Of a stretch of DNA of 64,000 nt, positions 1 through 64,000 are shown in pieces. This DNA comes from Flectonema sp. DT1601 (Eukaryota). The number at the start of each line of letters is the position of its first letter. Position 1 is the stretch's first letter. The stretch spans positions 1,116,001 through 1,180,000 of the forward strand of contig OZ025785.1 in the NCBI GenBank assembly GCA_964019425.1. The letters run 5' to 3'. Position numbers and translations under genes: made by a program. Below the pieces are notes generated by a model. That model had not been told where the DNA came from. It did not search any database and worked only from the letters and a program-made list of their open reading frames with translations.

Positions 1-3000
1 GTACAACGTCAACCCGGAGGGTTTCGTGGGTGATTTGAACACGCATTTGGTGAGCCAGTTCACGAGCAGCGCCCAGAAGGACCAGTCGCTCGGTGCGAAC
101 GACTTCGCGACCGGGGGGGGAGTGGCGTCGTTGTCTGGGTTGTACGTCGACAACGAGTTCCTGAGGGACGCGTCCGGCGAGGAAGGATTCATTTGGGTGG
201 TCGCTTTCGTGAAGAAGAACTCCGGGAAGGGATGCGATGCCGGGTGCGACCCTCACTTGGAGGGATCGCTTTCGTGCAAAAATGGTGCGGTCCCCCACCC
301 AATATTTGGATGCGTCTCCTACAACTTCGGGCGCATTCTTGTGACGCCTGACAAGTTCGAGAGCTGCCACTTCGTGAAGTTCCCTGGTCCTGACGGCATG
401 ATTGCGGGGTCGAGGTTCGCTGAAGATTTTGAAGTCGTCTTGGCCGACCAGCACGGTCTGAGGATCCACGAGTGGGGGCACACTGACGAGGCGAAGATGA
501 CTGTGGTCGGAAAAGACAGCAAGACGCCTGGGTACGGACTGAATTTGTTCATGGATGCTGTTGGCCTTTCGCCCATCACTTCTCCGAAGGAAACGGAAGC
601 GGGCGGACTTTTTGTAGTTGAAATGGTCGTGGGTGGGTTGGCGGAAAACGGTGGACAATTCTCGAACTTGAATGGGCAAACCGAAGACGAATGGTGGGTT
701 CTTCGGGTGGTGTATGTGAACACCGAGCCAAGGGGTCTTTTAGAGATTTTCAGTAGCGACAAGGATACATTCAGCATCTACGTTCCGTTGCCTGAGGACC
801 TTTGGGTCACTCTTACTGTGTCGGTTGGCACTTCGGAGGTGGCCTTGACTGTGGTGAGCCTCGATGGCAGCAAGACAGCGACTGCTACTGCGGCGTTCGA
901 GTCCAGAATCCCGACGGATGGCATCCAGACGTTGAGACTTTATGAAATGGGTTTCTCGTCGCTTCGCGTGACTTCCGGAAGCACAGCTTACCTGGGAGTC
1001 ACCGTTCTGAGCGATGGCGACATTGAATCGAGCGGTGGGTATTACAACGTCGTTGGACCTGTGAACAGGGATCTCCTGGTGATCGAAGGTTCAGTGGCTG
1101 CGGTGACGCAGTCGGTTGGGTTGCCGGGGGACTGCTTCCCGGATTCGGCGGTGACCGGAAGCGACATCCTGACGTACACGACACCTGATTCTTGCATCAA
1201 GAGCCGAAAGGATTACAAGGTAACATGGATGAACAACTGGTACACGAAGACCGGAAAGGTGACTGTGAAGTTCTCGCTGAGGGACGTGACGTGTCAGACG
1301 TCGTTCGACGTGAGGGCCGGTCCGGCGCACCGCCTTCGATGCAAGGACGTGCAGGAGGAGGTCTTCACAAGAGAGCCTTGGCATTCGAGCATCGATGTTG
1401 TCGATGAACACGATAACCTGGTTGAGTGCATCGCTGACTTCCCGGCAACCAACACCGAGGAGGGCGTGTTCGGGGCGAGGTCTTACGACTGCACAGCGTA
1501 CACGGCAACGGTTGCCGTGCACGACGACGTGAGCGGGGATTCCCTGTACCAGGCATCGCAGACGGAGTCGCCGTTCACGAGCATTCCGCAATCGGAGGCC
1601 GCGTTCAGCCCGAGGTACGCCCAGCAGCCGAAGTCTGCGCTCCCGACGGGAGGGGTGAACGGCGTGGCGGACGGGTCGACTTTGGCCGAGTTCGGGGTTG
1701 ACTTCACGCAGGCTACTCCGGTGTCGACTGAGGGATGGGACGCGCGCTCTCCGACGGGAAGCTGGGCGGTGGGTTCGGAGTCATCGGCGGAGGGAGGGAG
1801 GTACTTCTTCGCATCCTCGGAAACCGAGAGGGCGCTGAACATGAGGTACCTCACGGACGGGAGGTTCGAAAACTTCGACAACCACGGAAACAGGTGTGCC
1901 CGGTCGAGGGATCCACGGGCGGTGTGCAGGTACGGTTCGGACCCGAGTGTGGACGGTTGCTGCAGGCTGCACACGCCTGGGAGAATAGTTCCTGGACGGA
2001 CGTACTCTCTGCAGTTCAGGTACCGAATTGGCGAGGCGGAGAACGTGGACACGGCGCGGGTGACTGTCAGCTTCTGGATGCCGAACAGGCCTCCGGCGGG
2101 GCATCGTCGCATTTCAGAGGGAGTCGTCGAGATCGACGCGGACCAGACCGAGGGATGGGTTCAGGTTGCCAAGCCGTTCTCGTCGCCAAGGCAGGGGTCG
2201 TACGCGGAGATCACCGTCTGGTGTTTCAGAAACGGGGAGGCGGCCCGCTGCGGGGTGAACTTCGACGAGGTAAACCTGGTGTTGTTGGAGGAGGAGGAGT
2301 TGGTGTCGCTGACCTACAATTCGGAGCTGCCGAGGCAGACGGGGGGAACTGTGTCGGGGATCACCTGTGGACCGACGAAGGTGAAGACCCGGTTCGTGAG
2401 ACCGGTACCGAGGGAAACCCCGTGCACGGATGCGCTGTCTTGCAACGGCAACGGTTACTGCAACAGGGAGGAGGGATCGACTTGGTCTTGTCCGAGCGAG
2501 TTGGAGGGCCTGTTCGCTCCGTACTGCTGCAGGCGTGCGCTGCAGTACTGCTGTGGGGATCTGATGCGCGACACGGCGGATGCTGAGTTCCGCGCGAGCT
2601 GTGGAAACCGGTTCTGCTCTGGGAATGGGGGACAGTATCCTCTGTCGAGCCCTTGCAGGGAATGCCACGCGGACCCTTTCTTGGGATACTGGGGAGGGAC
2701 GAACTGCGAGAAGTGTGCGGAGGGATACTACGGGGAGAGGTGTCAATACAGGATTTGCAAGATCAACGAGAAGAACGGAAGGGAGTGCTCCGGGCACGGT
2801 CTCTGCCAGACGGACGGGGAGTGCACGTGCTTCGGAGGGATCCAGGGGGACGGATCGTCGGTGGCGCCGGCGCTGCACATCGCGCACGGGATGATCAGCT
2901 TGCCGAAGCCGAGTCCGTCGAGCCAGGGATCGGCGGCTTCGTACGCCTCGTGCAACGACGTCCTGAGCCAGTACAGCAGCCGTGGGTTCGGAGTGCCTGA

Positions 3001-6000
3001 CGAGGGGATCTATTCGATCTCCGAGGGAGAGGGGACGACGGCGAAGTACTTCTGCCGGTTCGTGAAGTCGAGGAGCGGGAAGTGGTTGGGAGGAGCGATG
3101 GTTGGAGGGGCGTGGGTGTCGTCGAGCACGGGCACGATGGCCGGAAACGTCGCTGGGGCGAGGTTCTCGAGCGAGGGACAGTTTGCGCCGCTGGCCGAGT
3201 ACGGGACGCCGGCGTCGGTGATGTTCGCGACGGGATCGGCGTCGTCGGAAGACGTTGGGAGGAGGTGGCTCCAGTCGACCCTGCAGGACGGAGGGGCGGG
3301 CGGGGCTTTCGCTCGCAACCCGCCGAGGACGTGGGACTCGGTGATCTTCGCGACCAACCCAAGCAACCCGAGGGAGCGTCCTTCGTGGATCATGGTCGGG
3401 GCTGCCGAACTCCAGGCGAAGCTCGCGTCGGTGAAGGCGTCTCGGGATCCGATCGCGACTGAGCTGAAGGTGCTGGCGCAGGGGAACTCCAGGACTTCGA
3501 GGAAGAGTGTGTGCGTTTACTCCGAGGGGAGGAGGACGTCGTGCACGAGGGAGGAGGGTGCTCCTGAGAGGTGCATCGAGGGTCCGCCGGTTTTGATCGG
3601 GATCTTCGACAAGTGCGGTGCGGGAAGAGTCGAAGGGTTCCCGATGTGGTTTGGAGAGGGATCGACTGGGAGGACGCAGCAAACGGTGGCTCCTTCGGTG
3701 CGAGTTTTGGTGGTCGCGGGAGCAGGAGGAGTTGACTTCGCTCCTGGGTCCGAGAGATGGGAGCAGGCGAGCGGGGAGCTCCCTCTGCAGACGACTGCTC
3801 GCGCGCCGGCGAGCTTCCGGACCAACGTGGCCGGGGTTGCTGCTCCGGCGAAGCAGTACGTGTGGTCGAAGTGGGACAACGCTCCTGTTCCGTTGGCACT
3901 GACGTTCGGCGCTGCGAGGGTGGAGAGCACGTTCCCTCGCGGTGCGATGTTCAGGGGGCTTCCGTCGACGTTGGCGGAGCTGCGGTCGATCAGCGTGAAC
4001 TTGTTCGCGACGAGCGAGGATTCGGTGAACGTGAAGGTTTGGCTGAAGACTGCCGAAGGGCGGAGGTCGCCGGTCTCGGAGGGGACGTTGGTGAACGGGC
4101 AGATGCAGGTTTCGATCGGGATGGCGCGGTGGTCGAGCGAGAACCACGTGGCGACGGTTCGTGACCTGCCGGGGATCAAGATCTTGGTCGAGTTCAGCGG
4201 AGGAGTCGCGTCGACTGTGTCGTTCAGGGGAGCGATGCTGGAGTTGGGATACACGAGGGTGCCTCCGATTGAGGAGTTCGAGTTCACGGCGATGCTGAAG
4301 CTGGGACACCAGGACCGGATGCTGCCGATGACCATCCTCGATTCGAGCGATGCGGGGGGAGATCGCATCCGGATCGACCTGAACGTCGACCGGGACGGGA
4401 AGCCGCTCGCCGCGGCGGTGCGGGTGCGGGTGACGGATTCGAACCAGGCGACTCTCGAAACGATCACGACGGGGATGCACGTGTTGTTCGCGAACAGGTG
4501 GGTGAGGGTTCGCGTGAACGTGAACATCGGAAGCGGAGAGGTGAGCCTGTCGATTGGGAAGTCGAAGGCGTCGGTGGGCGAAGGCGGGAGCGTGGTGCGG
4601 CTGTGGAAGCAGATCACGTCGACGCAGCTGGTGGCGAACGGGTACCCGGTGATCCGATCGTTCTCGGCGATGAGCAACGGAGTGACCTTCGGAACGACGG
4701 CGTCGCCGTTCATCGGGTTCATCAGAGACCTTGCCCTGACCAAGGGTGGGGCGACCGTGGTGGCTTCGCTCAAGCTGCGGACCGAGGGCGGGGACGAGGG
4801 GGACGCTCCGGCGGGGTGGACGACCACCGAGGGGTCGGCGACTTGGAAGAGCGTTTCGATTCCGAGGGAGGGGACGAGCTACGACGGGGTGATCGCGCGG
4901 GCGGTTCCGGTCGGGTTTGGGTTCTGGGCAGACGGAGTGAGCGGAGAGGAGTGCGACGTGTGCTTGGATGGATTCCATGGACCTGGATGCGACCTTCCGA
5001 ACTGCGTGAGGAACAGCGACTGCAACGGACGCGGTGTCTGTCTTGCGGGAGGACAGTGCGACTGCGTGGACAACTACACGGGAGACCGCTGCACTCGCTG
5101 CGAAGGTCCGCCAGTGAGGGCGGAGCGTGGTGCCGACGGGGTACTGGTTTGCACGACGGGTTGCCCGACGACCTGCGCAGCTGGTGGACGGCTCGTGGCC
5201 GGAGAGTACTTCAACCCGAACCTCATCCTGCCGCCTGTTTCGTGCGTCGGGGAAGGCGGAAGGCCGCTTTGCAAGTCGAAGAACGTGGTGAAGGTCGACG
5301 ATTGCGGATGCCCGATGTCGCCGGAGCGCGAGTGCGTGGGATCGGACGGAAGCGGATGCTGCAACCCGGGGATTGTTCCGGTGTTCAATGCGGCGGTGAT
5401 GTACAACTGCCAGGGATACCCGTCGCAGTACATCACTTGCAAGGATCCGGACACGTGTGGGAAGCTCGGGGCTCCGGCGCCTGTGTGCCTGCCGGGAACG
5501 TCGGGGTCGAGACAATACTCGTCGTGGTGCCACTCGAAGAGGGCCAGCGGTGGTTGCGACGGGCAGCGGCAGCGGTCGAGGGCGGAGGCTGCGACGGCTG
5601 CCGGATGGACGGGAGCGAGGTGGGAGCGATTCGTTTCGAACTGCGCCGGGATCTGCGGAACGGCAACCAACCAGGAAGTCGGAGGCGGATGCTCGTCTTG
5701 TCCGAACGTCGAACCGGACAGGGAGATCGATTGCTCTGGGCAGAACGTGCTTCGCGTGCACGCGCCGGTTCAGAAGATCAAGGAAGACTTCTGCGGGTGC
5801 ACGTCGCCGGAGATTGCGGTGTGCCGTACCTCGGACACGGTCGAGTGGAACACGGCTACCCAGGGACACGTGCGGTGCGGGGCGTGCCCGAACTGGCAGG
5901 CGATCTACGAGGCGAACGCCGGGGAGGCGGAGAGGGCTACGCCGGAAATCGAGATCGACTGCAGGGGATGGCCGGCACCGGAGCTCGTGCAGCTGCCGTG

Positions 6001-9000
6001 CTCGGAACCCGGTTACGATCCGTGCGAGTGCCCGCTTCCGAGGTTCGTTTGCAGGGAAGGGACGGAGGGGAAGTGCGGGGGAGAGTCTGCGGCGTGTCCG
6101 ACGTGGGGTCCTGCTCCGGAGCTGGACTGCAAGGGAGCGTACCCACCGGTTGTGAACCAGGCGGCGGAGCACGTGTGCGGATGCGACTTCCCGAGACCGG
6201 CGGTGTGCAAGGCGGGTAGCGAAGCGCAGGTGCGGTGCCCTGAATCGGGAGACGTTGTCGTGAGTGGCCAAATCACGTTGATCGGGTGTCAGGGTAAGCC
6301 TGTCGCCGGACCTGCGGTGTGGAGACCTGGAAGCTCGAGGTGGCCGTTCACCGGGGCATGCTCTGGCTGCAACACGAAGCTGCCGATCATCAACCAGTGC
6401 AAGCCTGGGAGCCAATGTCCGATTGTGAACGAGTGTCCTGCTGGATCGGATAAGGCGCCGGGGGGAATTGCGTTCGGACAGGCGTGCCCGGAAACCGTGT
6501 ACGAAGACGTCGAGTGCGGGGGAGTGGTGCTGCCGCCGATCGAGTACGGGCAGGATTCGGACTGTTGGTGTGCGCCGACGGTGGTTCAAAGATGCGTGAA
6601 CGACGGTTGCGTCGGAAGCGAGAACGCATGTGCGCCGTACGTGTGCGGGTTGACGAGGTACGCGGAGGCGGTCCCGGGAGACCAGTGCCGCGAGAGTTGC
6701 ACGCAGGATTCGCATTGCATTGAGGGGCATATTTGCGTGGGAAGCGAGTGCGTTGAGGAGGACGCCCCGACTCCGCCGTTGGGAGACTGTCGGGTGGACG
6801 CTTCGATCTGCGAGCCGTACACTTGTGATTTGGTAACCGGCGGGTGCTACCAGGAGTGTTGGTCGGACAAGCACTGTTTGGAGGGAAGCAGCCGCCTTCG
6901 CAACGAGAGCGGATACCGATGCACGTTCCCGACGTTCACGTCGCTGACGCAGGTTCCGAGCTTCTTGGTTCTCGGGGGAAGCGAAGAGGACGGGACCTCC
7001 GGAAGGGCGCAGCCACCTAACCTGTGTGGGTCGTCGGAAGGAGAGGGGGCTCAGACGGTGCCTGGGAGGTGCGTGTGGACGACGATTGATCCGGAGGCTT
7101 GTACCAGCCAGAGCGATCCGCTTTGCGGATTGTACGCGTGCGGGAAGAACAACACGCAGATCTACTTTTCGAATGCGGCGTGCAAGGTGTCGTGCAGCAA
7201 CGATGCGCACTGCAGCAGCGACGCGCACTGCGAGAGGACGACCGGGAAGTGCGTGGCCGGGGCACCGCAGTCTCCGCAGAGCTGCAGCACGAAGGACTAC
7301 GACTACTGCTCGCCGTACGCTTGCGGGAAGCACATTGCGTTGGCTCCGCTGCCGACGGCGACCTGCAAGACCAGCTGCACGCTCAGCGGGCACTGTTTGC
7401 ACTTTTACAAGTGCGTTGGGGGAGAGTGTGTTGCTGGAGACGTGATCAAGGAAAGCTACCAGTCGCCGGACTTGATTCCGGAGGAATGCTACAGCTCGGA
7501 GACGGACATCGTGCGCAGGCCGTACAAGTGTTTGAGGGTTCCGATTCCGCTTGACGGGAACCCGATGGGGAGGGTTGGATACGCGGTTGCACCGTCGGCG
7601 CCGGCACCGGCGGAGAAGACGGCGATCACCTGCGGGAAGCACAGGGACTGCCACCCGTACAGGTGTGGGTCGGGACGCGGGGCGGTTGTGGGAGGACCGT
7701 ACACTTGCAACACCCAATGTGTGGTTTACGACGACTGCGCTGAGGGTTACTCGTGCGAGGCGCAGAGGTGCGTGCAGCTGAGGGCCCCTGCGGCGCAGTG
7801 CGCGCTGGACAGGGATTGCGCATCGGGTCACTGTGTCGATGGAATCTGTTGCAACACGGCGTGCAACTTGCCGTGTCAGAGATGCACGAACATGGGTGTG
7901 TGCGGATGGGTTGACGTGGGTACCGATGACCGCAACGACTGCGGAAGCTGCCGCACCTGCGTCGCGTTCTCCGAGTCCGGTTCGGATGTGAAGAGGGAGT
8001 GTGCCGCTGTCGTCGAGGGTCTCAGTCCGAAGAGTGAGTGCGGTGCGATGGGCACCTGCGATGGAAATGAAGGGTGCAGGTGCTTCAGGAGCTCGGAGAC
8101 TGGGTTCTGGTCGGGAGACAAGTGCCAGTACTGCGCCAAGGGCTACCGTGGAAGGTCGTGTACGAAATCGGATGCTCCGCTGAGGCCACCGACGCCGGTT
8201 GCGGACGGAACGCCAACGCAATCGCCTGCCATGCAACTGGAGCTTCGTTCTGTTCAATATCCAATTAGGGTGTTGGACTACTCCACACAGGTATCTTCGG
8301 GTAATGTTAACAACTTGATTGGTGAACCGGACGCTGTGGAGTCTGCTTATTTCCAGAAAGAAGAGTTAAACAGAAACAGTGCTTGGGAACCGTTTCAGGT
8401 ATGTATTTTTATTTTTATTTTTATTATGTTTTTATTGTTGTTTTATTGTTGTTTTATTTTTTAATTTTTTTGTTGTTTGTTGTACCGACGATGAAGTTAG
8501 AAACGAAACCAAGGGTTTCTTGTTCCTGTTCTTGTTTTTTTGCCCTTTTGTTGGCGTCCCTGTTCTCTTTTGTTCTTGGTATTCTTCGATGACGAAAATA
8601 AAATAAAATGAAATAAAAAAACAGTACCACTGTGACAGACCTGACAACTTCAAGAGAGCTCAATGTCTGCCAACTGAAGAGAGGGAGCTCGGCTGGCGCA
8701 ATGAATTGCAGTACGTGGTGTTGGAGTACGAGAAGGCAATCTACTTGGACCAGGTATGTCTTAATTATTGTATTTTACGATTCTCGTTGTGGACTTGGGA
8801 ATTTTACACGAATTACTTTTTTCCCCCCTCTCCCCTTTTTGCCAGTTTCAAGTTGCTTTCCATTTAATATTAGTATCAAGTTATCCCCCCGTACTCGTTG
8901 TGTGGACAGAATCCAGTTATAATGATTCATGTCTAACTTGTTGCGTGTTAACCCTTGATTTATTTATCCAAGTCCCACCCCCTTTTTTTTTTTTGTTGTT

Positions 9001-10328
9001 GTTGTTGAGTTAACGAAATGAAAACAACACAAAAAATACAGATTTTCGTGTACGAGAATGCAGAACCAGGACAGGTTGTTCAGGTGTTCGCCCAACCAGT
9101 GCAGAAGGGAGCGGATGCCATTGCCGGAGGAGGAGCACCGGGAAGTACGCAGCAGATCAATGGAGTGGTGACGTCGGCGGTGAGGGGGTCGACATTGACA
9201 AACACCGGCAACAAGTTGAGGAACGTGGATGCTGCGGCCAGCACTGCGGCGGCAACTTCGGTAACCAACGGCGCGACGTCAATCAATTCAAACACCAACG
9301 AGTTCGTCGAGATTTGGAGCAGAACCGACCCTCTCTTCTTCGGAGAGCCACGGGCGAGAATCTACGCGCCGTCGACGGACGCAAACCCATTTGCGCGCCC
9401 GACGACTGCGGTGCAAACGGTTTCAGGAAACCAGCAGAGCTCAGTCAATGTGCAGTGGAAGACCAAGGTGGTGAAGTTGGTCATCCAGCCTAGCAGCAAC
9501 AGGAAGTCTCAAATCGACACGGTGGGGATTGTTGGTTTCGCGGTGGCCGGGTTGAGGACCACCGGAGAGTGTCCGGGAGTGGTGACCCTGCAGGAAGACG
9601 GATCGACGAGGCAGGCGGTTTGCAGCGGAAACGGAAGGTGTCGTCCACACGGATGCGAGTGCAACGGAAACTGGGACGGTGCGGATTGCGGTGTGTGCAG
9701 GTTTGGATACATCGGAGAGAATTGCCAGGAGCTTGCACTCCAACCAGTGGATACGGTGAACCTCTGTGCGGTATCGATGTTCGAAGACATCCTCGATTTC
9801 GAGGGCGATGTTCTCGAGCTCCGCTGGTCTATCCAGGACTACGTCTACAGAACAACTCGCGTGATGAGACCTCGTCACTACGGTACGAAGTTCGTGTCGC
9901 CGTTGATCAGTCTTGGACAACACACCCACGTTAGAATTCAGACCGGGTTCTTTGTGATGGACATGCCTAACCACGACGACAGCGGTTTGATGGCGAGGGT
10001 TGCGAGGGTCCGTAGCAGCAACCCAGCGAGGGACCGTACCGAAGCGGAGCGCCAGAGCGAGGGGGAGAGAATCGTTTTCATGAAGAGAGTTCCGTACGCG
10101 ACGGGTATCAACGTTGTTGGTACCGGTAAGGGTGACACTTCTGACCAGATGGATGTCACGACGTCGTGGGAGTCTCCGCAGATTAGTGTCGAGTTTGAGA
10201 TCTGGTCTCCTGACATCGATGCTGCTGATGGTGGCGATCACCGAATGACCATCACCTACTTTGTTGTTCACTCTTGTAATTATCCATCACAGTCTGGTAC
10301 TGAGAGTCCTGATACTGACTTGAACTAG
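1..10328 (+). CDS. 3' part of an upstream tandem copy of the giant M8-like mosaic protein gene (5'-truncated by the window); exons <1..8398, 8625..8753, 9042..10328
   Basis: Open frame from base 2 (TAC AAC GTC...) matches 35123 onward. Donors CAG|GTATGT at 8399 and 8754, acceptors AAACAG| at 8624 and ATACAG| at 9041. Splicing keeps the frame: ...WEPFQ|YHCDRP...IYLDQ|IFVYENAEPG... Stop TAG at 10326-10328. Confidence 0.9.
8399..8624 (+). other. Spliceosomal GT-AG intron (226 nt), copy 1
   Basis: GTATGT...AAAAAAACAG; AT-rich; phase 0; removal joins coding frames. Confidence 0.9.
8754..9041 (+). other. Spliceosomal GT-AG intron (288 nt), copy 1
   Basis: GTATGT...AAAAAATACAG; phase 0; removal restores a continuous discoidin-like motif (LEYEKAIYLDQ|IFVYEN). 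Confidence 0.9.
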
Positions 10329-10532
10329 TGATGATGATATCTGTGATTGTCAATTATTTTTATTTTTGTTTTATTTTAATGAAAAGAAAACGAATAAACA
10401 AAAGAAATTCTGACGTTTGAAATTCACAATCATATTAATGTGACTCTTAGGTAGGATGAGGTTTTCTGTTTGAGATATTTCTCCAGTTCTCGTATCGCTT
10501 ATTTTTATTTTTATTTTTATTTTATTCTTTTG

Positions 10533-10562
10533 CTTATTCTTATTCTTATTCTTATTCTTATT
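10533..10562 (+). repeat. (CTTATT)5 microsatellite
   Basis: Read directly from the sequence. Confidence 0.85.
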
Positions 10563-10931
10563 TTTTTATATTTTTTTTTTATGTTCAAGGGAGGTCAGTG
10601 CTTAAAGAGGTATGAAGACATGTGTGTGATGCCGAAGGAGATTCATCAAATTAATTAACTCGTGAAGCTTATTGTAAGCTTTTTATTTTATTTTGTATTA
10701 TCGACCGTTTTATCACATTTCTCTTGATTGGGAATTACGGCGGGAAGTGCAATATACTTTTAGTTAGTTAGCTTGTTTTTCTTTTTTTTTTTTTTGACTT
10801 CGGTTCGTGTGATTTTTTTTATCAACACATTTGTTGGATTCTTCTTCTTTTGTTTTAAAAGTGCGGACCTCGTTGTGTCGGATTTGCAATGGCAAATCTA
10901 TTTCCCCTTCTACCCTTCACACCAACTCCCC

Positions 10932-10957
10932 CCTTTTTTTTTTTAAAAAAAAAAAGG
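10932..10957. repeat. Perfect 26-bp palindrome CC-T11-A11-GG
   Basis: cc ttttttttttt aaaaaaaaaaa gg read directly. Confidence 0.9.
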
Positions 10958-11993
10958 TTTTGTAATTTATGATACCACCTACTGGGCACATTCATTGCCT
11001 TGTGATTTATTTATCACCGTGAGTGTTGTTTTCATAATTGCCGTTCAAACTGTCTACGCGATTTGATTAGATGACAAAAATGATTTTATACCCAACTGAC
11101 TGACTCTTAACATCAAAGTACTTGTGTGCAGTCCCCACACACGTGTTCGGTTATCTGCAGTCACGTCATTGGGTATCAATCTGAATTGTGTCTGATGGAT
11201 TTCGTTGTAGTTTTCCTTCTCGTGGCCCATTTGAGAATTTTTTCGAACGGGCACGAAGTTCTCTCTTTTTTTGATTGTTCGTTTTCTCCCCCTTCCATCC
11301 CCTCGCTTTCCGAAATCGGAAGTGGTAATGCAGCTGGAGTACATCAGAGCGAGTCCTTTCCTTTTGTCTCTCTTCTCTCTCTCTCACTCTCGGGTGATGA
11401 TTCAACTTACAGCATGTATCCCAATTCCATTTTACTTTTTTTTATTATCATCTTTGATGTCAACTTCATCACTACGTCGCTGGCTGTACCTGCGACTTGT
11501 CGTTCACTTGACGGTGAGTGTGTGTTGCTCATTATTAGAGATACTTTTATCTTTTTATTCAATGCTGAAGGAATTCCTTTTATAATACTTTTGCTTGGCA
11601 AGCTATTCTTCCCCAAAAAAGTATTCCTTCAACAGAATTTATTTATCTCACAGAAATCAGTTTTCTTCTAGTCAACACCTGTGATCGAATCCCATGACCA
11701 ATCCCTTCCCCAACCCAATAGTAGGATCAACCTATTTGACTACGTGTTAACTAATGGTGGGTAGTAGACATTAGTGTTTGAATGCTTCTGATGATTGGAA
11801 CTCGTCAGTCTCAATTTTTTAAATAATAATTTCCCACCCTCAGCAAGAGTAGAAAGGAAAACAGAAAAAAGAAAAAGAAAAATACAGCCCGGTTAGTAGG
11901 TAGAGCCGTATCTACTATTATTTAGCGGGAACTGTGTAGAAGAAGGATCTCTGAAGGGGAAACAAGCAAACAAACAAACAAAAGAACAACAAA

Positions 11994-14900
11994 ATGTTTT
12001 GTTCGAGAGTGCTAAGCGTGATGGCGCTGTTGGCTGGAGCTCATGCTGCTGCTGCACCTACGACTTGCAACCCTGCGGGGTTGCGTGGAGAGGGACTGCT
12101 TCACCACGATGTGAAGCACCTAATGCCGGGGACATTTCAAAAGACTGCGGCGATGATCTCATCGAGACAGCAACATGTTGCTTGTGACGGGGACTGCGTC
12201 AGAAGCTTCAGGGACACCACCACTCACTCACCGCTCAAGTATGTATTTCACTTAGGTGGACTCTTTTTTTCTTTTATTTTTTTGTTCAACTTGTTGCAAA
12301 AAAGAAAAAAAGAAATGGGGAAGGGGAAGGGATTGATAATAACAATAATAACAATATTTAAAAAAACAGCATTCACGTTGACTTTTCACTTTTGGATGAT
12401 TCAAGATACGCTTGTCAAAATACTGGAGACATAATCCAGTTGGCGCACGACCCTTCTCCGGGAGCCGCAAATGCTTTTGGAGGGGGCGGGTACACGACGA
12501 GCAACAACATCGACTACGTGTGCCCGGATTCATGGGTGATGACGAGCAACAAGAAGCAAAGACTGAAGGACGCGGTGAACAGGGCAGTGACTCGAATCAA
12601 AACGGGTCTGATGGCCAAACACGTGGTCGAAAACGAAGGAATCATCAAGACGGTCGACGGGAGGGTGAACTGCAACGCTCGGGACGGTGATTCGAACGTT
12701 TTCAGCAACCTGTTGATCGCAGAGAACGGAGTAGCGGCGGACTTCGTGTTGTATGTGACGGCCAACCCGGTGATCGTCTTTGACGGGTCGGGTTCCAGGA
12801 TTCAAGCCAATGCTGCAGGTTGGCCGTGCCACTTTGCGAGGGAGAGTTCAAGACCGGTTATCGGTTTGATATCATTCCACCCGGATCAAGTGTCGGATAT
12901 TGACAGTGAGGTTCAGTACATGTCGAGCGTCGCGCTGCACGAGTTGGTTCAGGCGCTGGGATGGACTCCGGAGCTTGCGGTGAACGACAAGTACATCACC
13001 AACTGGAACGCTGAGGGAAGAACGTTTGACCAACTTCCTATTGACCTCATGGTGACGAAGAGTGATCGTCTTGGAAAGAGGGGTTACCTGAGATCTCGCG
13101 AAGTGACCTTTGCCGAATTCTTCGACGATCCGTCGTGGGTGCAGCCGGCGTTTTCTTCGTGGAGGGAGTCCTACCCGATTGGTACCCCAGCGCAAGTGAC
13201 GAAGCTGACGACTCCGACGGTGATCGAGCAGGCGAGGTTGCACTACGGGTGCAGCCCTACGGATGTCGATGGGCTGGAAGTCGAGGACTACACGTTTCGG
13301 GCGATGGGGTACGGCCGTGATTGGAACGACTTTCCGCAACACTTTTCAGTTCTTTGGGAGAAGCGTATCGCCAACGACGAGGTTATGAACCTTCAGGTGA
13401 CCTCGAAGGCGGTTCTGTCGAGGCTGACTCTCGCGATGCTTCAGGACACGGGGTACTACACGGCGGAGTTCTCTGCGGCGGAACCGTTGGCACACGGGAA
13501 CAACGAGTGCTTTGTGCTGACTTCGAACTGTTGGGCTTGGAGTGGTGATTACATTTGCCCGAGATCGGATGGATTGCCGGTGACGAGCCCCACGTTCTGC
13601 ACTGCCGACCGACGTGGACGTGGTACCTGCAATGCCGGCGAGTACGTGGTGTACAGCAGGTCTGTTGTGCCTCGGGTCCCTCGTGAGTACCTTGTGGTCA
13701 AGGATGCGGTGACTGGAACGAGATACTTGCCGTACTATGTCCCCAATCTCAGTTCTTATGCAGAGTTTAACGTGATGAGGGAACCGATCGTCAGACTGAA
13801 CGGAGGATGTGATGAAATCATGGACTTCTGTCCGGTGTGGGAACAGGTTTCGGTTGAAGACGACTGCAGCAACCCGACGGGGTGGGCCGGCACTCCCGCG
13901 CAGTACACGGCCCCGGGATCGACCTCTTCGTGCTTCGTTTCAAATCTTCGGACGTCTACCACGGGGACGCTTTCGGGAAGGTGTCTTCCTCACGTCTGCG
14001 AGGCTGCCGAGGCCGGGACGTTTGAGCTCACCCTGTTCGTGGGGAGGACTCAGGTAAAGTGCAGCACGAAAGGGAAAATACAAGCGGTCAGCTTGGCTGA
14101 TGGGATTGGTGGGGATATCTATTGTCCGGATCCCACTTTGTTCTGTGCAGGAAAGGCAGAGCTCCCTCCGGTGGCGTTGAGGTTAATCGAGGGTACGGGG
14201 GAAATAGTTGTCGGGGAGTCGACGGAGTTCGTCATCGAGGCAACCGCGATGGGATCCATTTCGGGAGTGAGGAACCAGATTGGAATGTGTGTGGTGTCCG
14301 GGGAGATCGACGAGATGTCCACGAGGGAAGCGAGCTACCACGGGAAGTGCGAGAGGGTTTCGACGAGTACTTTTACCCACATGGATTGCCCACTGTTGGA
14401 TGATCCGGTGAGGAGGAGCTCGGCGCAGCAGTGCCACGCTGCGTGTTGTGCGGATCCGGATTGTGTGATGTGGCAGTGGATCACGTCCAGCGGCGTGTGC
14501 AAGCGGGGATCGACTGGACCGGAGCTGTGCGAGGGTAAGCCGTGGGAAGTAGCTCAAGATGGAGCATACCTCAGGCGGATTACTCAGTTGCCTTCCTCGG
14601 GACTTCTCCCTGGGGAGACATGCAAGACGACATTCATGACGCGCCTCGGGTTCGAAGCGAAGGGACAGGCGAAGTTCAAGGTGTTTCTGAAGTCCGTGAG
14701 CAGCAAGATCGTGTTCTACGGGATCGGAGAAAACCTCCTCAATGACGTCATCGTGCGGACTGTGTCGGCGAAGGCCGGGCCTCCTTCGAACGTGAGGATC
14801 ACGTCGCCGCCTGAGGGAACCGAGATTCTGTCCGGAAGCGGGTTCGATGTCACCGCGATCCTGACGGATGCGTACGGAAACCCTTCGAGGGGCACTGCCG

Positions 14901-17900
14901 ATGGATCTGTTTGCCCGTGGGGGGTGAAGACTTCCGAGACGGATGTTGACTTCTTGGGTGACGACCGGGTGGTGATGGACGGGAAGTGCATTGAGCTGTA
15001 CAGGACGGCGATGACGAAGGCCGCTGCGAAGGAGAAATGCAGGACGGCTTGGGGAGAAGGGATGGGGACCCTCGCGACAATCACGAGCTTGGAGATGGAA
15101 CAGATGCTGGTTGGGGCCTCGGTGGGTTCTTTCTGGACGGGATTGGAGGTGACTGCCTTGACGATGCCGGCGACGACGACGTGGGATTCGGGGGCGGACT
15201 CGCAATGGTGGAGGGAGACTTACGGAAACCCGAATGGTCAGGATTACGGTGAATGGGGTTACAGGAAGGGTTGCTGCAGCGGAATCTGGGAAGCGGATGT
15301 CGACAGGTACGAAACCACCGCGGCGTTTGATGCGAATCCTCGGATCAAGAGCTGCATTCGATTCAACCCGAGCGTGTACGAGTACTACCCTTACGAAGCG
15401 GTTCTTTGCCGTGAGAGCTATCCGTTCTTCTGCGAGTTCAGGCCCCGATTGAAGTTGGTTGTGGACGCAGTGAGCGTGGATGCCGAGATAACTGCGCCTG
15501 TCGGAGTGTACGCGGGCAGCAATGTGAGGTTCAATGGAGTTGTCGCTTTGAGAGCGCCAGTCGGAGACACTGTTGATGACCACGATACCTTCATGATTCA
15601 GGTCACCAGCCCGGGAACGATCTTGTCGTCGACCGGAGGGCAGGTTATCTTGAAGTGGAAGGTGCCACCTCAGCCAACGCACATCCAGGCTCTGGGCTAC
15701 GATAGCGGGTCTGCTACGTGGTTGCCGTCGATCACGGTTCAGGCGGGCGGAACCATCACTGTGACGATCAACCCGACCGATGTCGGGGGGAAGTTCATTT
15801 CTTGGAGCAACATTATGTACTACGAGGTGAGGGACCTGTCTTCGGGGAACGCGTACGAATTCACAGGATCGTGTCCAAATGGGAGGGTGAAGGACGGATG
15901 CCGGGTTGTGATGACGCCGGAGAGCCATCCGTTCATTACTAAGGTGAAGACGATTGAGGTGGTCGCTTCGTCGGTGAAATTGACTGCCAACCCGGAATCG
16001 GTTCTGATCCACATTGTTCCGGGAACTCCGTGCGGGATCGACGTTGATTGCCCAGCGGCTGCCGAGTACGCATCGGTCATGGATCCAGTTGATTTTAAGA
16101 TTGTTGATTGCTACGGCAACCCTGTCTGCGACAGGAGGAGCAACGGGATGCCGATCACCGTTTCAGGTGACGGGCAGCGGGCCCTCGCTTCGGGCTTCGG
16201 ATCTTCTCCGACGTCTGTTTGCGGGGCGTTCAGCTCGGAAGGCGACTGCAGAGAGGGAGGATGCCTCTGGGGAACTGCACAGATGGATCCGTTGATCTGC
16301 GAGCCGGGAACCTGTTGCTACTCTGTCAACGGTCCACGGTTGGTTCCACACCGCGGATCGAGCGATTTCTTGGGAGCGCAGAGGCTGTGTTTCCCCAATG
16401 ATCGTGCCATCCTGTTCTCTGGTAGCGAGGCTCCGTACATCAGAACTGCGAGTTGCGCGTACGACCTTGCGGAATTGTCTGACTTCGAAGACATCTTTTA
16501 CATCAGACCGTCGACTTCGGGGAAGCTGCACCTCGAGGTCGCTTCGAGTGGTTCAGAAATTGTGAAGCCCAACGAGTACGAAGAGATCGGGGACAAGTGT
16601 ACCCCTGATTCCAACGGTGTGACCGGACTACACGACACCTACACCTGGGACACAGCCGATTTCTGTGACCCAACGGAGTCGTCGTTCGATGCCGCAAGGT
16701 GTTTGAAGCCGATGAACGCGGATGTTTGCAAAGAGCTTTGCAACCTGTACCCGAGTGCGGGCTGCATTGGAGTGGAGTACTCCGAGGCAGCTGTCGTCGC
16801 TGATTCAACAGCAGCATCGTGTCCCGCGGAGTACCCGATTGCATCTGACGGAAACACCTGTTGCAAGGCTGGTGATTCCTCGGACTGCACGGGATGCCCG
16901 GCGGTCGCCGACCAAAATCAGGAACAGAATTTTCTGTGCACCGTAGGTGGAAACAGCTTCGTTTTCCCCGGCAAACTCACGGATCTGGGACTCGTGTCAT
17001 ACCAGACAGTTGATGATGAAAGTTGTGCTGATGGTAGGAGAACGGTGCTGAAGTTCACTGATACGGCAGCCCACCACGACAGAATATTAGGTCGGCTTAG
17101 TTGTGGGACCTTGGGTGCGAGTAGTGTCACCCCTGCTAACACGTGTGTTGCACACGCTCGTGTAGAAAGCTTTGGCGAGTATGCTGGATGTCGCATTCAG
17201 CAAGCTTCCGTTTCCGAATTTCGAGTAGTAAATGCTGTTGAAGGATGCCCTGTGTTCTGTGATGCAAGGGGGTACCAATACTGGGGTTTGGTCTGTCCGT
17301 TCGTTGATGGGACAGTAGGGTGCATATGTTCTACACCTGCTGAATTTGATGGATCAGCTGTGACGGATGATGCCGATTGCTGGTCAGCCAGTGGGAACGA
17401 GCCTCAGTGCAACGGTGCGAGCTTGAAAATTGGAACAACAATTTATGGCTCGGGTCGCAGTGAGAGGGCGGCAGCTTTCTACAGGGTAACGCGGTCTGTT
17501 GCTGTGTCTACTTCGAGGACTTGCGCAGACTGGAAATCTGATGCGAAAAGCTGCTCATTGATGTTGAAGGGACCGAGGCCAGCGTCCACCACGACCATTA
17601 CCAACGGGCCTGTGGTCTACGGACTAAAAGACGGACACACCGGAAACCTTAACAACTACGAGAACACTTTGACGAAGGCGAGCGCGCCGTCGGAATCGAC
17701 AGCGGGCGACATGTGCTTCCGCAGAGGGGTGACGATCAAGGGAACCAAGCCAAGCCTCAGCGTTCAGATATTCGGACCGAAGGATTCGCTCGAGGCAGTT
17801 GATGGGGAAAGAGGCAGAGAAGAACTCTGGACGTGCGAACCCTCCCCGTCGTCGAGTGTGTCGTTGAAGCAGGCAAACGTGGAGGCGAACCGAATCTACG

Positions 17901-20900
17901 CGATCAAAATCAATGTTCTCGAGGAGGTTGATGCGGTTGAGTCAAAGCCTCTGTACACGGTGAGGCTCGGCGAGGAGAACGAAGCCGGACTGTCTTGCGG
18001 AGAGGACATGGAGTGCACGGCGGGACATCCGTGCCCAGCAACATGCAGTGAGTCGATGTTCTCGGGATTGATTGTCCCTGCTGAGAGCGGGAGCTGTGCC
18101 GAGTCGACGTTGACGGTGTCGCTTCGCGCCGACAAGGAATGGACTGATGAGTTTGGCCTGACGATCACGGAGGGGACTTGCGAGGTTGCGATGGGTTGCT
18201 CAAAGTTCTCGCTTCAGGCACCCGATGAGATTACTTCGGGAAGGACGCTCTGGAACTTCGTGGCGTTCTCGGTGTCGGCTTCGGCGGGACAAAATCTCGG
18301 CGACAGGCAAATTGCATGGAGGCTGGTGGCGATTGACTGCGAAAACAATGTGGTGGAGTCGTGGAGCAGCGTGACCGACACGGAACTGGATGCGGCGAAC
18401 GGCTACTCGAGTTCGGCAAGCAGAGACTTCGAGGGTCCTGCGTGGGGATCGGGATACCGTGGAACGTGCTCGTACATCACTTTGAGGATCATTTCAACCA
18501 GCCACCCGATCAAGGCTGCGGAGAAGAGGGTTGTCGTGCTGCCGGGTAATCCGTATGCGGTGGAAATCCTGAAGGATGTCCCGAGCTGCTACGAGGCGTG
18601 TGACGGAGATGCGGGTTGCGACAACCTCCGATTCTCTGTTGTCCTGAGGACCGAAATCGGTACCAGGTCGCTCACGGATGGGATTGAGTGTACGGCGTCG
18701 GCTGAACACCTCGATGAAGGGAATAACCGTTACGTGTCGTCCGCGTTCTCGCCGTTTCCGAAAATCGTGAAGCAGACTGCTCAGGGAGTGGCGACGTTCT
18801 CGACCGGGTACAAGCGGGCGGGAGATCTAAAGATCGTCGTGAGCTGCGTGTGTGCGACGTGTGCGGGTGACAGGAGGGCTGTTGTGATGCAGAGCATGCA
18901 AAGGTTCGTGGAGGTATTCCCGGCTGCGCCGTCGTCGATCACCTGCAGCGCGCCGACCCGTGTGTTGGCGGTTGACGACATCGATGTATCGGCGTTTCTT
19001 TCGGACGAGTACGGAAATGAGGTTTCCGAGAGGGTGTCTGGAATGGAGCTGTCCCTGAGGAAAACGTCTCCTGGAGAGGGGACTGGGGCCCTGGCTGGGG
19101 CGAGGTCGGTGGCCCTGTCGCCGAACGGTGATGCCGAGTGGATCGTGCAGCACGATAAGACTGTCAACGCGTTGGCGATCGAGATCTCGGTCGCGGCACC
19201 GACGCTGAGCTCCCCGTCGGAACCGTATTCGTACACCGGGTGCTTCACGACTTCGAACGTGGGGTCTTTGCTCGGAAGCGGTTGCACGAAGAAGAGGGAG
19301 TCGGAGAACATGACCCCGGCGATGTGCGCAAAGGTGTGCGCAATCTTCCCGACGTTCGTGCTCACCGGGAACGATGTTGGTTCGAGGGCGACGGTCTGCA
19401 TGTGCTCGATGCAGGAGGCGATCACGGGAACGCCGACGGCGGGAGCGAATTGCCAGAGGCACGGATGTCAGGGAGACGTGCTCGGAACGAACAGCAGATG
19501 CGGATGCGCTGTGGGAACGGATGCGAGGATCGTGGCAGCTTACAGGAGGAACACGAACTACCAGCAGACCGGGATCGCGGCGACGACGTGCGGTTTGATC
19601 AGGGTGTACCCGAACAGGCCTCGGGCGTTGAAGATCACCAAGCAGCCGTGCGAGTGGGTTGGAAACACGCTGGTGGGGAACTACGAAAGGAGGTGCCAGC
19701 AGGCGCTGAGCAGCGCGAGGTGCCCGGATGCGGCTGTGAACCAGCAGATGAGCTACACGGTGGGGGTTTACGATGCCGGTGGGAACTTGGCGGACACGGC
19801 TGGCGACTACAGGACGTTCGCGAATGCGAGATCGGTGAGGGAGTGTTACAAGAGGTTGGTGACGACGACGACGGTCGGGGGCGAGGAAATCGAAACAGAC
19901 GAGGTTTGCTTCGACGGGTACCCGGACGTGGAGGTGTCGCTGGAGCGGATCTCGTACGCGGGAGGACTGTCGATTCAGCCTGAGAAGCACAACCTTCGAA
20001 GCGGAAACGTGTTTACATTTACCACGACGCAGGTGGACGTGGGATGTGTTGTTTTGTGGGCGACTGCCGACGGGGCGTTGGATAGTTCGGCGGCGACGAA
20101 CAAGATTTGCTTCCACGCGGGGCCGATTGCCCGGATCGTAATCGTCGAGTCGCCGGAACAGGTGTTCGCTTTGAGCAAGTTCCCGTTGTCGAAGGCAGTT
20201 GTCTACGACAGGAACGACAATAAGGTCACCTGGGCGACTTCGTCACTCGGAATCTACCCGTGGGACGACGGTGCGCAGCCGAACGCGGAGGAGTTTTGTC
20301 TGGGGAGGGTGACGACGGGGGAGGGGGAGGTGAGAACCGTTCCCCGCGTGGTGAACGCGCTCATCAATTTGGGGGCGAACCACCCCGGTGCGACTTCGGA
20401 AAGCAGGAGGCCGTACAATCCGAGCACGAAGCTGAGCGGCGGTGAGACGACGTTCGGAGGGTTCGCGTACCAGTCTCTGGAAGACGGTCTGGACACCCCG
20501 TGCTTCAGGTTGAGGTTGTCGTTGGAGAGGGATGGCGGGAATCCGTCGGTGTTGGGATGCCCTGCCGGAACGTCGGGTCGGTTGATCGAAGCGCTCCAGC
20601 TGAAGGAAGATGAGTATTCAACTGTTGTCGGTCTCTCTGATCGCATTGAAATATTGCCGGCGTCGCTTGCGTTGGTTTCCCCGTCGAGCGACACGGTGAC
20701 CGTCAAGGCCGGTACTCCGGTTACTGCGATCATCTTCTGGACTGCTGACACCCAGTGCTTTGCGGATCCGACGTGCCAAACCGACGCGTTCAAGGTTCGG
20801 ATGGAGTACGTGTCGGGGCCAACGAGTTTATCTGACTGCGCGATGTGTGGTTACGAGGTTTCGTCGCCTGATGGCAGGCAGGTTCGGTTCTCGAACATCA

Positions 20901-23900
20901 TTCGCAGGGTCGCGGGTACCTACAAGTTCCGTTTCTGGGGGACGTCGCAGGACGTTCCTTTCGCGGCACCTGTTGACCTGACGATCATAATCCTCGCTGC
21001 TGATGCCGATAGCTTGAACATCGTGTGCCCTGAGGAAGTGGTTTTCGGGTCCGGGTTGGTTGTCGACGCGGGGACGATGTTCGCGTACCAAGTGGATGTT
21101 CGGGATGGGTACGGCAACCCGGTGAAGACGTGGAGCGAGGACATCTCGTTGCACGCGAGGGTCGCTGGCGGATTTAGGACGTACGCTCCGTGGTACGACT
21201 TTGGGCAGCCGATCCACGTGTCCCAAACGCAGGGGAACACGTACGCCGTTTTCAACGGGCTCTCGATTGAGAAGACCGGAAGGTACGAAATCTACGCGAA
21301 GTCGGGGAGGTTGTTTAACGACTTGTGCACGGTGACGATTACCGCTGCGGAACCGGAAAACTGTGCCGCGTATTTGACGGACAGCCCGGTAGAAGCGCAG
21401 CCGGAGTACGTGAAGGCGGGAGTGAACATGAGGATCCGGGTTACGTTCCACGATGCGTACGGGAATCTGATTGCGGCGAAGATGAACGGGGAGACGGTGA
21501 CCGTGGACCTCGCGCAGGGAGTTACTGGAATGCTCCACGGGACGACGGAGAAAGTGGTGAGCTCTGCGCTGACGTTCTTCGACGTGAACTACCAGGTGGC
21601 ACCGAAGGAGATCGGGTTCATCGCTTCCGCGAGGGAAGGGTCGTTGTCGTGCAGCACCGACGGTTTGCTGATCGTCGCCAACGACCCGGCGACGATTAAG
21701 ATTATTGAGGTTCGCGAGAGGGAACCGAGTGCGGAGACTCCACCGAAGGAGCCGTTGCAGCCTATCGAGGGACCGAACAACGATGAGTACCTGTCTCCGT
21801 TGACTGCTGGAGAAGACTTCTGCGTGAAGGTCCACATTGTCGACGAGTTTGGAAACATCGTGGACGAAAGCAATGAGGAGATCAGGAAGTTGTACACGTC
21901 GAACGCGGGTACAGGAAACAACGGCTCGCCGCCAATCTTCAGTTTCGATCAGGCGAACACGCAACCCTTGTTCACGTTTGGAGGTGATTCTAATTCTGAC
22001 GGAGGTTTGTTGTCTTTCTTGGATGACGAGCAGGGGTCCGATGAATGTAACGACAACTTCATCCTCCTTCCGTTCTTTGGCTTCGAACCGCCCCAGGAAT
22101 GCGGTTCGGGGGTTCCTGTGTTGGATACCGATGACTTGCCGCTTGATAACAACCCGACTCTCGATGATGGAAACGCTGAAGCGATCGGGGGGGAAACGTC
22201 TCCCCAGGAGAGCAACCCCGAGTACCCGATGAGGCGGGTGACGCTTGCCAGGTCCGGATGTGCGAGGGTTGACGGATGCAAGAGCACCACCGATGAACTT
22301 GACGGGACGACGCAGCTGGACTCTGTGAACGGAGTGTTCGATATTTGTGGAGTGCAGTACGTCCGGTCCGAGTGCATTTACATCATGGCGTCGTCGGCGG
22401 ACCTCGGAACCGACGAGTCTCCAAAGGTTTGCGTGTCGCACGCGGTGTGGGACAACATGCAATGCGTGACGACTACTACGAGAACCGCGCAGGGGAGGGA
22501 ATTCGGAGGATTCAAGGTGTCGATGTTCGACGTGCACGGGAACCCTGCGAGGAGCTGTTCGAGGGATTCGGATGACAGGTCATGTGAGGTGACGATCCAG
22601 GAAATGGAGGAGAGAACAACAAACGGGTACACGTGCTGCGGGAAGAAGACGGACCCGAACCTGGCACCGGGAGTTTTGACGGGAGAGGAGCTGACGATCG
22701 ACGCAGCTGGCGGAAAGGCGGACTTCGATGAGTTGGTTTACAGCAGAGGAAGGCCGGCGAGCGATGCCCTCGAGATTGAGGTGGTTGGGGCTGACGGAAT
22801 CCGTGCGTACTGCGGTCAGGTTGTAGTCGTGGGAGTCCGTTTGGTGTGTACGGAGTCCCCTCCGGAGGTGGTTGCCGGAGAGGCGTTCGCGGTTGAGGCG
22901 AAGATGATGACCTGGAGCGCGGCTGACGGGGAGTACGTGGACATCAACTGCGTTGGGGAGAACAGGAACACCCTGTGTCCTACAATGGGGAGGCTCAGAG
23001 TTGCCCAGAGCACGGGAACGTTATCCGGAAACTACTTCTTCGTGAGACAGGCTGGGGCGTCCGGGTACTCGAATGCGCACTGCGGTGCGGCGGCAACAAG
23101 GGGAGCGTGCGGCGGAATTGCGGACCCGGCATGTTCGTACGGCGTTCACGTGACGGAGCCGTTCCCTGCGATGAAGAGCGCGCTGAGCTGCTACAACCCG
23201 ACGCCGGACTTCAGCGGGTTCCAGGTGTCTCCAAACACGTTGGGGCAGCTGACGTTCTCGTCGCTGAGGTACTACACGGCGACGACGTTCAGGCCGGAGG
23301 CAACCCCGAAGCACGCGAGCGTTTCGACGAGGCAGTGGGCTGCGGCAGTGGCGGCTGACAGCGAGGCCCCGGGGGTGTGCGATCCGGTGAAGGTGGTGGC
23401 GAACAAGCCTTACGAGCTGTGCATGGGTGGGACCACGAGTTCGTTTCAGGCAATCCTGCACAAGGGGTACTCGGAGACCCCGAGCTCGGTCAGGTACGGA
23501 GCGAAGTTTGAGAGGTGCAAGTTGCTTTGCGACGCGAGCAACACCTGCAAGAAATGGGCGTTCGTGCCGGATGAGAAGGTGTGCAAGCTGTACACTGCAG
23601 GGGACATCGTGCCGACCGCCGACGAAGAGGGAACGGTGTCGGGATGCAAGGAATCGGACGACCCGGCGTGCAAGTGCACGTGTGCTGGGGCGGAGGGTGG
23701 TTGCCCGGCATGCTTCACGGTGAAGCCTGGAAGCTGCTCCAAGTGCGCGGGTCCGAACTGCGGTAGTTGCCCGGCGAAGACTGTCGTTGCGGGAAGACCT
23801 TTGACGATGGGGATGAGGATTCACGATGAGTGGGGCAATGAGATCTCTGAGACGATTACGAAGGAAGTGGTTGTGTCGTGCAAGGTGACGCGGGGACCGC

Positions 23901-26900
23901 TTCGCAACCCCGAGTACCGCCCGACGCTGTACCCTGAGCCGGTGTTTTCGGTGGTGCCTGTGACATCGGAAGATGAGCAGCAGAGGAAGGGGATGGTGAC
24001 GATCACGGGTCCGTCGAGCCTGCGCGTGGCCGGAGACTACGAGGTCAGTTGCTGGGCGGACACCTGGGGACCGGAAGGGGAGATGGACTCTGGTATGCCT
24101 GACCTGACGAACTACCAGGCACCGGGCGGTGTCGTTTGGACGCCGGTTGGGGTGGTGACGGGAAGCGGGGGCGAGTGGGTGGCCCGCCAGCAGCTGCAGG
24201 ATATCCTCGACGCTTCGTCCAACCAGATAATCCGCAGGCGGTGCCTCGGATGTTCCCAGGAATTCACGTTCATCAAGATGAAGAAGCACTTCGGCAACCT
24301 CGGCGAGGTGTTGTCGAAGACGTGGTCGTCGGCGGTCGCGGTCGGAGACTACGAGGTTTACAACACGTACCGGGATGCCGTGCTCGGGGTGGACAAGTGG
24401 GTGGACGCCTGCAGTGCATGCGAAGGCCAGACGGACACAAGCTGCCCCCAGGGGATCTGCGTGTTCGAAGGAACCTGCAAGCCTGCGTTCGAGGTCGGCT
24501 TCCCGGGAATGTGTGGCGGGGGAAGGGTGTGGACCCCTACCGGGGTAGAGGGGCAGGACGTGCTGACGACGGCCAAGCACGTCACGTTCGCCGTTGAAAC
24601 CGCTCCGGGGTGCACGCCTCGGGTTGGAAAGGCTGCCGACTCGGAACGCATTCGGGTGGTGGATGCGAGAACGTTCGACGAATGCGTCAAGAATGTGAAG
24701 GAGACGTACAACGGTTTGACCGAGCGGGAGGCAACGGCGGCAAGTTGGAAGAGTTCAAACGGCAAGTGCTTCGCTGTGGTCGGTGTTTGGGGAACCAAAA
24801 CGCGGGTCAGAAGGGGGACGACGAATTTGGCCAGGTGGCGCACATGCGACTTCCCAGCTGTCAACAAGTACTCGGTTTCGGTCGGGGGTTGCGTGTGCTA
24901 CGGTGAACTGTGCCCTTGCAGCTCGCCGCCGAGAAGCAACCCGAACCTGAGAAAGGTGTGCGGGGTGAAGGTGATCCCTGCGGCGGCTGACCACCTGACG
25001 TGCCTCGACCGTCCGAAGGACACGTTCGTTGGACAGGAATTCGACGTGACGGTGGCGGTGCGCGATGTGTACTCGAACCGAGTCGCCTCCGTGAACGAGG
25101 GGACGGTGACTGCGCATTTCAAGGGTCTGTCGAGCCCTGCGGGGGACATTGTTTCCGGGGTGGCGACGGTGTCGATGGCGCTGAAGAAGTATGGCGACTT
25201 CAAGGTCCAGGTGACGTCGGACCTGGCAAGCCTCGCGAATAAGGTGGCGCGTTGTCCGGCAACGGTGTTGAACGACGAGGAAGACAACTGCCCACCGCAC
25301 AGGGTGACCTGTCCGATCGAGGACGACAGGTGTTGCGATGGAAAGGTTGCTTGCCCGGGGGCCAACAGGATTAAGGTGTGCCCCGGTGACTTGACCACGA
25401 TCACGTTCGCGACGCATCCGCCGCACAACGTGCCGTGCACGTCGGAGAAGCGTCAGCAGTCGGAACAGATGATCCCGAAGATCACCATTAAACTCTTCGA
25501 TGAGGAGGGGAACCTGAAGATCCTGCGGCCGATCAAGGTGAGCATCATGCTTGCGACGGCGACGAACGGGGCTGCGCCGTCGGAGGAGGGAAGGTTGTCA
25601 GGGACGGTGTCGAAGGACTCGGTGGGGGGAGTCGTGGTGTTTGACGACCTGTCGTACAACGTGGCGGAAAGGATCGGTCTCAAGGTAGAGGCGTTTGAGC
25701 AGGGCGCGGTTGTGTCGGGAGTGGACATCACGGTGCAGCGCAAGTCGACGGCGATCATCAACGTGTGTCCGGGAGACATCTGCAAGATCGAAATCGAGGA
25801 TTCACCGACTACCTGCACCTTCGACGTGGTGACTGAAGACCCGATTGAGGTGGTTGCGAAGGATCACTTTGGCAACAACTTGCTCGACCATCAGGTTGAG
25901 GATTGCGAGATCTCGGTCAAGGTGAAGAAGACGGGGACGCCGGACGGATTATTCTGGGTTCGCGTGAAGGACGGTTCGTCATCGAGCGAGGATCGCTACA
26001 GCCGCGCCCGATTGGGGCACACGGTGACGAAGATCAGCGAGACTTCGTTCATCATGTACGGTGGTTCGCTGGTTCGGCGCGAGGACCGTGACTTTGAACA
26101 CCTCGGAAGGGCCAGTGGACGCATCGATCGAGAGTGGGGGGACAGACGTGTTTGGAGGTTCGACGTCTTGACTTCGGAGTGGACGGTGGTTTGGTCACCT
26201 CCGGAAACACCGAGCTTCAGAACCGAGGGAGGCGACGTTCCTGCAGAGGGAGTTGTTGGAGGAAGATGCCTGTACCTCGGCGGACGTCGGCCTGCGGAGA
26301 GCCAGCTGGGGAACTGCAACGAACACGGTCCGACGCAGAAAGCCGGACACGCTGGGGAGTTGATTGGGAACAAGTTGGTCGTGTTCGGAGGGTTTTCCCC
26401 GGGTAAGTTTCGCACGGGACACTACTCTGGTGACGTGTGGATGTATGATGTGGTTACCAATCTTTGGAACCAGGTGGACGTCAGGGACAGTGAAGTCAAG
26501 TTCGGGGGCTACATGATGGCGTCGGCATCGTACCGCAGGCGGTTTTACGTGGTAGGCGGAACTGCTAGTGAGTTCGTTCCTGGAGAAAGCAACGGCCGCT
26601 TTTTTGCTCAGGGGAAGGCCACCCACTTGTACTACTTGGACCTGAGCACCGCGGTGACGGTGAGCGTAGCAACCGAGACACCGAAGGTGTCGTGGGTGAA
26701 GGTGCCGATCGGCGGAAATGACCATCCATACATCTATTTGGGATCATCGGCTATTCTCATTGGAACAAGGTTGTACGTCACCACCGGTAGGTCGATCGGG
26801 GAAATAGCTGACGACGTCGGAATCTACTCGATTGATCTCGAAAACGTGAACGGAGGGTGGAGGGTGGAGTCGCGCATCTTGCCGTACGTGTTTAACCACC

Positions 26901-29900
26901 ACACTGCGTTCGACGCGGAGACGAGGGAGATCATCATCTACGGAGGACAGGAGAGGTACGAACAGGCGGTCGGCCATACAGTTTTCACTGAGCAGTCGCG
27001 CGTCACGAGGTCGTTCAACATCGACACGAAGCAGTGGACGAACTTGAACCCGGGTGGGAAGTCGGGTTGTGTCGCGCAGAGCGGTTACGAGTACTTCGCG
27101 GCGAACCCAGAAAACGCGCCGGTGGTGTCGAACCGATGCAGTTTGAGGGGTGACGAGAACGCGTGTTCGTTGGCGGACGCGGGGGAATGCGCGTCGCGGA
27201 CGACGAAGGGGGATTGCCTTCCTGCGGTTGGTAGCGACAGTTTCAAATGCGCGTGGCTTCCAGGCGAGGCGGGGGCCGGGGAATGCGTGGTGCCCTGCCG
27301 ATGGGTGGACGCTTCGTTCGGAGGAGACAAACCCGGAAAGAGGTTCTACTCTGGAAATGCCAGGGGCCACGTCATCACCGTTGGTGGTCAAAAGAGAATG
27401 TACATGTTCGGTGGGATGACCAAGCTTTCGCCTGAGCAGCAGATGTACTCGGAGCACTTCTTGCAACCGGATGCGTATGCTGTATTTCCCGATACGGTGA
27501 CGTCGTCGGACAGCGACATGTGGTACCTGGAGATGCCGAGCAGCGGTGCGAAGGAGGCGTTCGACTTGAGGCCGTACGAGAAGAACTGCCGGGCGGTAGC
27601 GGGAACTGAGACATCGTGCGCTCACTTGTGGTGGAACAAGGTGCAGTGCGAAGGAACTGCGGGGTGCAGGTGGTTCGCCGGTTCGGAGTTCGTCTCCGGG
27701 GATCAGGTTCAGTGCTCGGCTGCGGACGGGCCGGACTGCGTTGTCCTTCACGGAACAACGTCGTTCAGGATGCCTTCGTCGTCTGTTGAATTCGATAACA
27801 TCATCGTGTCATCGACGAGGAAGTTGTTGGAGGATTCGATGGCTTACTGCGCGACTGTAGTCGAGGGTATGAACTGTCAGCAGCACGCAACTGAAGAACA
27901 ATGCACGGGAGGGGAGGGAGGAGACTGCAGGTGGGTGGTTGAGGCGCCTACCAGGAGGATGTCGATCCAGATGTTCGTGTCGGTGAAGTGCGGGAAGAAG
28001 GATCCTCGCTGCCCGCTGTCGCCGGTCGACTTGCCGTCAAGGGTTGAATGTGCTCGTTGCAAGCTGACGGTGAACAAGCAACCTGGTGGGGAACACTTGG
28101 TGATGGGAGCTGGGAAGCCGATCTTCACGTCGAACTTGCCGGGTCACAGTTTGAGTCCGATTACCGTTGATGTCACTGGTTCGGATGGGTCTCCGGTCAC
28201 CAACCTGGACAACTCGGATGACATTCTGAGGGACACGTCGATCACCCTTTGGCTGTCGAGAACGAGGTTCTCGTCGAACAGGGAGAGGACGTTGGAGTCG
28301 TCTACGAAGGCGATCGTCGGAACGAGGTCGACCTTCGAGCAGAGTGACTTGTCGTGGAGCGTGGACTCGGCGCCTTCGGTGATTTGGTTGAAGGCGGACC
28401 ACGCAGAGGGTGTTTGCGAGTCGAGCCACGCATGGCCGGTGAACGTTGTGAACGACCACGCTTGTGGATGGAAAGTCAGGAGCGTGAAGCAGGAGGTGAA
28501 GGCCGGGGAGGCGTTCGACGTGGACGTGACTCTGTTGGACAAGTTTGGAAACGTGGCGTACTGCGACTACCAGAGAGGGCACTGGAGGGAACCGGCTTCG
28601 GGACCTGCAAAGGTGCTGAGGACGTTGCCGGACAGCAACGAAGACGCGTGCGCGCAGGCATGCCGCGAGAGCAGGCGCTGCAGCTCGTGGAACTTTGCCG
28701 CGGAGAGCGTGACCCTCGAGGGAGCGAATGGCGGGACCCGTATGATTCCGAAGGGAACGTGTCTTTTGAACAGGGGGCTGACAGTCATCAAGAGCCGGGG
28801 ATGGGCTGAGGTGGAGGGGGCGGTGACCGGTGTTCCGGGAGGGATCTCGTGCAGAAACGGGGAGTACCTTGCGGTTGAAGCGGTGGCGGCCGACGGGGAA
28901 GCCGTTGAGGGGACGATGTTCTCGGCGACGCACGGGCTCGGGAAGCCGCGTTGTGTCGTGATGGGGGTCGAAGAGGCGGTTGCGACCCTCGTGTTCGGTG
29001 GAGACGCGAAGTCGTGCGGGAAGTGCTGCCGCGAGAACGGGGCCGGCAAGGTGGTCGAGTACCGCGAGGAAGGACACGCGACCAAGTGCGGTTGCACCGA
29101 CGGGACGTTCCCTTTGGCGGGGACTTCTTCGTGCTCGGGGTTGTCTGGAGAGGGAAAGAGGTACGTGTCCGTGAGGGACATCGTCGAGGGGTTCCAGGAG
29201 GACGTGGTTTCGCACAGGGCGACTTTCAAGAAGCTGTGGCACAACAAGGCCGAGCAGATCAAGTTGGTGTTCCACCTGCGTTCACACTTGGAAGGCGCGC
29301 CGAGCGCGGGGTGCGCTGTGGACCCGTCGGGAACGTTGAAGGTGATTCCAAACGATCCTCACCACCTCAACCTCGAGAGGATTCCGGATGTCGTGCAGGC
29401 GTCGTGCGGAGTCGACAACCCGTTTACTGTTGAACTCGAGATTGTCGATTTCTGGAACAACAGGGTTCCTGTTTCCGACCACGTGGTCGAGATTTCGGTT
29501 GAGGTCGGCAGCGAGAGGCTCATGGGCACGACGGTTACGAGGTCGGTGAACGGTCTCGTGACCTTCACGCTCAAGTACCAGAAGGCCGAATACTTGACCC
29601 TGTACGTGACGGATCGAAACATCGCTTCGGGGCAACAGCAGCAGCAACAGCTGAGCATTGCTAGCGGAGCCGGAAGCAGCGAGGCTGGCAGCTGCGCGGG
29701 AAGCTGCTCAGGAAACAGCTGCTTGAACCCGACGGACAGCATGTGCTGCCTGGAGCTTCCGCCGATCAGGATCCTCAGCGGGCCTGCATACAAGTTGGTT
29801 ACGATTTCCCAGCCGCCGTCGGTCATTCAGAGTTACGGAAAGGGGGATTGCGATGGGTTCGGCTACGAAGTTCAGTTGCAGGATTCGTGCGGCAACCCGA

Positions 29901-32900
29901 TCGACTCGGAGCACGCTGGCGAGAGTGCGGCGGCCAAGTACGAGGGGACCGAGGTACAGGTGGTGGTGGAAACCGGTGATGCGACTCGGTACGTCGCGAG
30001 CAACTGTGACAGCGAAGTGTGCATCGGCAGGTTGGTCCCGCTGCGTCCGTTTGCGACTTTGACTTGTTCCATTGGCGGATCAAGCCGCTGTTCTTGCAGT
30101 GACTTGATCAACGAGGCGACCGTGGACATCGAAAAGGGATACGTTTCCGGGGAGGATAACCTCGTTTGCCAGGCTTGCGAGGCTGCCGGATTCGGGAGCG
30201 CCTGGGATGTGAGAAGGGGATTGCTGACAATCTCGTCGACGGAAGCGAGGTCGCTGGACTCGTTCACGCAAATGATGAAGAGTGTCGTGTTCACGACGTC
30301 TTCGCTGGAGAGCGAAGAGCGCACCATCACCTGGAGTTACGGCCACGCGTTCTACTCGACATACACGAATCACTTCTACCATTACTACCCAAAGGCGTCC
30401 TGTCAGGATGGATACCCGGTGGGAGAGCGTGTCAACAACCGGTGCCACTGGAGGGATGCGCAGACGGCGTGTGAAAGCAAAACGGTTCTGGGGATGCGTG
30501 GGTACCTGATGACGGCGACGGACGCCACGGAAGACGAGATCGGAAAATCGAAGATCCAGGGGAGCGGATGGATGGGAGCATCGGACAGGGCGGAGGAAGG
30601 GACGTGGGGATGGGTGACGGGTCCGGAAGGTCAGCGGGGAGGCTGCGTCTACGGAGAGGGGAAGACCGGTTGCTTGGAAAGTGAGATTGGTTTGGTGTTT
30701 GGAAGAGGCCAGGCCCCGGGGTTCAATGCCGTGATCGATCCCGCGACCGGAAACCCGTTCTACAACGCGTACTCGGAGACTGAGCCGAACGATTACGGAG
30801 GTGGTGAAGATTACCTGCACTACTGGCCATCTGGAGCATGGAACGACTACGCGGCCGAGCAGCGAAATATCGATGGTTTCATCTGCGAGTGGGGAGGGCT
30901 CGATGAACCGTGCGCGAGCATCGGAGAACTGTCGGGGACTTTGGTGATCAGGGCAGGAAGCGGAAGCCCTGCTGGAAAACACACTATTTTGAACCCGCCG
31001 CTCATCCTGACCGGGGGAACTTGCACCATCGAGGGAGCGCACTCTCAGGTGGACCCTGACCTGCGGTTGACGGTTCGCCTTCCGGAGTACGCGGCGATCA
31101 GGCCGGCGAAACCGAACCCGATCGAGGTTGAACACTGCACCCCTCGCAAGCTGAAGATCACTGAGCCGAAGGGATGCAATGATCCGAAACTGCCCCTGCC
31201 GGTGATTGGAGTTCGCACTCAGATGCCTGACATGACGGTTGTTATTTTGGATCGCGATGGAAACGTTTGCGACACGACGGAGGTGCTGTCGGCGACCGAC
31301 GTCGGGTGCCTGTCGACGCTCGAGGCGCCGCCGGGTGCCCGTTTCATGCGTACGAAGTCGAAGGACCAATGCATGCGTGAGTGTGCTGGTCTGGGATTCC
31401 AATACTTCGGGATGACCGAGGTGGAATGCAGATGCCACATAGCGTCGGACCTCGAAGGGTCTGAGGAAGCAGAGGGCGTGCAGTGCACATCGCAGTGCTA
31501 CTCGGAAGCGCAGAACATTTGCGGTGAGGATCCGTTGTCGATCGCGATGTTCGAGATCCGGACGACTTACGGAAGGCTCGAGTACTCGACGTACACGTCG
31601 AGGGAGAACCCGAGGAGGAAGCTGGACCCTCGGTTCTCGGCGCTTTCGATCGCGGACAAGAGCTTCGCGGGAGGCGGAGGAGAGTTGTTCGGGTCGCTGG
31701 TGAAGGATGCGTTCGAGGGGGTGGTGGTGTTCGACGACACGGTTTGGCTGCCGGACCAGGTGAGCCGCGCGGCGTGTCTTGCGAACTCGAGAGCGGAGCC
31801 GTGCTCTGGGCAGCTGACGCTCGAAGTGGAGGATCAGTTCGGGGAGCTTGAGAAGGACACCTGCGTGGTGCGGTCGCAGAACGACAAGGTGGTGTGTCCG
31901 TCGGCGACGACGTTGGCTACCAGGGTCGGCGAGGAATTCGACATCTGGGCCTGGGTTGACACGAGCTTCGAAGGAATGGACGTGACGACGATCGAGTTGA
32001 CGATCTTCGACGACAGCAACGAGCTTCAGATTGTTGAGGGCCCGCACCCTGAACAGGGGAATGGTGTCGTGAGCAGCTGGGTGAAGTCGGGATCGAGGTA
32101 CGTGCTGACGGTGACGAGCAGCGGGGTCCTCAGGGAAGAAGACAGGGTTTGGTTCCCGAGACTCTTCTACTCGACGGTCATCCCGTCGAACATGGAGAAG
32201 GTTGACCGGACGATCAGGATTCAGTCGGACTTTGCGGAGGAGTGTCGGGTGAAGGTTCAGGTGTCGGCCGGTCTGGTTTCGAAGTGCTCGAGAAGGCTGC
32301 CGTCTTCGACGTGCTACAGGGCATGCGACTATTTTGGGTTCGAGTACTTTGCGTTGGATACGTACGGCAACCAGGTTAAGGGGGACAAGGGACGTTGCGT
32401 GTCGACGTCGACGACGCCTGGGTCGTGCCCAGGGAGGGGAACGTTCCCAGAGGGACCGCGGGGAATGGGGACTCTGAAGAGTATGTTCACCCAGGAAGCC
32501 GGACAGATCGGTGTCGGTGTCACGACCCGTCGCAGGAACGGAGTGTTGGAGCTGTTCCTCGAGGACACCCTGCGGTATTGGAAGAGTACTTCGATTCCGA
32601 TCGAGTGGAAGAACGGTGAGGCCCCGGACTACGGGAGGATCGAATCGGGCGAGCTTTGTGTTGTGTTGGACAAGGTGACCAGGTTCGCAGGTTCAGCCAG
32701 CTTGGAGACCTTCTCTTGGACGACTGCCGCGTGCTCGGGGGTCGAGAGGTTCTTCTGCAGCGCGACGCGGGTCAATCGTAACCAGTGCAGCAACTGGATC
32801 GCGCCTCCCTACGGCCGCGTGGCGGTGTCGCAGCCGCCTCCGGTATTCACTTCGAACGGTGGGAGGGACGTTCTTTATGGGAGAACATTTTCTTACGGCA

Positions 32901-35900
32901 ACCGCGGAAAATTCTCTTTCAAAGTGTACTACTTACGGGCTGTCAGGGCCCGCGAGTTGACGGCAACCTTGATCGCAACGACGGGCGAAGAGGTCGACTG
33001 TGGGTTCGGGTTGAAGACCTTCGAGATCGACATCTCCCCTGCGTTGCCGCGATACCTGAGGGCGACGATCTCGGCGAATTCGCCGATTTCGAGGGACTCG
33101 AATAATTGGCCAGTTGTTTGCATTTCGTGTTCTTCGGTTGATTCTTTCGACGTCAGGGTGTCGTCGTGGGACTCGTATGGCAACCTCAACAGTTGGGATT
33201 GCGAGTCTGAGGACGCGTGGTCGTCGAAGATAGGCAGGGTGACGATCTCGGCTGAAGGGGTGGTTGATGGGAAGCTTGTGAAGCCGGATTCCACGGGACT
33301 CGTGGGAATGCCGGGGACGGTGGCGGAGGCAAGGGACGGGAAGCTGATGCGGGGAGGAGTGGCAACCTTCAGCGGGCTGCGATTCAACCGACCAGGGTTC
33401 GTCAAGTTCGTGGCCGAGGTGAATGAATGGACTGTGCCGACTTGGAAGCCGACGTTTCCGGTTGTGTATGCGCACTTCGAGGCGTGCCTGCCGAGGAAGC
33501 TGGTTCTGATCGAGGGAGAGCCTTCGCCGGTGGCAGGAAAGGAATTCGTGATGGGCTATGAACTCCGTGACCAGTACGACAACAGGATCACGGCTGATCC
33601 GTTCGATGTGTTGGAGAAGGCGAAGAGGTTGAGCGGCCAGGGCAGAGTTGTGAAGTTCGGGTTCACCAACGGCTATGCGAACGAGGAGCACAGCGTCGAG
33701 GAAATCGATTCCTACTACAGCCGTCACGGAAGGTACGCGCACGCGGTTACCCACTACAAGGTGTTGTACGGGACTTCTATCGTTGCGGTGAACACGAAGC
33801 TGGCTTTGGGAGTTGAGAACGAAGTCTTGATCGACCTGACGGGGACGCCGTTGGAGACGTGTTCGGCGGCGACGATCGAGAGGGATGACGAGTTGAACCT
33901 GAAACACAACGAACCGATCTCGCTTTCGGGATTGGTGCACGACGAAACGGTGCACTACGACGAGCCGTTCGCGTACGGTGTGAGCGCGTACCAGTACGAC
34001 AGATGGAACAACGAGGGTATCGAATGGGAAAGCCGTTACGGAGGGATCGAGTGCAAGCTGGAGTTGTCGACGGCGACGGTGTCGTTGTCGGTTGACGGCG
34101 TCGACACGGAGGTGACGTACACGCTGCCGTTCGTTCCGGTGGCGACGAATGAGCAAGGTGCGGGGGGAGCCCAGCTTGCGAGGGGAGTGCAGCAGCTGGA
34201 TGCGATGCAGGACGCTCTGCGGGCTTGGTTCAACGAGGACGCGACGAGGACGGGGCTCACCAACACGGTGCCGTTTTCCCGGGCGGGATCAGATACGAAG
34301 GTTCCGTACTTCGTGCCGAGTCTGTTGATGGGGCAGAGGATGGGGGACGACAGGAGGCCGGTGGCGTACAGGAGTTCGATGGTTTGGTTCAGGCAGACGT
34401 TCTCGAGGAGGGCGACGGGGAAGTTCAAGCTGCTGACGACGTGCGTCCGTCTGGACCGAAGCGCGTTTCGAGTGGACGATCCGCAGGCCCCGCAGCGGTT
34501 CAGCAAGGAAACCGCGTACATTACGGTTGAGAGGAACGCCATCGAGCTTGTCCGCGAGCCGCCGAGGAACCCGTGCAGGCGTGCGGGAGACGCGGCGTAC
34601 TTCATCGCGAAGTTGACCCTCGCGAACGGCGACGACCTCGTGAGCTTCCCGACGGGAGTCCGTCTGATGTACACGATGCTTTCGGTGGACTCGAGGACGA
34701 CTTCGGGGCCGTTCGCTTGCGACGACGCGGTGGTCGTAAAGCGGGAGACTTCGCACGCGGACTTGTCCCAGGAATCGCCTCACACGGTTTGGGTGAGGTG
34801 TTCGATCAACAGCGACAACTCGGAGTCGAACTTGCCGGCGGGGCTGAACTTGAACGGTATGAAGGATCGCAGGCAGTCGTGGGTCGTGGACCTGCCTGGG
34901 CGTCCGACGATCATGCAGGACACGTTGGGCGGGGAGGTGGCTTCCGGGTACTCTTCGGTGGAAGCGGAGTTCATCGAGTTCATCCACGCGTGCACCGACA
35001 AGATGGTGAGCGACAGTCGCCCGCCGAGGGAGGTTGTGGTGAACACGCCGTTCTCGCTGAAGGTGACTTTGAAAGACAGGTTCGAGAACAACGGCGGTGT
35101 GTACACGATCACGGTGAACGCGTACAACGTCAACCCGGAGGGTTTCGTGGGTGATTTGAACACGCATTTGGTGAGCCAGTTCACGAGCAGCGCCCAGAAG
35201 GACCAGTCGCTCGGTGCGAACGACTTCGCGACCGGGGGGGGAGTGGCGTCGTTGTCTGGGTTGTACGTCGACAACGAGTTCCTGAGGGACGCGTCCGGCG
35301 AGGAAGGATTCATTTGGGTGGTCGCTTTCGTGAAGAAGAACTCCGGGAAGGGATGCGATGCCGGGTGCGACCCTCACTTGGAGGGATCGCTTTCGTGCAA
35401 AAATGGTGCGGTCCCCCACCCAATATTTGGATGCGTCTCCTACAACTTCGGGCGCATTCTTGTGACGCCTGACAAGTTCGAGAGCTGCCACTTCGTGAAG
35501 TTCCCTGGTCCTGACGGCATGATTGCGGGGTCGAGGTTCGCTGAAGATTTTGAAGTCGTCTTGGCCGACCAGCACGGTCTGAGGATCCACGAGTGGGGGC
35601 ACACTGACGAGGCGAAGATGACTGTGGTCGGAAAAGACAGCAAGACGCCTGGGTACGGACTGAATTTGTTCATGGATGCTGTTGGCCTTTCGCCCATCAC
35701 TTCTCCGAAGGAAACGGAAGCGGGCGGACTTTTTGTAGTTGAAATGGTCGTGGGTGGGTTGGCGGAAAACGGTGGACAATTCTCGAACTTGAATGGGCAA
35801 ACCGAAGACGAATGGTGGGTTCTTCGGGTGGTGTATGTGAACACCGAGCCAAGGGGTCTTTTAGAGATTTTCAGTAGCGACAAGGATACATTCAGCATCT

Positions 35901-38900
35901 ACGTTCCGTTGCCTGAGGACCTTTGGGTCACTCTTACTGTGTCGGTTGGCACTTCGGAGGTGGCCTTGACTGTGGTGAGCCTCGATGGCAGCAAGACAGC
36001 GACTGCTACTGCGGCGTTCGAGTCCAGAATCCCGACGGATGGCATCCAGACGTTGAGACTTTATGAAATGGGTTTCTCGTCGCTTCGCGTGACTTCCGGA
36101 AGCACAGCTTACCTGGGAGTCACCGTTCTGAGCGATGGCGACATTGAATCGAGCGGTGGGTATTACAACGTCGTTGGACCTGTGAACAGGGATCTCCTGG
36201 TGATCGAAGGTTCAGTGGCTGCGGTGACGCAGTCGGTTGGGTTGCCGGGGGACTGCTTCCCGGATTCGGCGGTGACCGGAAGCGACATCCTGACGTACAC
36301 GACACCTGATTCTTGCATCAAGAGCCGAAAGGATTACAAGGTAACATGGATGAACAACTGGTACACGAAGACCGGAAAGGTGACTGTGAAGTTCTCGCTG
36401 AGGGACGTGACGTGTCAGACGTCGTTCGACGTGAGGGCCGGTCCGGCGCACCGCCTTCGATGCAAGGACGTGCAGGAGGAGGTCTTCACAAGAGAGCCTT
36501 GGCATTCGAGCATCGATGTTGTCGATGAACACGATAACCTGGTTGAGTGCATCGCTGACTTCCCGGCAACCAACACCGAGGAGGGCGTGTTCGGGGCGAG
36601 GTCTTACGACTGCACAGCGTACACGGCAACGGTTGCCGTGCACGACGACGTGAGCGGGGATTCCCTGTACCAGGCATCGCAGACGGAGTCGCCGTTCACG
36701 AGCATTCCGCAATCGGAGGCCGCGTTCAGCCCGAGGTACGCCCAGCAGCCGAAGTCTGCGCTCCCGACGGGAGGGGTGAACGGCGTGGCGGACGGGTCGA
36801 CTTTGGCCGAGTTCGGGGTTGACTTCACGCAGGCTACTCCGGTGTCGACTGAGGGATGGGACGCGCGCTCTCCGACGGGAAGCTGGGCGGTGGGTTCGGA
36901 GTCATCGGCGGAGGGAGGGAGGTACTTCTTCGCATCCTCGGAAACCGAGAGGGCGCTGAACATGAGGTACCTCACGGACGGGAGGTTCGAAAACTTCGAC
37001 AACCACGGAAACAGGTGTGCCCGGTCGAGGGATCCACGGGCGGTGTGCAGGTACGGTTCGGACCCGAGTGTGGACGGTTGCTGCAGGCTGCACACGCCTG
37101 GGAGAATAGTTCCTGGACGGACGTACTCTCTGCAGTTCAGGTACCGAATTGGCGAGGCGGAGAACGTGGACACGGCGCGGGTGACTGTCAGCTTCTGGAT
37201 GCCGAACAGGCCTCCGGCGGGGCATCGTCGCATTTCAGAGGGAGTCGTCGAGATCGACGCGGACCAGACCGAGGGATGGGTTCAGGTTGCCAAGCCGTTC
37301 TCGTCGCCAAGGCAGGGGTCGTACGCGGAGATCACCGTCTGGTGTTTCAGAAACGGGGAGGCGGCCCGCTGCGGGGTGAACTTCGACGAGGTAAACCTGG
37401 TGTTGTTGGAGGAGGAGGAGTTGGTGTCGCTGACCTACAATTCGGAGCTGCCGAGGCAGACGGGGGGAACTGTGTCGGGGATCACCTGTGGACCGACGAA
37501 GGTGAAGACCCGGTTCGTGAGACCGGTACCGAGGGAAACCCCGTGCACGGATGCGCTGTCTTGCAACGGCAACGGTTACTGCAACAGGGAGGAGGGATCG
37601 ACTTGGTCTTGTCCGAGCGAGTTGGAGGGCCTGTTCGCTCCGTACTGCTGCAGGCGTGCGCTGCAGTACTGCTGTGGGGATCTGATGCGCGACACGGCGG
37701 ATGCTGAGTTCCGCGCGAGCTGTGGAAACCGGTTCTGCTCTGGGAATGGGGGACAGTATCCTCTGTCGAGCCCTTGCAGGGAATGCCACGCGGACCCTTT
37801 CTTGGGATACTGGGGAGGGACGAACTGCGAGAAGTGTGCGGAGGGATACTACGGGGAGAGGTGTCAATACAGGATTTGCAAGATCAACGAGAAGAACGGA
37901 AGGGAGTGCTCCGGGCACGGTCTCTGCCAGACGGACGGGGAGTGCACGTGCTTCGGAGGGATCCAGGGGGACGGATCGTCGGTGGCGCCGGCGCTGCACA
38001 TCGCGCACGGGATGATCAGCTTGCCGAAGCCGAGTCCGTCGAGCCAGGGATCGGCGGCTTCGTACGCCTCGTGCAACGACGTCCTGAGCCAGTACAGCAG
38101 CCGTGGGTTCGGAGTGCCTGACGAGGGGATCTATTCGATCTCCGAGGGAGAGGGGACGACGGCGAAGTACTTCTGCCGGTTCGTGAAGTCGAGGAGCGGG
38201 AAGTGGTTGGGAGGAGCGATGGTTGGAGGGGCGTGGGTGTCGTCGAGCACGGGCACGATGGCCGGAAACGTCGCTGGGGCGAGGTTCTCGAGCGAGGGAC
38301 AGTTTGCGCCGCTGGCCGAGTACGGGACGCCGGCGTCGGTGATGTTCGCGACGGGATCGGCGTCGTCGGAAGACGTTGGGAGGAGGTGGCTCCAGTCGAC
38401 CCTGCAGGACGGAGGGGCGGGCGGGGCTTTCGCTCGCAACCCGCCGAGGACGTGGGACTCGGTGATCTTCGCGACCAACCCAAGCAACCCGAGGGAGCGT
38501 CCTTCGTGGATCATGGTCGGGGCTGCCGAACTCCAGGCGAAGCTCGCGTCGGTGAAGGCGTCTCGGGATCCGATCGCGACTGAGCTGAAGGTGCTGGCGC
38601 AGGGGAACTCCAGGACTTCGAGGAAGAGTGTGTGCGTTTACTCCGAGGGGAGGAGGACGTCGTGCACGAGGGAGGAGGGTGCTCCTGAGAGGTGCATCGA
38701 GGGTCCGCCGGTTTTGATCGGGATCTTCGACAAGTGCGGTGCGGGAAGAGTCGAAGGGTTCCCGATGTGGTTTGGAGAGGGATCGACTGGGAGGACGCAG
38801 CAAACGGTGGCTCCTTCGGTGCGAGTTTTGGTGGTCGCGGGAGCAGGAGGAGTTGACTTCGCTCCTGGGTCCGAGAGATGGGAGCAGGCGAGCGGGGAGC

Positions 38901-41900
38901 TCCCTCTGCAGACGACTGCTCGCGCGCCGGCGAGCTTCCGGACCAACGTGGCCGGGGTTGCTGCTCCGGCGAAGCAGTACGTGTGGTCGAAGTGGGACAA
39001 CGCTCCTGTTCCGTTGGCACTGACGTTCGGCGCTGCGAGGGTGGAGAGCACGTTCCCTCGCGGTGCGATGTTCAGGGGGCTTCCGTCGACGTTGGCGGAG
39101 CTGCGGTCGATCAGCGTGAACTTGTTCGCGACGAGCGAGGATTCGGTGAACGTGAAGGTTTGGCTGAAGACTGCCGAAGGGCGGAGGTCGCCGGTCTCGG
39201 AGGGGACGTTGGTGAACGGGCAGATGCAGGTTTCGATCGGGATGGCGCGGTGGTCGAGCGAGAACCACGTGGCGACGGTTCGTGACCTGCCGGGGATCAA
39301 GATCTTGGTCGAGTTCAGCGGAGGAGTCGCGTCGACTGTGTCGTTCAGGGGAGCGATGCTGGAGTTGGGATACACGAGGGTGCCTCCGATTGAGGAGTTC
39401 GAGTTCACGGCGATGCTGAAGCTGGGACACCAGGACCGGATGCTGCCGATGACCATCCTCGATTCGAGCGATGCGGGGGGAGATCGCATCCGGATCGACC
39501 TGAACGTCGACCGGGACGGGAAGCCGCTCGCCGCGGCGGTGCGGGTGCGGGTGACGGATTCGAACCAGGCGACTCTCGAAACGATCACGACGGGGATGCA
39601 CGTGTTGTTCGCGAACAGGTGGGTGAGGGTTCGCGTGAACGTGAACATCGGAAGCGGAGAGGTGAGCCTGTCGATTGGGAAGTCGAAGGCGTCGGTGGGC
39701 GAAGGCGGGAGCGTGGTGCGGCTGTGGAAGCAGATCACGTCGACGCAGCTGGTGGCGAACGGGTACCCGGTGATCCGATCGTTCTCGGCGATGAGCAACG
39801 GAGTGACCTTCGGAACGACGGCGTCGCCGTTCATCGGGTTCATCAGAGACCTTGCCCTGACCAAGGGTGGGGCGACCGTGGTGGCTTCGCTCAAGCTGCG
39901 GACCGAGGGCGGGGACGAGGGGGACGCTCCGGCGGGGTGGACGACCACCGAGGGGTCGGCGACTTGGAAGAGCGTTTCGATTCCGAGGGAGGGGACGAGC
40001 TACGACGGGGTGATCGCGCGGGCGGTTCCGGTCGGGTTTGGGTTCTGGGCAGACGGAGTGAGCGGAGAGGAGTGCGACGTGTGCTTGGATGGATTCCATG
40101 GACCTGGATGCGACCTTCCGAACTGCGTGAGGAACAGCGACTGCAACGGACGCGGTGTCTGTCTTGCGGGAGGACAGTGCGACTGCGTGGACAACTACAC
40201 GGGAGACCGCTGCACTCGCTGCGAAGGTCCGCCAGTGAGGGCGGAGCGTGGTGCCGACGGGGTACTGGTTTGCACGACGGGTTGCCCGACGACCTGCGCA
40301 GCTGGTGGACGGCTCGTGGCCGGAGAGTACTTCAACCCGAACCTCATCCTGCCGCCTGTTTCGTGCGTCGGGGAAGGCGGAAGGCCGCTTTGCAAGTCGA
40401 AGAACGTGGTGAAGGTCGACGATTGCGGATGCCCGATGTCGCCGGAGCGCGAGTGCGTGGGATCGGACGGAAGCGGATGCTGCAACCCGGGGATTGTTCC
40501 GGTGTTCAATGCGGCGGTGATGTACAACTGCCAGGGATACCCGTCGCAGTACATCACTTGCAAGGATCCGGACACGTGTGGGAAGCTCGGGGCTCCGGCG
40601 CCTGTGTGCCTGCCGGGAACGTCGGGGTCGAGACAATACTCGTCGTGGTGCCACTCGAAGAGGGCCAGCGGTGGTTGCGACGGGCAGCGGCAGCGGTCGA
40701 GGGCGGAGGCTGCGACGGCTGCCGGATGGACGGGAGCGAGGTGGGAGCGATTCGTTTCGAACTGCGCCGGGATCTGCGGAACGGCAACCAACCAGGAAGT
40801 CGGAGGCGGATGCTCGTCTTGTCCGAACGTCGAACCGGACAGGGAGATCGATTGCTCTGGGCAGAACGTGCTTCGCGTGCACGCGCCGGTTCAGAAGATC
40901 AAGGAAGACTTCTGCGGGTGCACGTCGCCGGAGATTGCGGTGTGCCGTACCTCGGACACGGTCGAGTGGAACACGGCTACCCAGGGACACGTGCGGTGCG
41001 GGGCGTGCCCGAACTGGCAGGCGATCTACGAGGCGAACGCCGGGGAGGCGGAGAGGGCTACGCCGGAAATCGAGATCGACTGCAGGGGATGGCCGGCACC
41101 GGAGCTCGTGCAGCTGCCGTGCTCGGAACCCGGTTACGATCCGTGCGAGTGCCCGCTTCCGAGGTTCGTTTGCAGGGAAGGGACGGAGGGGAAGTGCGGG
41201 GGAGAGTCTGCGGCGTGTCCGACGTGGGGTCCTGCTCCGGAGCTGGACTGCAAGGGAGCGTACCCACCGGTTGTGAACCAGGCGGCGGAGCACGTGTGCG
41301 GATGCGACTTCCCGAGACCGGCGGTGTGCAAGGCGGGTAGCGAAGCGCAGGTGCGGTGCCCTGAATCGGGAGACGTTGTCGTGAGTGGCCAAATCACGTT
41401 GATCGGGTGTCAGGGTAAGCCTGTCGCCGGACCTGCGGTGTGGAGACCTGGAAGCTCGAGGTGGCCGTTCACCGGGGCATGCTCTGGCTGCAACACGAAG
41501 CTGCCGATCATCAACCAGTGCAAGCCTGGGAGCCAATGTCCGATTGTGAACGAGTGTCCTGCTGGATCGGATAAGGCGCCGGGGGGAATTGCGTTCGGAC
41601 AGGCGTGCCCGGAAACCGTGTACGAAGACGTCGAGTGCGGGGGAGTGGTGCTGCCGCCGATCGAGTACGGGCAGGATTCGGACTGTTGGTGTGCGCCGAC
41701 GGTGGTTCAAAGATGCGTGAACGACGGTTGCGTCGGAAGCGAGAACGCATGTGCGCCGTACGTGTGCGGGTTGACGAGGTACGCGGAGGCGGTCCCGGGA
41801 GACCAGTGCCGCGAGAGTTGCACGCAGGATTCGCATTGCATTGAGGGGCATATTTGCGTGGGAAGCGAGTGCGTTGAGGAGGACGCCCCGACTCCGCCGT

Positions 41901-44900
41901 TGGGAGACTGTCGGGTGGACGCTTCGATCTGCGAGCCGTACACTTGTGATTTGGTAACCGGCGGGTGCTACCAGGAGTGTTGGTCGGACAAGCACTGTTT
42001 GGAGGGAAGCAGCCGCCTTCGCAACGAGAGCGGATACCGATGCACGTTCCCGACGTTCACGTCGCTGACGCAGGTTCCGAGCTTCTTGGTTCTCGGGGGA
42101 AGCGAAGAGGACGGGACCTCCGGAAGGGCGCAGCCACCTAACCTGTGTGGGTCGTCGGAAGGAGAGGGGGCTCAGACGGTGCCTGGGAGGTGCGTGTGGA
42201 CGACGATTGATCCGGAGGCTTGTACCAGCCAGAGCGATCCGCTTTGCGGATTGTACGCGTGCGGGAAGAACAACACGCAGATCTACTTTTCGAATGCGGC
42301 GTGCAAGGTGTCGTGCAGCAACGATGCGCACTGCAGCAGCGACGCGCACTGCGAGAGGACGACCGGGAAGTGCGTGGCCGGGGCACCGCAGTCTCCGCAG
42401 AGCTGCAGCACGAAGGACTACGACTACTGCTCGCCGTACGCTTGCGGGAAGCACATTGCGTTGGCTCCGCTGCCGACGGCGACCTGCAAGACCAGCTGCA
42501 CGCTCAGCGGGCACTGTTTGCACTTTTACAAGTGCGTTGGGGGAGAGTGTGTTGCTGGAGACGTGATCAAGGAAAGCTACCAGTCGCCGGACTTGATTCC
42601 GGAGGAATGCTACAGCTCGGAGACGGACATCGTGCGCAGGCCGTACAAGTGTTTGAGGGTTCCGATTCCGCTTGACGGGAACCCGATGGGGAGGGTTGGA
42701 TACGCGGTTGCACCGTCGGCGCCGGCACCGGCGGAGAAGACGGCGATCACCTGCGGGAAGCACAGGGACTGCCACCCGTACAGGTGTGGGTCGGGACGCG
42801 GGGCGGTTGTGGGAGGACCGTACACTTGCAACACCCAATGTGTGGTTTACGACGACTGCGCTGAGGGTTACTCGTGCGAGGCGCAGAGGTGCGTGCAGCT
42901 GAGGGCCCCTGCGGCGCAGTGCGCGCTGGACAGGGATTGCGCATCGGGTCACTGTGTCGATGGAATCTGTTGCAACACGGCGTGCAACTTGCCGTGTCAG
43001 AGATGCACGAACATGGGTGTGTGCGGATGGGTTGACGTGGGTACCGATGACCGCAACGACTGCGGAAGCTGCCGCACCTGCGTCGCGTTCTCCGAGTCCG
43101 GTTCGGATGTGAAGAGGGAGTGTGCCGCTGTCGTCGAGGGTCTCAGTCCGAAGAGTGAGTGCGGTGCGATGGGCACCTGCGATGGAAATGAAGGGTGCAG
43201 GTGCTTCAGGAGCTCGGAGACTGGGTTCTGGTCGGGAGACAAGTGCCAGTACTGCGCCAAGGGCTACCGTGGAAGGTCGTGTACGAAATCGGATGCTCCG
43301 CTGAGGCCACCGACGCCGGTTGCGGACGGAACGCCAACGCAATCGCCTGCCATGCAACTGGAGCTTCGTTCTGTTCAATATCCAATTAGGGTGTTGGACT
43401 ACTCCACACAGGTATCTTCGGGTAATGTTAACAACTTGATTGGTGAACCGGACGCTGTGGAGTCTGCTTATTTCCAGAAAGAAGAGTTAAACAGAAACAG
43501 TGCTTGGGAACCGTTTCAGGTATGTATTTTTATTTTTATTTTTATTATGTTTTTATTGTTGTTTTATTGTTGTTTTATTTTTTAATTTTTTTGTTGTTTG
43601 TTGTACCGACGATGAAGTTAGAAACGAAACCAAGGGTTTCTTGTTCCTGTTCTTGTTTTTTTGCCCTTTTGTTGGCGTCCCTGTTCTCTTTTGTTCTTGG
43701 TATTCTTCGATGACGAAAATAAAATAAAATGAAATAAAAAAACAGTACCACTGTGACAGACCTGACAACTTCAAGAGAGCTCAATGTCTGCCAACTGAAG
43801 AGAGGGAGCTCGGCTGGCGCAATGAATTGCAGTACGTGGTGTTGGAGTACGAGAAGGCAATCTACTTGGACCAGGTATGTCTTAATTATTGTATTTTACG
43901 ATTCTCGTTGTGGACTTGGGAATTTTACACGAATTACTTTTTTCCCCCCTCTCCCCTTTTTGCCAGTTTCAAGTTGCTTTCCATTTAATATTAGTATCAA
44001 GTTATCCCCCCGTACTCGTTGTGTGGACAGAATCCAGTTATAATGATTCATGTCTAACTTGTTGCGTGTTAACCCTTGATTTATTTATCCAAGTCCCACC
44101 CCCTTTTTTTTTTTTGTTGTTGTTGTTGAGTTAACGAAATGAAAACAACACAAAAAATACAGATTTTCGTGTACGAGAATGCAGAACCAGGACAGGTTGT
44201 TCAGGTGTTCGCCCAACCAGTGCAGAAGGGAGCGGATGCCATTGCCGGAGGAGGAGCACCGGGAAGTACGCAGCAGATCAATGGAGTGGTGACGTCGGCG
44301 GTGAGGGGGTCGACATTGACAAACACCGGCAACAAGTTGAGGAACGTGGATGCTGCGGCCAGCACTGCGGCGGCAACTTCGGTAACCAACGGCGCGACGT
44401 CAATCAATTCAAACACCAACGAGTTCGTCGAGATTTGGAGCAGAACCGACCCTCTCTTCTTCGGAGAGCCACGGGCGAGAATCTACGCGCCGTCGACGGA
44501 CGCAAACCCATTTGCGCGCCCGACGACTGCGGTGCAAACGGTTTCAGGAAACCAGCAGAGCTCAGTCAATGTGCAGTGGAAGACCAAGGTGGTGAAGTTG
44601 GTCATCCAGCCTAGCAGCAACAGGAAGTCTCAAATCGACACGGTGGGGATTGTTGGTTTCGCGGTGGCCGGGTTGAGGACCACCGGAGAGTGTCCGGGAG
44701 TGGTGACCCTGCAGGAAGACGGATCGACGAGGCAGGCGGTTTGCAGCGGAAACGGAAGGTGTCGTCCACACGGATGCGAGTGCAACGGAAACTGGGACGG
44801 TGCGGATTGCGGTGTGTGCAGGTTTGGATACATCGGAGAGAATTGCCAGGAGCTTGCACTCCAACCAGTGGATACGGTGAACCTCTGTGCGGTATCGATG

Positions 44901-45449
44901 TTCGAAGACATCCTCGATTTCGAGGGCGATGTTCTCGAGCTCCGCTGGTCTATCCAGGACTACGTCTACAGAACAACTCGCGTGATGAGACCTCGTCACT
45001 ACGGTACGAAGTTCGTGTCGCCGTTGATCAGTCTTGGACAACACACCCACGTTAGAATTCAGACCGGGTTCTTTGTGATGGACATGCCTAACCACGACGA
45101 CAGCGGTTTGATGGCGAGGGTTGCGAGGGTCCGTAGCAGCAACCCAGCGAGGGACCGTACCGAAGCGGAGCGCCAGAGCGAGGGGGAGAGAATCGTTTTC
45201 ATGAAGAGAGTTCCGTACGCGACGGGTATCAACGTTGTTGGTACCGGTAAGGGTGACACTTCTGACCAGATGGATGTCACGACGTCGTGGGAGTCTCCGC
45301 AGATTAGTGTCGAGTTTGAGATCTGGTCTCCTGACATCGATGCTGCTGATGGTGGCGATCACCGAATGACCATCACCTACTTTGTTGTTCACTCTTGTAA
45401 TTATCCATCACAGTCTGGTACTGAGAGTCCTGATACTGACTTGAACTAG
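11994..45449 (+). CDS. Giant (~10,936 aa) secreted mosaic protein with an N-terminal leishmanolysin/GP63 (M8)-like pseudo-peptidase domain, ~25 Ig-like repeats and lectin, WSC, PAN, Kelch, EGF and Cys-rich modules; exons 11994..12238, 12370..43519, 43746..43874, 44163..45449
   Basis: Exon 1 gives a signal peptide (MFCSRVLSVMALLAGAHA). The phase-2 intron 12239..12369 joins AA|C to give SPLNIHVDFSLLDDSRYAC, in frame with the 10,397-aa ORF. Exon lengths 245+31150+129+1287 = 32,811 nt = 10,937 codons including the stop. Confidence 0.9.
12239..12369 (+). other. Spliceosomal GT-AG intron (131 nt)
   Basis: GTATGT...TTTAAAAAAACAG; links the signal-peptide exon to the long ORF in frame. Confidence 0.9.
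12370..14146 (+). other. Peptidase M8 (leishmanolysin/GP63)-like domain, active site degenerate
   Basis: Motifs ADFVLYVTA, RPVIGLISF, VALHELVQALG, LTTPTVIEQARLHYGC, GLEVED, WEKRIANDEVM, SRLTLAMLQDTGYY, DEIMDFCP and IYCPDPTLFC occur in the order of the M8 family. Confidence 0.88.
14912..15445 (+). other. C-type lectin-like domain 1
   Basis: CP..GKCIEL, AKEKC, LATITS.E, FWTGL, C..., FFCEF. Confidence 0.8.
19226..19548 (+). other. WSC carbohydrate-binding domain
   Basis: YTGCF...MTPAMCAKVC...CMCS...C...C.G...CG...AYR matches the WSC cysteine pattern. Further WSC-like units at ~17170-17485, ~28950-29170 and ~31280-31565. Confidence 0.8.
23450..23650 (+). other. PAN/Apple domain
   Basis: CKLLCDASNTCKKWAF...CKLY...VSG. 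Similar units at ~14380-14510, ~16720 (split) and ~28560-28840. Confidence 0.75.
25952..27538 (+). other. Kelch-type beta-propeller
   Basis: Repeats RLGHT...MYGG...WRFD...W, KAGHA...VFGG...WMYD...W, YVVGG, YVTTG, IIYGG and YMFGG...DMWYL. Confidence 0.85.
30350..30898 (+). other. C-type lectin domain 2 with intact EPN and WND sugar/Ca2+ motifs
   Basis: HFYHYY, WRDAQTAC, GYLMT, WMGASD.AEEG.W.W, EPND (30782), WND (30839), FICEW. Confidence 0.88.
36960..37410 (+). other. Galactose-binding/CBM4-9-like jelly-roll domain
   Basis: LTDGRFE...VPGRTYSLQFRYR...GWVQV..PF...VNFDEVNL resembles the NGGFE...PG.TY...W...F...DDV.L consensus. Confidence 0.6.
43520..43745 (+). other. Spliceosomal GT-AG intron, copy 2
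   Basis: Same as 8399..8624. Confidence 0.9.
43875..44162 (+). other. Spliceosomal GT-AG intron, copy 2
   Basis: Same as 8754..9041. Confidence 0.9.
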
Positions 45450-46038
45450 TGATGATGATATCTGTGATTGTCAATTATTTTTATTTTTGTTTTATTTTAA
45501 TGAAAAGAAAACGAATAAACAAAAGAAATTCTGACGTTTGATAAAGAAAATTCAATAGGGGGCGGAAAGAACCATGCTGCCCTAAATTATCTTTTTTGAC
45601 CACATTAATAACCAGGTTAGCGATCGTAGGTGTGACTACTACAGGATAAATATTTTATTGTTGCGTTGCTGGGTAGTTGATCATTTGCAATCATCGCTCT
45701 GTGATAGGATACAAACGTGTCGTGTAAGTATCTGTTTGAGTTGCCTTTCAAGGAAAAAAAATAAAAAGAATCTCGAGATTCTTGTTTAGAATTGTTTTAG
45801 TTTTTTATGTTGTCGGTCTAATTCCATGTTAAGACTGCTATTGAAGAATAGTAGAGTCGGGATGTGTCCAAGTCAGTAATACCTTTTGTATTATGTGTGC
45901 TTTAGTTTGGAATCCTAATTGAAAGTAGAATCATTTTATTCATTGATTGGAATCTTAACTCTCTTCCCCATTTTATTTTTTGAAAAACCTGGAAATGATG
46001 TGAGAAAAATGAATAAACAAAAAACTTTTTAGAAGAAT

Positions 46039-46064
46039 GAAAGAAAGAAAGAAAGAAAGAAAGA
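46039..46064 (+). repeat. (GAAA)6 microsatellite
   Basis: Read directly from the sequence. Confidence 0.85.
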
Positions 46065-47686
46065 ACAAGATACAAATCAGCATTACGAGGCTCGAAAACA
46101 TGTCGGAAAAGGTTTTATGCAGCGAGGTAGCCTTGCGAAAAGAAGTAACTTGAATGAAGTTTCTCGGACCTCACGGAGTGTGGCGGTCTTCACGTTGAGC
46201 CCAACGATGTGCTCTCAATTTTACTTGCGATTATTATTTTCCTTTTTTCTTTTTTCCCTTCTTCTCTCCCGTTCTCCACTCCCACCGCGTTATGTATTTC
46301 AGAGATGTAACATCCAGTCGCAAATTAAGTAGCAGGCTTGCCTTCTTAAGAAAATAATTACTTTTAGTTGTGCAGTCCCCGCAATGTTAAAGTATTATTT
46401 TTATTAAGTAAGTGCAGTCTGTATCTGTAACTAAGCTTTAGCCTTGTGGATACCCTTACCGGATGTTGATAGACTGTGGGATATTATTATTATTAGTTTA
46501 AGAATCATGTGCAGTCCCCACATGATCGTTTCTATTGATCTTCATATTCACAATCATATTAATGTGACTCTTAGGTAGGATGAGGGGTCTGTTTGAGATA
46601 TTTCTCCTTTGTAATCTTTGCATTTCTTTTTCACCATCAGCAAAGTTCTATCTCTCGATCTTCTTATTATTTGAGAACACTTTTATTATCCATTATGCAT
46701 CAGTGTAAACTACGTCATCTTTATTAACATTTTTATGTCACTCGTGGTTGATATCACTTCCGTAAAGGGTAGAAGTGAGGGTTCTTTATTTTCTTTTTTG
46801 TTGTTTCCTTTGCTTCTTATTTCCTTTTAGACTGTGTGAGTGGAATTCCCTCACAAAAACTGTTTAGACGAGAACCTGCAGAAGTACACTTTCCAAGGAT
46901 GCAATGAATGTTCGTGAACCTAAAGGTCCGGCTGTTTGATTGGATAGTTTTAAATCTTTGATACTCCGTTTCCCTTCCCTCTTCCCTCAAAAAACCAAAT
47001 ATCAGTTACCTTGGTGACGCTTTTATATCTGCCTTTTTTTTTTTTCCGTTATTTTTTTTCCCTCTTTATTTTTGCAAAGCATAATCACTTTAACTTGTTT
47101 TCCTGACATATCGCGGGTTGTTCCTGAGATACAAGCTGTTCTTAGCAGCGGATAGAGAAACTTTTTAGGTTTATCTGTGAGGTAGACGAGTCCTTTCATG
47201 ATGTGATGTTTTATTTTTCTTGTCGTTGCTCAGCATTTGCGAGCTTTTTCAAAAACGGCATCATCTGTCCCTTCCCCTTTCCCTGTCCACTTTTCGCTTT
47301 TTCGATTTTCGCTTTTTTCGTTATTTTTTATTTTTTGCAACTAATGATTTATCCATCAACACATCGTTCGTGCTTGAATTTCCCACAGTTATGAGGGAAA
47401 TCGCAGCAACAAAATTTTGTTTTTTTCTCTCTTTTTTTTCGCATCTTTTTTTTTTTTTTTTTTTCCTTTTCTTTTTTTGATTATGCTACCGTGCAATTGA
47501 CTTTGAAAAAATTGCTGAGCCAACTACAGTGATAAAAAAAATGTATTTACTTAATTTTTTGAACAGGAAAAACCCTCTGCTTGGAATGTATGAGCGAGAT
47601 ACTCACCACGTAGTCAAGTTGTAGAGACATATGTAATTATTAGTTACAATTTTTCATCAGATACTTCATGTTCATGTCTAGTCGAC

Positions 47687-49603
47687 ATGAACACAAAATT
47701 AAGATGCTTGTTGGGTTTATTAGCAATAAACATGTTGGTGTTTATTTGGTATCTCAGTCAGAATTCAGAGCGTAACTTGTTTGTTGAAACGACTAATGCT
47801 AATGTGGGGATTGCAATAAAAGTAAAAATTAACAAAATTACAACAAATGAATTGCTGCTTACGTCAAGAGAAGTTTTCAAAAAAAGGAATGAAAATATCA
47901 CATGTGCTGTAGCAAACCACGCACAGTCTTCAGAGATATGGCAACCCATGCAGAGTGATGGTATATGTTCATGGAAGCTTTTAAGATTCGCTGGACTCAT
48001 TGAGGATTATAGTAATTTATCATCGGAGAATTCTGCTCTTCCATCGCTGCAATGTTTGTTTGAGTTCAGGAGATTTTACTCAGTTAGTAATGGTGAAATC
48101 GATTTATTTCCCTTGGGAGGGCAGCCACAACAATTTACGTACCTCCCTCACATCAACACTTCGAGAATGCAATCAGCGTCTATAAAGTGGTGTGCTGATA
48201 GACAGAAATGGATAGGGTGTCGAACATGTGGTTATTCTTGCAATCAGTTTTCAAAATTTGTTAATGAAGACGTCGAGCTTGAGTATCCAATAAAAACAAG
48301 TGTTCGTTTAGTACTTGACAGGAGTAATAAATATATTAAAGACGATTGCTATTTACGTTTTCAGAATGAATTCAACGGAACTGGTGACTTTGACACTGCC
48401 TGTCAAGACTATCCAATACTCAATGATACGGAAGCTACTGTAGAGTCATTTGGTTCTAGGAAATTGCTGAGCAAGTATAAACTTGCTAACCCTTTTAGAT
48501 TCCGGCTTTTTGGTAAAACCCAAGATCAAGCAAAGATGATGCTTACCGCGGGTAGAATGGGATTTCGAACTATCTGGAGACCGTCATCAGAGTTTCCGTA
48601 TGCTTCTTGTAAGGGAAGGACTAGAAGGGAATTAACTTTCTTTTTCGGAAGGAGAATCCATCGAAAATTAGTTTCAACGAATATTGGACATTGGCTTCAC
48701 GATAATTATTTTCCCATGTTCTCAACGATTCACAGCTATGTAAACCTTTTAAGTGGAGAACGACAACGATACCGAGTAGTAGCCATTGATGATGCCTGGC
48801 AATACGCGTGGAAACAGACTTGGGCAGTTGGTCCTTTGGGATATCTACTGGAAGCGATAGCTCCAAAAAGACCAATTCTTGTATACAAAACTTGTTACAC
48901 AAATGCGATATTTGATTGTCCGAAAGCTAACTCAATGGCTCCAATGGAATACTTGCAAAAATGGTTGGAATTTAAACACCAGATGTCATTTTCACCCATA
49001 CCAGATATTGTTGATCAACAGAGAGTGTTGTTACTAATGCTTCGGAGATCATCGTCATCGAGAAGTATTGAAAACTATAAAGAAATGATATCCCTAGCTG
49101 AACAAAGACAATGGAATGTTTCAGTTCCATTACATCCTTCTAATTCGTCAATATACGGAAAAATGATTGACATCTTACCAATCTTACAAACTACATCTTT
49201 ACTTGTTGGATTTCATGGAGCAGAACTATCACCAATGATATTCATGCCAAGGTACTCAGTTGTGATTGAGATTGTTCCATTGTATTTCAAATATCTGGAT
49301 GGTTGGTATATTCATCAAGCGAATGCTTCTTCTCATCACCTAATAAGATGGTCTCCAACGAACAGTAGTCTTCACTATGGACCGTCGTGGGAGTCCTCTG
49401 ACGCGTATTCAAGAAATAAAAGATACGAAGATATATTTTATTCAACAAGAAAAGACTTTAATCGAATTCATGAATTTGGTGCGCGCAGTATGAGAAGTGG
49501 ACTGCGAGCTTCTATGGACGAGTGGTCCCAATTGCTTCAAATTTCAGAAGGAATTTTAAAAAATGACGGAATGAACAGAACAAGACACAATTACACTCAA
49601 TAA
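47687..49603 (+). CDS. Type II membrane glycosyltransferase, GT61 (DUF563)-like, 638 aa, intronless
   Basis: N-terminal TM helix (CLLGLLAINMLVFIWYL). GT61-type motifs NIGHWLHD..FP.F, RR....RSIEN..E and LLVGFHGAELSPMIFMP..SVVIEIVP. Confidence 0.85.
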   Translation: MNTKLRCLLGLLAINMLVFIWYLSQNSERNLFVETTNANVGIAIKVKINKITTNELLLTSREVFKKRNENITCAVANHAQSSEIWQPMQSDGICSWKLLRFAGLIEDYSNLSSENSALPSLQCLFEFRRFYSVSNGEIDLFPLGGQPQQFTYLPHINTSRMQSASIKWCADRQKWIGCRTCGYSCNQFSKFVNEDVELEYPIKTSVRLVLDRSNKYIKDDCYLRFQNEFNGTGDFDTACQDYPILNDTEATVESFGSRKLLSKYKLANPFRFRLFGKTQDQAKMMLTAGRMGFRTIWRPSSEFPYASCKGRTRRELTFFFGRRIHRKLVSTNIGHWLHDNYFPMFSTIHSYVNLLSGERQRYRVVAIDDAWQYAWKQTWAVGPLGYLLEAIAPKRPILVYKTCYTNAIFDCPKANSMAPMEYLQKWLEFKHQMSFSPIPDIVDQQRVLLLMLRRSSSSRSIENYKEMISLAEQRQWNVSVPLHPSNSSIYGKMIDILPILQTTSLLVGFHGAELSPMIFMPRYSVVIEIVPLYFKYLDGWYIHQANASSHHLIRWSPTNSSLHYGPSWESSDAYSRNKRYEDIFYSTRKDFNRIHEFGARSMRSGLRASMDEWSQLLQISEGILKNDGMNRTRHNYTQ

Positions 49604-49920
49604 AAACTCCAAAAAAAAAAAAAAAAAAAAACTTCGCAAAAAGCCAATCACAGATGTTTTTTTTTTTTTTTGTTTCTTTACTTTTTTGAGTTCAGGTTTT
49701 TTTTTCTTCTTTATTTCTTTTGTATCCCATTAGAGGTAGTGGGCATTCGTTAGCATTTTAATTACACTTTTTATTATTAAGTCGTTTGTTTAATTAATTC
49801 ATTTTCTCAAATTGTAGTTTGTCCCCTAGTGTAGAATTATTATTACCTATCTAACAGATCAATAATGATATTATTTATCGGTTAATCAGTTTTGCAGAGC
49901 TCATGTGTAATAATAATATT

Positions 49921-49932
49921 TTTCATTTTCAG
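49921..49932 (+). promoter_or_regulatory. Candidate trans-splice (SL) acceptor TTTCATTTTCAG
   Basis: Pyrimidine tract plus AG 25 nt upstream of ATG 49957. Similar sites end at 11843, 47660, 53262 and 53872. Confidence 0.4.
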
Positions 49933-49956
49933 ATCCATTTTATTTATAAACGACAA

Positions 49957-51313
49957 ATGGGATTAGACGACAAGGATGCAGCAATCATGGGGTTCTGTGT
50001 GGTTTGTATTTTTGAAAATATTTGTCAAACTTTATTATGCTAAAACCAACAACAGCAACAACAACAACAAACAACAAAAAACAGGGGGCCGCCGCACTTG
50101 TGTTTCTTGTCTGTGCAGCGAAGTGCATGAGGAAAGATCCTGAACAACACGAACAGATTCCACTAACAACAACAAGAGCACCAGACTCTTTCACAGCAGT
50201 ACCAGCACCTCCTGCTCAAGTAGCAGTAGCGATTGATGATATCAGTGAAGAAGAAGAAGATGTTGCTGTTGGTGCTATAATTGATGACAGTAACGATGAT
50301 GACTATGGTGCTTTCGGTATCGAAAGAACTGAAAAGATGGATGGTAAAATCGTAGAAGGAGGACGTGGAAATCAAATGCTCGACAGATCTGAAGCATACG
50401 ACAAACTAGTAAAGTTCTGCTTCAGAGTCAGATTCAGAAGAACAGTTAAACTATGGAAGAAACAGGAAACTGCCAGAAGATCTCGTCTTGCTGAGGGAGT
50501 CACTGGTTCAATCAAATTAGGTGTAACAGGACAGATGTCCGTCTCTTTAGTCGCAAAAGACGGTCCTGCAGAAGCCGCAGGAGTCAAGTTGGGAGACATC
50601 TTATTAGTTGTTCAGAGAATTGGTCGTGGTGGTGCTACTTTTAACCATCCTCTGAGAGACAGACCTCACTTCTTGGGATCTATTGGACCACAAGCAGAGG
50701 TCTTTAATGGAACAACAATAAAGATAATCGCCGCCACCACTGATGAACAAAAGAAAAAGTGGATGAGCAGCGCAAGCGAAAAGGACACCAAGTTAGATGG
50801 ATGGATGGAAAGAGTAAATGCTTGTAACCCAATTACCTACACTGTCATTCTTGGTGATGAAACAGATTCTGCTCGTGCGAGTAGAAGAAAACACATGACA
50901 AATATCGCGAAGAAGAAGGAACTTAAAATTGACGTCGAGTTTGTAGACAGTTTCTTGTATGTCTTTTTTATTCACTTCACAAACTTAAGAAAACAATTCT
51001 GAAACTAAAACAACAACAAAACAGGTCTGACGCTGGTAAGTGTAAAGACTTCGTTAGAACAGTATTCGACAAGGCTGATACTGATGGATCAGGTTACCTG
51101 GATATCGATGAGATTCACAACGTATTTATTGAATTAACAAGAGTTACTGGTCTAGCAGAACCAGATCGTAAAGAGAGTGTAAGAATGTTCTCTGTAATGG
51201 ACGAGTCTCATGATCAGCAGGTCAGCTTTGATGAATTCTACCCGTACTTCAGAACTAAAATGATTCTAATGATAACAAATGAGTTCGTTGAATCGGGTCA
51301 GGATGAAGAATAG
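49957..51313 (+). CDS. Membrane-anchored PDZ-like + 2 EF-hand protein, 401 aa; exons 49957..50001, 50085..50956, 51025..51313
   Basis: The spliced N-terminus forms a TM helix (AIMGFCV|GAAALVFLVCAA). PDZ motif VSLVAKDGPAEAAGVKLGDILL. Exon 3 gives EF loops DTDGSGYLDIDE and DESHDQQVSFDE. Introns GTTTGT...AAAACAG (50002..50084) and GTATGT...AAAACAG (50957..51024) keep the frame. Stop TAG at 51311. Confidence 0.85.
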
Positions 51314-53296
51314 AAGTCATTTGTTGTATTTCCCGTATGAAATGACTCCCCTGTTTTCTTTCTTTTCTTCTTTCTCTCTTTTTTTTTTTTCCCCCCCTCT
51401 CTTTTGGTTTCCACCAACCCTATGCGCTGCTTCAGCCGTCTTCGCTTTCCCCCCACGGGCATTTTCACAGAGGCTTAAAGCATTTTAATTATTCTGTTGG
51501 ACTGGTGATGTTGCTATTCTCAACGACGGATGTGCGCTATGTGCTGTCCATTTACGGGTGTATCAGTGCTGTGTTGTTTGTAATGAAGCAGCAGTTGGTT
51601 GCCTATCACTGACGAATGTAGTGACAATTATCCCCCCTGTAACAAATACGGTTGTTTGCGCGTACCCCCACTGTTGATGTGAATTGGGTGGCTATCGTTC
51701 CTGATTGTTTGGCTTTTTTTGGATTCAGTTTTTGTTCTTGATTTTCTTTTTACTGCATCGGGAACGTTTGGCTCTTGTAGAAATACCCAAGCTGGCCTCT
51801 CAACTTTGCTTTTTTTTTTTTTTTTTTGTTTTCCTTTTTTTCCCCATTGTAGTTTGTTGCTGAAAGTTTCCCCCATGCCCCCTGGGTAGGCGTAGGCGAT
51901 ATCAACAAGAGTTCATATGCAGCTCCTAAACTTTGGCGCTGCCCTTGTCGACCCTTCATAAGTGTTTTACACAAATAGTTATATTGAATTCGTCTTTTTC
52001 GTCCGCGGGAAAAAAAAAAAAAAGAAAAGAAAAATAAATAATAAAAACGAAAAAAAAAGGTAGGGGGAAAAAAAAAAGAAAGAAAAAAAACAACCTCTTT
52101 GAGTTTTTTCAAGAACGAATATCCAGAGTGAATGTGATTCCCTCTTTTCTTACATATTTTCCCCACGCAATACTCCAATTTTCGGAAAATTCGTTTCGAT
52201 TGTTCCTTTTTGGTTGTAAAAGTGTGAGAAAGAACAAAACGAGGAGCAGAGCAGGGGAAGAAAAAAAAAAAAAAAAAAGAAAAAAAAATCCCTACAGCGG
52301 CAAACAAACCTTCGACAAATCACTTTTTAGCTATACTGTAAGTGTATAAACTGCAGAATTCTTTTTATTTTTTTTTATAAATTATTTTGTAATAATAATT
52401 TGCATTCATGTACAAATTCGAGACGTCAGCATGTGACTTCTTCTCCTTTGAAAAAAGAATACCTGCTGGAAGGGATTAAAAAAAAAAAGTGAAAAAGGGA
52501 AGAAAAAGTGAATATAAAAAAAAAAGAGGGTGGGGGGGGGCAGTCTGTATAACTCACTTGATACTTTGAATCAAGGAATGACTGCCTGGAAGGAAATGAA
52601 ATGCTAAATATCATTTCATAGAGACCAGTGAGTGGCACGGCACGACTGCGCTGCTTCTACTTAGCGCCAGCCCATGACTCAATCGGAGAAAGTTAAATAT
52701 TTTTATTGATAACACCTTTCTCCCTCCATAAAAAAAAAAAAAAAAGGAAAACGCATCTTTTCCCCCATTTTTTTTTTTTTTTTTTTTTTTTTTGCAAGCC
52801 GGGGAGTTATTTGAAGATATATTTCCGATACGTGTCTTTCCGTCACTCGGCTTTTTCTTTTAAAATGAATTTTATACACACTTTCTATAAAGTATTAGGA
52901 TGTGCTAACAGGAATAGTTACTTAATTAGTAGTCATTTTGTCCACACGCGCTCTCCATTTTAAAGTGGAATTCGTTTCACTGTTTGAGATTGTAGTAACG
53001 TTACAGAATGTGGATTTTTTTTTTTTCCCTTTCCCCACAATCCCATTATTTTTTTTGCGTTCCCACTCAAATCCCCCGTCAACCCATCCCAAAAGAACGA
53101 ACTCTATTTAACACGTACTGTAGCCGTGAATGTGTGTAAAGTTGCGTTGCTTTTAATTTTCTATTCCTTACTAAAGCACTATGGTGGTGTTTGATGGGAA
53201 GCCAGTCGTGAAGCAAAAAATGTTTATTTTTTATTTTTTTTTAATCACCATCCTTCTTTCAGACACTTCTCTGCTATACACACAACACTTTTAACG

Positions 53297-53592
53297 ATGA
53301 CCACTATTCTCGCTTCACCGGTTGCTGATGACAAAACATTTCAGGTTTGTATTTGTTATTGTGTTTGTTATTTATTTCTGATAATAAACAAAAAATAATA
53401 ATAATAATAAAAAATCAGGACATCAAGACTGAGTTGGCGACACACGGACATGGTGGTGAGAGCAACCACATGACTACTGTTAAGGTGGCAACTTTTCAAA
53501 ATGTTCCAAACCACGCTGAAGTCTTAAAGAAGCTCTCCGACAAGTTCAATGGCGTCACTTTCGAACTCGATGGTGAAGTTAGAGCTTGTTAA
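53297..53592 (+). CDS. Small 73-aa protein, possible peptidase inhibitor I9 (subtilisin-propeptide-like); exons 53297..53344, 53419..53592
   Basis: MTTILASPVADDKTFQ|DIKTELATHGHGGESNHMTTVKVATFQNVPNHAEVLKKLSDKFNGVTFELDGEVRAC. Phase-0 intron GTTTGT...AAAAATCAG. Size and C-terminal E-x-DGEV-x-A recall I9 members. The gene is well supported; the family call is tentative. Confidence 0.7.
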
Positions 53593-54173
53593 TCGGCTTT
53601 TAGCTATTCTTAAAAGAAAAAAAAAAAAAAATTAAGAACGAAAACGAAATATTATAGTTCCCTCCTCTGCGTATTTAGCCCCATCGATCGTTTTTCTTCG
53701 ATGTGTTTTTTTTGATGTAAGCGAAAGAGTGACTGCTTTGTTTGTGACACGATAGAATTCATTTCATAGTAATAATTAGGTCTTCTAATGCCTAAACTTT
53801 GCTTGTTGGAATTTTCGTTTTGGACAGTGTGCGCATGTTCCTTCTCTTCTTTTGTTATGAGACTTTCCACAGCAAGGTAAAATACAAGTAGCTGAAGGTA
53901 ATATTTTCCCCCACATGTGAAAATTGCTTGCTCGTGTGCTTGAGTACTGATTTTGTCTTTTTGTGTAGAGATTATTTATTGTTGTTATTTTATCCAATGC
54001 AGGATGGGAGGGGTGAAGAACAAAAAAAAAAAAAAAAAAGATTAGAGACCGGAAAATACAAAAGAAATAACAAAAAAAAAAAAATAACAACAAACCAATT
54101 AGAATAGATAAAACACACACTAAGAAATAGCAGCCTCCCCACTCCAACTGACAGACAGACACTAGTAATAGGA

Positions 54174-57100
54174 ATGAGAAGAAGCGGACAGAAAAGTCAG
54201 CCTGCAAGCGGAAGATATCCGGCATTGCCTGATGTTGCTGCAAATTATCATAATTATGAACGACCTGAGAGAAGGGCTTTGGGATCTGATGGAGTTGGAT
54301 GGAACTACGATAGAAGTTCTGCAGCTATTGTAAGAGGAGCACCAGAAGATATTCGAAGACTTGGATCAGAACCATTAAACGAAATCATGAGCTCACCAAT
54401 GAGATCTTCACCTGTCTCAACTCGTAGATCTACTCGTCGACGAGAGTATCACGATGTATCACTCGCTTCAATTAATATTGTTAAAGTTGGTATTGAAGTT
54501 TGGGTCAGAGCAAGACCACTTCTACCTCATGAGAATCGCCTCACACCTTTACCACCTGCTGTTAAGATGTATCCAACTGATCATACTGGTGCTGTAACAA
54601 TATGTAACCCAGCAGCAATGACAGCTGCAGCACTAGCTACAAGTTATCAATCATATTGTGTTGATAAGTCTTTTTGGAGTGCTTCAGAACAGTCAAAATC
54701 TGGAGCAAAATATGCATCTCAGCAAGACATTCACAACTCCTTATCAGAAGCAGTGGATATGGTCTACGCTGGATACAATTATTCAATTATGGCTTACGGT
54801 CCTATGAGATCTGGTAAGACCTACACAATGTTCGGACCTCCAAAGACCGCACGGAGTAGATACGATGATAGTGAGGTTGGGTTGGTACCCAGACTAGCAG
54901 ATGCTTTGATTGATAAAATATCATTTTTTAACTCTCAAAACACCATCAGAAGAATGTACCTCGAAATGGCTGTCGTTGAGGTTTATATGAACGACGCTTA
55001 TGATTTGCTGAATACGAAATCAGGTAAACCTGTTCAGGTGACAATTCAAAGTAAACAATCACCTTATGGAGAACAACGTCAAGCGAGTATACCTGGACTA
55101 CAATGGCGATCGGTTAGTTCAAGATCACAATTCCACACTGTCATGAGTGATGCTTTGAGAAAGAGAGAACACGCTAGAGTTACAGATCCATCAGTTGACG
55201 GATCCTCAAAGAGTCATTTAATAGTATTACTGCAAGTTACAACAACATTTGGAAGATCAACTGTCCCACTTCACAACGCTGGACTGTTAGCAGAAGATCG
55301 AGAAGAGCGTACTCGTTTCAGTAGATCAACATTAACATTAGTAGACTTGGCAGGTTCTGAAGATCTTAGAAAAGGAACCATCGGTATGACCAGAGATGAG
55401 ACGGTCGCAATCAATAAATCACTTTCGATTCTTCGAATGGTTCTCGAAAGACTGTCGTCAGCATCGACTTCTTCACCTTCGAGATTCCACGACAACACTC
55501 ACATCCCATTTAGAGATTCTACTCTTACGAAAGTCTTAATAAACAGTTTGGGAGGTAATTGTAAGACTGTAGTGATATCGACTATTTCACCTCACGCGTC
55601 TTCCTACAAGGAAACCAAACAGACGCTGCGGTTTTCAGAGATAGTGAAAGACGTCAGTTCTCTAGTGACTTACACAACACCAGACCCAACAATTGAAACA
55701 CGAATGAACCAATTACGAAGAACTCTTCAAGAAGATATGACTTTATCAACATCACAAAGAGAGGAGTTGAAAGGTCTTCTGTTTGATGAATCTGAGGAGC
55801 TTCGTCGTTATGAAATTAGCAACCGTATGCTTCAAGAGTTTGAAAGTGATAAGGTTAAAAAACGAGCAGCACACCAAGAACTTGTAAATAATTTTAATGA
55901 AATTATTACTGCTACTGGAGAACGAGAACAAACTGTTGAATCAGCTTTAAAGGAAGCTCAACAGGCCAGTAAGATTATGATGGACAAGCTTGCTGAGCTT
56001 GATTCAAAAATAAATCGAGGGACTGGTGACCCAAACTTACTGCACCTCGAAAGGCAACGTGTTGGGGGACAATTAAAAAGAGCAGCTGAGCAACAAAATA
56101 AATTACAAGGATTGCAGTCGGAATTATTATCTCATCTCGACAACCATAACTTCACTCACAGTCCTGCAGCTGCTCTAGAACGTGGTAGTTTCGCAGAGGG
56201 TGATGGGGATGGTGATGCTTTCTTTGAAGGGGCAAATCCTCATTCTCAGCAGCTTCCTTCACCAGCAGCTTCTCCATCAGCAGATCGCTCGCCTATAGTT
56301 GAACGATATGAAAGTTCTTATTCAGCTGTTCCTGTATCACCACTCAATGAACAACAATCTATAAGAAAAGACGTTGCTGTTGATACTTCTTCACTAACAC
56401 CTGTGAAGGAACACACGGGAACACAGTCGGAGATGCAGACGAATTTTGCATCGTCTCCTCGCAGGTCACTTCAAATGGATGCGAGCAGTTCAGAAGCACC
56501 TCAAATATCAGCTCAGGTATTAGGTATAAATAATGATCAAGGAGTTAGTGTGTTATTATCAACAAGTACTCCAACAAGGTTTCATTATTCAATAACAGTT
56601 GGGAGATCAGAGTGTGCTCCAGACACTCCAAGTGCGTTAACTGATGTTATGCAAGATCCATTGTCATGTTCTGAAGCTGTTGGAATCGGTTCATTAGTTG
56701 TTAACCCCGGTAGAAATCAAACAATAACATTACCAACATCAATGAATAGACAAGAAACGATTCTTAGTGATAACCAAACTGATACTTCGTATTGTTTAGC
56801 ATTCCTTACTGAAGGTATTGGTGGCGGTTCGAGTATTGGTACGGAAGTTCAACAAATTGTATTCAGCAATACTGCATCTGATCCTGAGAGATTACGAGAT
56901 GATGAAGCTCTGAACCTTTCAACTTTATTAAAAACATTAAAAGATCTCCCTGGAGATGGAACTGGTGTCAAACATGAAATTAATAACATAACTGAGGCGG
57001 CTTGTTCTCTTGCGAGACTAGGTCCTGGTGCTGCGGAGGTCGCAATTTCAAAACTTGCACAACAAATTCACAGACAAGAACCACTAACAGTTGATGAAAT

Positions 57101-60100
57101 ACTTCTAACTGGAAAAAGATATCCAGAACTAGGACCCTGCACTACTCGTATTGCAACTCTACTGGAGGATGATTTCATCTCAGCAGGTAATCAAGCTCTC
57201 AGAACTTCAGACCTGCTAAAAGAATTGAGATCGCTGTCAATGAAAGTAATCAATCAACCAGATGATGTTACTGCCGCTGATATAAAACAATTAGCAACAC
57301 GAGTTGAAACACAATCAATGAAACACATCTTAACAACAACTGCAGCAGCAAGAGATTGTGATGATATAAAATTAACTGAAGAAGGACTGCAAGAAGTGTC
57401 TGGTTGTGGAGGTTTAGCTGGAGGAAAAACAGCTCTTCAGCTAGCGTCGTCGTGTGCTAACCTTTTAGGCAAGACAGCTTCAGTTGATGGTAGTAGTATT
57501 GAGTCGTTAGTTAGAGAAGTGTCTCAAATTATATTAGAACTCGAATCACTATCGAGTAGCTCAACACAACCAGAATCAGCTGTGTCATTATCATCGAATA
57601 CTGCAACACAATTACTTAAAGAAGTACTTCAACATTTGTCATCTCCAGAACCCAACATCTCTGATGCAGTAATCGTCTTAGGATCAGTTGGCGCATCTTT
57701 ACGAAGCGGAGCTGAGATTCAATCACTGTCGGCTAAGGCGGCTTCGTTTTTAAAATCATCTCAAAGCAACGGTATTTCACTGAGTAGTTCCTTATTACAA
57801 GTTGCGGAACTACTCTCTTCGAGAAGTGAGTTTGATCATCCAGGTCTCCTTGGAATGATATTATCAGATTTAAGGTCATCAATTCTTCAGGATTGTAGTT
57901 CTCTTGTTACAGATCCAGACGGTGAGGAACGTATTGGTGATTATCACACACTGAAATTATCAAAACTAGCTGGTATATTCATCGGACCAGAACAAGCCGC
58001 TTCGAAGTTATTAGCTTCCGCTGTTCCTTCTCTTGACAGTGTGATTGGGTCATCTGAATTATTATTTAATGATGCGAAGAGTTGTTTGATTAAAGAATCA
58101 ATCTTGGCAGCGGAACTATCAGAAACAGCGAACCTATCGAAAAGTGAAGTTACTGTAATTGACTTAGCGAGACTAATACAAAATGGATGTATTACTCCTT
58201 CACAGACTAACCTCGATCTGATTTCACGTTTCTTAGAAGAACAGACGAGTGAAATTGATAAGTTTTCGATCCTAGGACAGGCACTGACGATTACTGAAGA
58301 GTTAATATCTGACTCGAAGGACACAAGTAGTTGTCACGCTGTTGTGTTAAACGGATTGTCTTCCACTGCAATTGCGAGAAAATCTGTAAATGCGCTTCTT
58401 AAAATCATATCAGACCCAGAAATAATCCAGCAGCCATCACTACTCATCGGAAACCTAACTTCATTATCAACTTGTTGTTTGTCAGCTGCTGCAACTTGTC
58501 CATCAGATGTCGGTAAGAAGCTTCTTGAGAGTGCAGGTGATAGCCTATTGCTTATATCAAAGAATGTTTCTAACTTTGATTCACCTCCGACTCCGTCTGA
58601 AGTAAAGTCTCAGTTGGAAATGGTGAAGTCGGACATATCGAAAGCAGCTGGTTTGAAATATCACAACATTCTAAACGAAGACAACACCACCACAGCGATC
58701 GCGACAGATTCACAGAGTGATGTTACAGCAATTGAAACCCTGCTTACTAGCAAGAGTATTCCTGTTTTTTTAAAAGAAGCTTTGAGGAGTCATCACGAAT
58801 GCACTGGTTCCGACTCCAACAGAGACACAGCTCAGTTATATTCTGCCTTAGTATCTCTTGAGAAAAGTAACGTTTCTGGAGGACATGATGATCCAGGACT
58901 GAAGGCTGCTATTCAAGTGGCATCAAGTGGAGGATCTTTATCTAATATTTGTGAAGTATTAAAAGCTGTTTTACTACGACCACAATTATCTCCAATTCTA
59001 AAGGATAATATTGAATCTGTTCTTTCTCTGTTCGGACCTGACTCTTCTCCTCTTGGTAGGCTCATTGCGAAACTTCAACAACTACGAAAAAGACTTTTAA
59101 AAGGAGAAGTAATCCCCGATGAGTATCTTCGTCAGCTCAGATCTGAAGCATGTACTGTCGCATGTTTGAGTACCGGAGGTCCAGAAACAGTTGCGAAATA
59201 TCTTTCTCAACGATGCCGACACATTGCATCTTCATCTCAAGTTCAAGACCGTCAGAAACTCATAACTTCTCTTTCTAATGCAGCGAATGACTTACCTGCG
59301 GAACAACAAGGCAGTGATGTTATTAACCAGACGTTGTCAACTTTTAAGTCAACTTCAGGTACTGCGAACTTCACCAACCCTCTCAGTGGACAACTTGAGA
59401 AGTTAGGGTTTCGTAAGATTTCTGAAATAGCAAAAGAGATAGAGAGGATTGATCACAGCAGAGTAACTCAACTAAAAGAAGTCACTGATGAGTGCAGAAC
59501 AGTACGACAAAGACATCCAGAGATTGATGCAGCATTAGTGAGAGCTATTAACTTATTAACTTCTGGTGCTTCAGTGATATCAGCTGCTAGTAGTGCATCA
59601 GCAGAGTTAGAGAGATGTTCATCATCACTTGAAGACTCGAGACTCACAGCTGTTGAAGTTTCTGAAGCTGCGAGACTGGTCTCTATATCTTCTGATGATA
59701 AGATAGCAGCCCTCTCACGAGCAGCAGCATCACTGGTCGCGTCATCATCTCGTATTGAAGCCATCCCAGTACAAGAATGTCTTAACGCAGCATCAGATAT
59801 GATAAGTAAAGGTCTACTGCTGTTGGAAAATGGTGAGAACGAATCTGCCGTCACTATCATAAACCACGCCATGCGTACTTCTGAAGCCGCTGCGGGTTGT
59901 GGACCTGCAGCTACCTTAGAAACTATAAAAAGACTCGCAGCAGTCTGTAACTCTATTGATGGTACAACAACTACGTCAAACTCTTTGATATTAAAAGAAC
60001 TTGAAAACGTATTCGATAACATCCCTCCAACAGGTTTATTAAAACACAGTATTGAACTAGCGATGACTGAATGCAAAGACTCCAACCTAAACAGTTGTGG

Positions 60101-63100
60101 AGCTATTCTATCACATGCGGTTGAAAGCTATGAGGAATTGGAAACAACAGTTAACGAAGACGGTAACAACAACAACACTGCGATGTTATTAGGAGCAGCA
60201 GGAAGCGATCAGCTAACAGCAAAGAGTATAGCTGAACGTTTAAACAGACAACTAACACTTGGTCACTATAACTCTACTCTGTCTGCTGTAGAACATTGTT
60301 TATCAGAAGTAACTCCTCACATCACTGTTGGGAATACAATCGATGACAATGATATTCCTCCGTCATCAGACTTTTATGTTCAACCGTTACTCGATGAAAA
60401 TAAAACTCTAAAAGTTAGAATCTTAGAACTTCAAGAAGCAATAAAGGCTAGAGCAGCTGATTTAGAATTATCTGAATCTGAAGAGGACGATGAGGAAATT
60501 CGAAAACTTCAATCTGAGAAGGCAGCTATTGAAGAACAACTATCAACACTTCAAGAACGTCTAAAGGGTGCTATGAACTTAGCGAACACTGTTAGGAGTG
60601 TTCAGAGACATCCGATGTTACCTCAAGCTGTTTCTCGACTTTTAAATGAATCACTCGAAGGGTTCACGTCAGTTGATAAGATTCTTCCTCGTGACTCTGC
60701 AGCCTCCGCCATCCTCGCAGCCAAAGCAGCTGATTTAATTTCTAAAATGGTTGGCAGCAGAGAAGCAGCTTCAGGTTATCAATATGGCTCTTCACTTGTG
60801 CAGTCTCAAGACACTTCTCCATTAGTATCGGAAATGGAACTTCTTGGGAAGCAGCTTCGCATAATCGGAAATACACAGAGTGCTGATATGATTGAAGAAG
60901 CGATCAAGAGATTTATTAACGGAGATAAAGATGGTTCTATATTAGCACTTCAAGCGTCGTCTGCTATTACAGCTGCTCACTCATCTCATGGAGGTGCTCC
61001 AAAAGCTCCTCGAATAGCCGCATTGTTAACAAAGTTCTCAGAGATTAATACTCGAACTCAGAGAGGTGAAAAGGTTCCTCTCGAAGAGTTGACGGCAATC
61101 AGATCTGAAGCATGTCACTTAGCAGGGTTAGGTGAAGGACCAGCAGAAGTAGCAGCAAAGAGATTACTAAATAAGTTCCATCAATCTGAATGTGAAGGAC
61201 AAGAACTTAGCACCGAACAGCTCCTCGAAGAGGCTTCTCAAACAAGTAAACGTCACAGAGAAATATCTCATCTTTTTGGAACAGCATCTGCGAAGATAGC
61301 TGCTGGAGACAAGTCAGCTTTCATCGAAGACATTAGTAACGCCGCAAGTCTTATGGAACAAGTTAGATTGGTATCTCTTGATATTTATGGAATTGTTAGG
61401 AAGATAGGGTCATCTCATCCACCTGCAGAGATTATCGCAACTGCCAGGGGGGTGACTGAAAATGTTCAAAAGATCGTAAAACGTGCGAATGGCACAGCCC
61501 TCCAACAAAAACTAGACAGCGCCTCCACATCAATAGCATCATGTGTTCAGTGTTTGATGGATGGTATGCCAGGGGAAGCAATAAAGTTTGTAATTCAAGC
61601 TGCAGATACCACATCATCAACAGCAGGTTGTGGTCTGAATGGATGTACAGAATCCACACAGAGACTTTCTAGTGCTTGCGCTGAATTAGCATCTCGTTCT
61701 TTAGTTGCAGCAAAGACGTCTTCTCATGCGTCACCACCAAGAGCACTGTCAGGTATATCGTATATAATTAATAAATGTCTTAATCTAATAGACGAAGCTT
61801 CTTCTCTTAGTGAGATGGTTCCTGTTGGTAGTATTCTTAATGTTGGTTTACAGAAGACAGTATCACTACTTCAATGTGCTAATGACTCAATGACTAGAGA
61901 TGATGGTCAACAGATTAACTCACGTGAGATTAGCGAACTTATTACAAATGCTGGAGCAGCTGCTTGGGCTGCTGCTGAAGGAAGAGGAGGGCTAGAGATA
62001 GCTGCGCAGTCTCTTGCAGAAGCGCAAGTATTCTTGCCTTCACACCCGAGGAAATCTGAAGCAATTGTTGAGCAGATCTTGGCTGCGGTACCAACGGCAG
62101 CGTACTCGGTAATCCCAACTCTTGAGGATGAAATTAAAAATATTTCTTCACTCGAATACTCTCCTTCTGCAACTGTCGAAACCCTGTCTAATACTAAGGC
62201 TAAACTATCTGAGATAACTTCAACATTATCAAAGATGGCTGGTGAAGGAACTGGTGATGAATCAGCCGCACTGATCATCGCTGAACAACTTCATGCGATG
62301 ATAAGAAATGTGTTTTCAGACAACTCTTTTAATCCAATCGATTTAGAGCGTGCATACCACAGCGCTGTTTCAGCAGCTGGGTATGGTGCTTCTGCAGGTG
62401 AGGCTGGTTTACTAGCACTCGCTGAAAAACTTCGAACTTGTGAAGTAACCGACTCAGACCCATCTGGAACACTTCAAACAGCTGATCACCTTCTTCAAGT
62501 GAATACCTCAATCTGTGGTGATGATGAAGGAGCTACTAACTTGATGAAGGAATGCCTTCCAATTATTATTTCTGATATTGAAAATGGTGAAATAACACGC
62601 GCGAGACAGACTGCAGAAGCCGCAGCATCTGCAGCTGCTGGTTGCCGAGGAGTAGCTAATCAATTGTGGGCTTTGGAAGAAAGTGCTGATGTGACTGACG
62701 AACAATTATCGCAAGTCGCTGGTAAGGCGTTGGCAGCAGCTCTGAAATCACCGAGTGAATCAGGACAACAATTAATAAGAAAATTAGCTTCAGATATCAC
62801 TGGGAATACTCAACAGATTGGAAGACTTCGAGATACCGCTGCAAGACTAGCGGGACTCACTGTTCGAAGTGCTGTCGTAACTGCGAATGAATTAGCCGAC
62901 ATGTTAACAAAGCTGGCTAATGATTCTACTCAATTATCTCCTTCATCACTTCATGTGATTACAACAGCTGTTCAGGAAGCAGCTGTTAGACACCCGGAGT
63001 CGAGAGCGGCATTACAATCTTGTGCAGACACCATTAGATCAATTACCGATAGATGTGAACAGGGAATCACTCCTGATGTCGATGAATTGTACTCCGCCGC

Positions 63101-64000
63101 TGATGAGTTGCGAAGTATTACTGATGTCGGTGCACTTTTGCGAAGTCTGAGTGCTAAAATAGAAGCTGCCAGGGAATCGAATTCACCGGAAGCCCTACTG
63201 TCGGTATCAGAAACTTGCAGGAATCTCGCAGCACAACATCCAGAACTGGAAGGTTTATTCATGTCTGTCGGTCAGATGCTGGACAACAGTGTTTTTGGTT
63301 CTTCTGGAATGGGAGTTCAAACCCCAACTCAAAACATAACAAGATCACTGCAGGCAGTCTTAAAACATCCTGAATTAGCAAGCAAACATCGAAAGCAGCT
63401 GTCAGAAGTAATTCAGAAATCTGAAAACAATGAAGTTGGGGATACCGAATTATTAAAGACAGCCAACATTGTCATAAGCGAATCATGTCCAACTGAAGTA
63501 CGTGACGCTGTAGTGCAATCTATTGCACGTGAGAATATATTGGGAGCGTTAACAGATGCTATTAGAAAACACAGAGATGCGAGTGGTGATTCACTGGTTG
63601 AGAATGCTCTTGATTTCGCAATTCAACTTCCAAGTCATTCTGAAATGAAATGTTCAGTTATGGATATTCTTGCTATACCTGAAGAAGCGAATCTAGTTGG
63701 TGATGATGTTCGTCAGATATTAAATACTGCTCTCGATGTGGTAAACCTTTCTGAAAAACAGGGTCACGATGCGCAGGCATTATCAACAGCTGCTCTGGTA
63801 CATGGTCAGGAGATAGTAAGAAATTATCAAATTGGTGATAAAAACAATTCACATCATAATCAATTGCACTCATTATCATCTCAATTACAATTATATGGTG
63901 GACATCAAGCAGCATCTGTACTCTCAGAAACCTCAGATATTCTTTCGTCTGCACATGCTACTGGTAATTCAAATACTATGGCAAAGGCTAAAGATGCGGC
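54174..64000 (+). CDS. Giant divergent kinesin-family protein (>3,270 aa, 3'-truncated by the window)
   Basis: ATG at 54174. The frame was open in every segment I translated, including the last bases, and the ORF track lists no terminated ORF for it. Motor motifs IEVWVRARP (54492), DKSFWS, YASQ, GYNYSIMAYGPMRSGKTYTMFG, GLVPR, EVYMNDAYDLL, SSKSH, LVDLAGSE, INKSL, HIPFRDSTLT..L..SLGGNCKT and ET..TLRF. A coiled coil and a long Ala/Ser/Leu-rich helical tail follow. An upstream exon is not excluded. Confidence 0.9.
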   Translation, partial: MRRSGQKSQPASGRYPALPDVAANYHNYERPERRALGSDGVGWNYDRSSAAIVRGAPEDIRRLGSEPLNEIMSSPMRSSPVSTRRSTRRREYHDVSLASINIVKVGIEVWVRARPLLPHENRLTPLPPAVKMYPTDHTGAVTICNPAAMTAAALATSYQSYCVDKSFWSASEQSKSGAKYASQQDIHNSLSEAVDMVYAGYNYSIMAYGPMRSGKTYTMFGPPKTARSRYDDSEVGLVPRLADALIDKISFFNSQNTIRRMYLEMAVVEVYMNDAYDLLNTKSGKPVQVTIQSKQSPYGEQRQASIPGLQWRSVSSRSQFHTVMSDALRKREHARVTDPSVDGSSKSHLIVLLQVTTTFGRSTVPLHNAGLLAEDREERTRFSRSTLTLVDLAGSEDLRKGTIGMTRDETVAINKSLSILRMVLERLSSASTSSPSRFHDNTHIPFRDSTLTKVLINSLGGNCKTVVISTISPHASSYKETKQTLRFSEIVKDVSSLVTYTTPDPTIETRMNQLRRTLQEDMTLSTSQREELKGLLFDESEELRRYEISNRMLQEFESDKVKKRAAHQELVNNFNEIITATGEREQTVESALKEAQQASKIMMDKLAELDSKINRGTGDPNLLHLERQRVGGQLKRAAEQQNKLQGLQSELLSHLDNHNFTHSPAAALERGSFAEGDGDGDAFFEGANPHSQQLPSPAASPSADRSPIVERYESSYSAVPVSPLNEQQSIRKDVAVDTSSLTPVKEHTGTQSEMQTNFASSPRRSLQMDASSSEAPQISAQVLGINNDQGVSVLLSTSTPTRFHYSITVGRSECAPDTPSALTDVMQDPLSCSEAVGIGSLVVNPGRNQTITLPTSMNRQETILSDNQTDTSYCLAFLTEGIGGGSSIGTEVQQIVFSNTASDPERLRDDEALNLSTLLKTLKDLPGDGTGVKHEINNITEAACSLARLGPGAAEVAISKLAQQIHRQEPLTVDEILLTGKRYPELGPCTTRIATLLEDDFISAGNQALRTSDLLKELRSLSMKVINQPDDVTAADIKQLATRVETQSMKHILTTTAAARDCDDIKLTEEGLQEVSGCGGLAGGKTALQLASSCANLLGKTASVDGSSIESLVREVSQIILELESLSSSSTQPESAVSLSSNTATQLLKEVLQHLSSPEPNISDAVIVLGSVGASLRSGAEIQSLSAKAASFLKSSQSNGISLSSSLLQVAELLSSRSEFDHPGLLGMILSDLRSSILQDCSSLVTDPDGEERIGDYHTLKLSKLAGIFIGPEQAASKLLASAVPSLDSVIGSSELLFNDAKSCLIKESILAAELSETANLSKSEVTVIDLARLIQNGCITPSQTNLDLISRFLEEQTSEIDKFSILGQALTITEELISDSKDTSSCHAVVLNGLSSTAIARKSVNALLKIISDPEIIQQPSLLIGNLTSLSTCCLSAAATCPSDVGKKLLESAGDSLLLISKNVSNFDSPPTPSEVKSQLEMVKSDISKAAGLKYHNILNEDNTTTAIATDSQSDVTAIETLLTSKSIPVFLKEALRSHHECTGSDSNRDTAQLYSALVSLEKSNVSGGHDDPGLKAAIQVASSGGSLSNICEVLKAVLLRPQLSPILKDNIESVLSLFGPDSSPLGRLIAKLQQLRKRLLKGEVIPDEYLRQLRSEACTVACLSTGGPETVAKYLSQRCRHIASSSQVQDRQKLITSLSNAANDLPAEQQGSDVINQTLSTFKSTSGTANFTNPLSGQLEKLGFRKISEIAKEIERIDHSRVTQLKEVTDECRTVRQRHPEIDAALVRAINLLTSGASVISAASSASAELERCSSSLEDSRLTAVEVSEAARLVSISSDDKIAALSRAAASLVASSSRIEAIPVQECLNAASDMISKGLLLLENGENESAVTIINHAMRTSEAAAGCGPAATLETIKRLAAVCNSIDGTTTTSNSLILKELENVFDNIPPTGLLKHSIELAMTECKDSNLNSCGAILSHAVESYEELETTVNEDGNNNNTAMLLGAAGSDQLTAKSIAERLNRQLTLGHYNSTLSAVEHCLSEVTPHITVGNTIDDNDIPPSSDFYVQPLLDENKTLKVRILELQEAIKARAADLELSESEEDDEEIRKLQSEKAAIEEQLSTLQERLKGAMNLANTVRSVQRHPMLPQAVSRLLNESLEGFTSVDKILPRDSAASAILAAKAADLISKMVGSREAASGYQYGSSLVQSQDTSPLVSEMELLGKQLRIIGNTQSADMIEEAIKRFINGDKDGSILALQASSAITAAHSSHGGAPKAPRIAALLTKFSEINTRTQRGEKVPLEELTAIRSEACHLAGLGEGPAEVAAKRLLNKFHQSECEGQELSTEQLLEEASQTSKRHREISHLFGTASAKIAAGDKSAFIEDISNAASLMEQVRLVSLDIYGIVRKIGSSHPPAEIIATARGVTENVQKIVKRANGTALQQKLDSASTSIASCVQCLMDGMPGEAIKFVIQAADTTSSTAGCGLNGCTESTQRLSSACAELASRSLVAAKTSSHASPPRALSGISYIINKCLNLIDEASSLSEMVPVGSILNVGLQKTVSLLQCANDSMTRDDGQQINSREISELITNAGAAAWAAAEGRGGLEIAAQSLAEAQVFLPSHPRKSEAIVEQILAAVPTAAYSVIPTLEDEIKNISSLEYSPSATVETLSNTKAKLSEITSTLSKMAGEGTGDESAALIIAEQLHAMIRNVFSDNSFNPIDLERAYHSAVSAAGYGASAGEAGLLALAEKLRTCEVTDSDPSGTLQTADHLLQVNTSICGDDEGATNLMKECLPIIISDIENGEITRARQTAEAAASAAAGCRGVANQLWALEESADVTDEQLSQVAGKALAAALKSPSESGQQLIRKLASDITGNTQQIGRLRDTAARLAGLTVRSAVVTANELADMLTKLANDSTQLSPSSLHVITTAVQEAAVRHPESRAALQSCADTIRSITDRCEQGITPDVDELYSAADELRSITDVGALLRSLSAKIEAARESNSPEALLSVSETCRNLAAQHPELEGLFMSVGQMLDNSVFGSSGMGVQTPTQNITRSLQAVLKHPELASKHRKQLSEVIQKSENNEVGDTELLKTANIVISESCPTEVRDAVVQSIARENILGALTDAIRKHRDASGDSLVENALDFAIQLPSHSEMKCSVMDILAIPEEANLVGDDVRQILNTALDVVNLSEKQGHDAQALSTAALVHGQEIVRNYQIGDKNNSHHNQLHSLSSQLQLYGGHQAASVLSETSDILSSAHATGNSNTMAKAKDA

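Follow-up and report, generated by a model that had tools for sequence, protein, structure and literature searches.

The giant gene and its locus

Within a 64,000-nucleotide window of the Flectonema sp. DT1601 genome (contig OZ025785.1, positions 1,116,001 to 1,180,000) lies a four-exon gene whose joined coding sequence of 32,811 nt encodes a predicted protein of 10,936 aa (1.178 MDa, pI 5.0, Cys 4.3%), with a single terminal stop after the residues SGTESPDTDLN (Table 1). The gene is real, and the original prediction of a spliced ~10,936-aa coding sequence lying mostly in one 31-kb exon holds, exon 2 contributing 95% of the coding sequence. From base composition, an open frame of 10,383 codons would arise by chance with a probability of ~1e-171. 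All three introns read GTATG...CAG with an A-rich 3' tract, and similar acceptors occur in neighboring genes (50084, 51024, and 53418). Intron 1 is supported by relatives P0018 and P0001, which align across the junction, and the LxHH propeptide motif of exon 1 aligns with six relatives; introns 2 and 3 are supported by DIPPA_12236 of Diplonema papillatum, which aligns in a single piece over residues 8163-10936. An element upstream of the start codon has a motif in common with the intron-3 acceptor and may serve as a spliced-leader acceptor. Rfam returned 0 matches, and a look-up of sequencing runs for positions 35600-45500 listed none, a result with no bearing on expression.

Table 1. Features of the giant gene and its flank (positions within the window)
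Feature	Position	Strand	Residues	Remarks
Upstream tandem copy of the gene's 3' part	1..10420	+		both 3' introns and stop included
Downstream-flank remnant, 63 bp	10422..10484	+		95% identical to 46546-46607
Candidate spliced-leader (trans-splice) acceptor	11865..11887	+		A-rich tract ending AAAAATACAG; 106 nt 5' of ATG
Exon 1	11994..12238	+		predicted signal peptide (by eye and hydropathy) and M8-type propeptide (C...LLHH)
Exon 2	12370..43519	+		31,150 bp, 10,383 codons
Peptidase M8 (GP63) domain	12371..14152	+	~83-676	predicted inactive
PAN-like unit 1	14396..14530	+	758-802	PAN_4 E 7.5e-5, below cut-off
Invasin/filamin-type Ig-like stalk	14753..37504	+		~23 repeats (D-x-x-G-N strand), inserted modules
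C-type-lectin-like module 1	14960..15439	+	946-1105	inside Ig repeat; EPN/WND motif absent
WSC-like unit	17177..17494	+	1685-1790	Pfam WSC E 0.084; own profile
WSC-like unit	19229..19555	+	2369-2477	precedes last strand of Ig repeat; alignment, profiles
PAN-like unit 2	23474..23611	+	3784-3829	PAN_4 E 2e-4, below cut-off
Kelch beta-propeller	25997..27529	+	~4625-5135	approximate ends; Pfam PF24681 E 2e-20, above cut-off
PAN-like unit 3 and WSC-like unit	28616..29143	+	5498-5569; 5605-5673	in Ig repeat
Insert with C-type lectin 2	30095..30967	+	5991-6281	EPN...E...WND; lineage-specific
WSC domain	31295..31564	+	6391-6480	Pfam 28 bits vs cut-off 27.8
CBM4/16-type beta-sandwich	36752..37408	+	8210-8428	in last Ig repeat; Foldseek, alignment
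Fibrinogen/intelectin-like domain	38042..38836	+	8640-8904	predicted fold
Second galactose-binding-like beta-sandwich	38906..39376	+	8928-9084	predicted fold
Beta-rich domain (LamG-like in the original prediction)	39377..39994	+		pLDDT <50; no Pfam match
Two Cys-rich repeat families	40265..43063	+		
Exon 3	43746..43874	+		43 codons; spanned by DIPPA_12236
Exon 4	44163..45449	+		unassigned beta domain remainder, EGF-like unit, conserved hydrophilic C-terminal domain, stop

To judge from alignment, the giant gene is conserved among diplonemids. Orthologue pieces are collinear with it, 33 to 49% identical, and jointly cover 96% of its residues; single relatives remain collinear over 6,864 to 7,962 aa, and DIPPA_12236 is 43% identical over the C-terminal quarter. 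The 31-kb exon itself does not appear to be conserved, and its size is probably incidental because the orthologues appear to have extra introns there. The protein family appears to be undescribed. A search for DIPPA_12236 by name, covering seven supplement files of the genome paper and the literature outside subscription journals and bioRxiv supplements, returned nothing.

The upstream tandem copy is 100% identical to positions 35122-45541, with 0 mismatches in 10,420 bp. It starts at about residue 7667 and its 5' end lies beyond the window, and the duplication takes in no less than 10.4 kb of the gene's 3' part; ~1 kb of flank is absent ahead of the downstream-flank remnant. The original prediction had missed this copy, as it had the lost zinc ligands and the sequon purge described below. 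So perfect a duplicate makes the region hard to assemble, and the orthologues are on record as pieces, DIPPA_12236 having its own annotation as a gene of 2,820 aa; both facts would fit an assembly or annotation artefact in which the cell makes several shorter mRNAs. The unbroken frame, with GC3 of 0.58 to 0.82 all along it and no AT-rich gap, makes that explanation highly improbable, as do the long collinear alignments of single relatives. Moreover, within exon 2 only a coding stretch 19 nt from the exon end looks like an A-rich acceptor, and in five of five orthologue pieces the translation ends as it could if a GTATG donor had been read through.

A GP63-type head with altered zinc ligands

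The N-terminal domain matches the peptidase M8 family (PF01457; 106.5 bits against a cut-off of 21, E 1.9e-30) and also leishmanolysin 1LML (E 8e-7). Calling the protein GP63-headed was thus sound as to the domain (Pfam E 2e-30), but the protease that the name implies was not borne out, as two zinc histidines are lost. The HExxH motif is replaced by HELVQ (residues 272-276, positions 12938-12952), in which Gln takes the place of the second His, and the third zinc His is replaced by Leu410 (13352-13354) in VLWEKR, at a site where 145 of 152 M8 rows carry His. All three His and the Glu are intact in 136 of those 152 rows, and the combination of HELVQ with VLWE(K/R)R occurs in only three: the giant protein, P0001, and P0018. 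The three group together in a single clade (SH-aLRT 99 in a quick tree of 33 rows), and a sister clade of giants keeps an intact zinc site, with HELxH and HWEKR. GP63 activity is abolished by mutating H264, E265, or H268 (PMC11957388). Because two of the three zinc histidines are lost, we conclude that the head most likely has no catalytic activity. His406 was rejected as a substitute ligand since conservation is lacking: P0001 has Pro and P0018 has Tyr at that site.

Some features of the active site persist. The giant's Met-turn is retained (DEVMN, Met421), and all three proteins of the clade preserve His272 and Glu273 as well as the Met-turn. Together with the CBM-type modules of the tail (predicted folds) and the many CAZymes that D. 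papillatum secretes (PMC10161547), they could speak for an extracellular digestion platform, in which residual head activity, or glycosidases and proteases recruited in cellulosome-like fashion, would act on algal walls. We regard this as very unlikely, given the loss of two of three zinc ligands, the variability of His406, and Pfam scans of the giant in which no catalytic glycosidase domain was found.

Compared with leishmanolysin/GP63 (MEROPS M8), the giant shares the Cys pattern and the Met-turn of M8 and has a predicted signal peptide and a propeptide, but lacks two zinc His and the GPI end and adds ~10,250 residues after the head. In Trypanosoma cruzi, the inactive GP63 groups G9 and G10 are likewise euglenozoan M8 pseudo-peptidases; according to PMC11957388, they are without the catalytic Glu, whereas the giant's clade keeps the Glu, lacks two His, and carries the head on a giant stalk. 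Closer to home are the diplonemid "leishmanolysin-like peptidases" (such as D. papillatum KAJ9460312.1 and a Lacrimia lanifica transcript), whose heads cluster with those of the giants (SH-aLRT 100) and several of which also have degenerate zinc sites. Unlike the giant, they are 2,400 to 3,200 aa long, sequon-rich, and predicted to have several transmembrane (TM) segments; none is among the seven proteins matched by our Ig profile. The supplement to PMC10161547 counts orthogroups of this name among diplonemid gains.

Stalk, inserted modules, and tail

Beyond the head runs a long stalk of Ig-like repeats, predicted at ~25 and numbering about 23 by motif and by our own profile, with weak recognition by Pfam and Atlas. 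The D-x-x-[GD]-N motif occurs 23 times against 3.5 ± 2.0 in shuffled sequences, although ~4 of the 23 fall outside Ig context, and the profile built in this analysis gave 23 matches, seeds included, and 0 in a reversed control. Similarity to Invasin_D3 (23.6 bits against a cut-off of 33), Big_1, filamin, and GEX2 is weak, and Atlas scores were 0.87 to 0.91, with low recognition. A single-sequence fold of Ig-region residues 882-1282 reached a pLDDT of 29.9, and the Ig part (residues 1-121) of one structure model is likewise of low confidence; because of this, the apparent nesting of lectin modules inside Ig-like repeats rests on alignments.

The inserted modules vary in how clearly they are recognized. 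The predicted Kelch propeller is upheld by Pfam, and NCBIfam scans of exons 2 and 4 added weak Kelch-type matches only. Two clear C-type lectins had been proposed: the second scores above the Pfam cut-off (Lectin_C, 28 bits against 22.6), matches DC-SIGN and mannose-binding protein, and aligns with the EPN and WND motifs of DC-SIGNR, while the first gave no match in Pfam or PDB sequence searches, its Cys/Trp pattern being conserved in five of five aligned relatives. The lectin-2 insert is covered by none of the relatives; it has six weak plasmid matches (24 to 43% identity), and a bacterial origin was not established, the lone prokaryotic match of 25 residues being unconfirmed in that genome. 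One of about four expected WSC units passes the Pfam cut-off and three others are weak or found by our own profiles, including a weak cross-species profile match at 5605-5673; a further match at 6704-6774, which coincides in part with an Ig repeat, was dropped. Three of about four expected PAN units were found, all below the Pfam cut-off (unit 3, PAN_4 E 7e-6).

In the tail, predicted folds agree with the CBM-like and fibrinogen-like domains of the original prediction. Residues 8210-8428 superpose on CBM4-2 (Z 13.2, rmsd 2.9, 151 aligned), residues 8640-8904 on human intelectin-1 (Z 10.3, rmsd 4.7, 206 aligned; one row), and residues 8928-9084 on the CBM BT0996-C (Z 9.2, rmsd 2.8, 112 aligned). 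These models support CBM-type and intelectin-like folds as putative sugar binders; the resemblance of the first two to CBM4/16/22 and intelectin-1 (4WMQ) comes at 9 to 20% identity. Searching PDB sequences with a profile built from the C-terminal alignment gave no meaningful match (best E 0.69). Both Cys-rich repeat families were confirmed, residues 10240-10310 resembling deltaproteobacterial Cys repeats, and the EGF-like unit of exon 4 does match Pfam, at a score below the cut-off. Neither the LamG-like domain nor a discoidin-like (F5-8 type C) domain was confirmed, the latter having no Pfam match. Residues 10420-10680, which we took to resemble a pappalysin-type beta domain, likewise gained no support from Pfam.

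Long Ig-like stalks that present ligand-binding domains are familiar from LapA, SiiE, and MpIBP, the giant bacterial Ig-extender adhesins, and from invasin-type Big_1 proteins. Unlike these, the giant is eukaryotic and predicted to be routed to the ER and disulfide-rich, with no cell anchor found, and its repeats are highly diverged, with binding modules nested along the stalk. Pfam and NCBIfam scans along exons 2 and 4 gave no match to RTX repeats or adhesin models, and the spliced eukaryotic gene does not fall among bacterial RTX or type I secreted adhesins. Attractin/MEGF8-type proteins combine Kelch, C-type lectin, and EGF domains; the giant has lectin and EGF modules too, and its Kelch region matches the attractin/LZTR1 model (E 1.5e-15), but it is without a TM segment, far larger, and built on an M8 head and Ig stalk, with no sign of orthology.

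The nesting bears on whether the giant could be a polyprotein precursor, one chain cut into lectin and Ig fragments, possibly by live-head paralogues. Its size, the existence of a sister clade whose HELxH and HWEKR are intact, and the propeptides of GP63 family members (PMC11957388) are compatible with this. The modules, however, lie within Ig repeats and are not strung on linkers, and therefore cuts would leave them tethered; with a single R-x-[KR]-R site along the whole chain of 10,936 aa, we consider such processing distinctly unlikely.

A proposed secreted glycan-binding scaffold

The predicted signal peptide is moderately hydrophobic, and no TM segment was found over the whole protein (top 19-residue hydropathy 1.59). 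As predicted, the C terminus is hydrophilic (mean hydropathy of the last 25 residues, -0.55), and both the giant and DIPPA_12236 lack a C-terminal GPI signal. The protein has 6 N-glycosylation sequons against 60.4 ± 6.7 expected, with low counts in six of six blocks. The reversed motif is at expectation (67 versus 60), as are sequons in a neighboring kinesin (28 versus 25), and the control motif N[ST] is somewhat low (41 versus 63). Sequons are similarly scarce in P0001 (5 versus 47), P0018 (3 versus 25), P0010 (1 versus 23), and P0007 (4 versus 18), slightly low in P0009 (3 versus 6.5) and the live-head P0020 (28 versus 36), and not depleted in DIPPA_12236 (16 versus 9.9). Secretory proteins characteristically lose sequons from sites that are buried or lie at interfaces (PMC5562741), and the purge and the Cys content would both count for secretion.

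With modest confidence, we lean toward a secreted, noncatalytic scaffold that would bind glycans multivalently in the coat, mucilage, or hairs. The probably inactive head, the collinear orthologues, the putative sugar-binding modules (EPN-type lectin, WSC, two CBM-type sandwiches, and an intelectin-like domain), and the scarcity of sequons speak for it. The anchorless extracellular scaffold of >1 MDa in the original prediction is sustained to that extent by the orthologue in D. papillatum, the lectin and CBM folds, and the purge, minus the protease that its head implied. The protein would enter the ER and be made as a single chain. At ~4 nm per Ig repeat, the stalk would be a rod of ~100 nm, with at least a dozen sugar-binding modules as side branches. 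N-glycans may have been selected against where surfaces pack on partners or self-copies, or because the giant's own lectins would bind them; the dead head and the Cys-rich and beta domains of the tail could be assembly or binding surfaces. Once released, the giant would cross-link glycans of the mucilage, glycocalyx, or hair coat and stick the cell to surfaces, neighbors, or algal prey. Diplonema species do have a mucilaginous attachment coat, a glycocalyx, and a coat of hairs (PMC5845003), and D. papillatum has been proposed to attack polysaccharide-walled prey (PMC10161547). Counting against this reading, DIPPA_12236 shows no sequon depletion and P0009 and P0020 show little, the N[ST] control is itself low in the giant, the signal peptide is of moderate hydrophobicity, the Ig model has low confidence, most PAN and WSC units are below Pfam cut-offs, lectin 1 is without a Ca2+/sugar motif, a common fold proves no function, and His272 and Glu273 are still present.

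The main rival, which we think unlikely, is a structural or payload protein of tubular extrusomes, stored at high density within a secretory organelle, then discharged at prey or host, where its lectins would anchor it. Dense packing would explain the sequon purge, and D. japonicum and D. aggregatum have tubular extrusomes both when sessile and when swimming (PMC5845003). In the available text of PMC8061765, extrusomes are tied to swimming stages in three further Diplonema species, and none is given for D. papillatum, the sole orthologue source without a purge. That correlation, however, is based on one species, the same species retains its C-terminal-quarter orthologue, and the irregular module-swapping architecture seems unlike a crystalline shaft protein. 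More tentatively than the scaffold itself, and with real doubt, we suggest a diplonemid pair of megadalton "bottle-brush" proteins, one clade with a live GP63 head and the other with a dead one, both with plug-in lectins and purged N-glycans, that would self-assemble as the chief building material of mucilage, hair coat, or tubular extrusome.

The literature searched, which lay outside subscription journals, yielded no named protein of the diplonemid mucilage coat, hair coat, or extrusomes, and a conserved secreted lectin scaffold of >1 MDa is a direct candidate for such a coat or extrusome protein in a group whose member D. papillatum is reportedly genetically tractable. GP63 is best known as the virulence protease of Leishmania, and it would be a new fate for the family to have lost zinc ligands long ago across a whole clade while the sister clade retained them. 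How very large secreted proteins evolve is a general question on which both the nested insertions and the tenfold loss of sequons across 10,000 residues bear. If true, the bottle-brush pair would be the first molecular handle on attachment and prey attack by the abundant marine diplonemids.

Gene structure, orthologues and the tandem copy

A stop-free frame runs along the + strand from 12362 to 43582, and removal of three introns (131, 226 and 288 bp, all GTATG...CAG) yields a giant protein of 10,936 aa (1.178 MDa, 4.3% Cys). Its 31,150-bp exon 2 makes up 95% of the CDS, as the original prediction of one dominant 31-kb exon had it; the chance of an open frame this long is ~1e-171, and no 40-nt stretch below 32% GC occurs anywhere in the exon. 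The splice sites agree with the GTATG donors and A-rich acceptors of Diplonemidae, in whose member D. japonicum the tract base used most often is A (excerpts of PMC12621601). The C-terminus (SGTESPDTDLN) is hydrophilic and lacks a TM segment, as anticipated; along the whole protein no segment rises above 1.59 in a 19-residue hydropathy scan.

Over the C-terminal quarter the identity is 43% to DIPPA_12236 (KAJ9443611.1; C-terminus CTYPSQAGRDSPDTNLN), the Diplonema papillatum orthologue, which aligns in a single piece to residues 8163-10936 and crosses introns 2 and 3. Two unnamed orthologue pieces, P0018 and P0001, align across intron 1, and the intron-2 position is the exact end point of two others, P0007 and P0009. 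Presumed pairings, each set taken as one further genome, cover 86% (P0001 and P0007) and 76% (P0018, P0010 and P0009) of the protein; with DIPPA_12236 they reach 96%, leaving residues 1-61 and 5991-6281. The family is real and conserved, and a single giant protein that is merely an artefact is extremely unlikely. Each of the five unnamed pieces terminates in V-C, G-M-C or R-Y-V, as a GTATG donor reads in its three frames, from which we infer extra introns in their genomes; the 31-kb exon is thus probably not a conserved trait.

Window positions 1-10420 equal 35122-45541 with 0 mismatches, the upstream copy being visible as these 10,420 bp only. The 63 bp after the copy are 95% identical to 46546-46607, ~1 kb further along the other copy's flank, and GC3 is 0.58 to 0.82 in all 22 blocks of the giant gene (11994-45449) against 0.26 to 0.34 in three neighbours (47687-63998). 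Because of the diverged flank remnant and this GC3 contrast, an older tandem duplication, its identity kept by gene conversion, appears to fit better than an assembly slip. Candidate readings of the contrast itself are expression bias, gene conversion or foreign origin. All large genes identified in the window lie on the + strand, and the kinesin neighbour is also one long frame (at least 9.8 kb). This shared strand, the splice signals and the match to DIPPA_12236 mark the host as a diplonemid, probably a Diplonema-like one.

Protein modules and neighbouring genes of the giant gene
Feature	Position	Strand	Evidence and remarks
Kelch propeller	mid-stalk	+	domain match, as originally predicted
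Cys/Trp-type module	residues 3985-4170 (24077-24634)	+	no convincing Pfam match; resembles a Cys/Trp domain of diatom proteins
Possible third, degenerate C-type-lectin-like unit	residues 6780-6880 (32282-32794)	+	conserved in 3 relatives; no Pfam match
Glycosyltransferase family 61 gene, intronless	47687-49600	+	Pfam E 1.8e-8; directly downstream of giant gene
Weak PDZ-match gene	50037-51310	+	profile, motifs; apparent splice to exon with EF-hand-like motifs from 51025
Small two-exon gene, ~73 aa	53297-53590	+	GTTTG donor, A-rich acceptor at 53418
Very long kinesin, >3,270 aa, one frame	54174-64000	+	motor domain E 7e-62; runs past window end

The GP63 head

The predicted GP63 head held as an M8 domain (Pfam E 1.9e-30; leishmanolysin 1LML E 8e-7) but not as an active site: its domain makes the giant protein an M8 family member, yet its zinc-site sequence, HELVQ and VLWEKR, is not that of an active enzyme. 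Among 152 aligned sequences (the giant protein and 151 matches, the best 150 of 696 plus P0001), the three His and the Glu are all intact in 136, the region is incomplete in 8, other changes occur in 5, and an H-E-Q-L site is present in 3 (giant protein, P0001 and P0018). GP63 loses its activity when either His or the Glu is mutated, and T. cruzi has inactive GP63 groups (excerpts of PMC11957388); given these mutant data and the lost zinc His, the head is likely a pseudo-peptidase. A digestion platform would have the altered zinc site against it, and we hold it very unlikely.

In a quick 33-sequence tree (11 family members and 22 of 118 longer others; SH-aLRT support only), the three H-E-Q-L proteins form a clade (99), P0002, P0019 and P0020, giants of 7,231 to 7,962 aa with intact sites, form a separate clade (95), and five relatives, four of them multi-TM proteins of 2.4 to 3.2k aa, form a third (99). 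Read from the heads of the giant protein, P0001 and P0018, the zinc-ligand loss is old. The M8 relatives P0021, P0023, P0024 and P0025 (2.4 to 3.2k aa) have 7 to 10 hydrophobic segments each and, in P0023, a C2 domain, and the zinc sites of some of them are degenerate; this family, possibly receptor-like, was not found described in the literature searched.

The Ig-like stalk and the tail

The motif D-x-x-[GD]-N occurs 23 times in the giant protein versus 3.5 ± 2.0 in 200 shuffles, and an iterated profile that takes these motifs as seeds, hence not independent of them, finds 23 repeats across residues 877-8141 and none in reversed sequences. The proposed Ig-like stalk is partly supported, with about 23 repeats instead of ~25 and sub-threshold matches: Invasin_D3 and GEX2 in Pfam, and invasin, Big_1, filamin and SMCHD1 Ig clusters in Atlas (0.87 to 0.91; recognition value under threshold). 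Alignments place lectin 1 after the D-x-x-G-N strand of an Ig repeat, a WSC unit ahead of a repeat's last strand, and the CBM within the last repeat. Lectin 2 (EPN...WND) exceeds the Pfam cut-off and matches DC-SIGN and mannose-binding protein; its 290-residue block, absent from P0001, P0010 and the three live-head (intact-site) giants, would be a recent plug-in.

An AlphaFold2 model of residues 8095-9290 (alignment of 8 sequences) contains confident islands at mean pLDDT 51 and pTM 0.38. Residues 8210-8428 match CBM4-2 (Z 13.2, rmsd 2.9, 151 aligned; Foldseek concurs), 8640-8904 human intelectin-1 (Z 10.3, rmsd 4.7, 206 aligned) and 8928-9084 a second CBM (Z 9.2, rmsd 2.8, 112 aligned), in agreement with the expected CBM-like and fibrinogen-like domains. 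The two expected Cys-rich repeat families follow C-terminally; four bacterial-type proteins, of which one is named as Deltaproteobacteria, have repeats similar to residues 10240-10310. The supposed LamG-like part has low model confidence, and the discoidin-like domain no Pfam support.

Sequon loss and probable role

N-x-S/T sequons number 6 in the giant protein against 60.4 ± 6.7 expected (200 block shuffles, minimum 41) and are low in all six blocks; reversed (67 vs 60) and D/Q-x-S/T (141 vs 141) control motifs are at expectation, as are sequons of the kinesin neighbour (28 vs 25), and N[ST] falls somewhat short of it (41 vs 63). Sequons are strongly depleted in four of six dead-head (zinc His lost) orthologue pieces, slightly so in P0009 and not in DIPPA_12236 (16 vs 9.9); live-head giants have 17 vs 62, 16 vs 27 and 28 vs 36, and the four multi-TM relatives carry more than expected. 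Loss of sequons from buried and interface positions is reported for secretory proteins (excerpts of PMC5562741). We read this purge as evidence for an encounter of the entire chain with the glycosylation machinery of the ER and, with less confidence, for packing of its surfaces. Cleavage of the giant as a polyprotein seems improbable.

M8 domains, M8 pseudo-peptidases and Ig-extender adhesins are known kinds of part; the giant protein shares a working principle with bacterial adhesins, yet is not one. Leishmanolysin-like orthogroups are among diplonemid gains, and DIPPA_12236 is absent, in the portion of the PMC10161547 supplement consulted. No description of the family, which is apparently undescribed, was found in the literature searched (subscription journals and preprint supplements lay outside its scope), in line with the original prediction. 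An extrusome component, a reading that draws on excerpts of PMC8061765, is unlikely. We lean modestly toward a secreted, non-catalytic, multivalent glycan-binding rod for coat or attachment, its location and ligands being putative. Mucilage, a glycocalyx and a coat of hairs are described in Diplonema (excerpts of PMC5845003); the rod would build or cross-link one of these and serve attachment to surfaces or prey.

Follow-up and report, generated by a model that had tools for sequence, protein, structure and literature searches.

Domains inserted within the Ig-like repeats of a giant predicted protein of Flectonema sp. DT1601

A gene of Flectonema sp. DT1601, probably one of the diplonemids, which are marine protists, is predicted to encode a giant protein in which C-type lectin, WSC, PAN and Kelch domains are placed inside the Ig-like repeats of a long rod: a repeat begins, is interrupted by a whole guest domain and then resumes. 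The protein is a eukaryotic form of the split-domain design published for bacterial RTX adhesins, not an RTX adhesin itself, and we consider it probable that it is a secreted, branched, glycan-binding fibre with guest domains in the loops of an Ig-like rod. In the following we refer to the whole stretch of DNA that was analysed (64,000 nucleotides of contig OZ025785.1, positions 1,116,001 to 1,180,000) as the window, and coordinates are those of the window.

Results

Gene and predicted protein

11994..45449, + strand: predicted gene with four exons (11994-12238, 12370-43519, 43746-43874, 44163-45449)
12482..14146, + strand: peptidase M8 (leishmanolysin-like) head (Pfam PF01457, E 7.5e-21, 74.8 bits, cut-off 21)

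In the splice model, which is derived from the DNA, GT..AG junctions join the exons into a single open frame with one terminal stop, and the product is a predicted protein of 10,936 aa with 475 Cys and an N terminus that resembles a signal peptide. Hydropathy (at most 1.59 over 19 residues) revealed no transmembrane segment in the predicted protein. Only two orthologues were found, P0001, which was called on a contig, and P0002 from Flectonema, which was translated from a transcriptome assembly; a metagenome scan for further orthologues gave 390 pattern matches, 0 of which were confirmed. N-glycosylation sequons are almost absent from the window protein, with six N-x-S/T motifs observed versus 61+-7 expected (0 of 300 shuffles were as low), while control motifs in the same protein are not depleted (N-P-S/T 10 versus 3.3, S/T-x-N 59 versus 59); P0002 has 2 sequons versus 17 expected. 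This scarcity makes entry into the secretory pathway likely and, as far as the sequence can tell, the giant protein is likely secreted. An antisense open reading frame of 2083 aa was rejected as a codon shadow (48 TTA/CTA/TCA codons in 10,407, the longest gap coinciding with it).

The head is homologous to leishmanolysin/GP63 (PDB 1lml, E 1.1e-6), but its zinc motif is altered: HELVQ (12938-12952) stands in place of HExxH, compared with HEMAH in 1lml and HELVH in P0001, so that the head is a predicted pseudo-protease. The alignment of its third zinc ligand is ambiguous.

An earlier note, made from the letters of the window, had named five interrupted repeats and placed them in a single exon. 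All five are found at their places in the stop-free frame 12362..43585, and the inserts all lie in one predicted giant exon of 31,150 nt, with no introns at their borders. The note had further proposed in-frame insertion without classical exon shuffling. The single exon agrees with this, but shuffling followed by intron loss would leave an identical sequence, and exon shuffling therefore has to be kept in consideration.

The Ig-like rod

20996..21676, + strand: two uninterrupted reference repeats (contiguous profile z 5.6-7.6)

The DxxGN repeats of the rod are Ig-like, with an invasin/filamin-like fold, and form an array of the bacterial Ig-like extender kind. They match a profile built from library proteins alone with an E of about 1e-10, and their likeness to the Big domains of invasin, intimin and FdeC and to filamin repeats amounts to Z 7.3-8.6; the two reference repeats give a weak Pfam Invasin_D3 match (E 8.6e-4, under the curated cut-off). 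The rod was delineated into repeats by hand, and the claim that guests lie inside and not between repeats depends on this delineation: it holds within the rod, whereas beyond it, in the M8 head and the EGF/Cys-rich tail, domains follow one another in plain series. In four repeats broken soon after DxxGN the following 130 residues score z -0.5 to 0.9 as repeat remainder; five control repeats without interruption reach z 2.7 to 9.3 in the same test. The combined profile includes repeats of P0001 and P0002, and scores for these two are thus not independent. An automatic 'split' pair (aa 1277 to 2137) was discarded as spurious, joining different repeats. A candidate PAN-split repeat (aa 600-806) is not counted, its alignment to P0001 being no better than shuffles.

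A cassette that is itself split

29777..31129, + strand: host repeat with a cassette in its C-D loop, uninterrupted in P0001 and P0002
29975..30958, + strand: cassette, in which a C-type lectin (~30350-30898) precedes the last strand (~30926-30955) of an Ig-like domain

Comparison of the sequences makes a strong case that the cassette lies inside its host repeat. It is absent (aa ~5872-6199) from both orthologues, and in BLASTP to P0002 the window protein advances from aa 5877 to 6214 while P0002 advances from 2984 to 2999, with a right flank of 49% identity. In the window alone the split test failed for this host (z 0.3 and 1.5), and its pLDDT of about 25-49 in a second structure model speaks neither way. 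The cassette is itself a split domain, an Ig with a lectin before its last strand, inside another Ig. Its lectin matches Pfam Lectin_C (E 1.5e-6), carries intact EPN (EPND) and WND motifs and is modelled with a C-type lectin fold (Z 12.7 to CL-K1, 12.5 to codakine); it is a C-type lectin of the Ca2+-dependent sugar-binding kind by modelled fold and motifs, and sugar binding is predicted for it. The EPN motif implies mannose-type specificity.

Among related Ig units, 12 of 18 are without a lectin and pass directly into the last strand. A genome scan for the cassette, covering prokaryotes only, confirmed 557 of 607 pattern matches; an earlier scan with a single cassette sequence had confirmed 0 of 85. 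Prokaryotic cassettes of Ig and C-type lectin (WxWVTGPE; e.g. in Flavobacteriaceae, Myxococcota and cyanobacteria) show 27-36% identity over most of the cassette and the same order, including the last strand following the lectin, but the window cassette, unlike these, interrupts a further Ig repeat and belongs to a eukaryotic protein. Most closely related to it (46-49%) is a protein of the diplonemid Flectonema neradi with an unrelated architecture; the F. neradi orthologue of the giant protein lacks the cassette. In a quick unrooted tree of 80 rows the two eukaryotic cassettes pair (100) on a long branch, with no donor group resolved. The cassette is likely derived from prokaryotes, a direction suggested by its distribution; its GC3 of 0.70 (flanks 0.78-0.79) does not decide the matter, since the gene itself spans 0.68-0.79.

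Further interrupted repeats

14780..15667, + strand: Ig-like repeat whose B-C loop holds a C-type-lectin-like domain (~14897-15448; AlphaFold2 model, ESM Atlas)
16016..18200 (end approximate), + strand: Ig-like repeat with a large guest carrying a further ~400-aa insert (~16553-17743; P0001 comparison)
18920..19609, + strand: Ig-like repeat with a WSC-like domain (~19217-19558) ahead of the likely last (G) strand (ESM Atlas, Cys pattern)
21677..22435, + strand: repeat broken by an acidic low-complexity linker of ~120 aa (split z 8.1 and 8.6)
23399..24976, + strand: repeat with PAN in the A-A' loop (~23426-23764) and ~300 aa in the F-G loop (~24053-24946; P0001/P0002)
25769..28078, + strand: repeat whose C-D loop contains a Kelch beta-propeller (~25937-27727; Pfam Kelch, E 1e-20)
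28448..29347, + strand: repeat holding PAN in the B-C loop (28559-28858) and, in the D-E loop (28928-29215), a Cys-rich and possibly WSC-like guest
31133..31888, + strand: repeat split in the B-C loop by WSC (31262-31570; Pfam WSC, E 2.3e-7)

There is good evidence for split hosts in the last two of these repeats. The first of the two gives split z 5.8 and 5.2 (0 of 400 shuffles), its jumps at 5401-5512 and 5547-5618 having been found unaided; the second gives split z 2.1 and 4.2 with contiguous z <=0.6, and its P0001 orthologue 3.8 and 4.4. The PAN at 28559-28858 is matched by Pfam PAN_4 (E 3.7e-7), while for its neighbour at ~28928-29215, which the earlier note had called WSC-like, neither Pfam nor a custom WSC profile gave support, and the Cys pattern alone is suggestive. 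The acidic-linker repeat likewise exceeds all shuffles (0 of 400), although its composition may inflate z.

For the first lectin repeat, where support is likewise good, residues 4-298 of an AlphaFold2 model match a single Ig domain of FdeC over 97 residues (Z 8.6, rmsd 2.8); further matches are to invasin D3 (Z 7.6) and to domains of filamin (Z 7.3). The host halves have pLDDT 80-92 and 58-87, the lectin itself <50, and the two halves are predicted to refold into one Ig domain, as expected of a split Ig-like repeat. The model was partly led, because MAFFT spread 35 unbroken bacterial repeats across both halves; a Foldseek search with it gave no match at E<=0.001, and the split-profile test in the window alone failed (z -0.2 and 1.4). 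P0001 carries the same lectin-like insert. This guest is Lectin_C-like in 27 of 30 ESM Atlas matches (0.94) and gives an hhalign E of 4e-4 (probability 34%); it has no Pfam or PDB match, and EPN/QPD and WND motifs are not visible in its sequence.

Several guests were not noticed in the earlier note, namely the Kelch propeller, the A-A' PAN, the ~300-aa F-G insert and the ~400-aa insert of the third level. The latter gives a weak WSC match (E 0.086), and P0001 aligns on both sides of it without the ~400 aa. The A-A' PAN (Pfam PAN_1, E 4e-4) and the F-G insert are both missing in P0001 and both present, collinear, in P0002; aligned to the uninterrupted P0001 repeat, the host scores -1 versus -36+-9, the best of 60 shuffles reaching -15. 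The flanks of the Kelch host are conserved in P0002, and its split test gave z 3.1 with one profile and 0.7-0.8 with two others. Since P0002 derives from a transcriptome, the Kelch, PAN and WSC-like guests that it holds are present in mRNA there.

The WSC-like domain at 19.2 kb is the weakest of the five cases named in the earlier note, because one strand only lies beyond the guest. It is WSC-like in 26 of 30 ESM Atlas matches (0.93), with no match in Pfam, and there is moderate support for its position inside the host repeat. In the window as in P0001, strands A-F of its repeat carry a single Cys and the strand after the WSC another, while the Cys of the insert are even in number.

The proposal that guests lie within repeats, whose halves belong to one beta-sandwich, is thus borne out by the structure model, the split profiles and the empty sites. 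Of the checks suggested with it, comparison of orthologues proved productive (cassette, A-A' PAN, F-G insert and ~400-aa insert are each cleanly missing from an orthologue); split profiles separated the PAN/WSC-like and last WSC repeats, failed on the first lectin and cassette hosts and were ambiguous at 19.2 kb; and structure prediction spoke for the first lectin repeat only. The named guests were confirmed by Pfam (last WSC, PAN, lectin module) or ESM Atlas (first lectin, 19.2-kb WSC), apart from the WSC-like one at ~28928-29215.

Discussion

Ig-like 'split domains' have been published for RTX adhesins of bacteria (AhLap of Aeromonas hydrophila, PMC12077191; survey 10.1101/2025.09.30.679566). 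There, Ig-like rod units are interrupted by a ligand-binding domain off axis, with several guests per protein, as in the window protein, and nesting likewise reaches several levels (a beta-roll hosts vWFA, which hosts an insert). The guests differ, being CBM/PA14, vWFA and PBD there and C-type lectin, WSC, PAN and Kelch here, and the survey gives two positions (10.1101/2025.09.30.679566), compared with at least five in the window protein, two of them in one repeat. Unlike RTX adhesins, the window protein is encoded by a spliced eukaryotic gene, has a signal-like N terminus and an M8 head, spreads its guests along the rod and is disulfide-rich. No RTX beta-roll was matched by Pfam in 45 overlapping pieces and the last exon, and identity with an RTX adhesin was rejected, as the protein starts with a signal-like peptide and then M8, with no retention module. 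The RTX precedent and the likely prokaryotic origin and split nature of the cassette had escaped the earlier note.

In integrins the beta-I domain sits in an Ig-like hybrid domain, and in C3 the TED sits in a CUB domain. The integrin alpha-I domain, inserted in a propeller, is likewise a ligand-binding domain within a host domain of a surface protein of eukaryotes (PMC10518620). Integrin I domains are single fixed insertions, whereas many differing guests have been gained or lost along the present array. The prokaryotic DxxGN family comprises 6779 clusters at E<=0.001 and was matched in two phyla (21 of 121 and 16 of 121 genomes sampled), and its arrays are mostly whole: the best 150 library proteins, a sample that favours intact arrays, hold 2759 whole repeats, 34 with the N-half only and two split ones, both belonging to P0064, where the C-D loop takes a propeller-like DUF6923 insert, compared with N-half only in 9 of the 15 scored window repeats.

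Could some guests, chiefly the 19.2-kb WSC and possibly Kelch, be ordinary beads in series, the host being complete before the guest or the halves stemming from different degenerate domains? At 19.2 kb the contiguous score (z 3.1 and 5.0) exceeds the split score and the segment SSPSEPY before the WSC resembles a G strand, the Kelch host falls to z 0.7-0.8, and the best 150 library proteins have extra sequence at 62 of 2609 junctions between repeats, as against two cases inside a repeat. However, P0001 leaves too little sequence ahead of the WSC for a G strand, the lone A-strand Cys and the lone Cys after the WSC are kept in window and P0001, and among repeats of <=185 aa an end Cys occurs in 11 of 11 with an A-strand Cys versus 8 of 17 without (p 0.004, with hand-set borders and related rows); the empty sites would also go unexplained, and we hold this reading to be improbable. 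Still more remote is the idea that guests stand outside the protein as in-frame introns, optional exons or artefacts of assembly. The Flectonema transcript lacks the cassette, which in the window has GT and AG dinucleotides near its borders, and the window contains an exact 10.4-kb duplication, so that the assembly may have faults. Against this, the cassette runs for 328 codons without a stop, resembles its coding flanks in GC (0.58) and GC3 and has intact lectin motifs, while true introns of the gene are AT-rich with GTATGT donors; the other guests are common to orthologues, and the cassette is lacking in P0001 too, which was called on a contig.

A more serious, though still rather unlikely, alternative accepts the split architecture but sees the protein mainly as a structural matrix (cell coat, mucus, extrusome or feeding-apparatus scaffold), whose guests would bind not prey glycans but self components, cross-linking further copies of the protein or others of these. 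The lack of a detected membrane anchor, the 475 Cys, the acidic, Cys-rich or Kelch nature of several guests and the strong avoidance of N-glycans, which suits tight packing, are in line with it, and tubular extrusomes are known in several diplonemids (PMC8061765). Yet the guest set varies among lineages and a lectin with EPN/WND was gained, which fits changing external ligands better.

On the preferred reading, the glycan-binding fibre, guests would project sideways from the rod of DxxGN repeats, a prediction that follows from the refolding of two host halves into one beta-sandwich. The N and C termini of such guest domains sit near each other. At least five loops (A-A', B-C, C-D, D-E, F-G) would accept guests of this kind with the end-to-end register of the rod unbroken, and the guests would likely be gained and lost by in-frame recombination at the DNA level within an intron-poor gene. 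The fibre would likely bind many surface glycans of prey or substrate simultaneously, the M8 head being predicted inactive in this lineage. Multivalent glycan binding as the function is suggested by the guest families; the claim that the loops display binding domains fits the lectin-type guests, but one guest is an acidic linker, several are Cys-rich or belong to no assigned family, and the first lectin is without the EPN/WND motif. A bolder extension, which we offer tentatively and doubt more than we believe, is a megadalton secreted 'pegboard': nearly any rod loop would take a binding cassette, cassettes (including the bacterial split Ig-lectin) would move between genes and lineages without introns and yield species-specific prey recognition, and N-glycans would have been purged against self-binding.

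Diplonema papillatum is reported to be probably predatory, to have received bacterial genes by transfer and to have 1.6 introns per gene (PMC10161547). The main text of that paper contains 0 occurrences of 'leishmanolysin' or 'peptidase', and its supplements might list the gene (PMC10161547). The literature searched on diplonemids, peptidase M8, horizontal transfer and lectins gave no description of the giant protein, nor one of prey recognition by diplonemids.

Conclusions

The bacterial split-domain design extends to a nuclear eukaryotic gene, and the case shows why Pfam-style annotation misses such proteins. It maps the loops of an invasin/filamin-like repeat that tolerate guests of 80-600 residues and, with natural filled and empty sites, makes it possible to follow domain insertion as an event that recurs within a single protein. 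For diplonemids, abundant marine predators, the guests provide concrete candidates for how these cells may grip prey or surfaces.

Results

Giant gene and neighbouring sequences

A stop-free frame of 10,407 codons (12362..43585) carries the whole finding, and a four-exon model, with splicing inferred from GT..AG junctions, yields a protein of 10,936 aa that begins with a signal-like stretch and in which no transmembrane segment was found. Its Pfam domains comprise a peptidase M8 head, PAN, Kelch, C-type lectin, WSC and EGF. Of the two orthologues found, the collinear P0001 has 7319 aa and 23-28% identity, and P0002 (3107 aa, 34% identity) comes from the EukProt transcriptome of Flectonema neradi, reported as a diplonemid (PMC8061765), on which basis the window too is likely diplonemid. 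No published description of the giant protein was found in the literature searched. The features concerned are:

12938-12952 (+): M8 zinc motif, HELVQ (HELVH in P0001, HExxH kept)
14780..15667 (+): first lectin repeat
18920..19609 (+): repeat with WSC domain at 19.2 kb
24053-24946 (+): F-G loop insert of about 300 aa, common to P0002 and partly PAN-like by eye
25769..28078 (+): host repeat of the Kelch domain
28448..29347 (+): PAN repeat
29777..31129 (+): host repeat of the Ig-lectin cassette (29975..30958)
31133..31888 (+): last WSC repeat
47594-49603: glycosyltransferase 61-like ORF (E 1.9e-8)
54108-63998: kinesin with a tail of >2700 aa (E 8e-63)

Since the M8 motif reads HELVQ here and HELVH in P0001, the head of the window copy is predicted to be a lineage-specific pseudo-protease. 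In the distal rod and tail (35600-39970), several beta-rich segments of 200-280 aa, for which no Pfam family was found, may be further guests. The neighbouring glycosyltransferase and kinesin genes have about 36-43% GC, versus about 60% in the giant exon. Positions 1-10420 are identical to 35122-45541 (0 mismatches in 10,420 bases, introns included) and represent the 3' end of another copy of the giant gene lying upstream; about 1 kb that follows 35122-45541 is missing after 1-10420. The identity reflects either a tandem duplication of very recent date or a fault in the assembly. An antisense ORF of 2083 aa (37235-43486 and 2114-8365, minus strand) is explained by avoidance of TTA, CTA and TCA codons on the sense strand.

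Empty sites in orthologues

The earlier note had proposed that binding-type domains lie inside, rather than between, Ig-like DxxGN repeats. The feature is real, and its strongest evidence comes from natural empty sites: comparison of the window protein with P0001 and P0002, as the note had suggested, found inserts present in one and absent from another. At the cassette site the alignment with P0002 jumps from window aa 5877 to 6214, while P0002 itself is nearly continuous and the far flank retains 49% identity; P0001 is likewise uninterrupted. The repeat at 23399-24976 holds a PAN domain and the roughly 300-aa F-G loop insert, neither of them in P0001, and the latter matched no Pfam family above cut-off. 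About 400 aa within a guest (~16553-17743) are absent from P0001, and 56 aa (aa 3567-3622) from P0002. Gain versus loss is polarised for the cassette only, by parsimony.

Split host repeats

Strands C-G after each DxxGN anchor were scored against 400 shuffles, either in one unbroken run or with long jumps permitted and the end set at the next repeat, using a library profile and one with P0001/P0002 repeats added. Contiguous scoring gave z 2.7-9.3 for five control repeats and -0.5 to 0.9 at the four anchors claimed to be interrupted early, whose second halves are therefore not adjacent. Split hits around the inserts were recovered for the PAN repeat, at z 5.8 and 5.2 against 1.1-2.8 in the orthologues, and for the last WSC repeat (2.1 and 4.2; P0001 3.8 and 4.4), but with these two profiles not for the cassette host (0.3, 1.5) or the Kelch host (0.7, 0.8), which reached 5.7 and 3.1 with a smaller profile from orthologues. 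The first lectin repeat was significant in P0001 (2.8, 3.7) but not in the window (-0.2, 1.4).

The WSC repeat at 19.2 kb is the weakest case; its strands A-F are contiguous, so that the question is limited to the last strand. A G-like segment lies before the WSC domain, as it would if this guest were an ordinary bead in series; P0001, however, has no space for such a segment, and both proteins show one Cys in strands A-F, 10 and 8 in the guest and one after it. Among short repeats (hand-set borders, related rows), an A-strand Cys is accompanied by an end Cys in 11/11 versus 8/17 without it. The WSC domain thus likely lies inside its host repeat.

When MAFFT aligned the first lectin repeat with the P0001 stretch and 35 uninterrupted bacterial repeats, the bacterial repeats were spread unaided over both flanks of the lectin, with strand C misplaced. 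In the AlphaFold2 model, block pLDDT was 80-92 (residues 1-40), 58-87 (241-300) and 27-50 (guest). In VIA-align, model residues 4-298 matched FdeC Ig domain 783-885 (97 positions, Z 8.6, rmsd 2.8), suggesting, as predicted, that the two halves form one Ig domain, a match partly led by the input alignment; invasin D3 (Z 7.6) and filamin domains (Z 7.3) were also similar, and Foldseek returned no match at E<=0.001. A second model, of cassette and host (642 aa, 11 aligned rows), matched C-type lectins (Z 12.7), with pLDDT about 70-89 for most of the cassette, about 69 for its last strand and about 25-49 for the host.

A profile from nine window repeats retrieved 6779 clusters at E<=0.001, placing the DxxGN unit in a large family, with matches in 21/121 and 16/121 sampled genomes of two bacterial phyla. 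The best 150 library proteins, a sample biased toward intact arrays, hold 2759 whole repeats, 34 N-halves and 2 split by >=50 aa, with extra sequence at 62/2609 junctions between repeats; the window protein has 6 whole and 9 N-half hits, and partial hits also arise from divergence alone. The low-Cys library protein P0064 has propeller-like DUF6923/DUF4394 domains inserted at residues about 1581-1831 and 2061-2291, sharing C-D loop and repeat family with the window Kelch guest.

Nested cassette

Searching five genomes with the Ig part alone recovered 18 distinct Ig units, six with a lectin and 12 continuing directly into the last strand, so the cassette is itself a split domain, and the nesting order is repeat, then Ig, then lectin. 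The best of 26 homologues (four from named bacteria) is Flectonema neradi P0004 (46%), with the cassette at residues 982-1185 after a long, unrelated Cys-rich repeat array, where the record stops within the lectin. Presence in P0004 and absence from orthologue P0002 suggest that the cassette was likely transferred from one gene to another, or else that the orthologue lost it. A prokaryote genome scan confirmed 557/607 pattern hits (estimated total about 1400), and this distribution makes a prokaryotic origin likely; in a quick tree, which resolves no donor, the two eukaryotic copies pair on a long branch.

Discussion

For RTX adhesins, Ig 'split domains' from which ligand-binding domains project, nested cases included, are described (PMC12077191, 10.1101/2025.09.30.679566; see also PMC10865825, PMC12970687); the window protein has the same working design, yet is not an RTX adhesin. 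The integrin alpha-I domain is a known single insertion in a eukaryotic protein (PMC10518620). As a variant of this known design, the window protein is marked by its eukaryotic setting, the use of at least five loops, guests that vary by lineage and a two-level cassette of likely prokaryotic origin.

All inserts lie within the predicted second exon (31,150 nt), with no intron at any of their borders. This fits in-frame recombination at the DNA level in an intron-poor genome, as that of Diplonema papillatum is reported to be (PMC10161547), but exon shuffling, which the note had set aside, may also account for it if introns were lost afterwards.

N-x(not P)-S/T sequons are scarce in 11994-45449 (6 versus 61+-7 expected) and in P0002 (2 versus 17) and P0001 (16 versus 27), while N-P-S/T and S/T-x-N controls are undepleted in the window protein; the neighbouring glycosyltransferase and P0004 show no depletion. 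Scarcity with normal controls points to translation of the protein, its passage through the ER and selection to avoid N-glycans, one idea being that self-binding by its own lectins is thereby prevented. The main rival for function is a structural-matrix role. We favour multivalent binding, in which the rod would hold register while the guests project sideways to bind glycans of prey or substrate.
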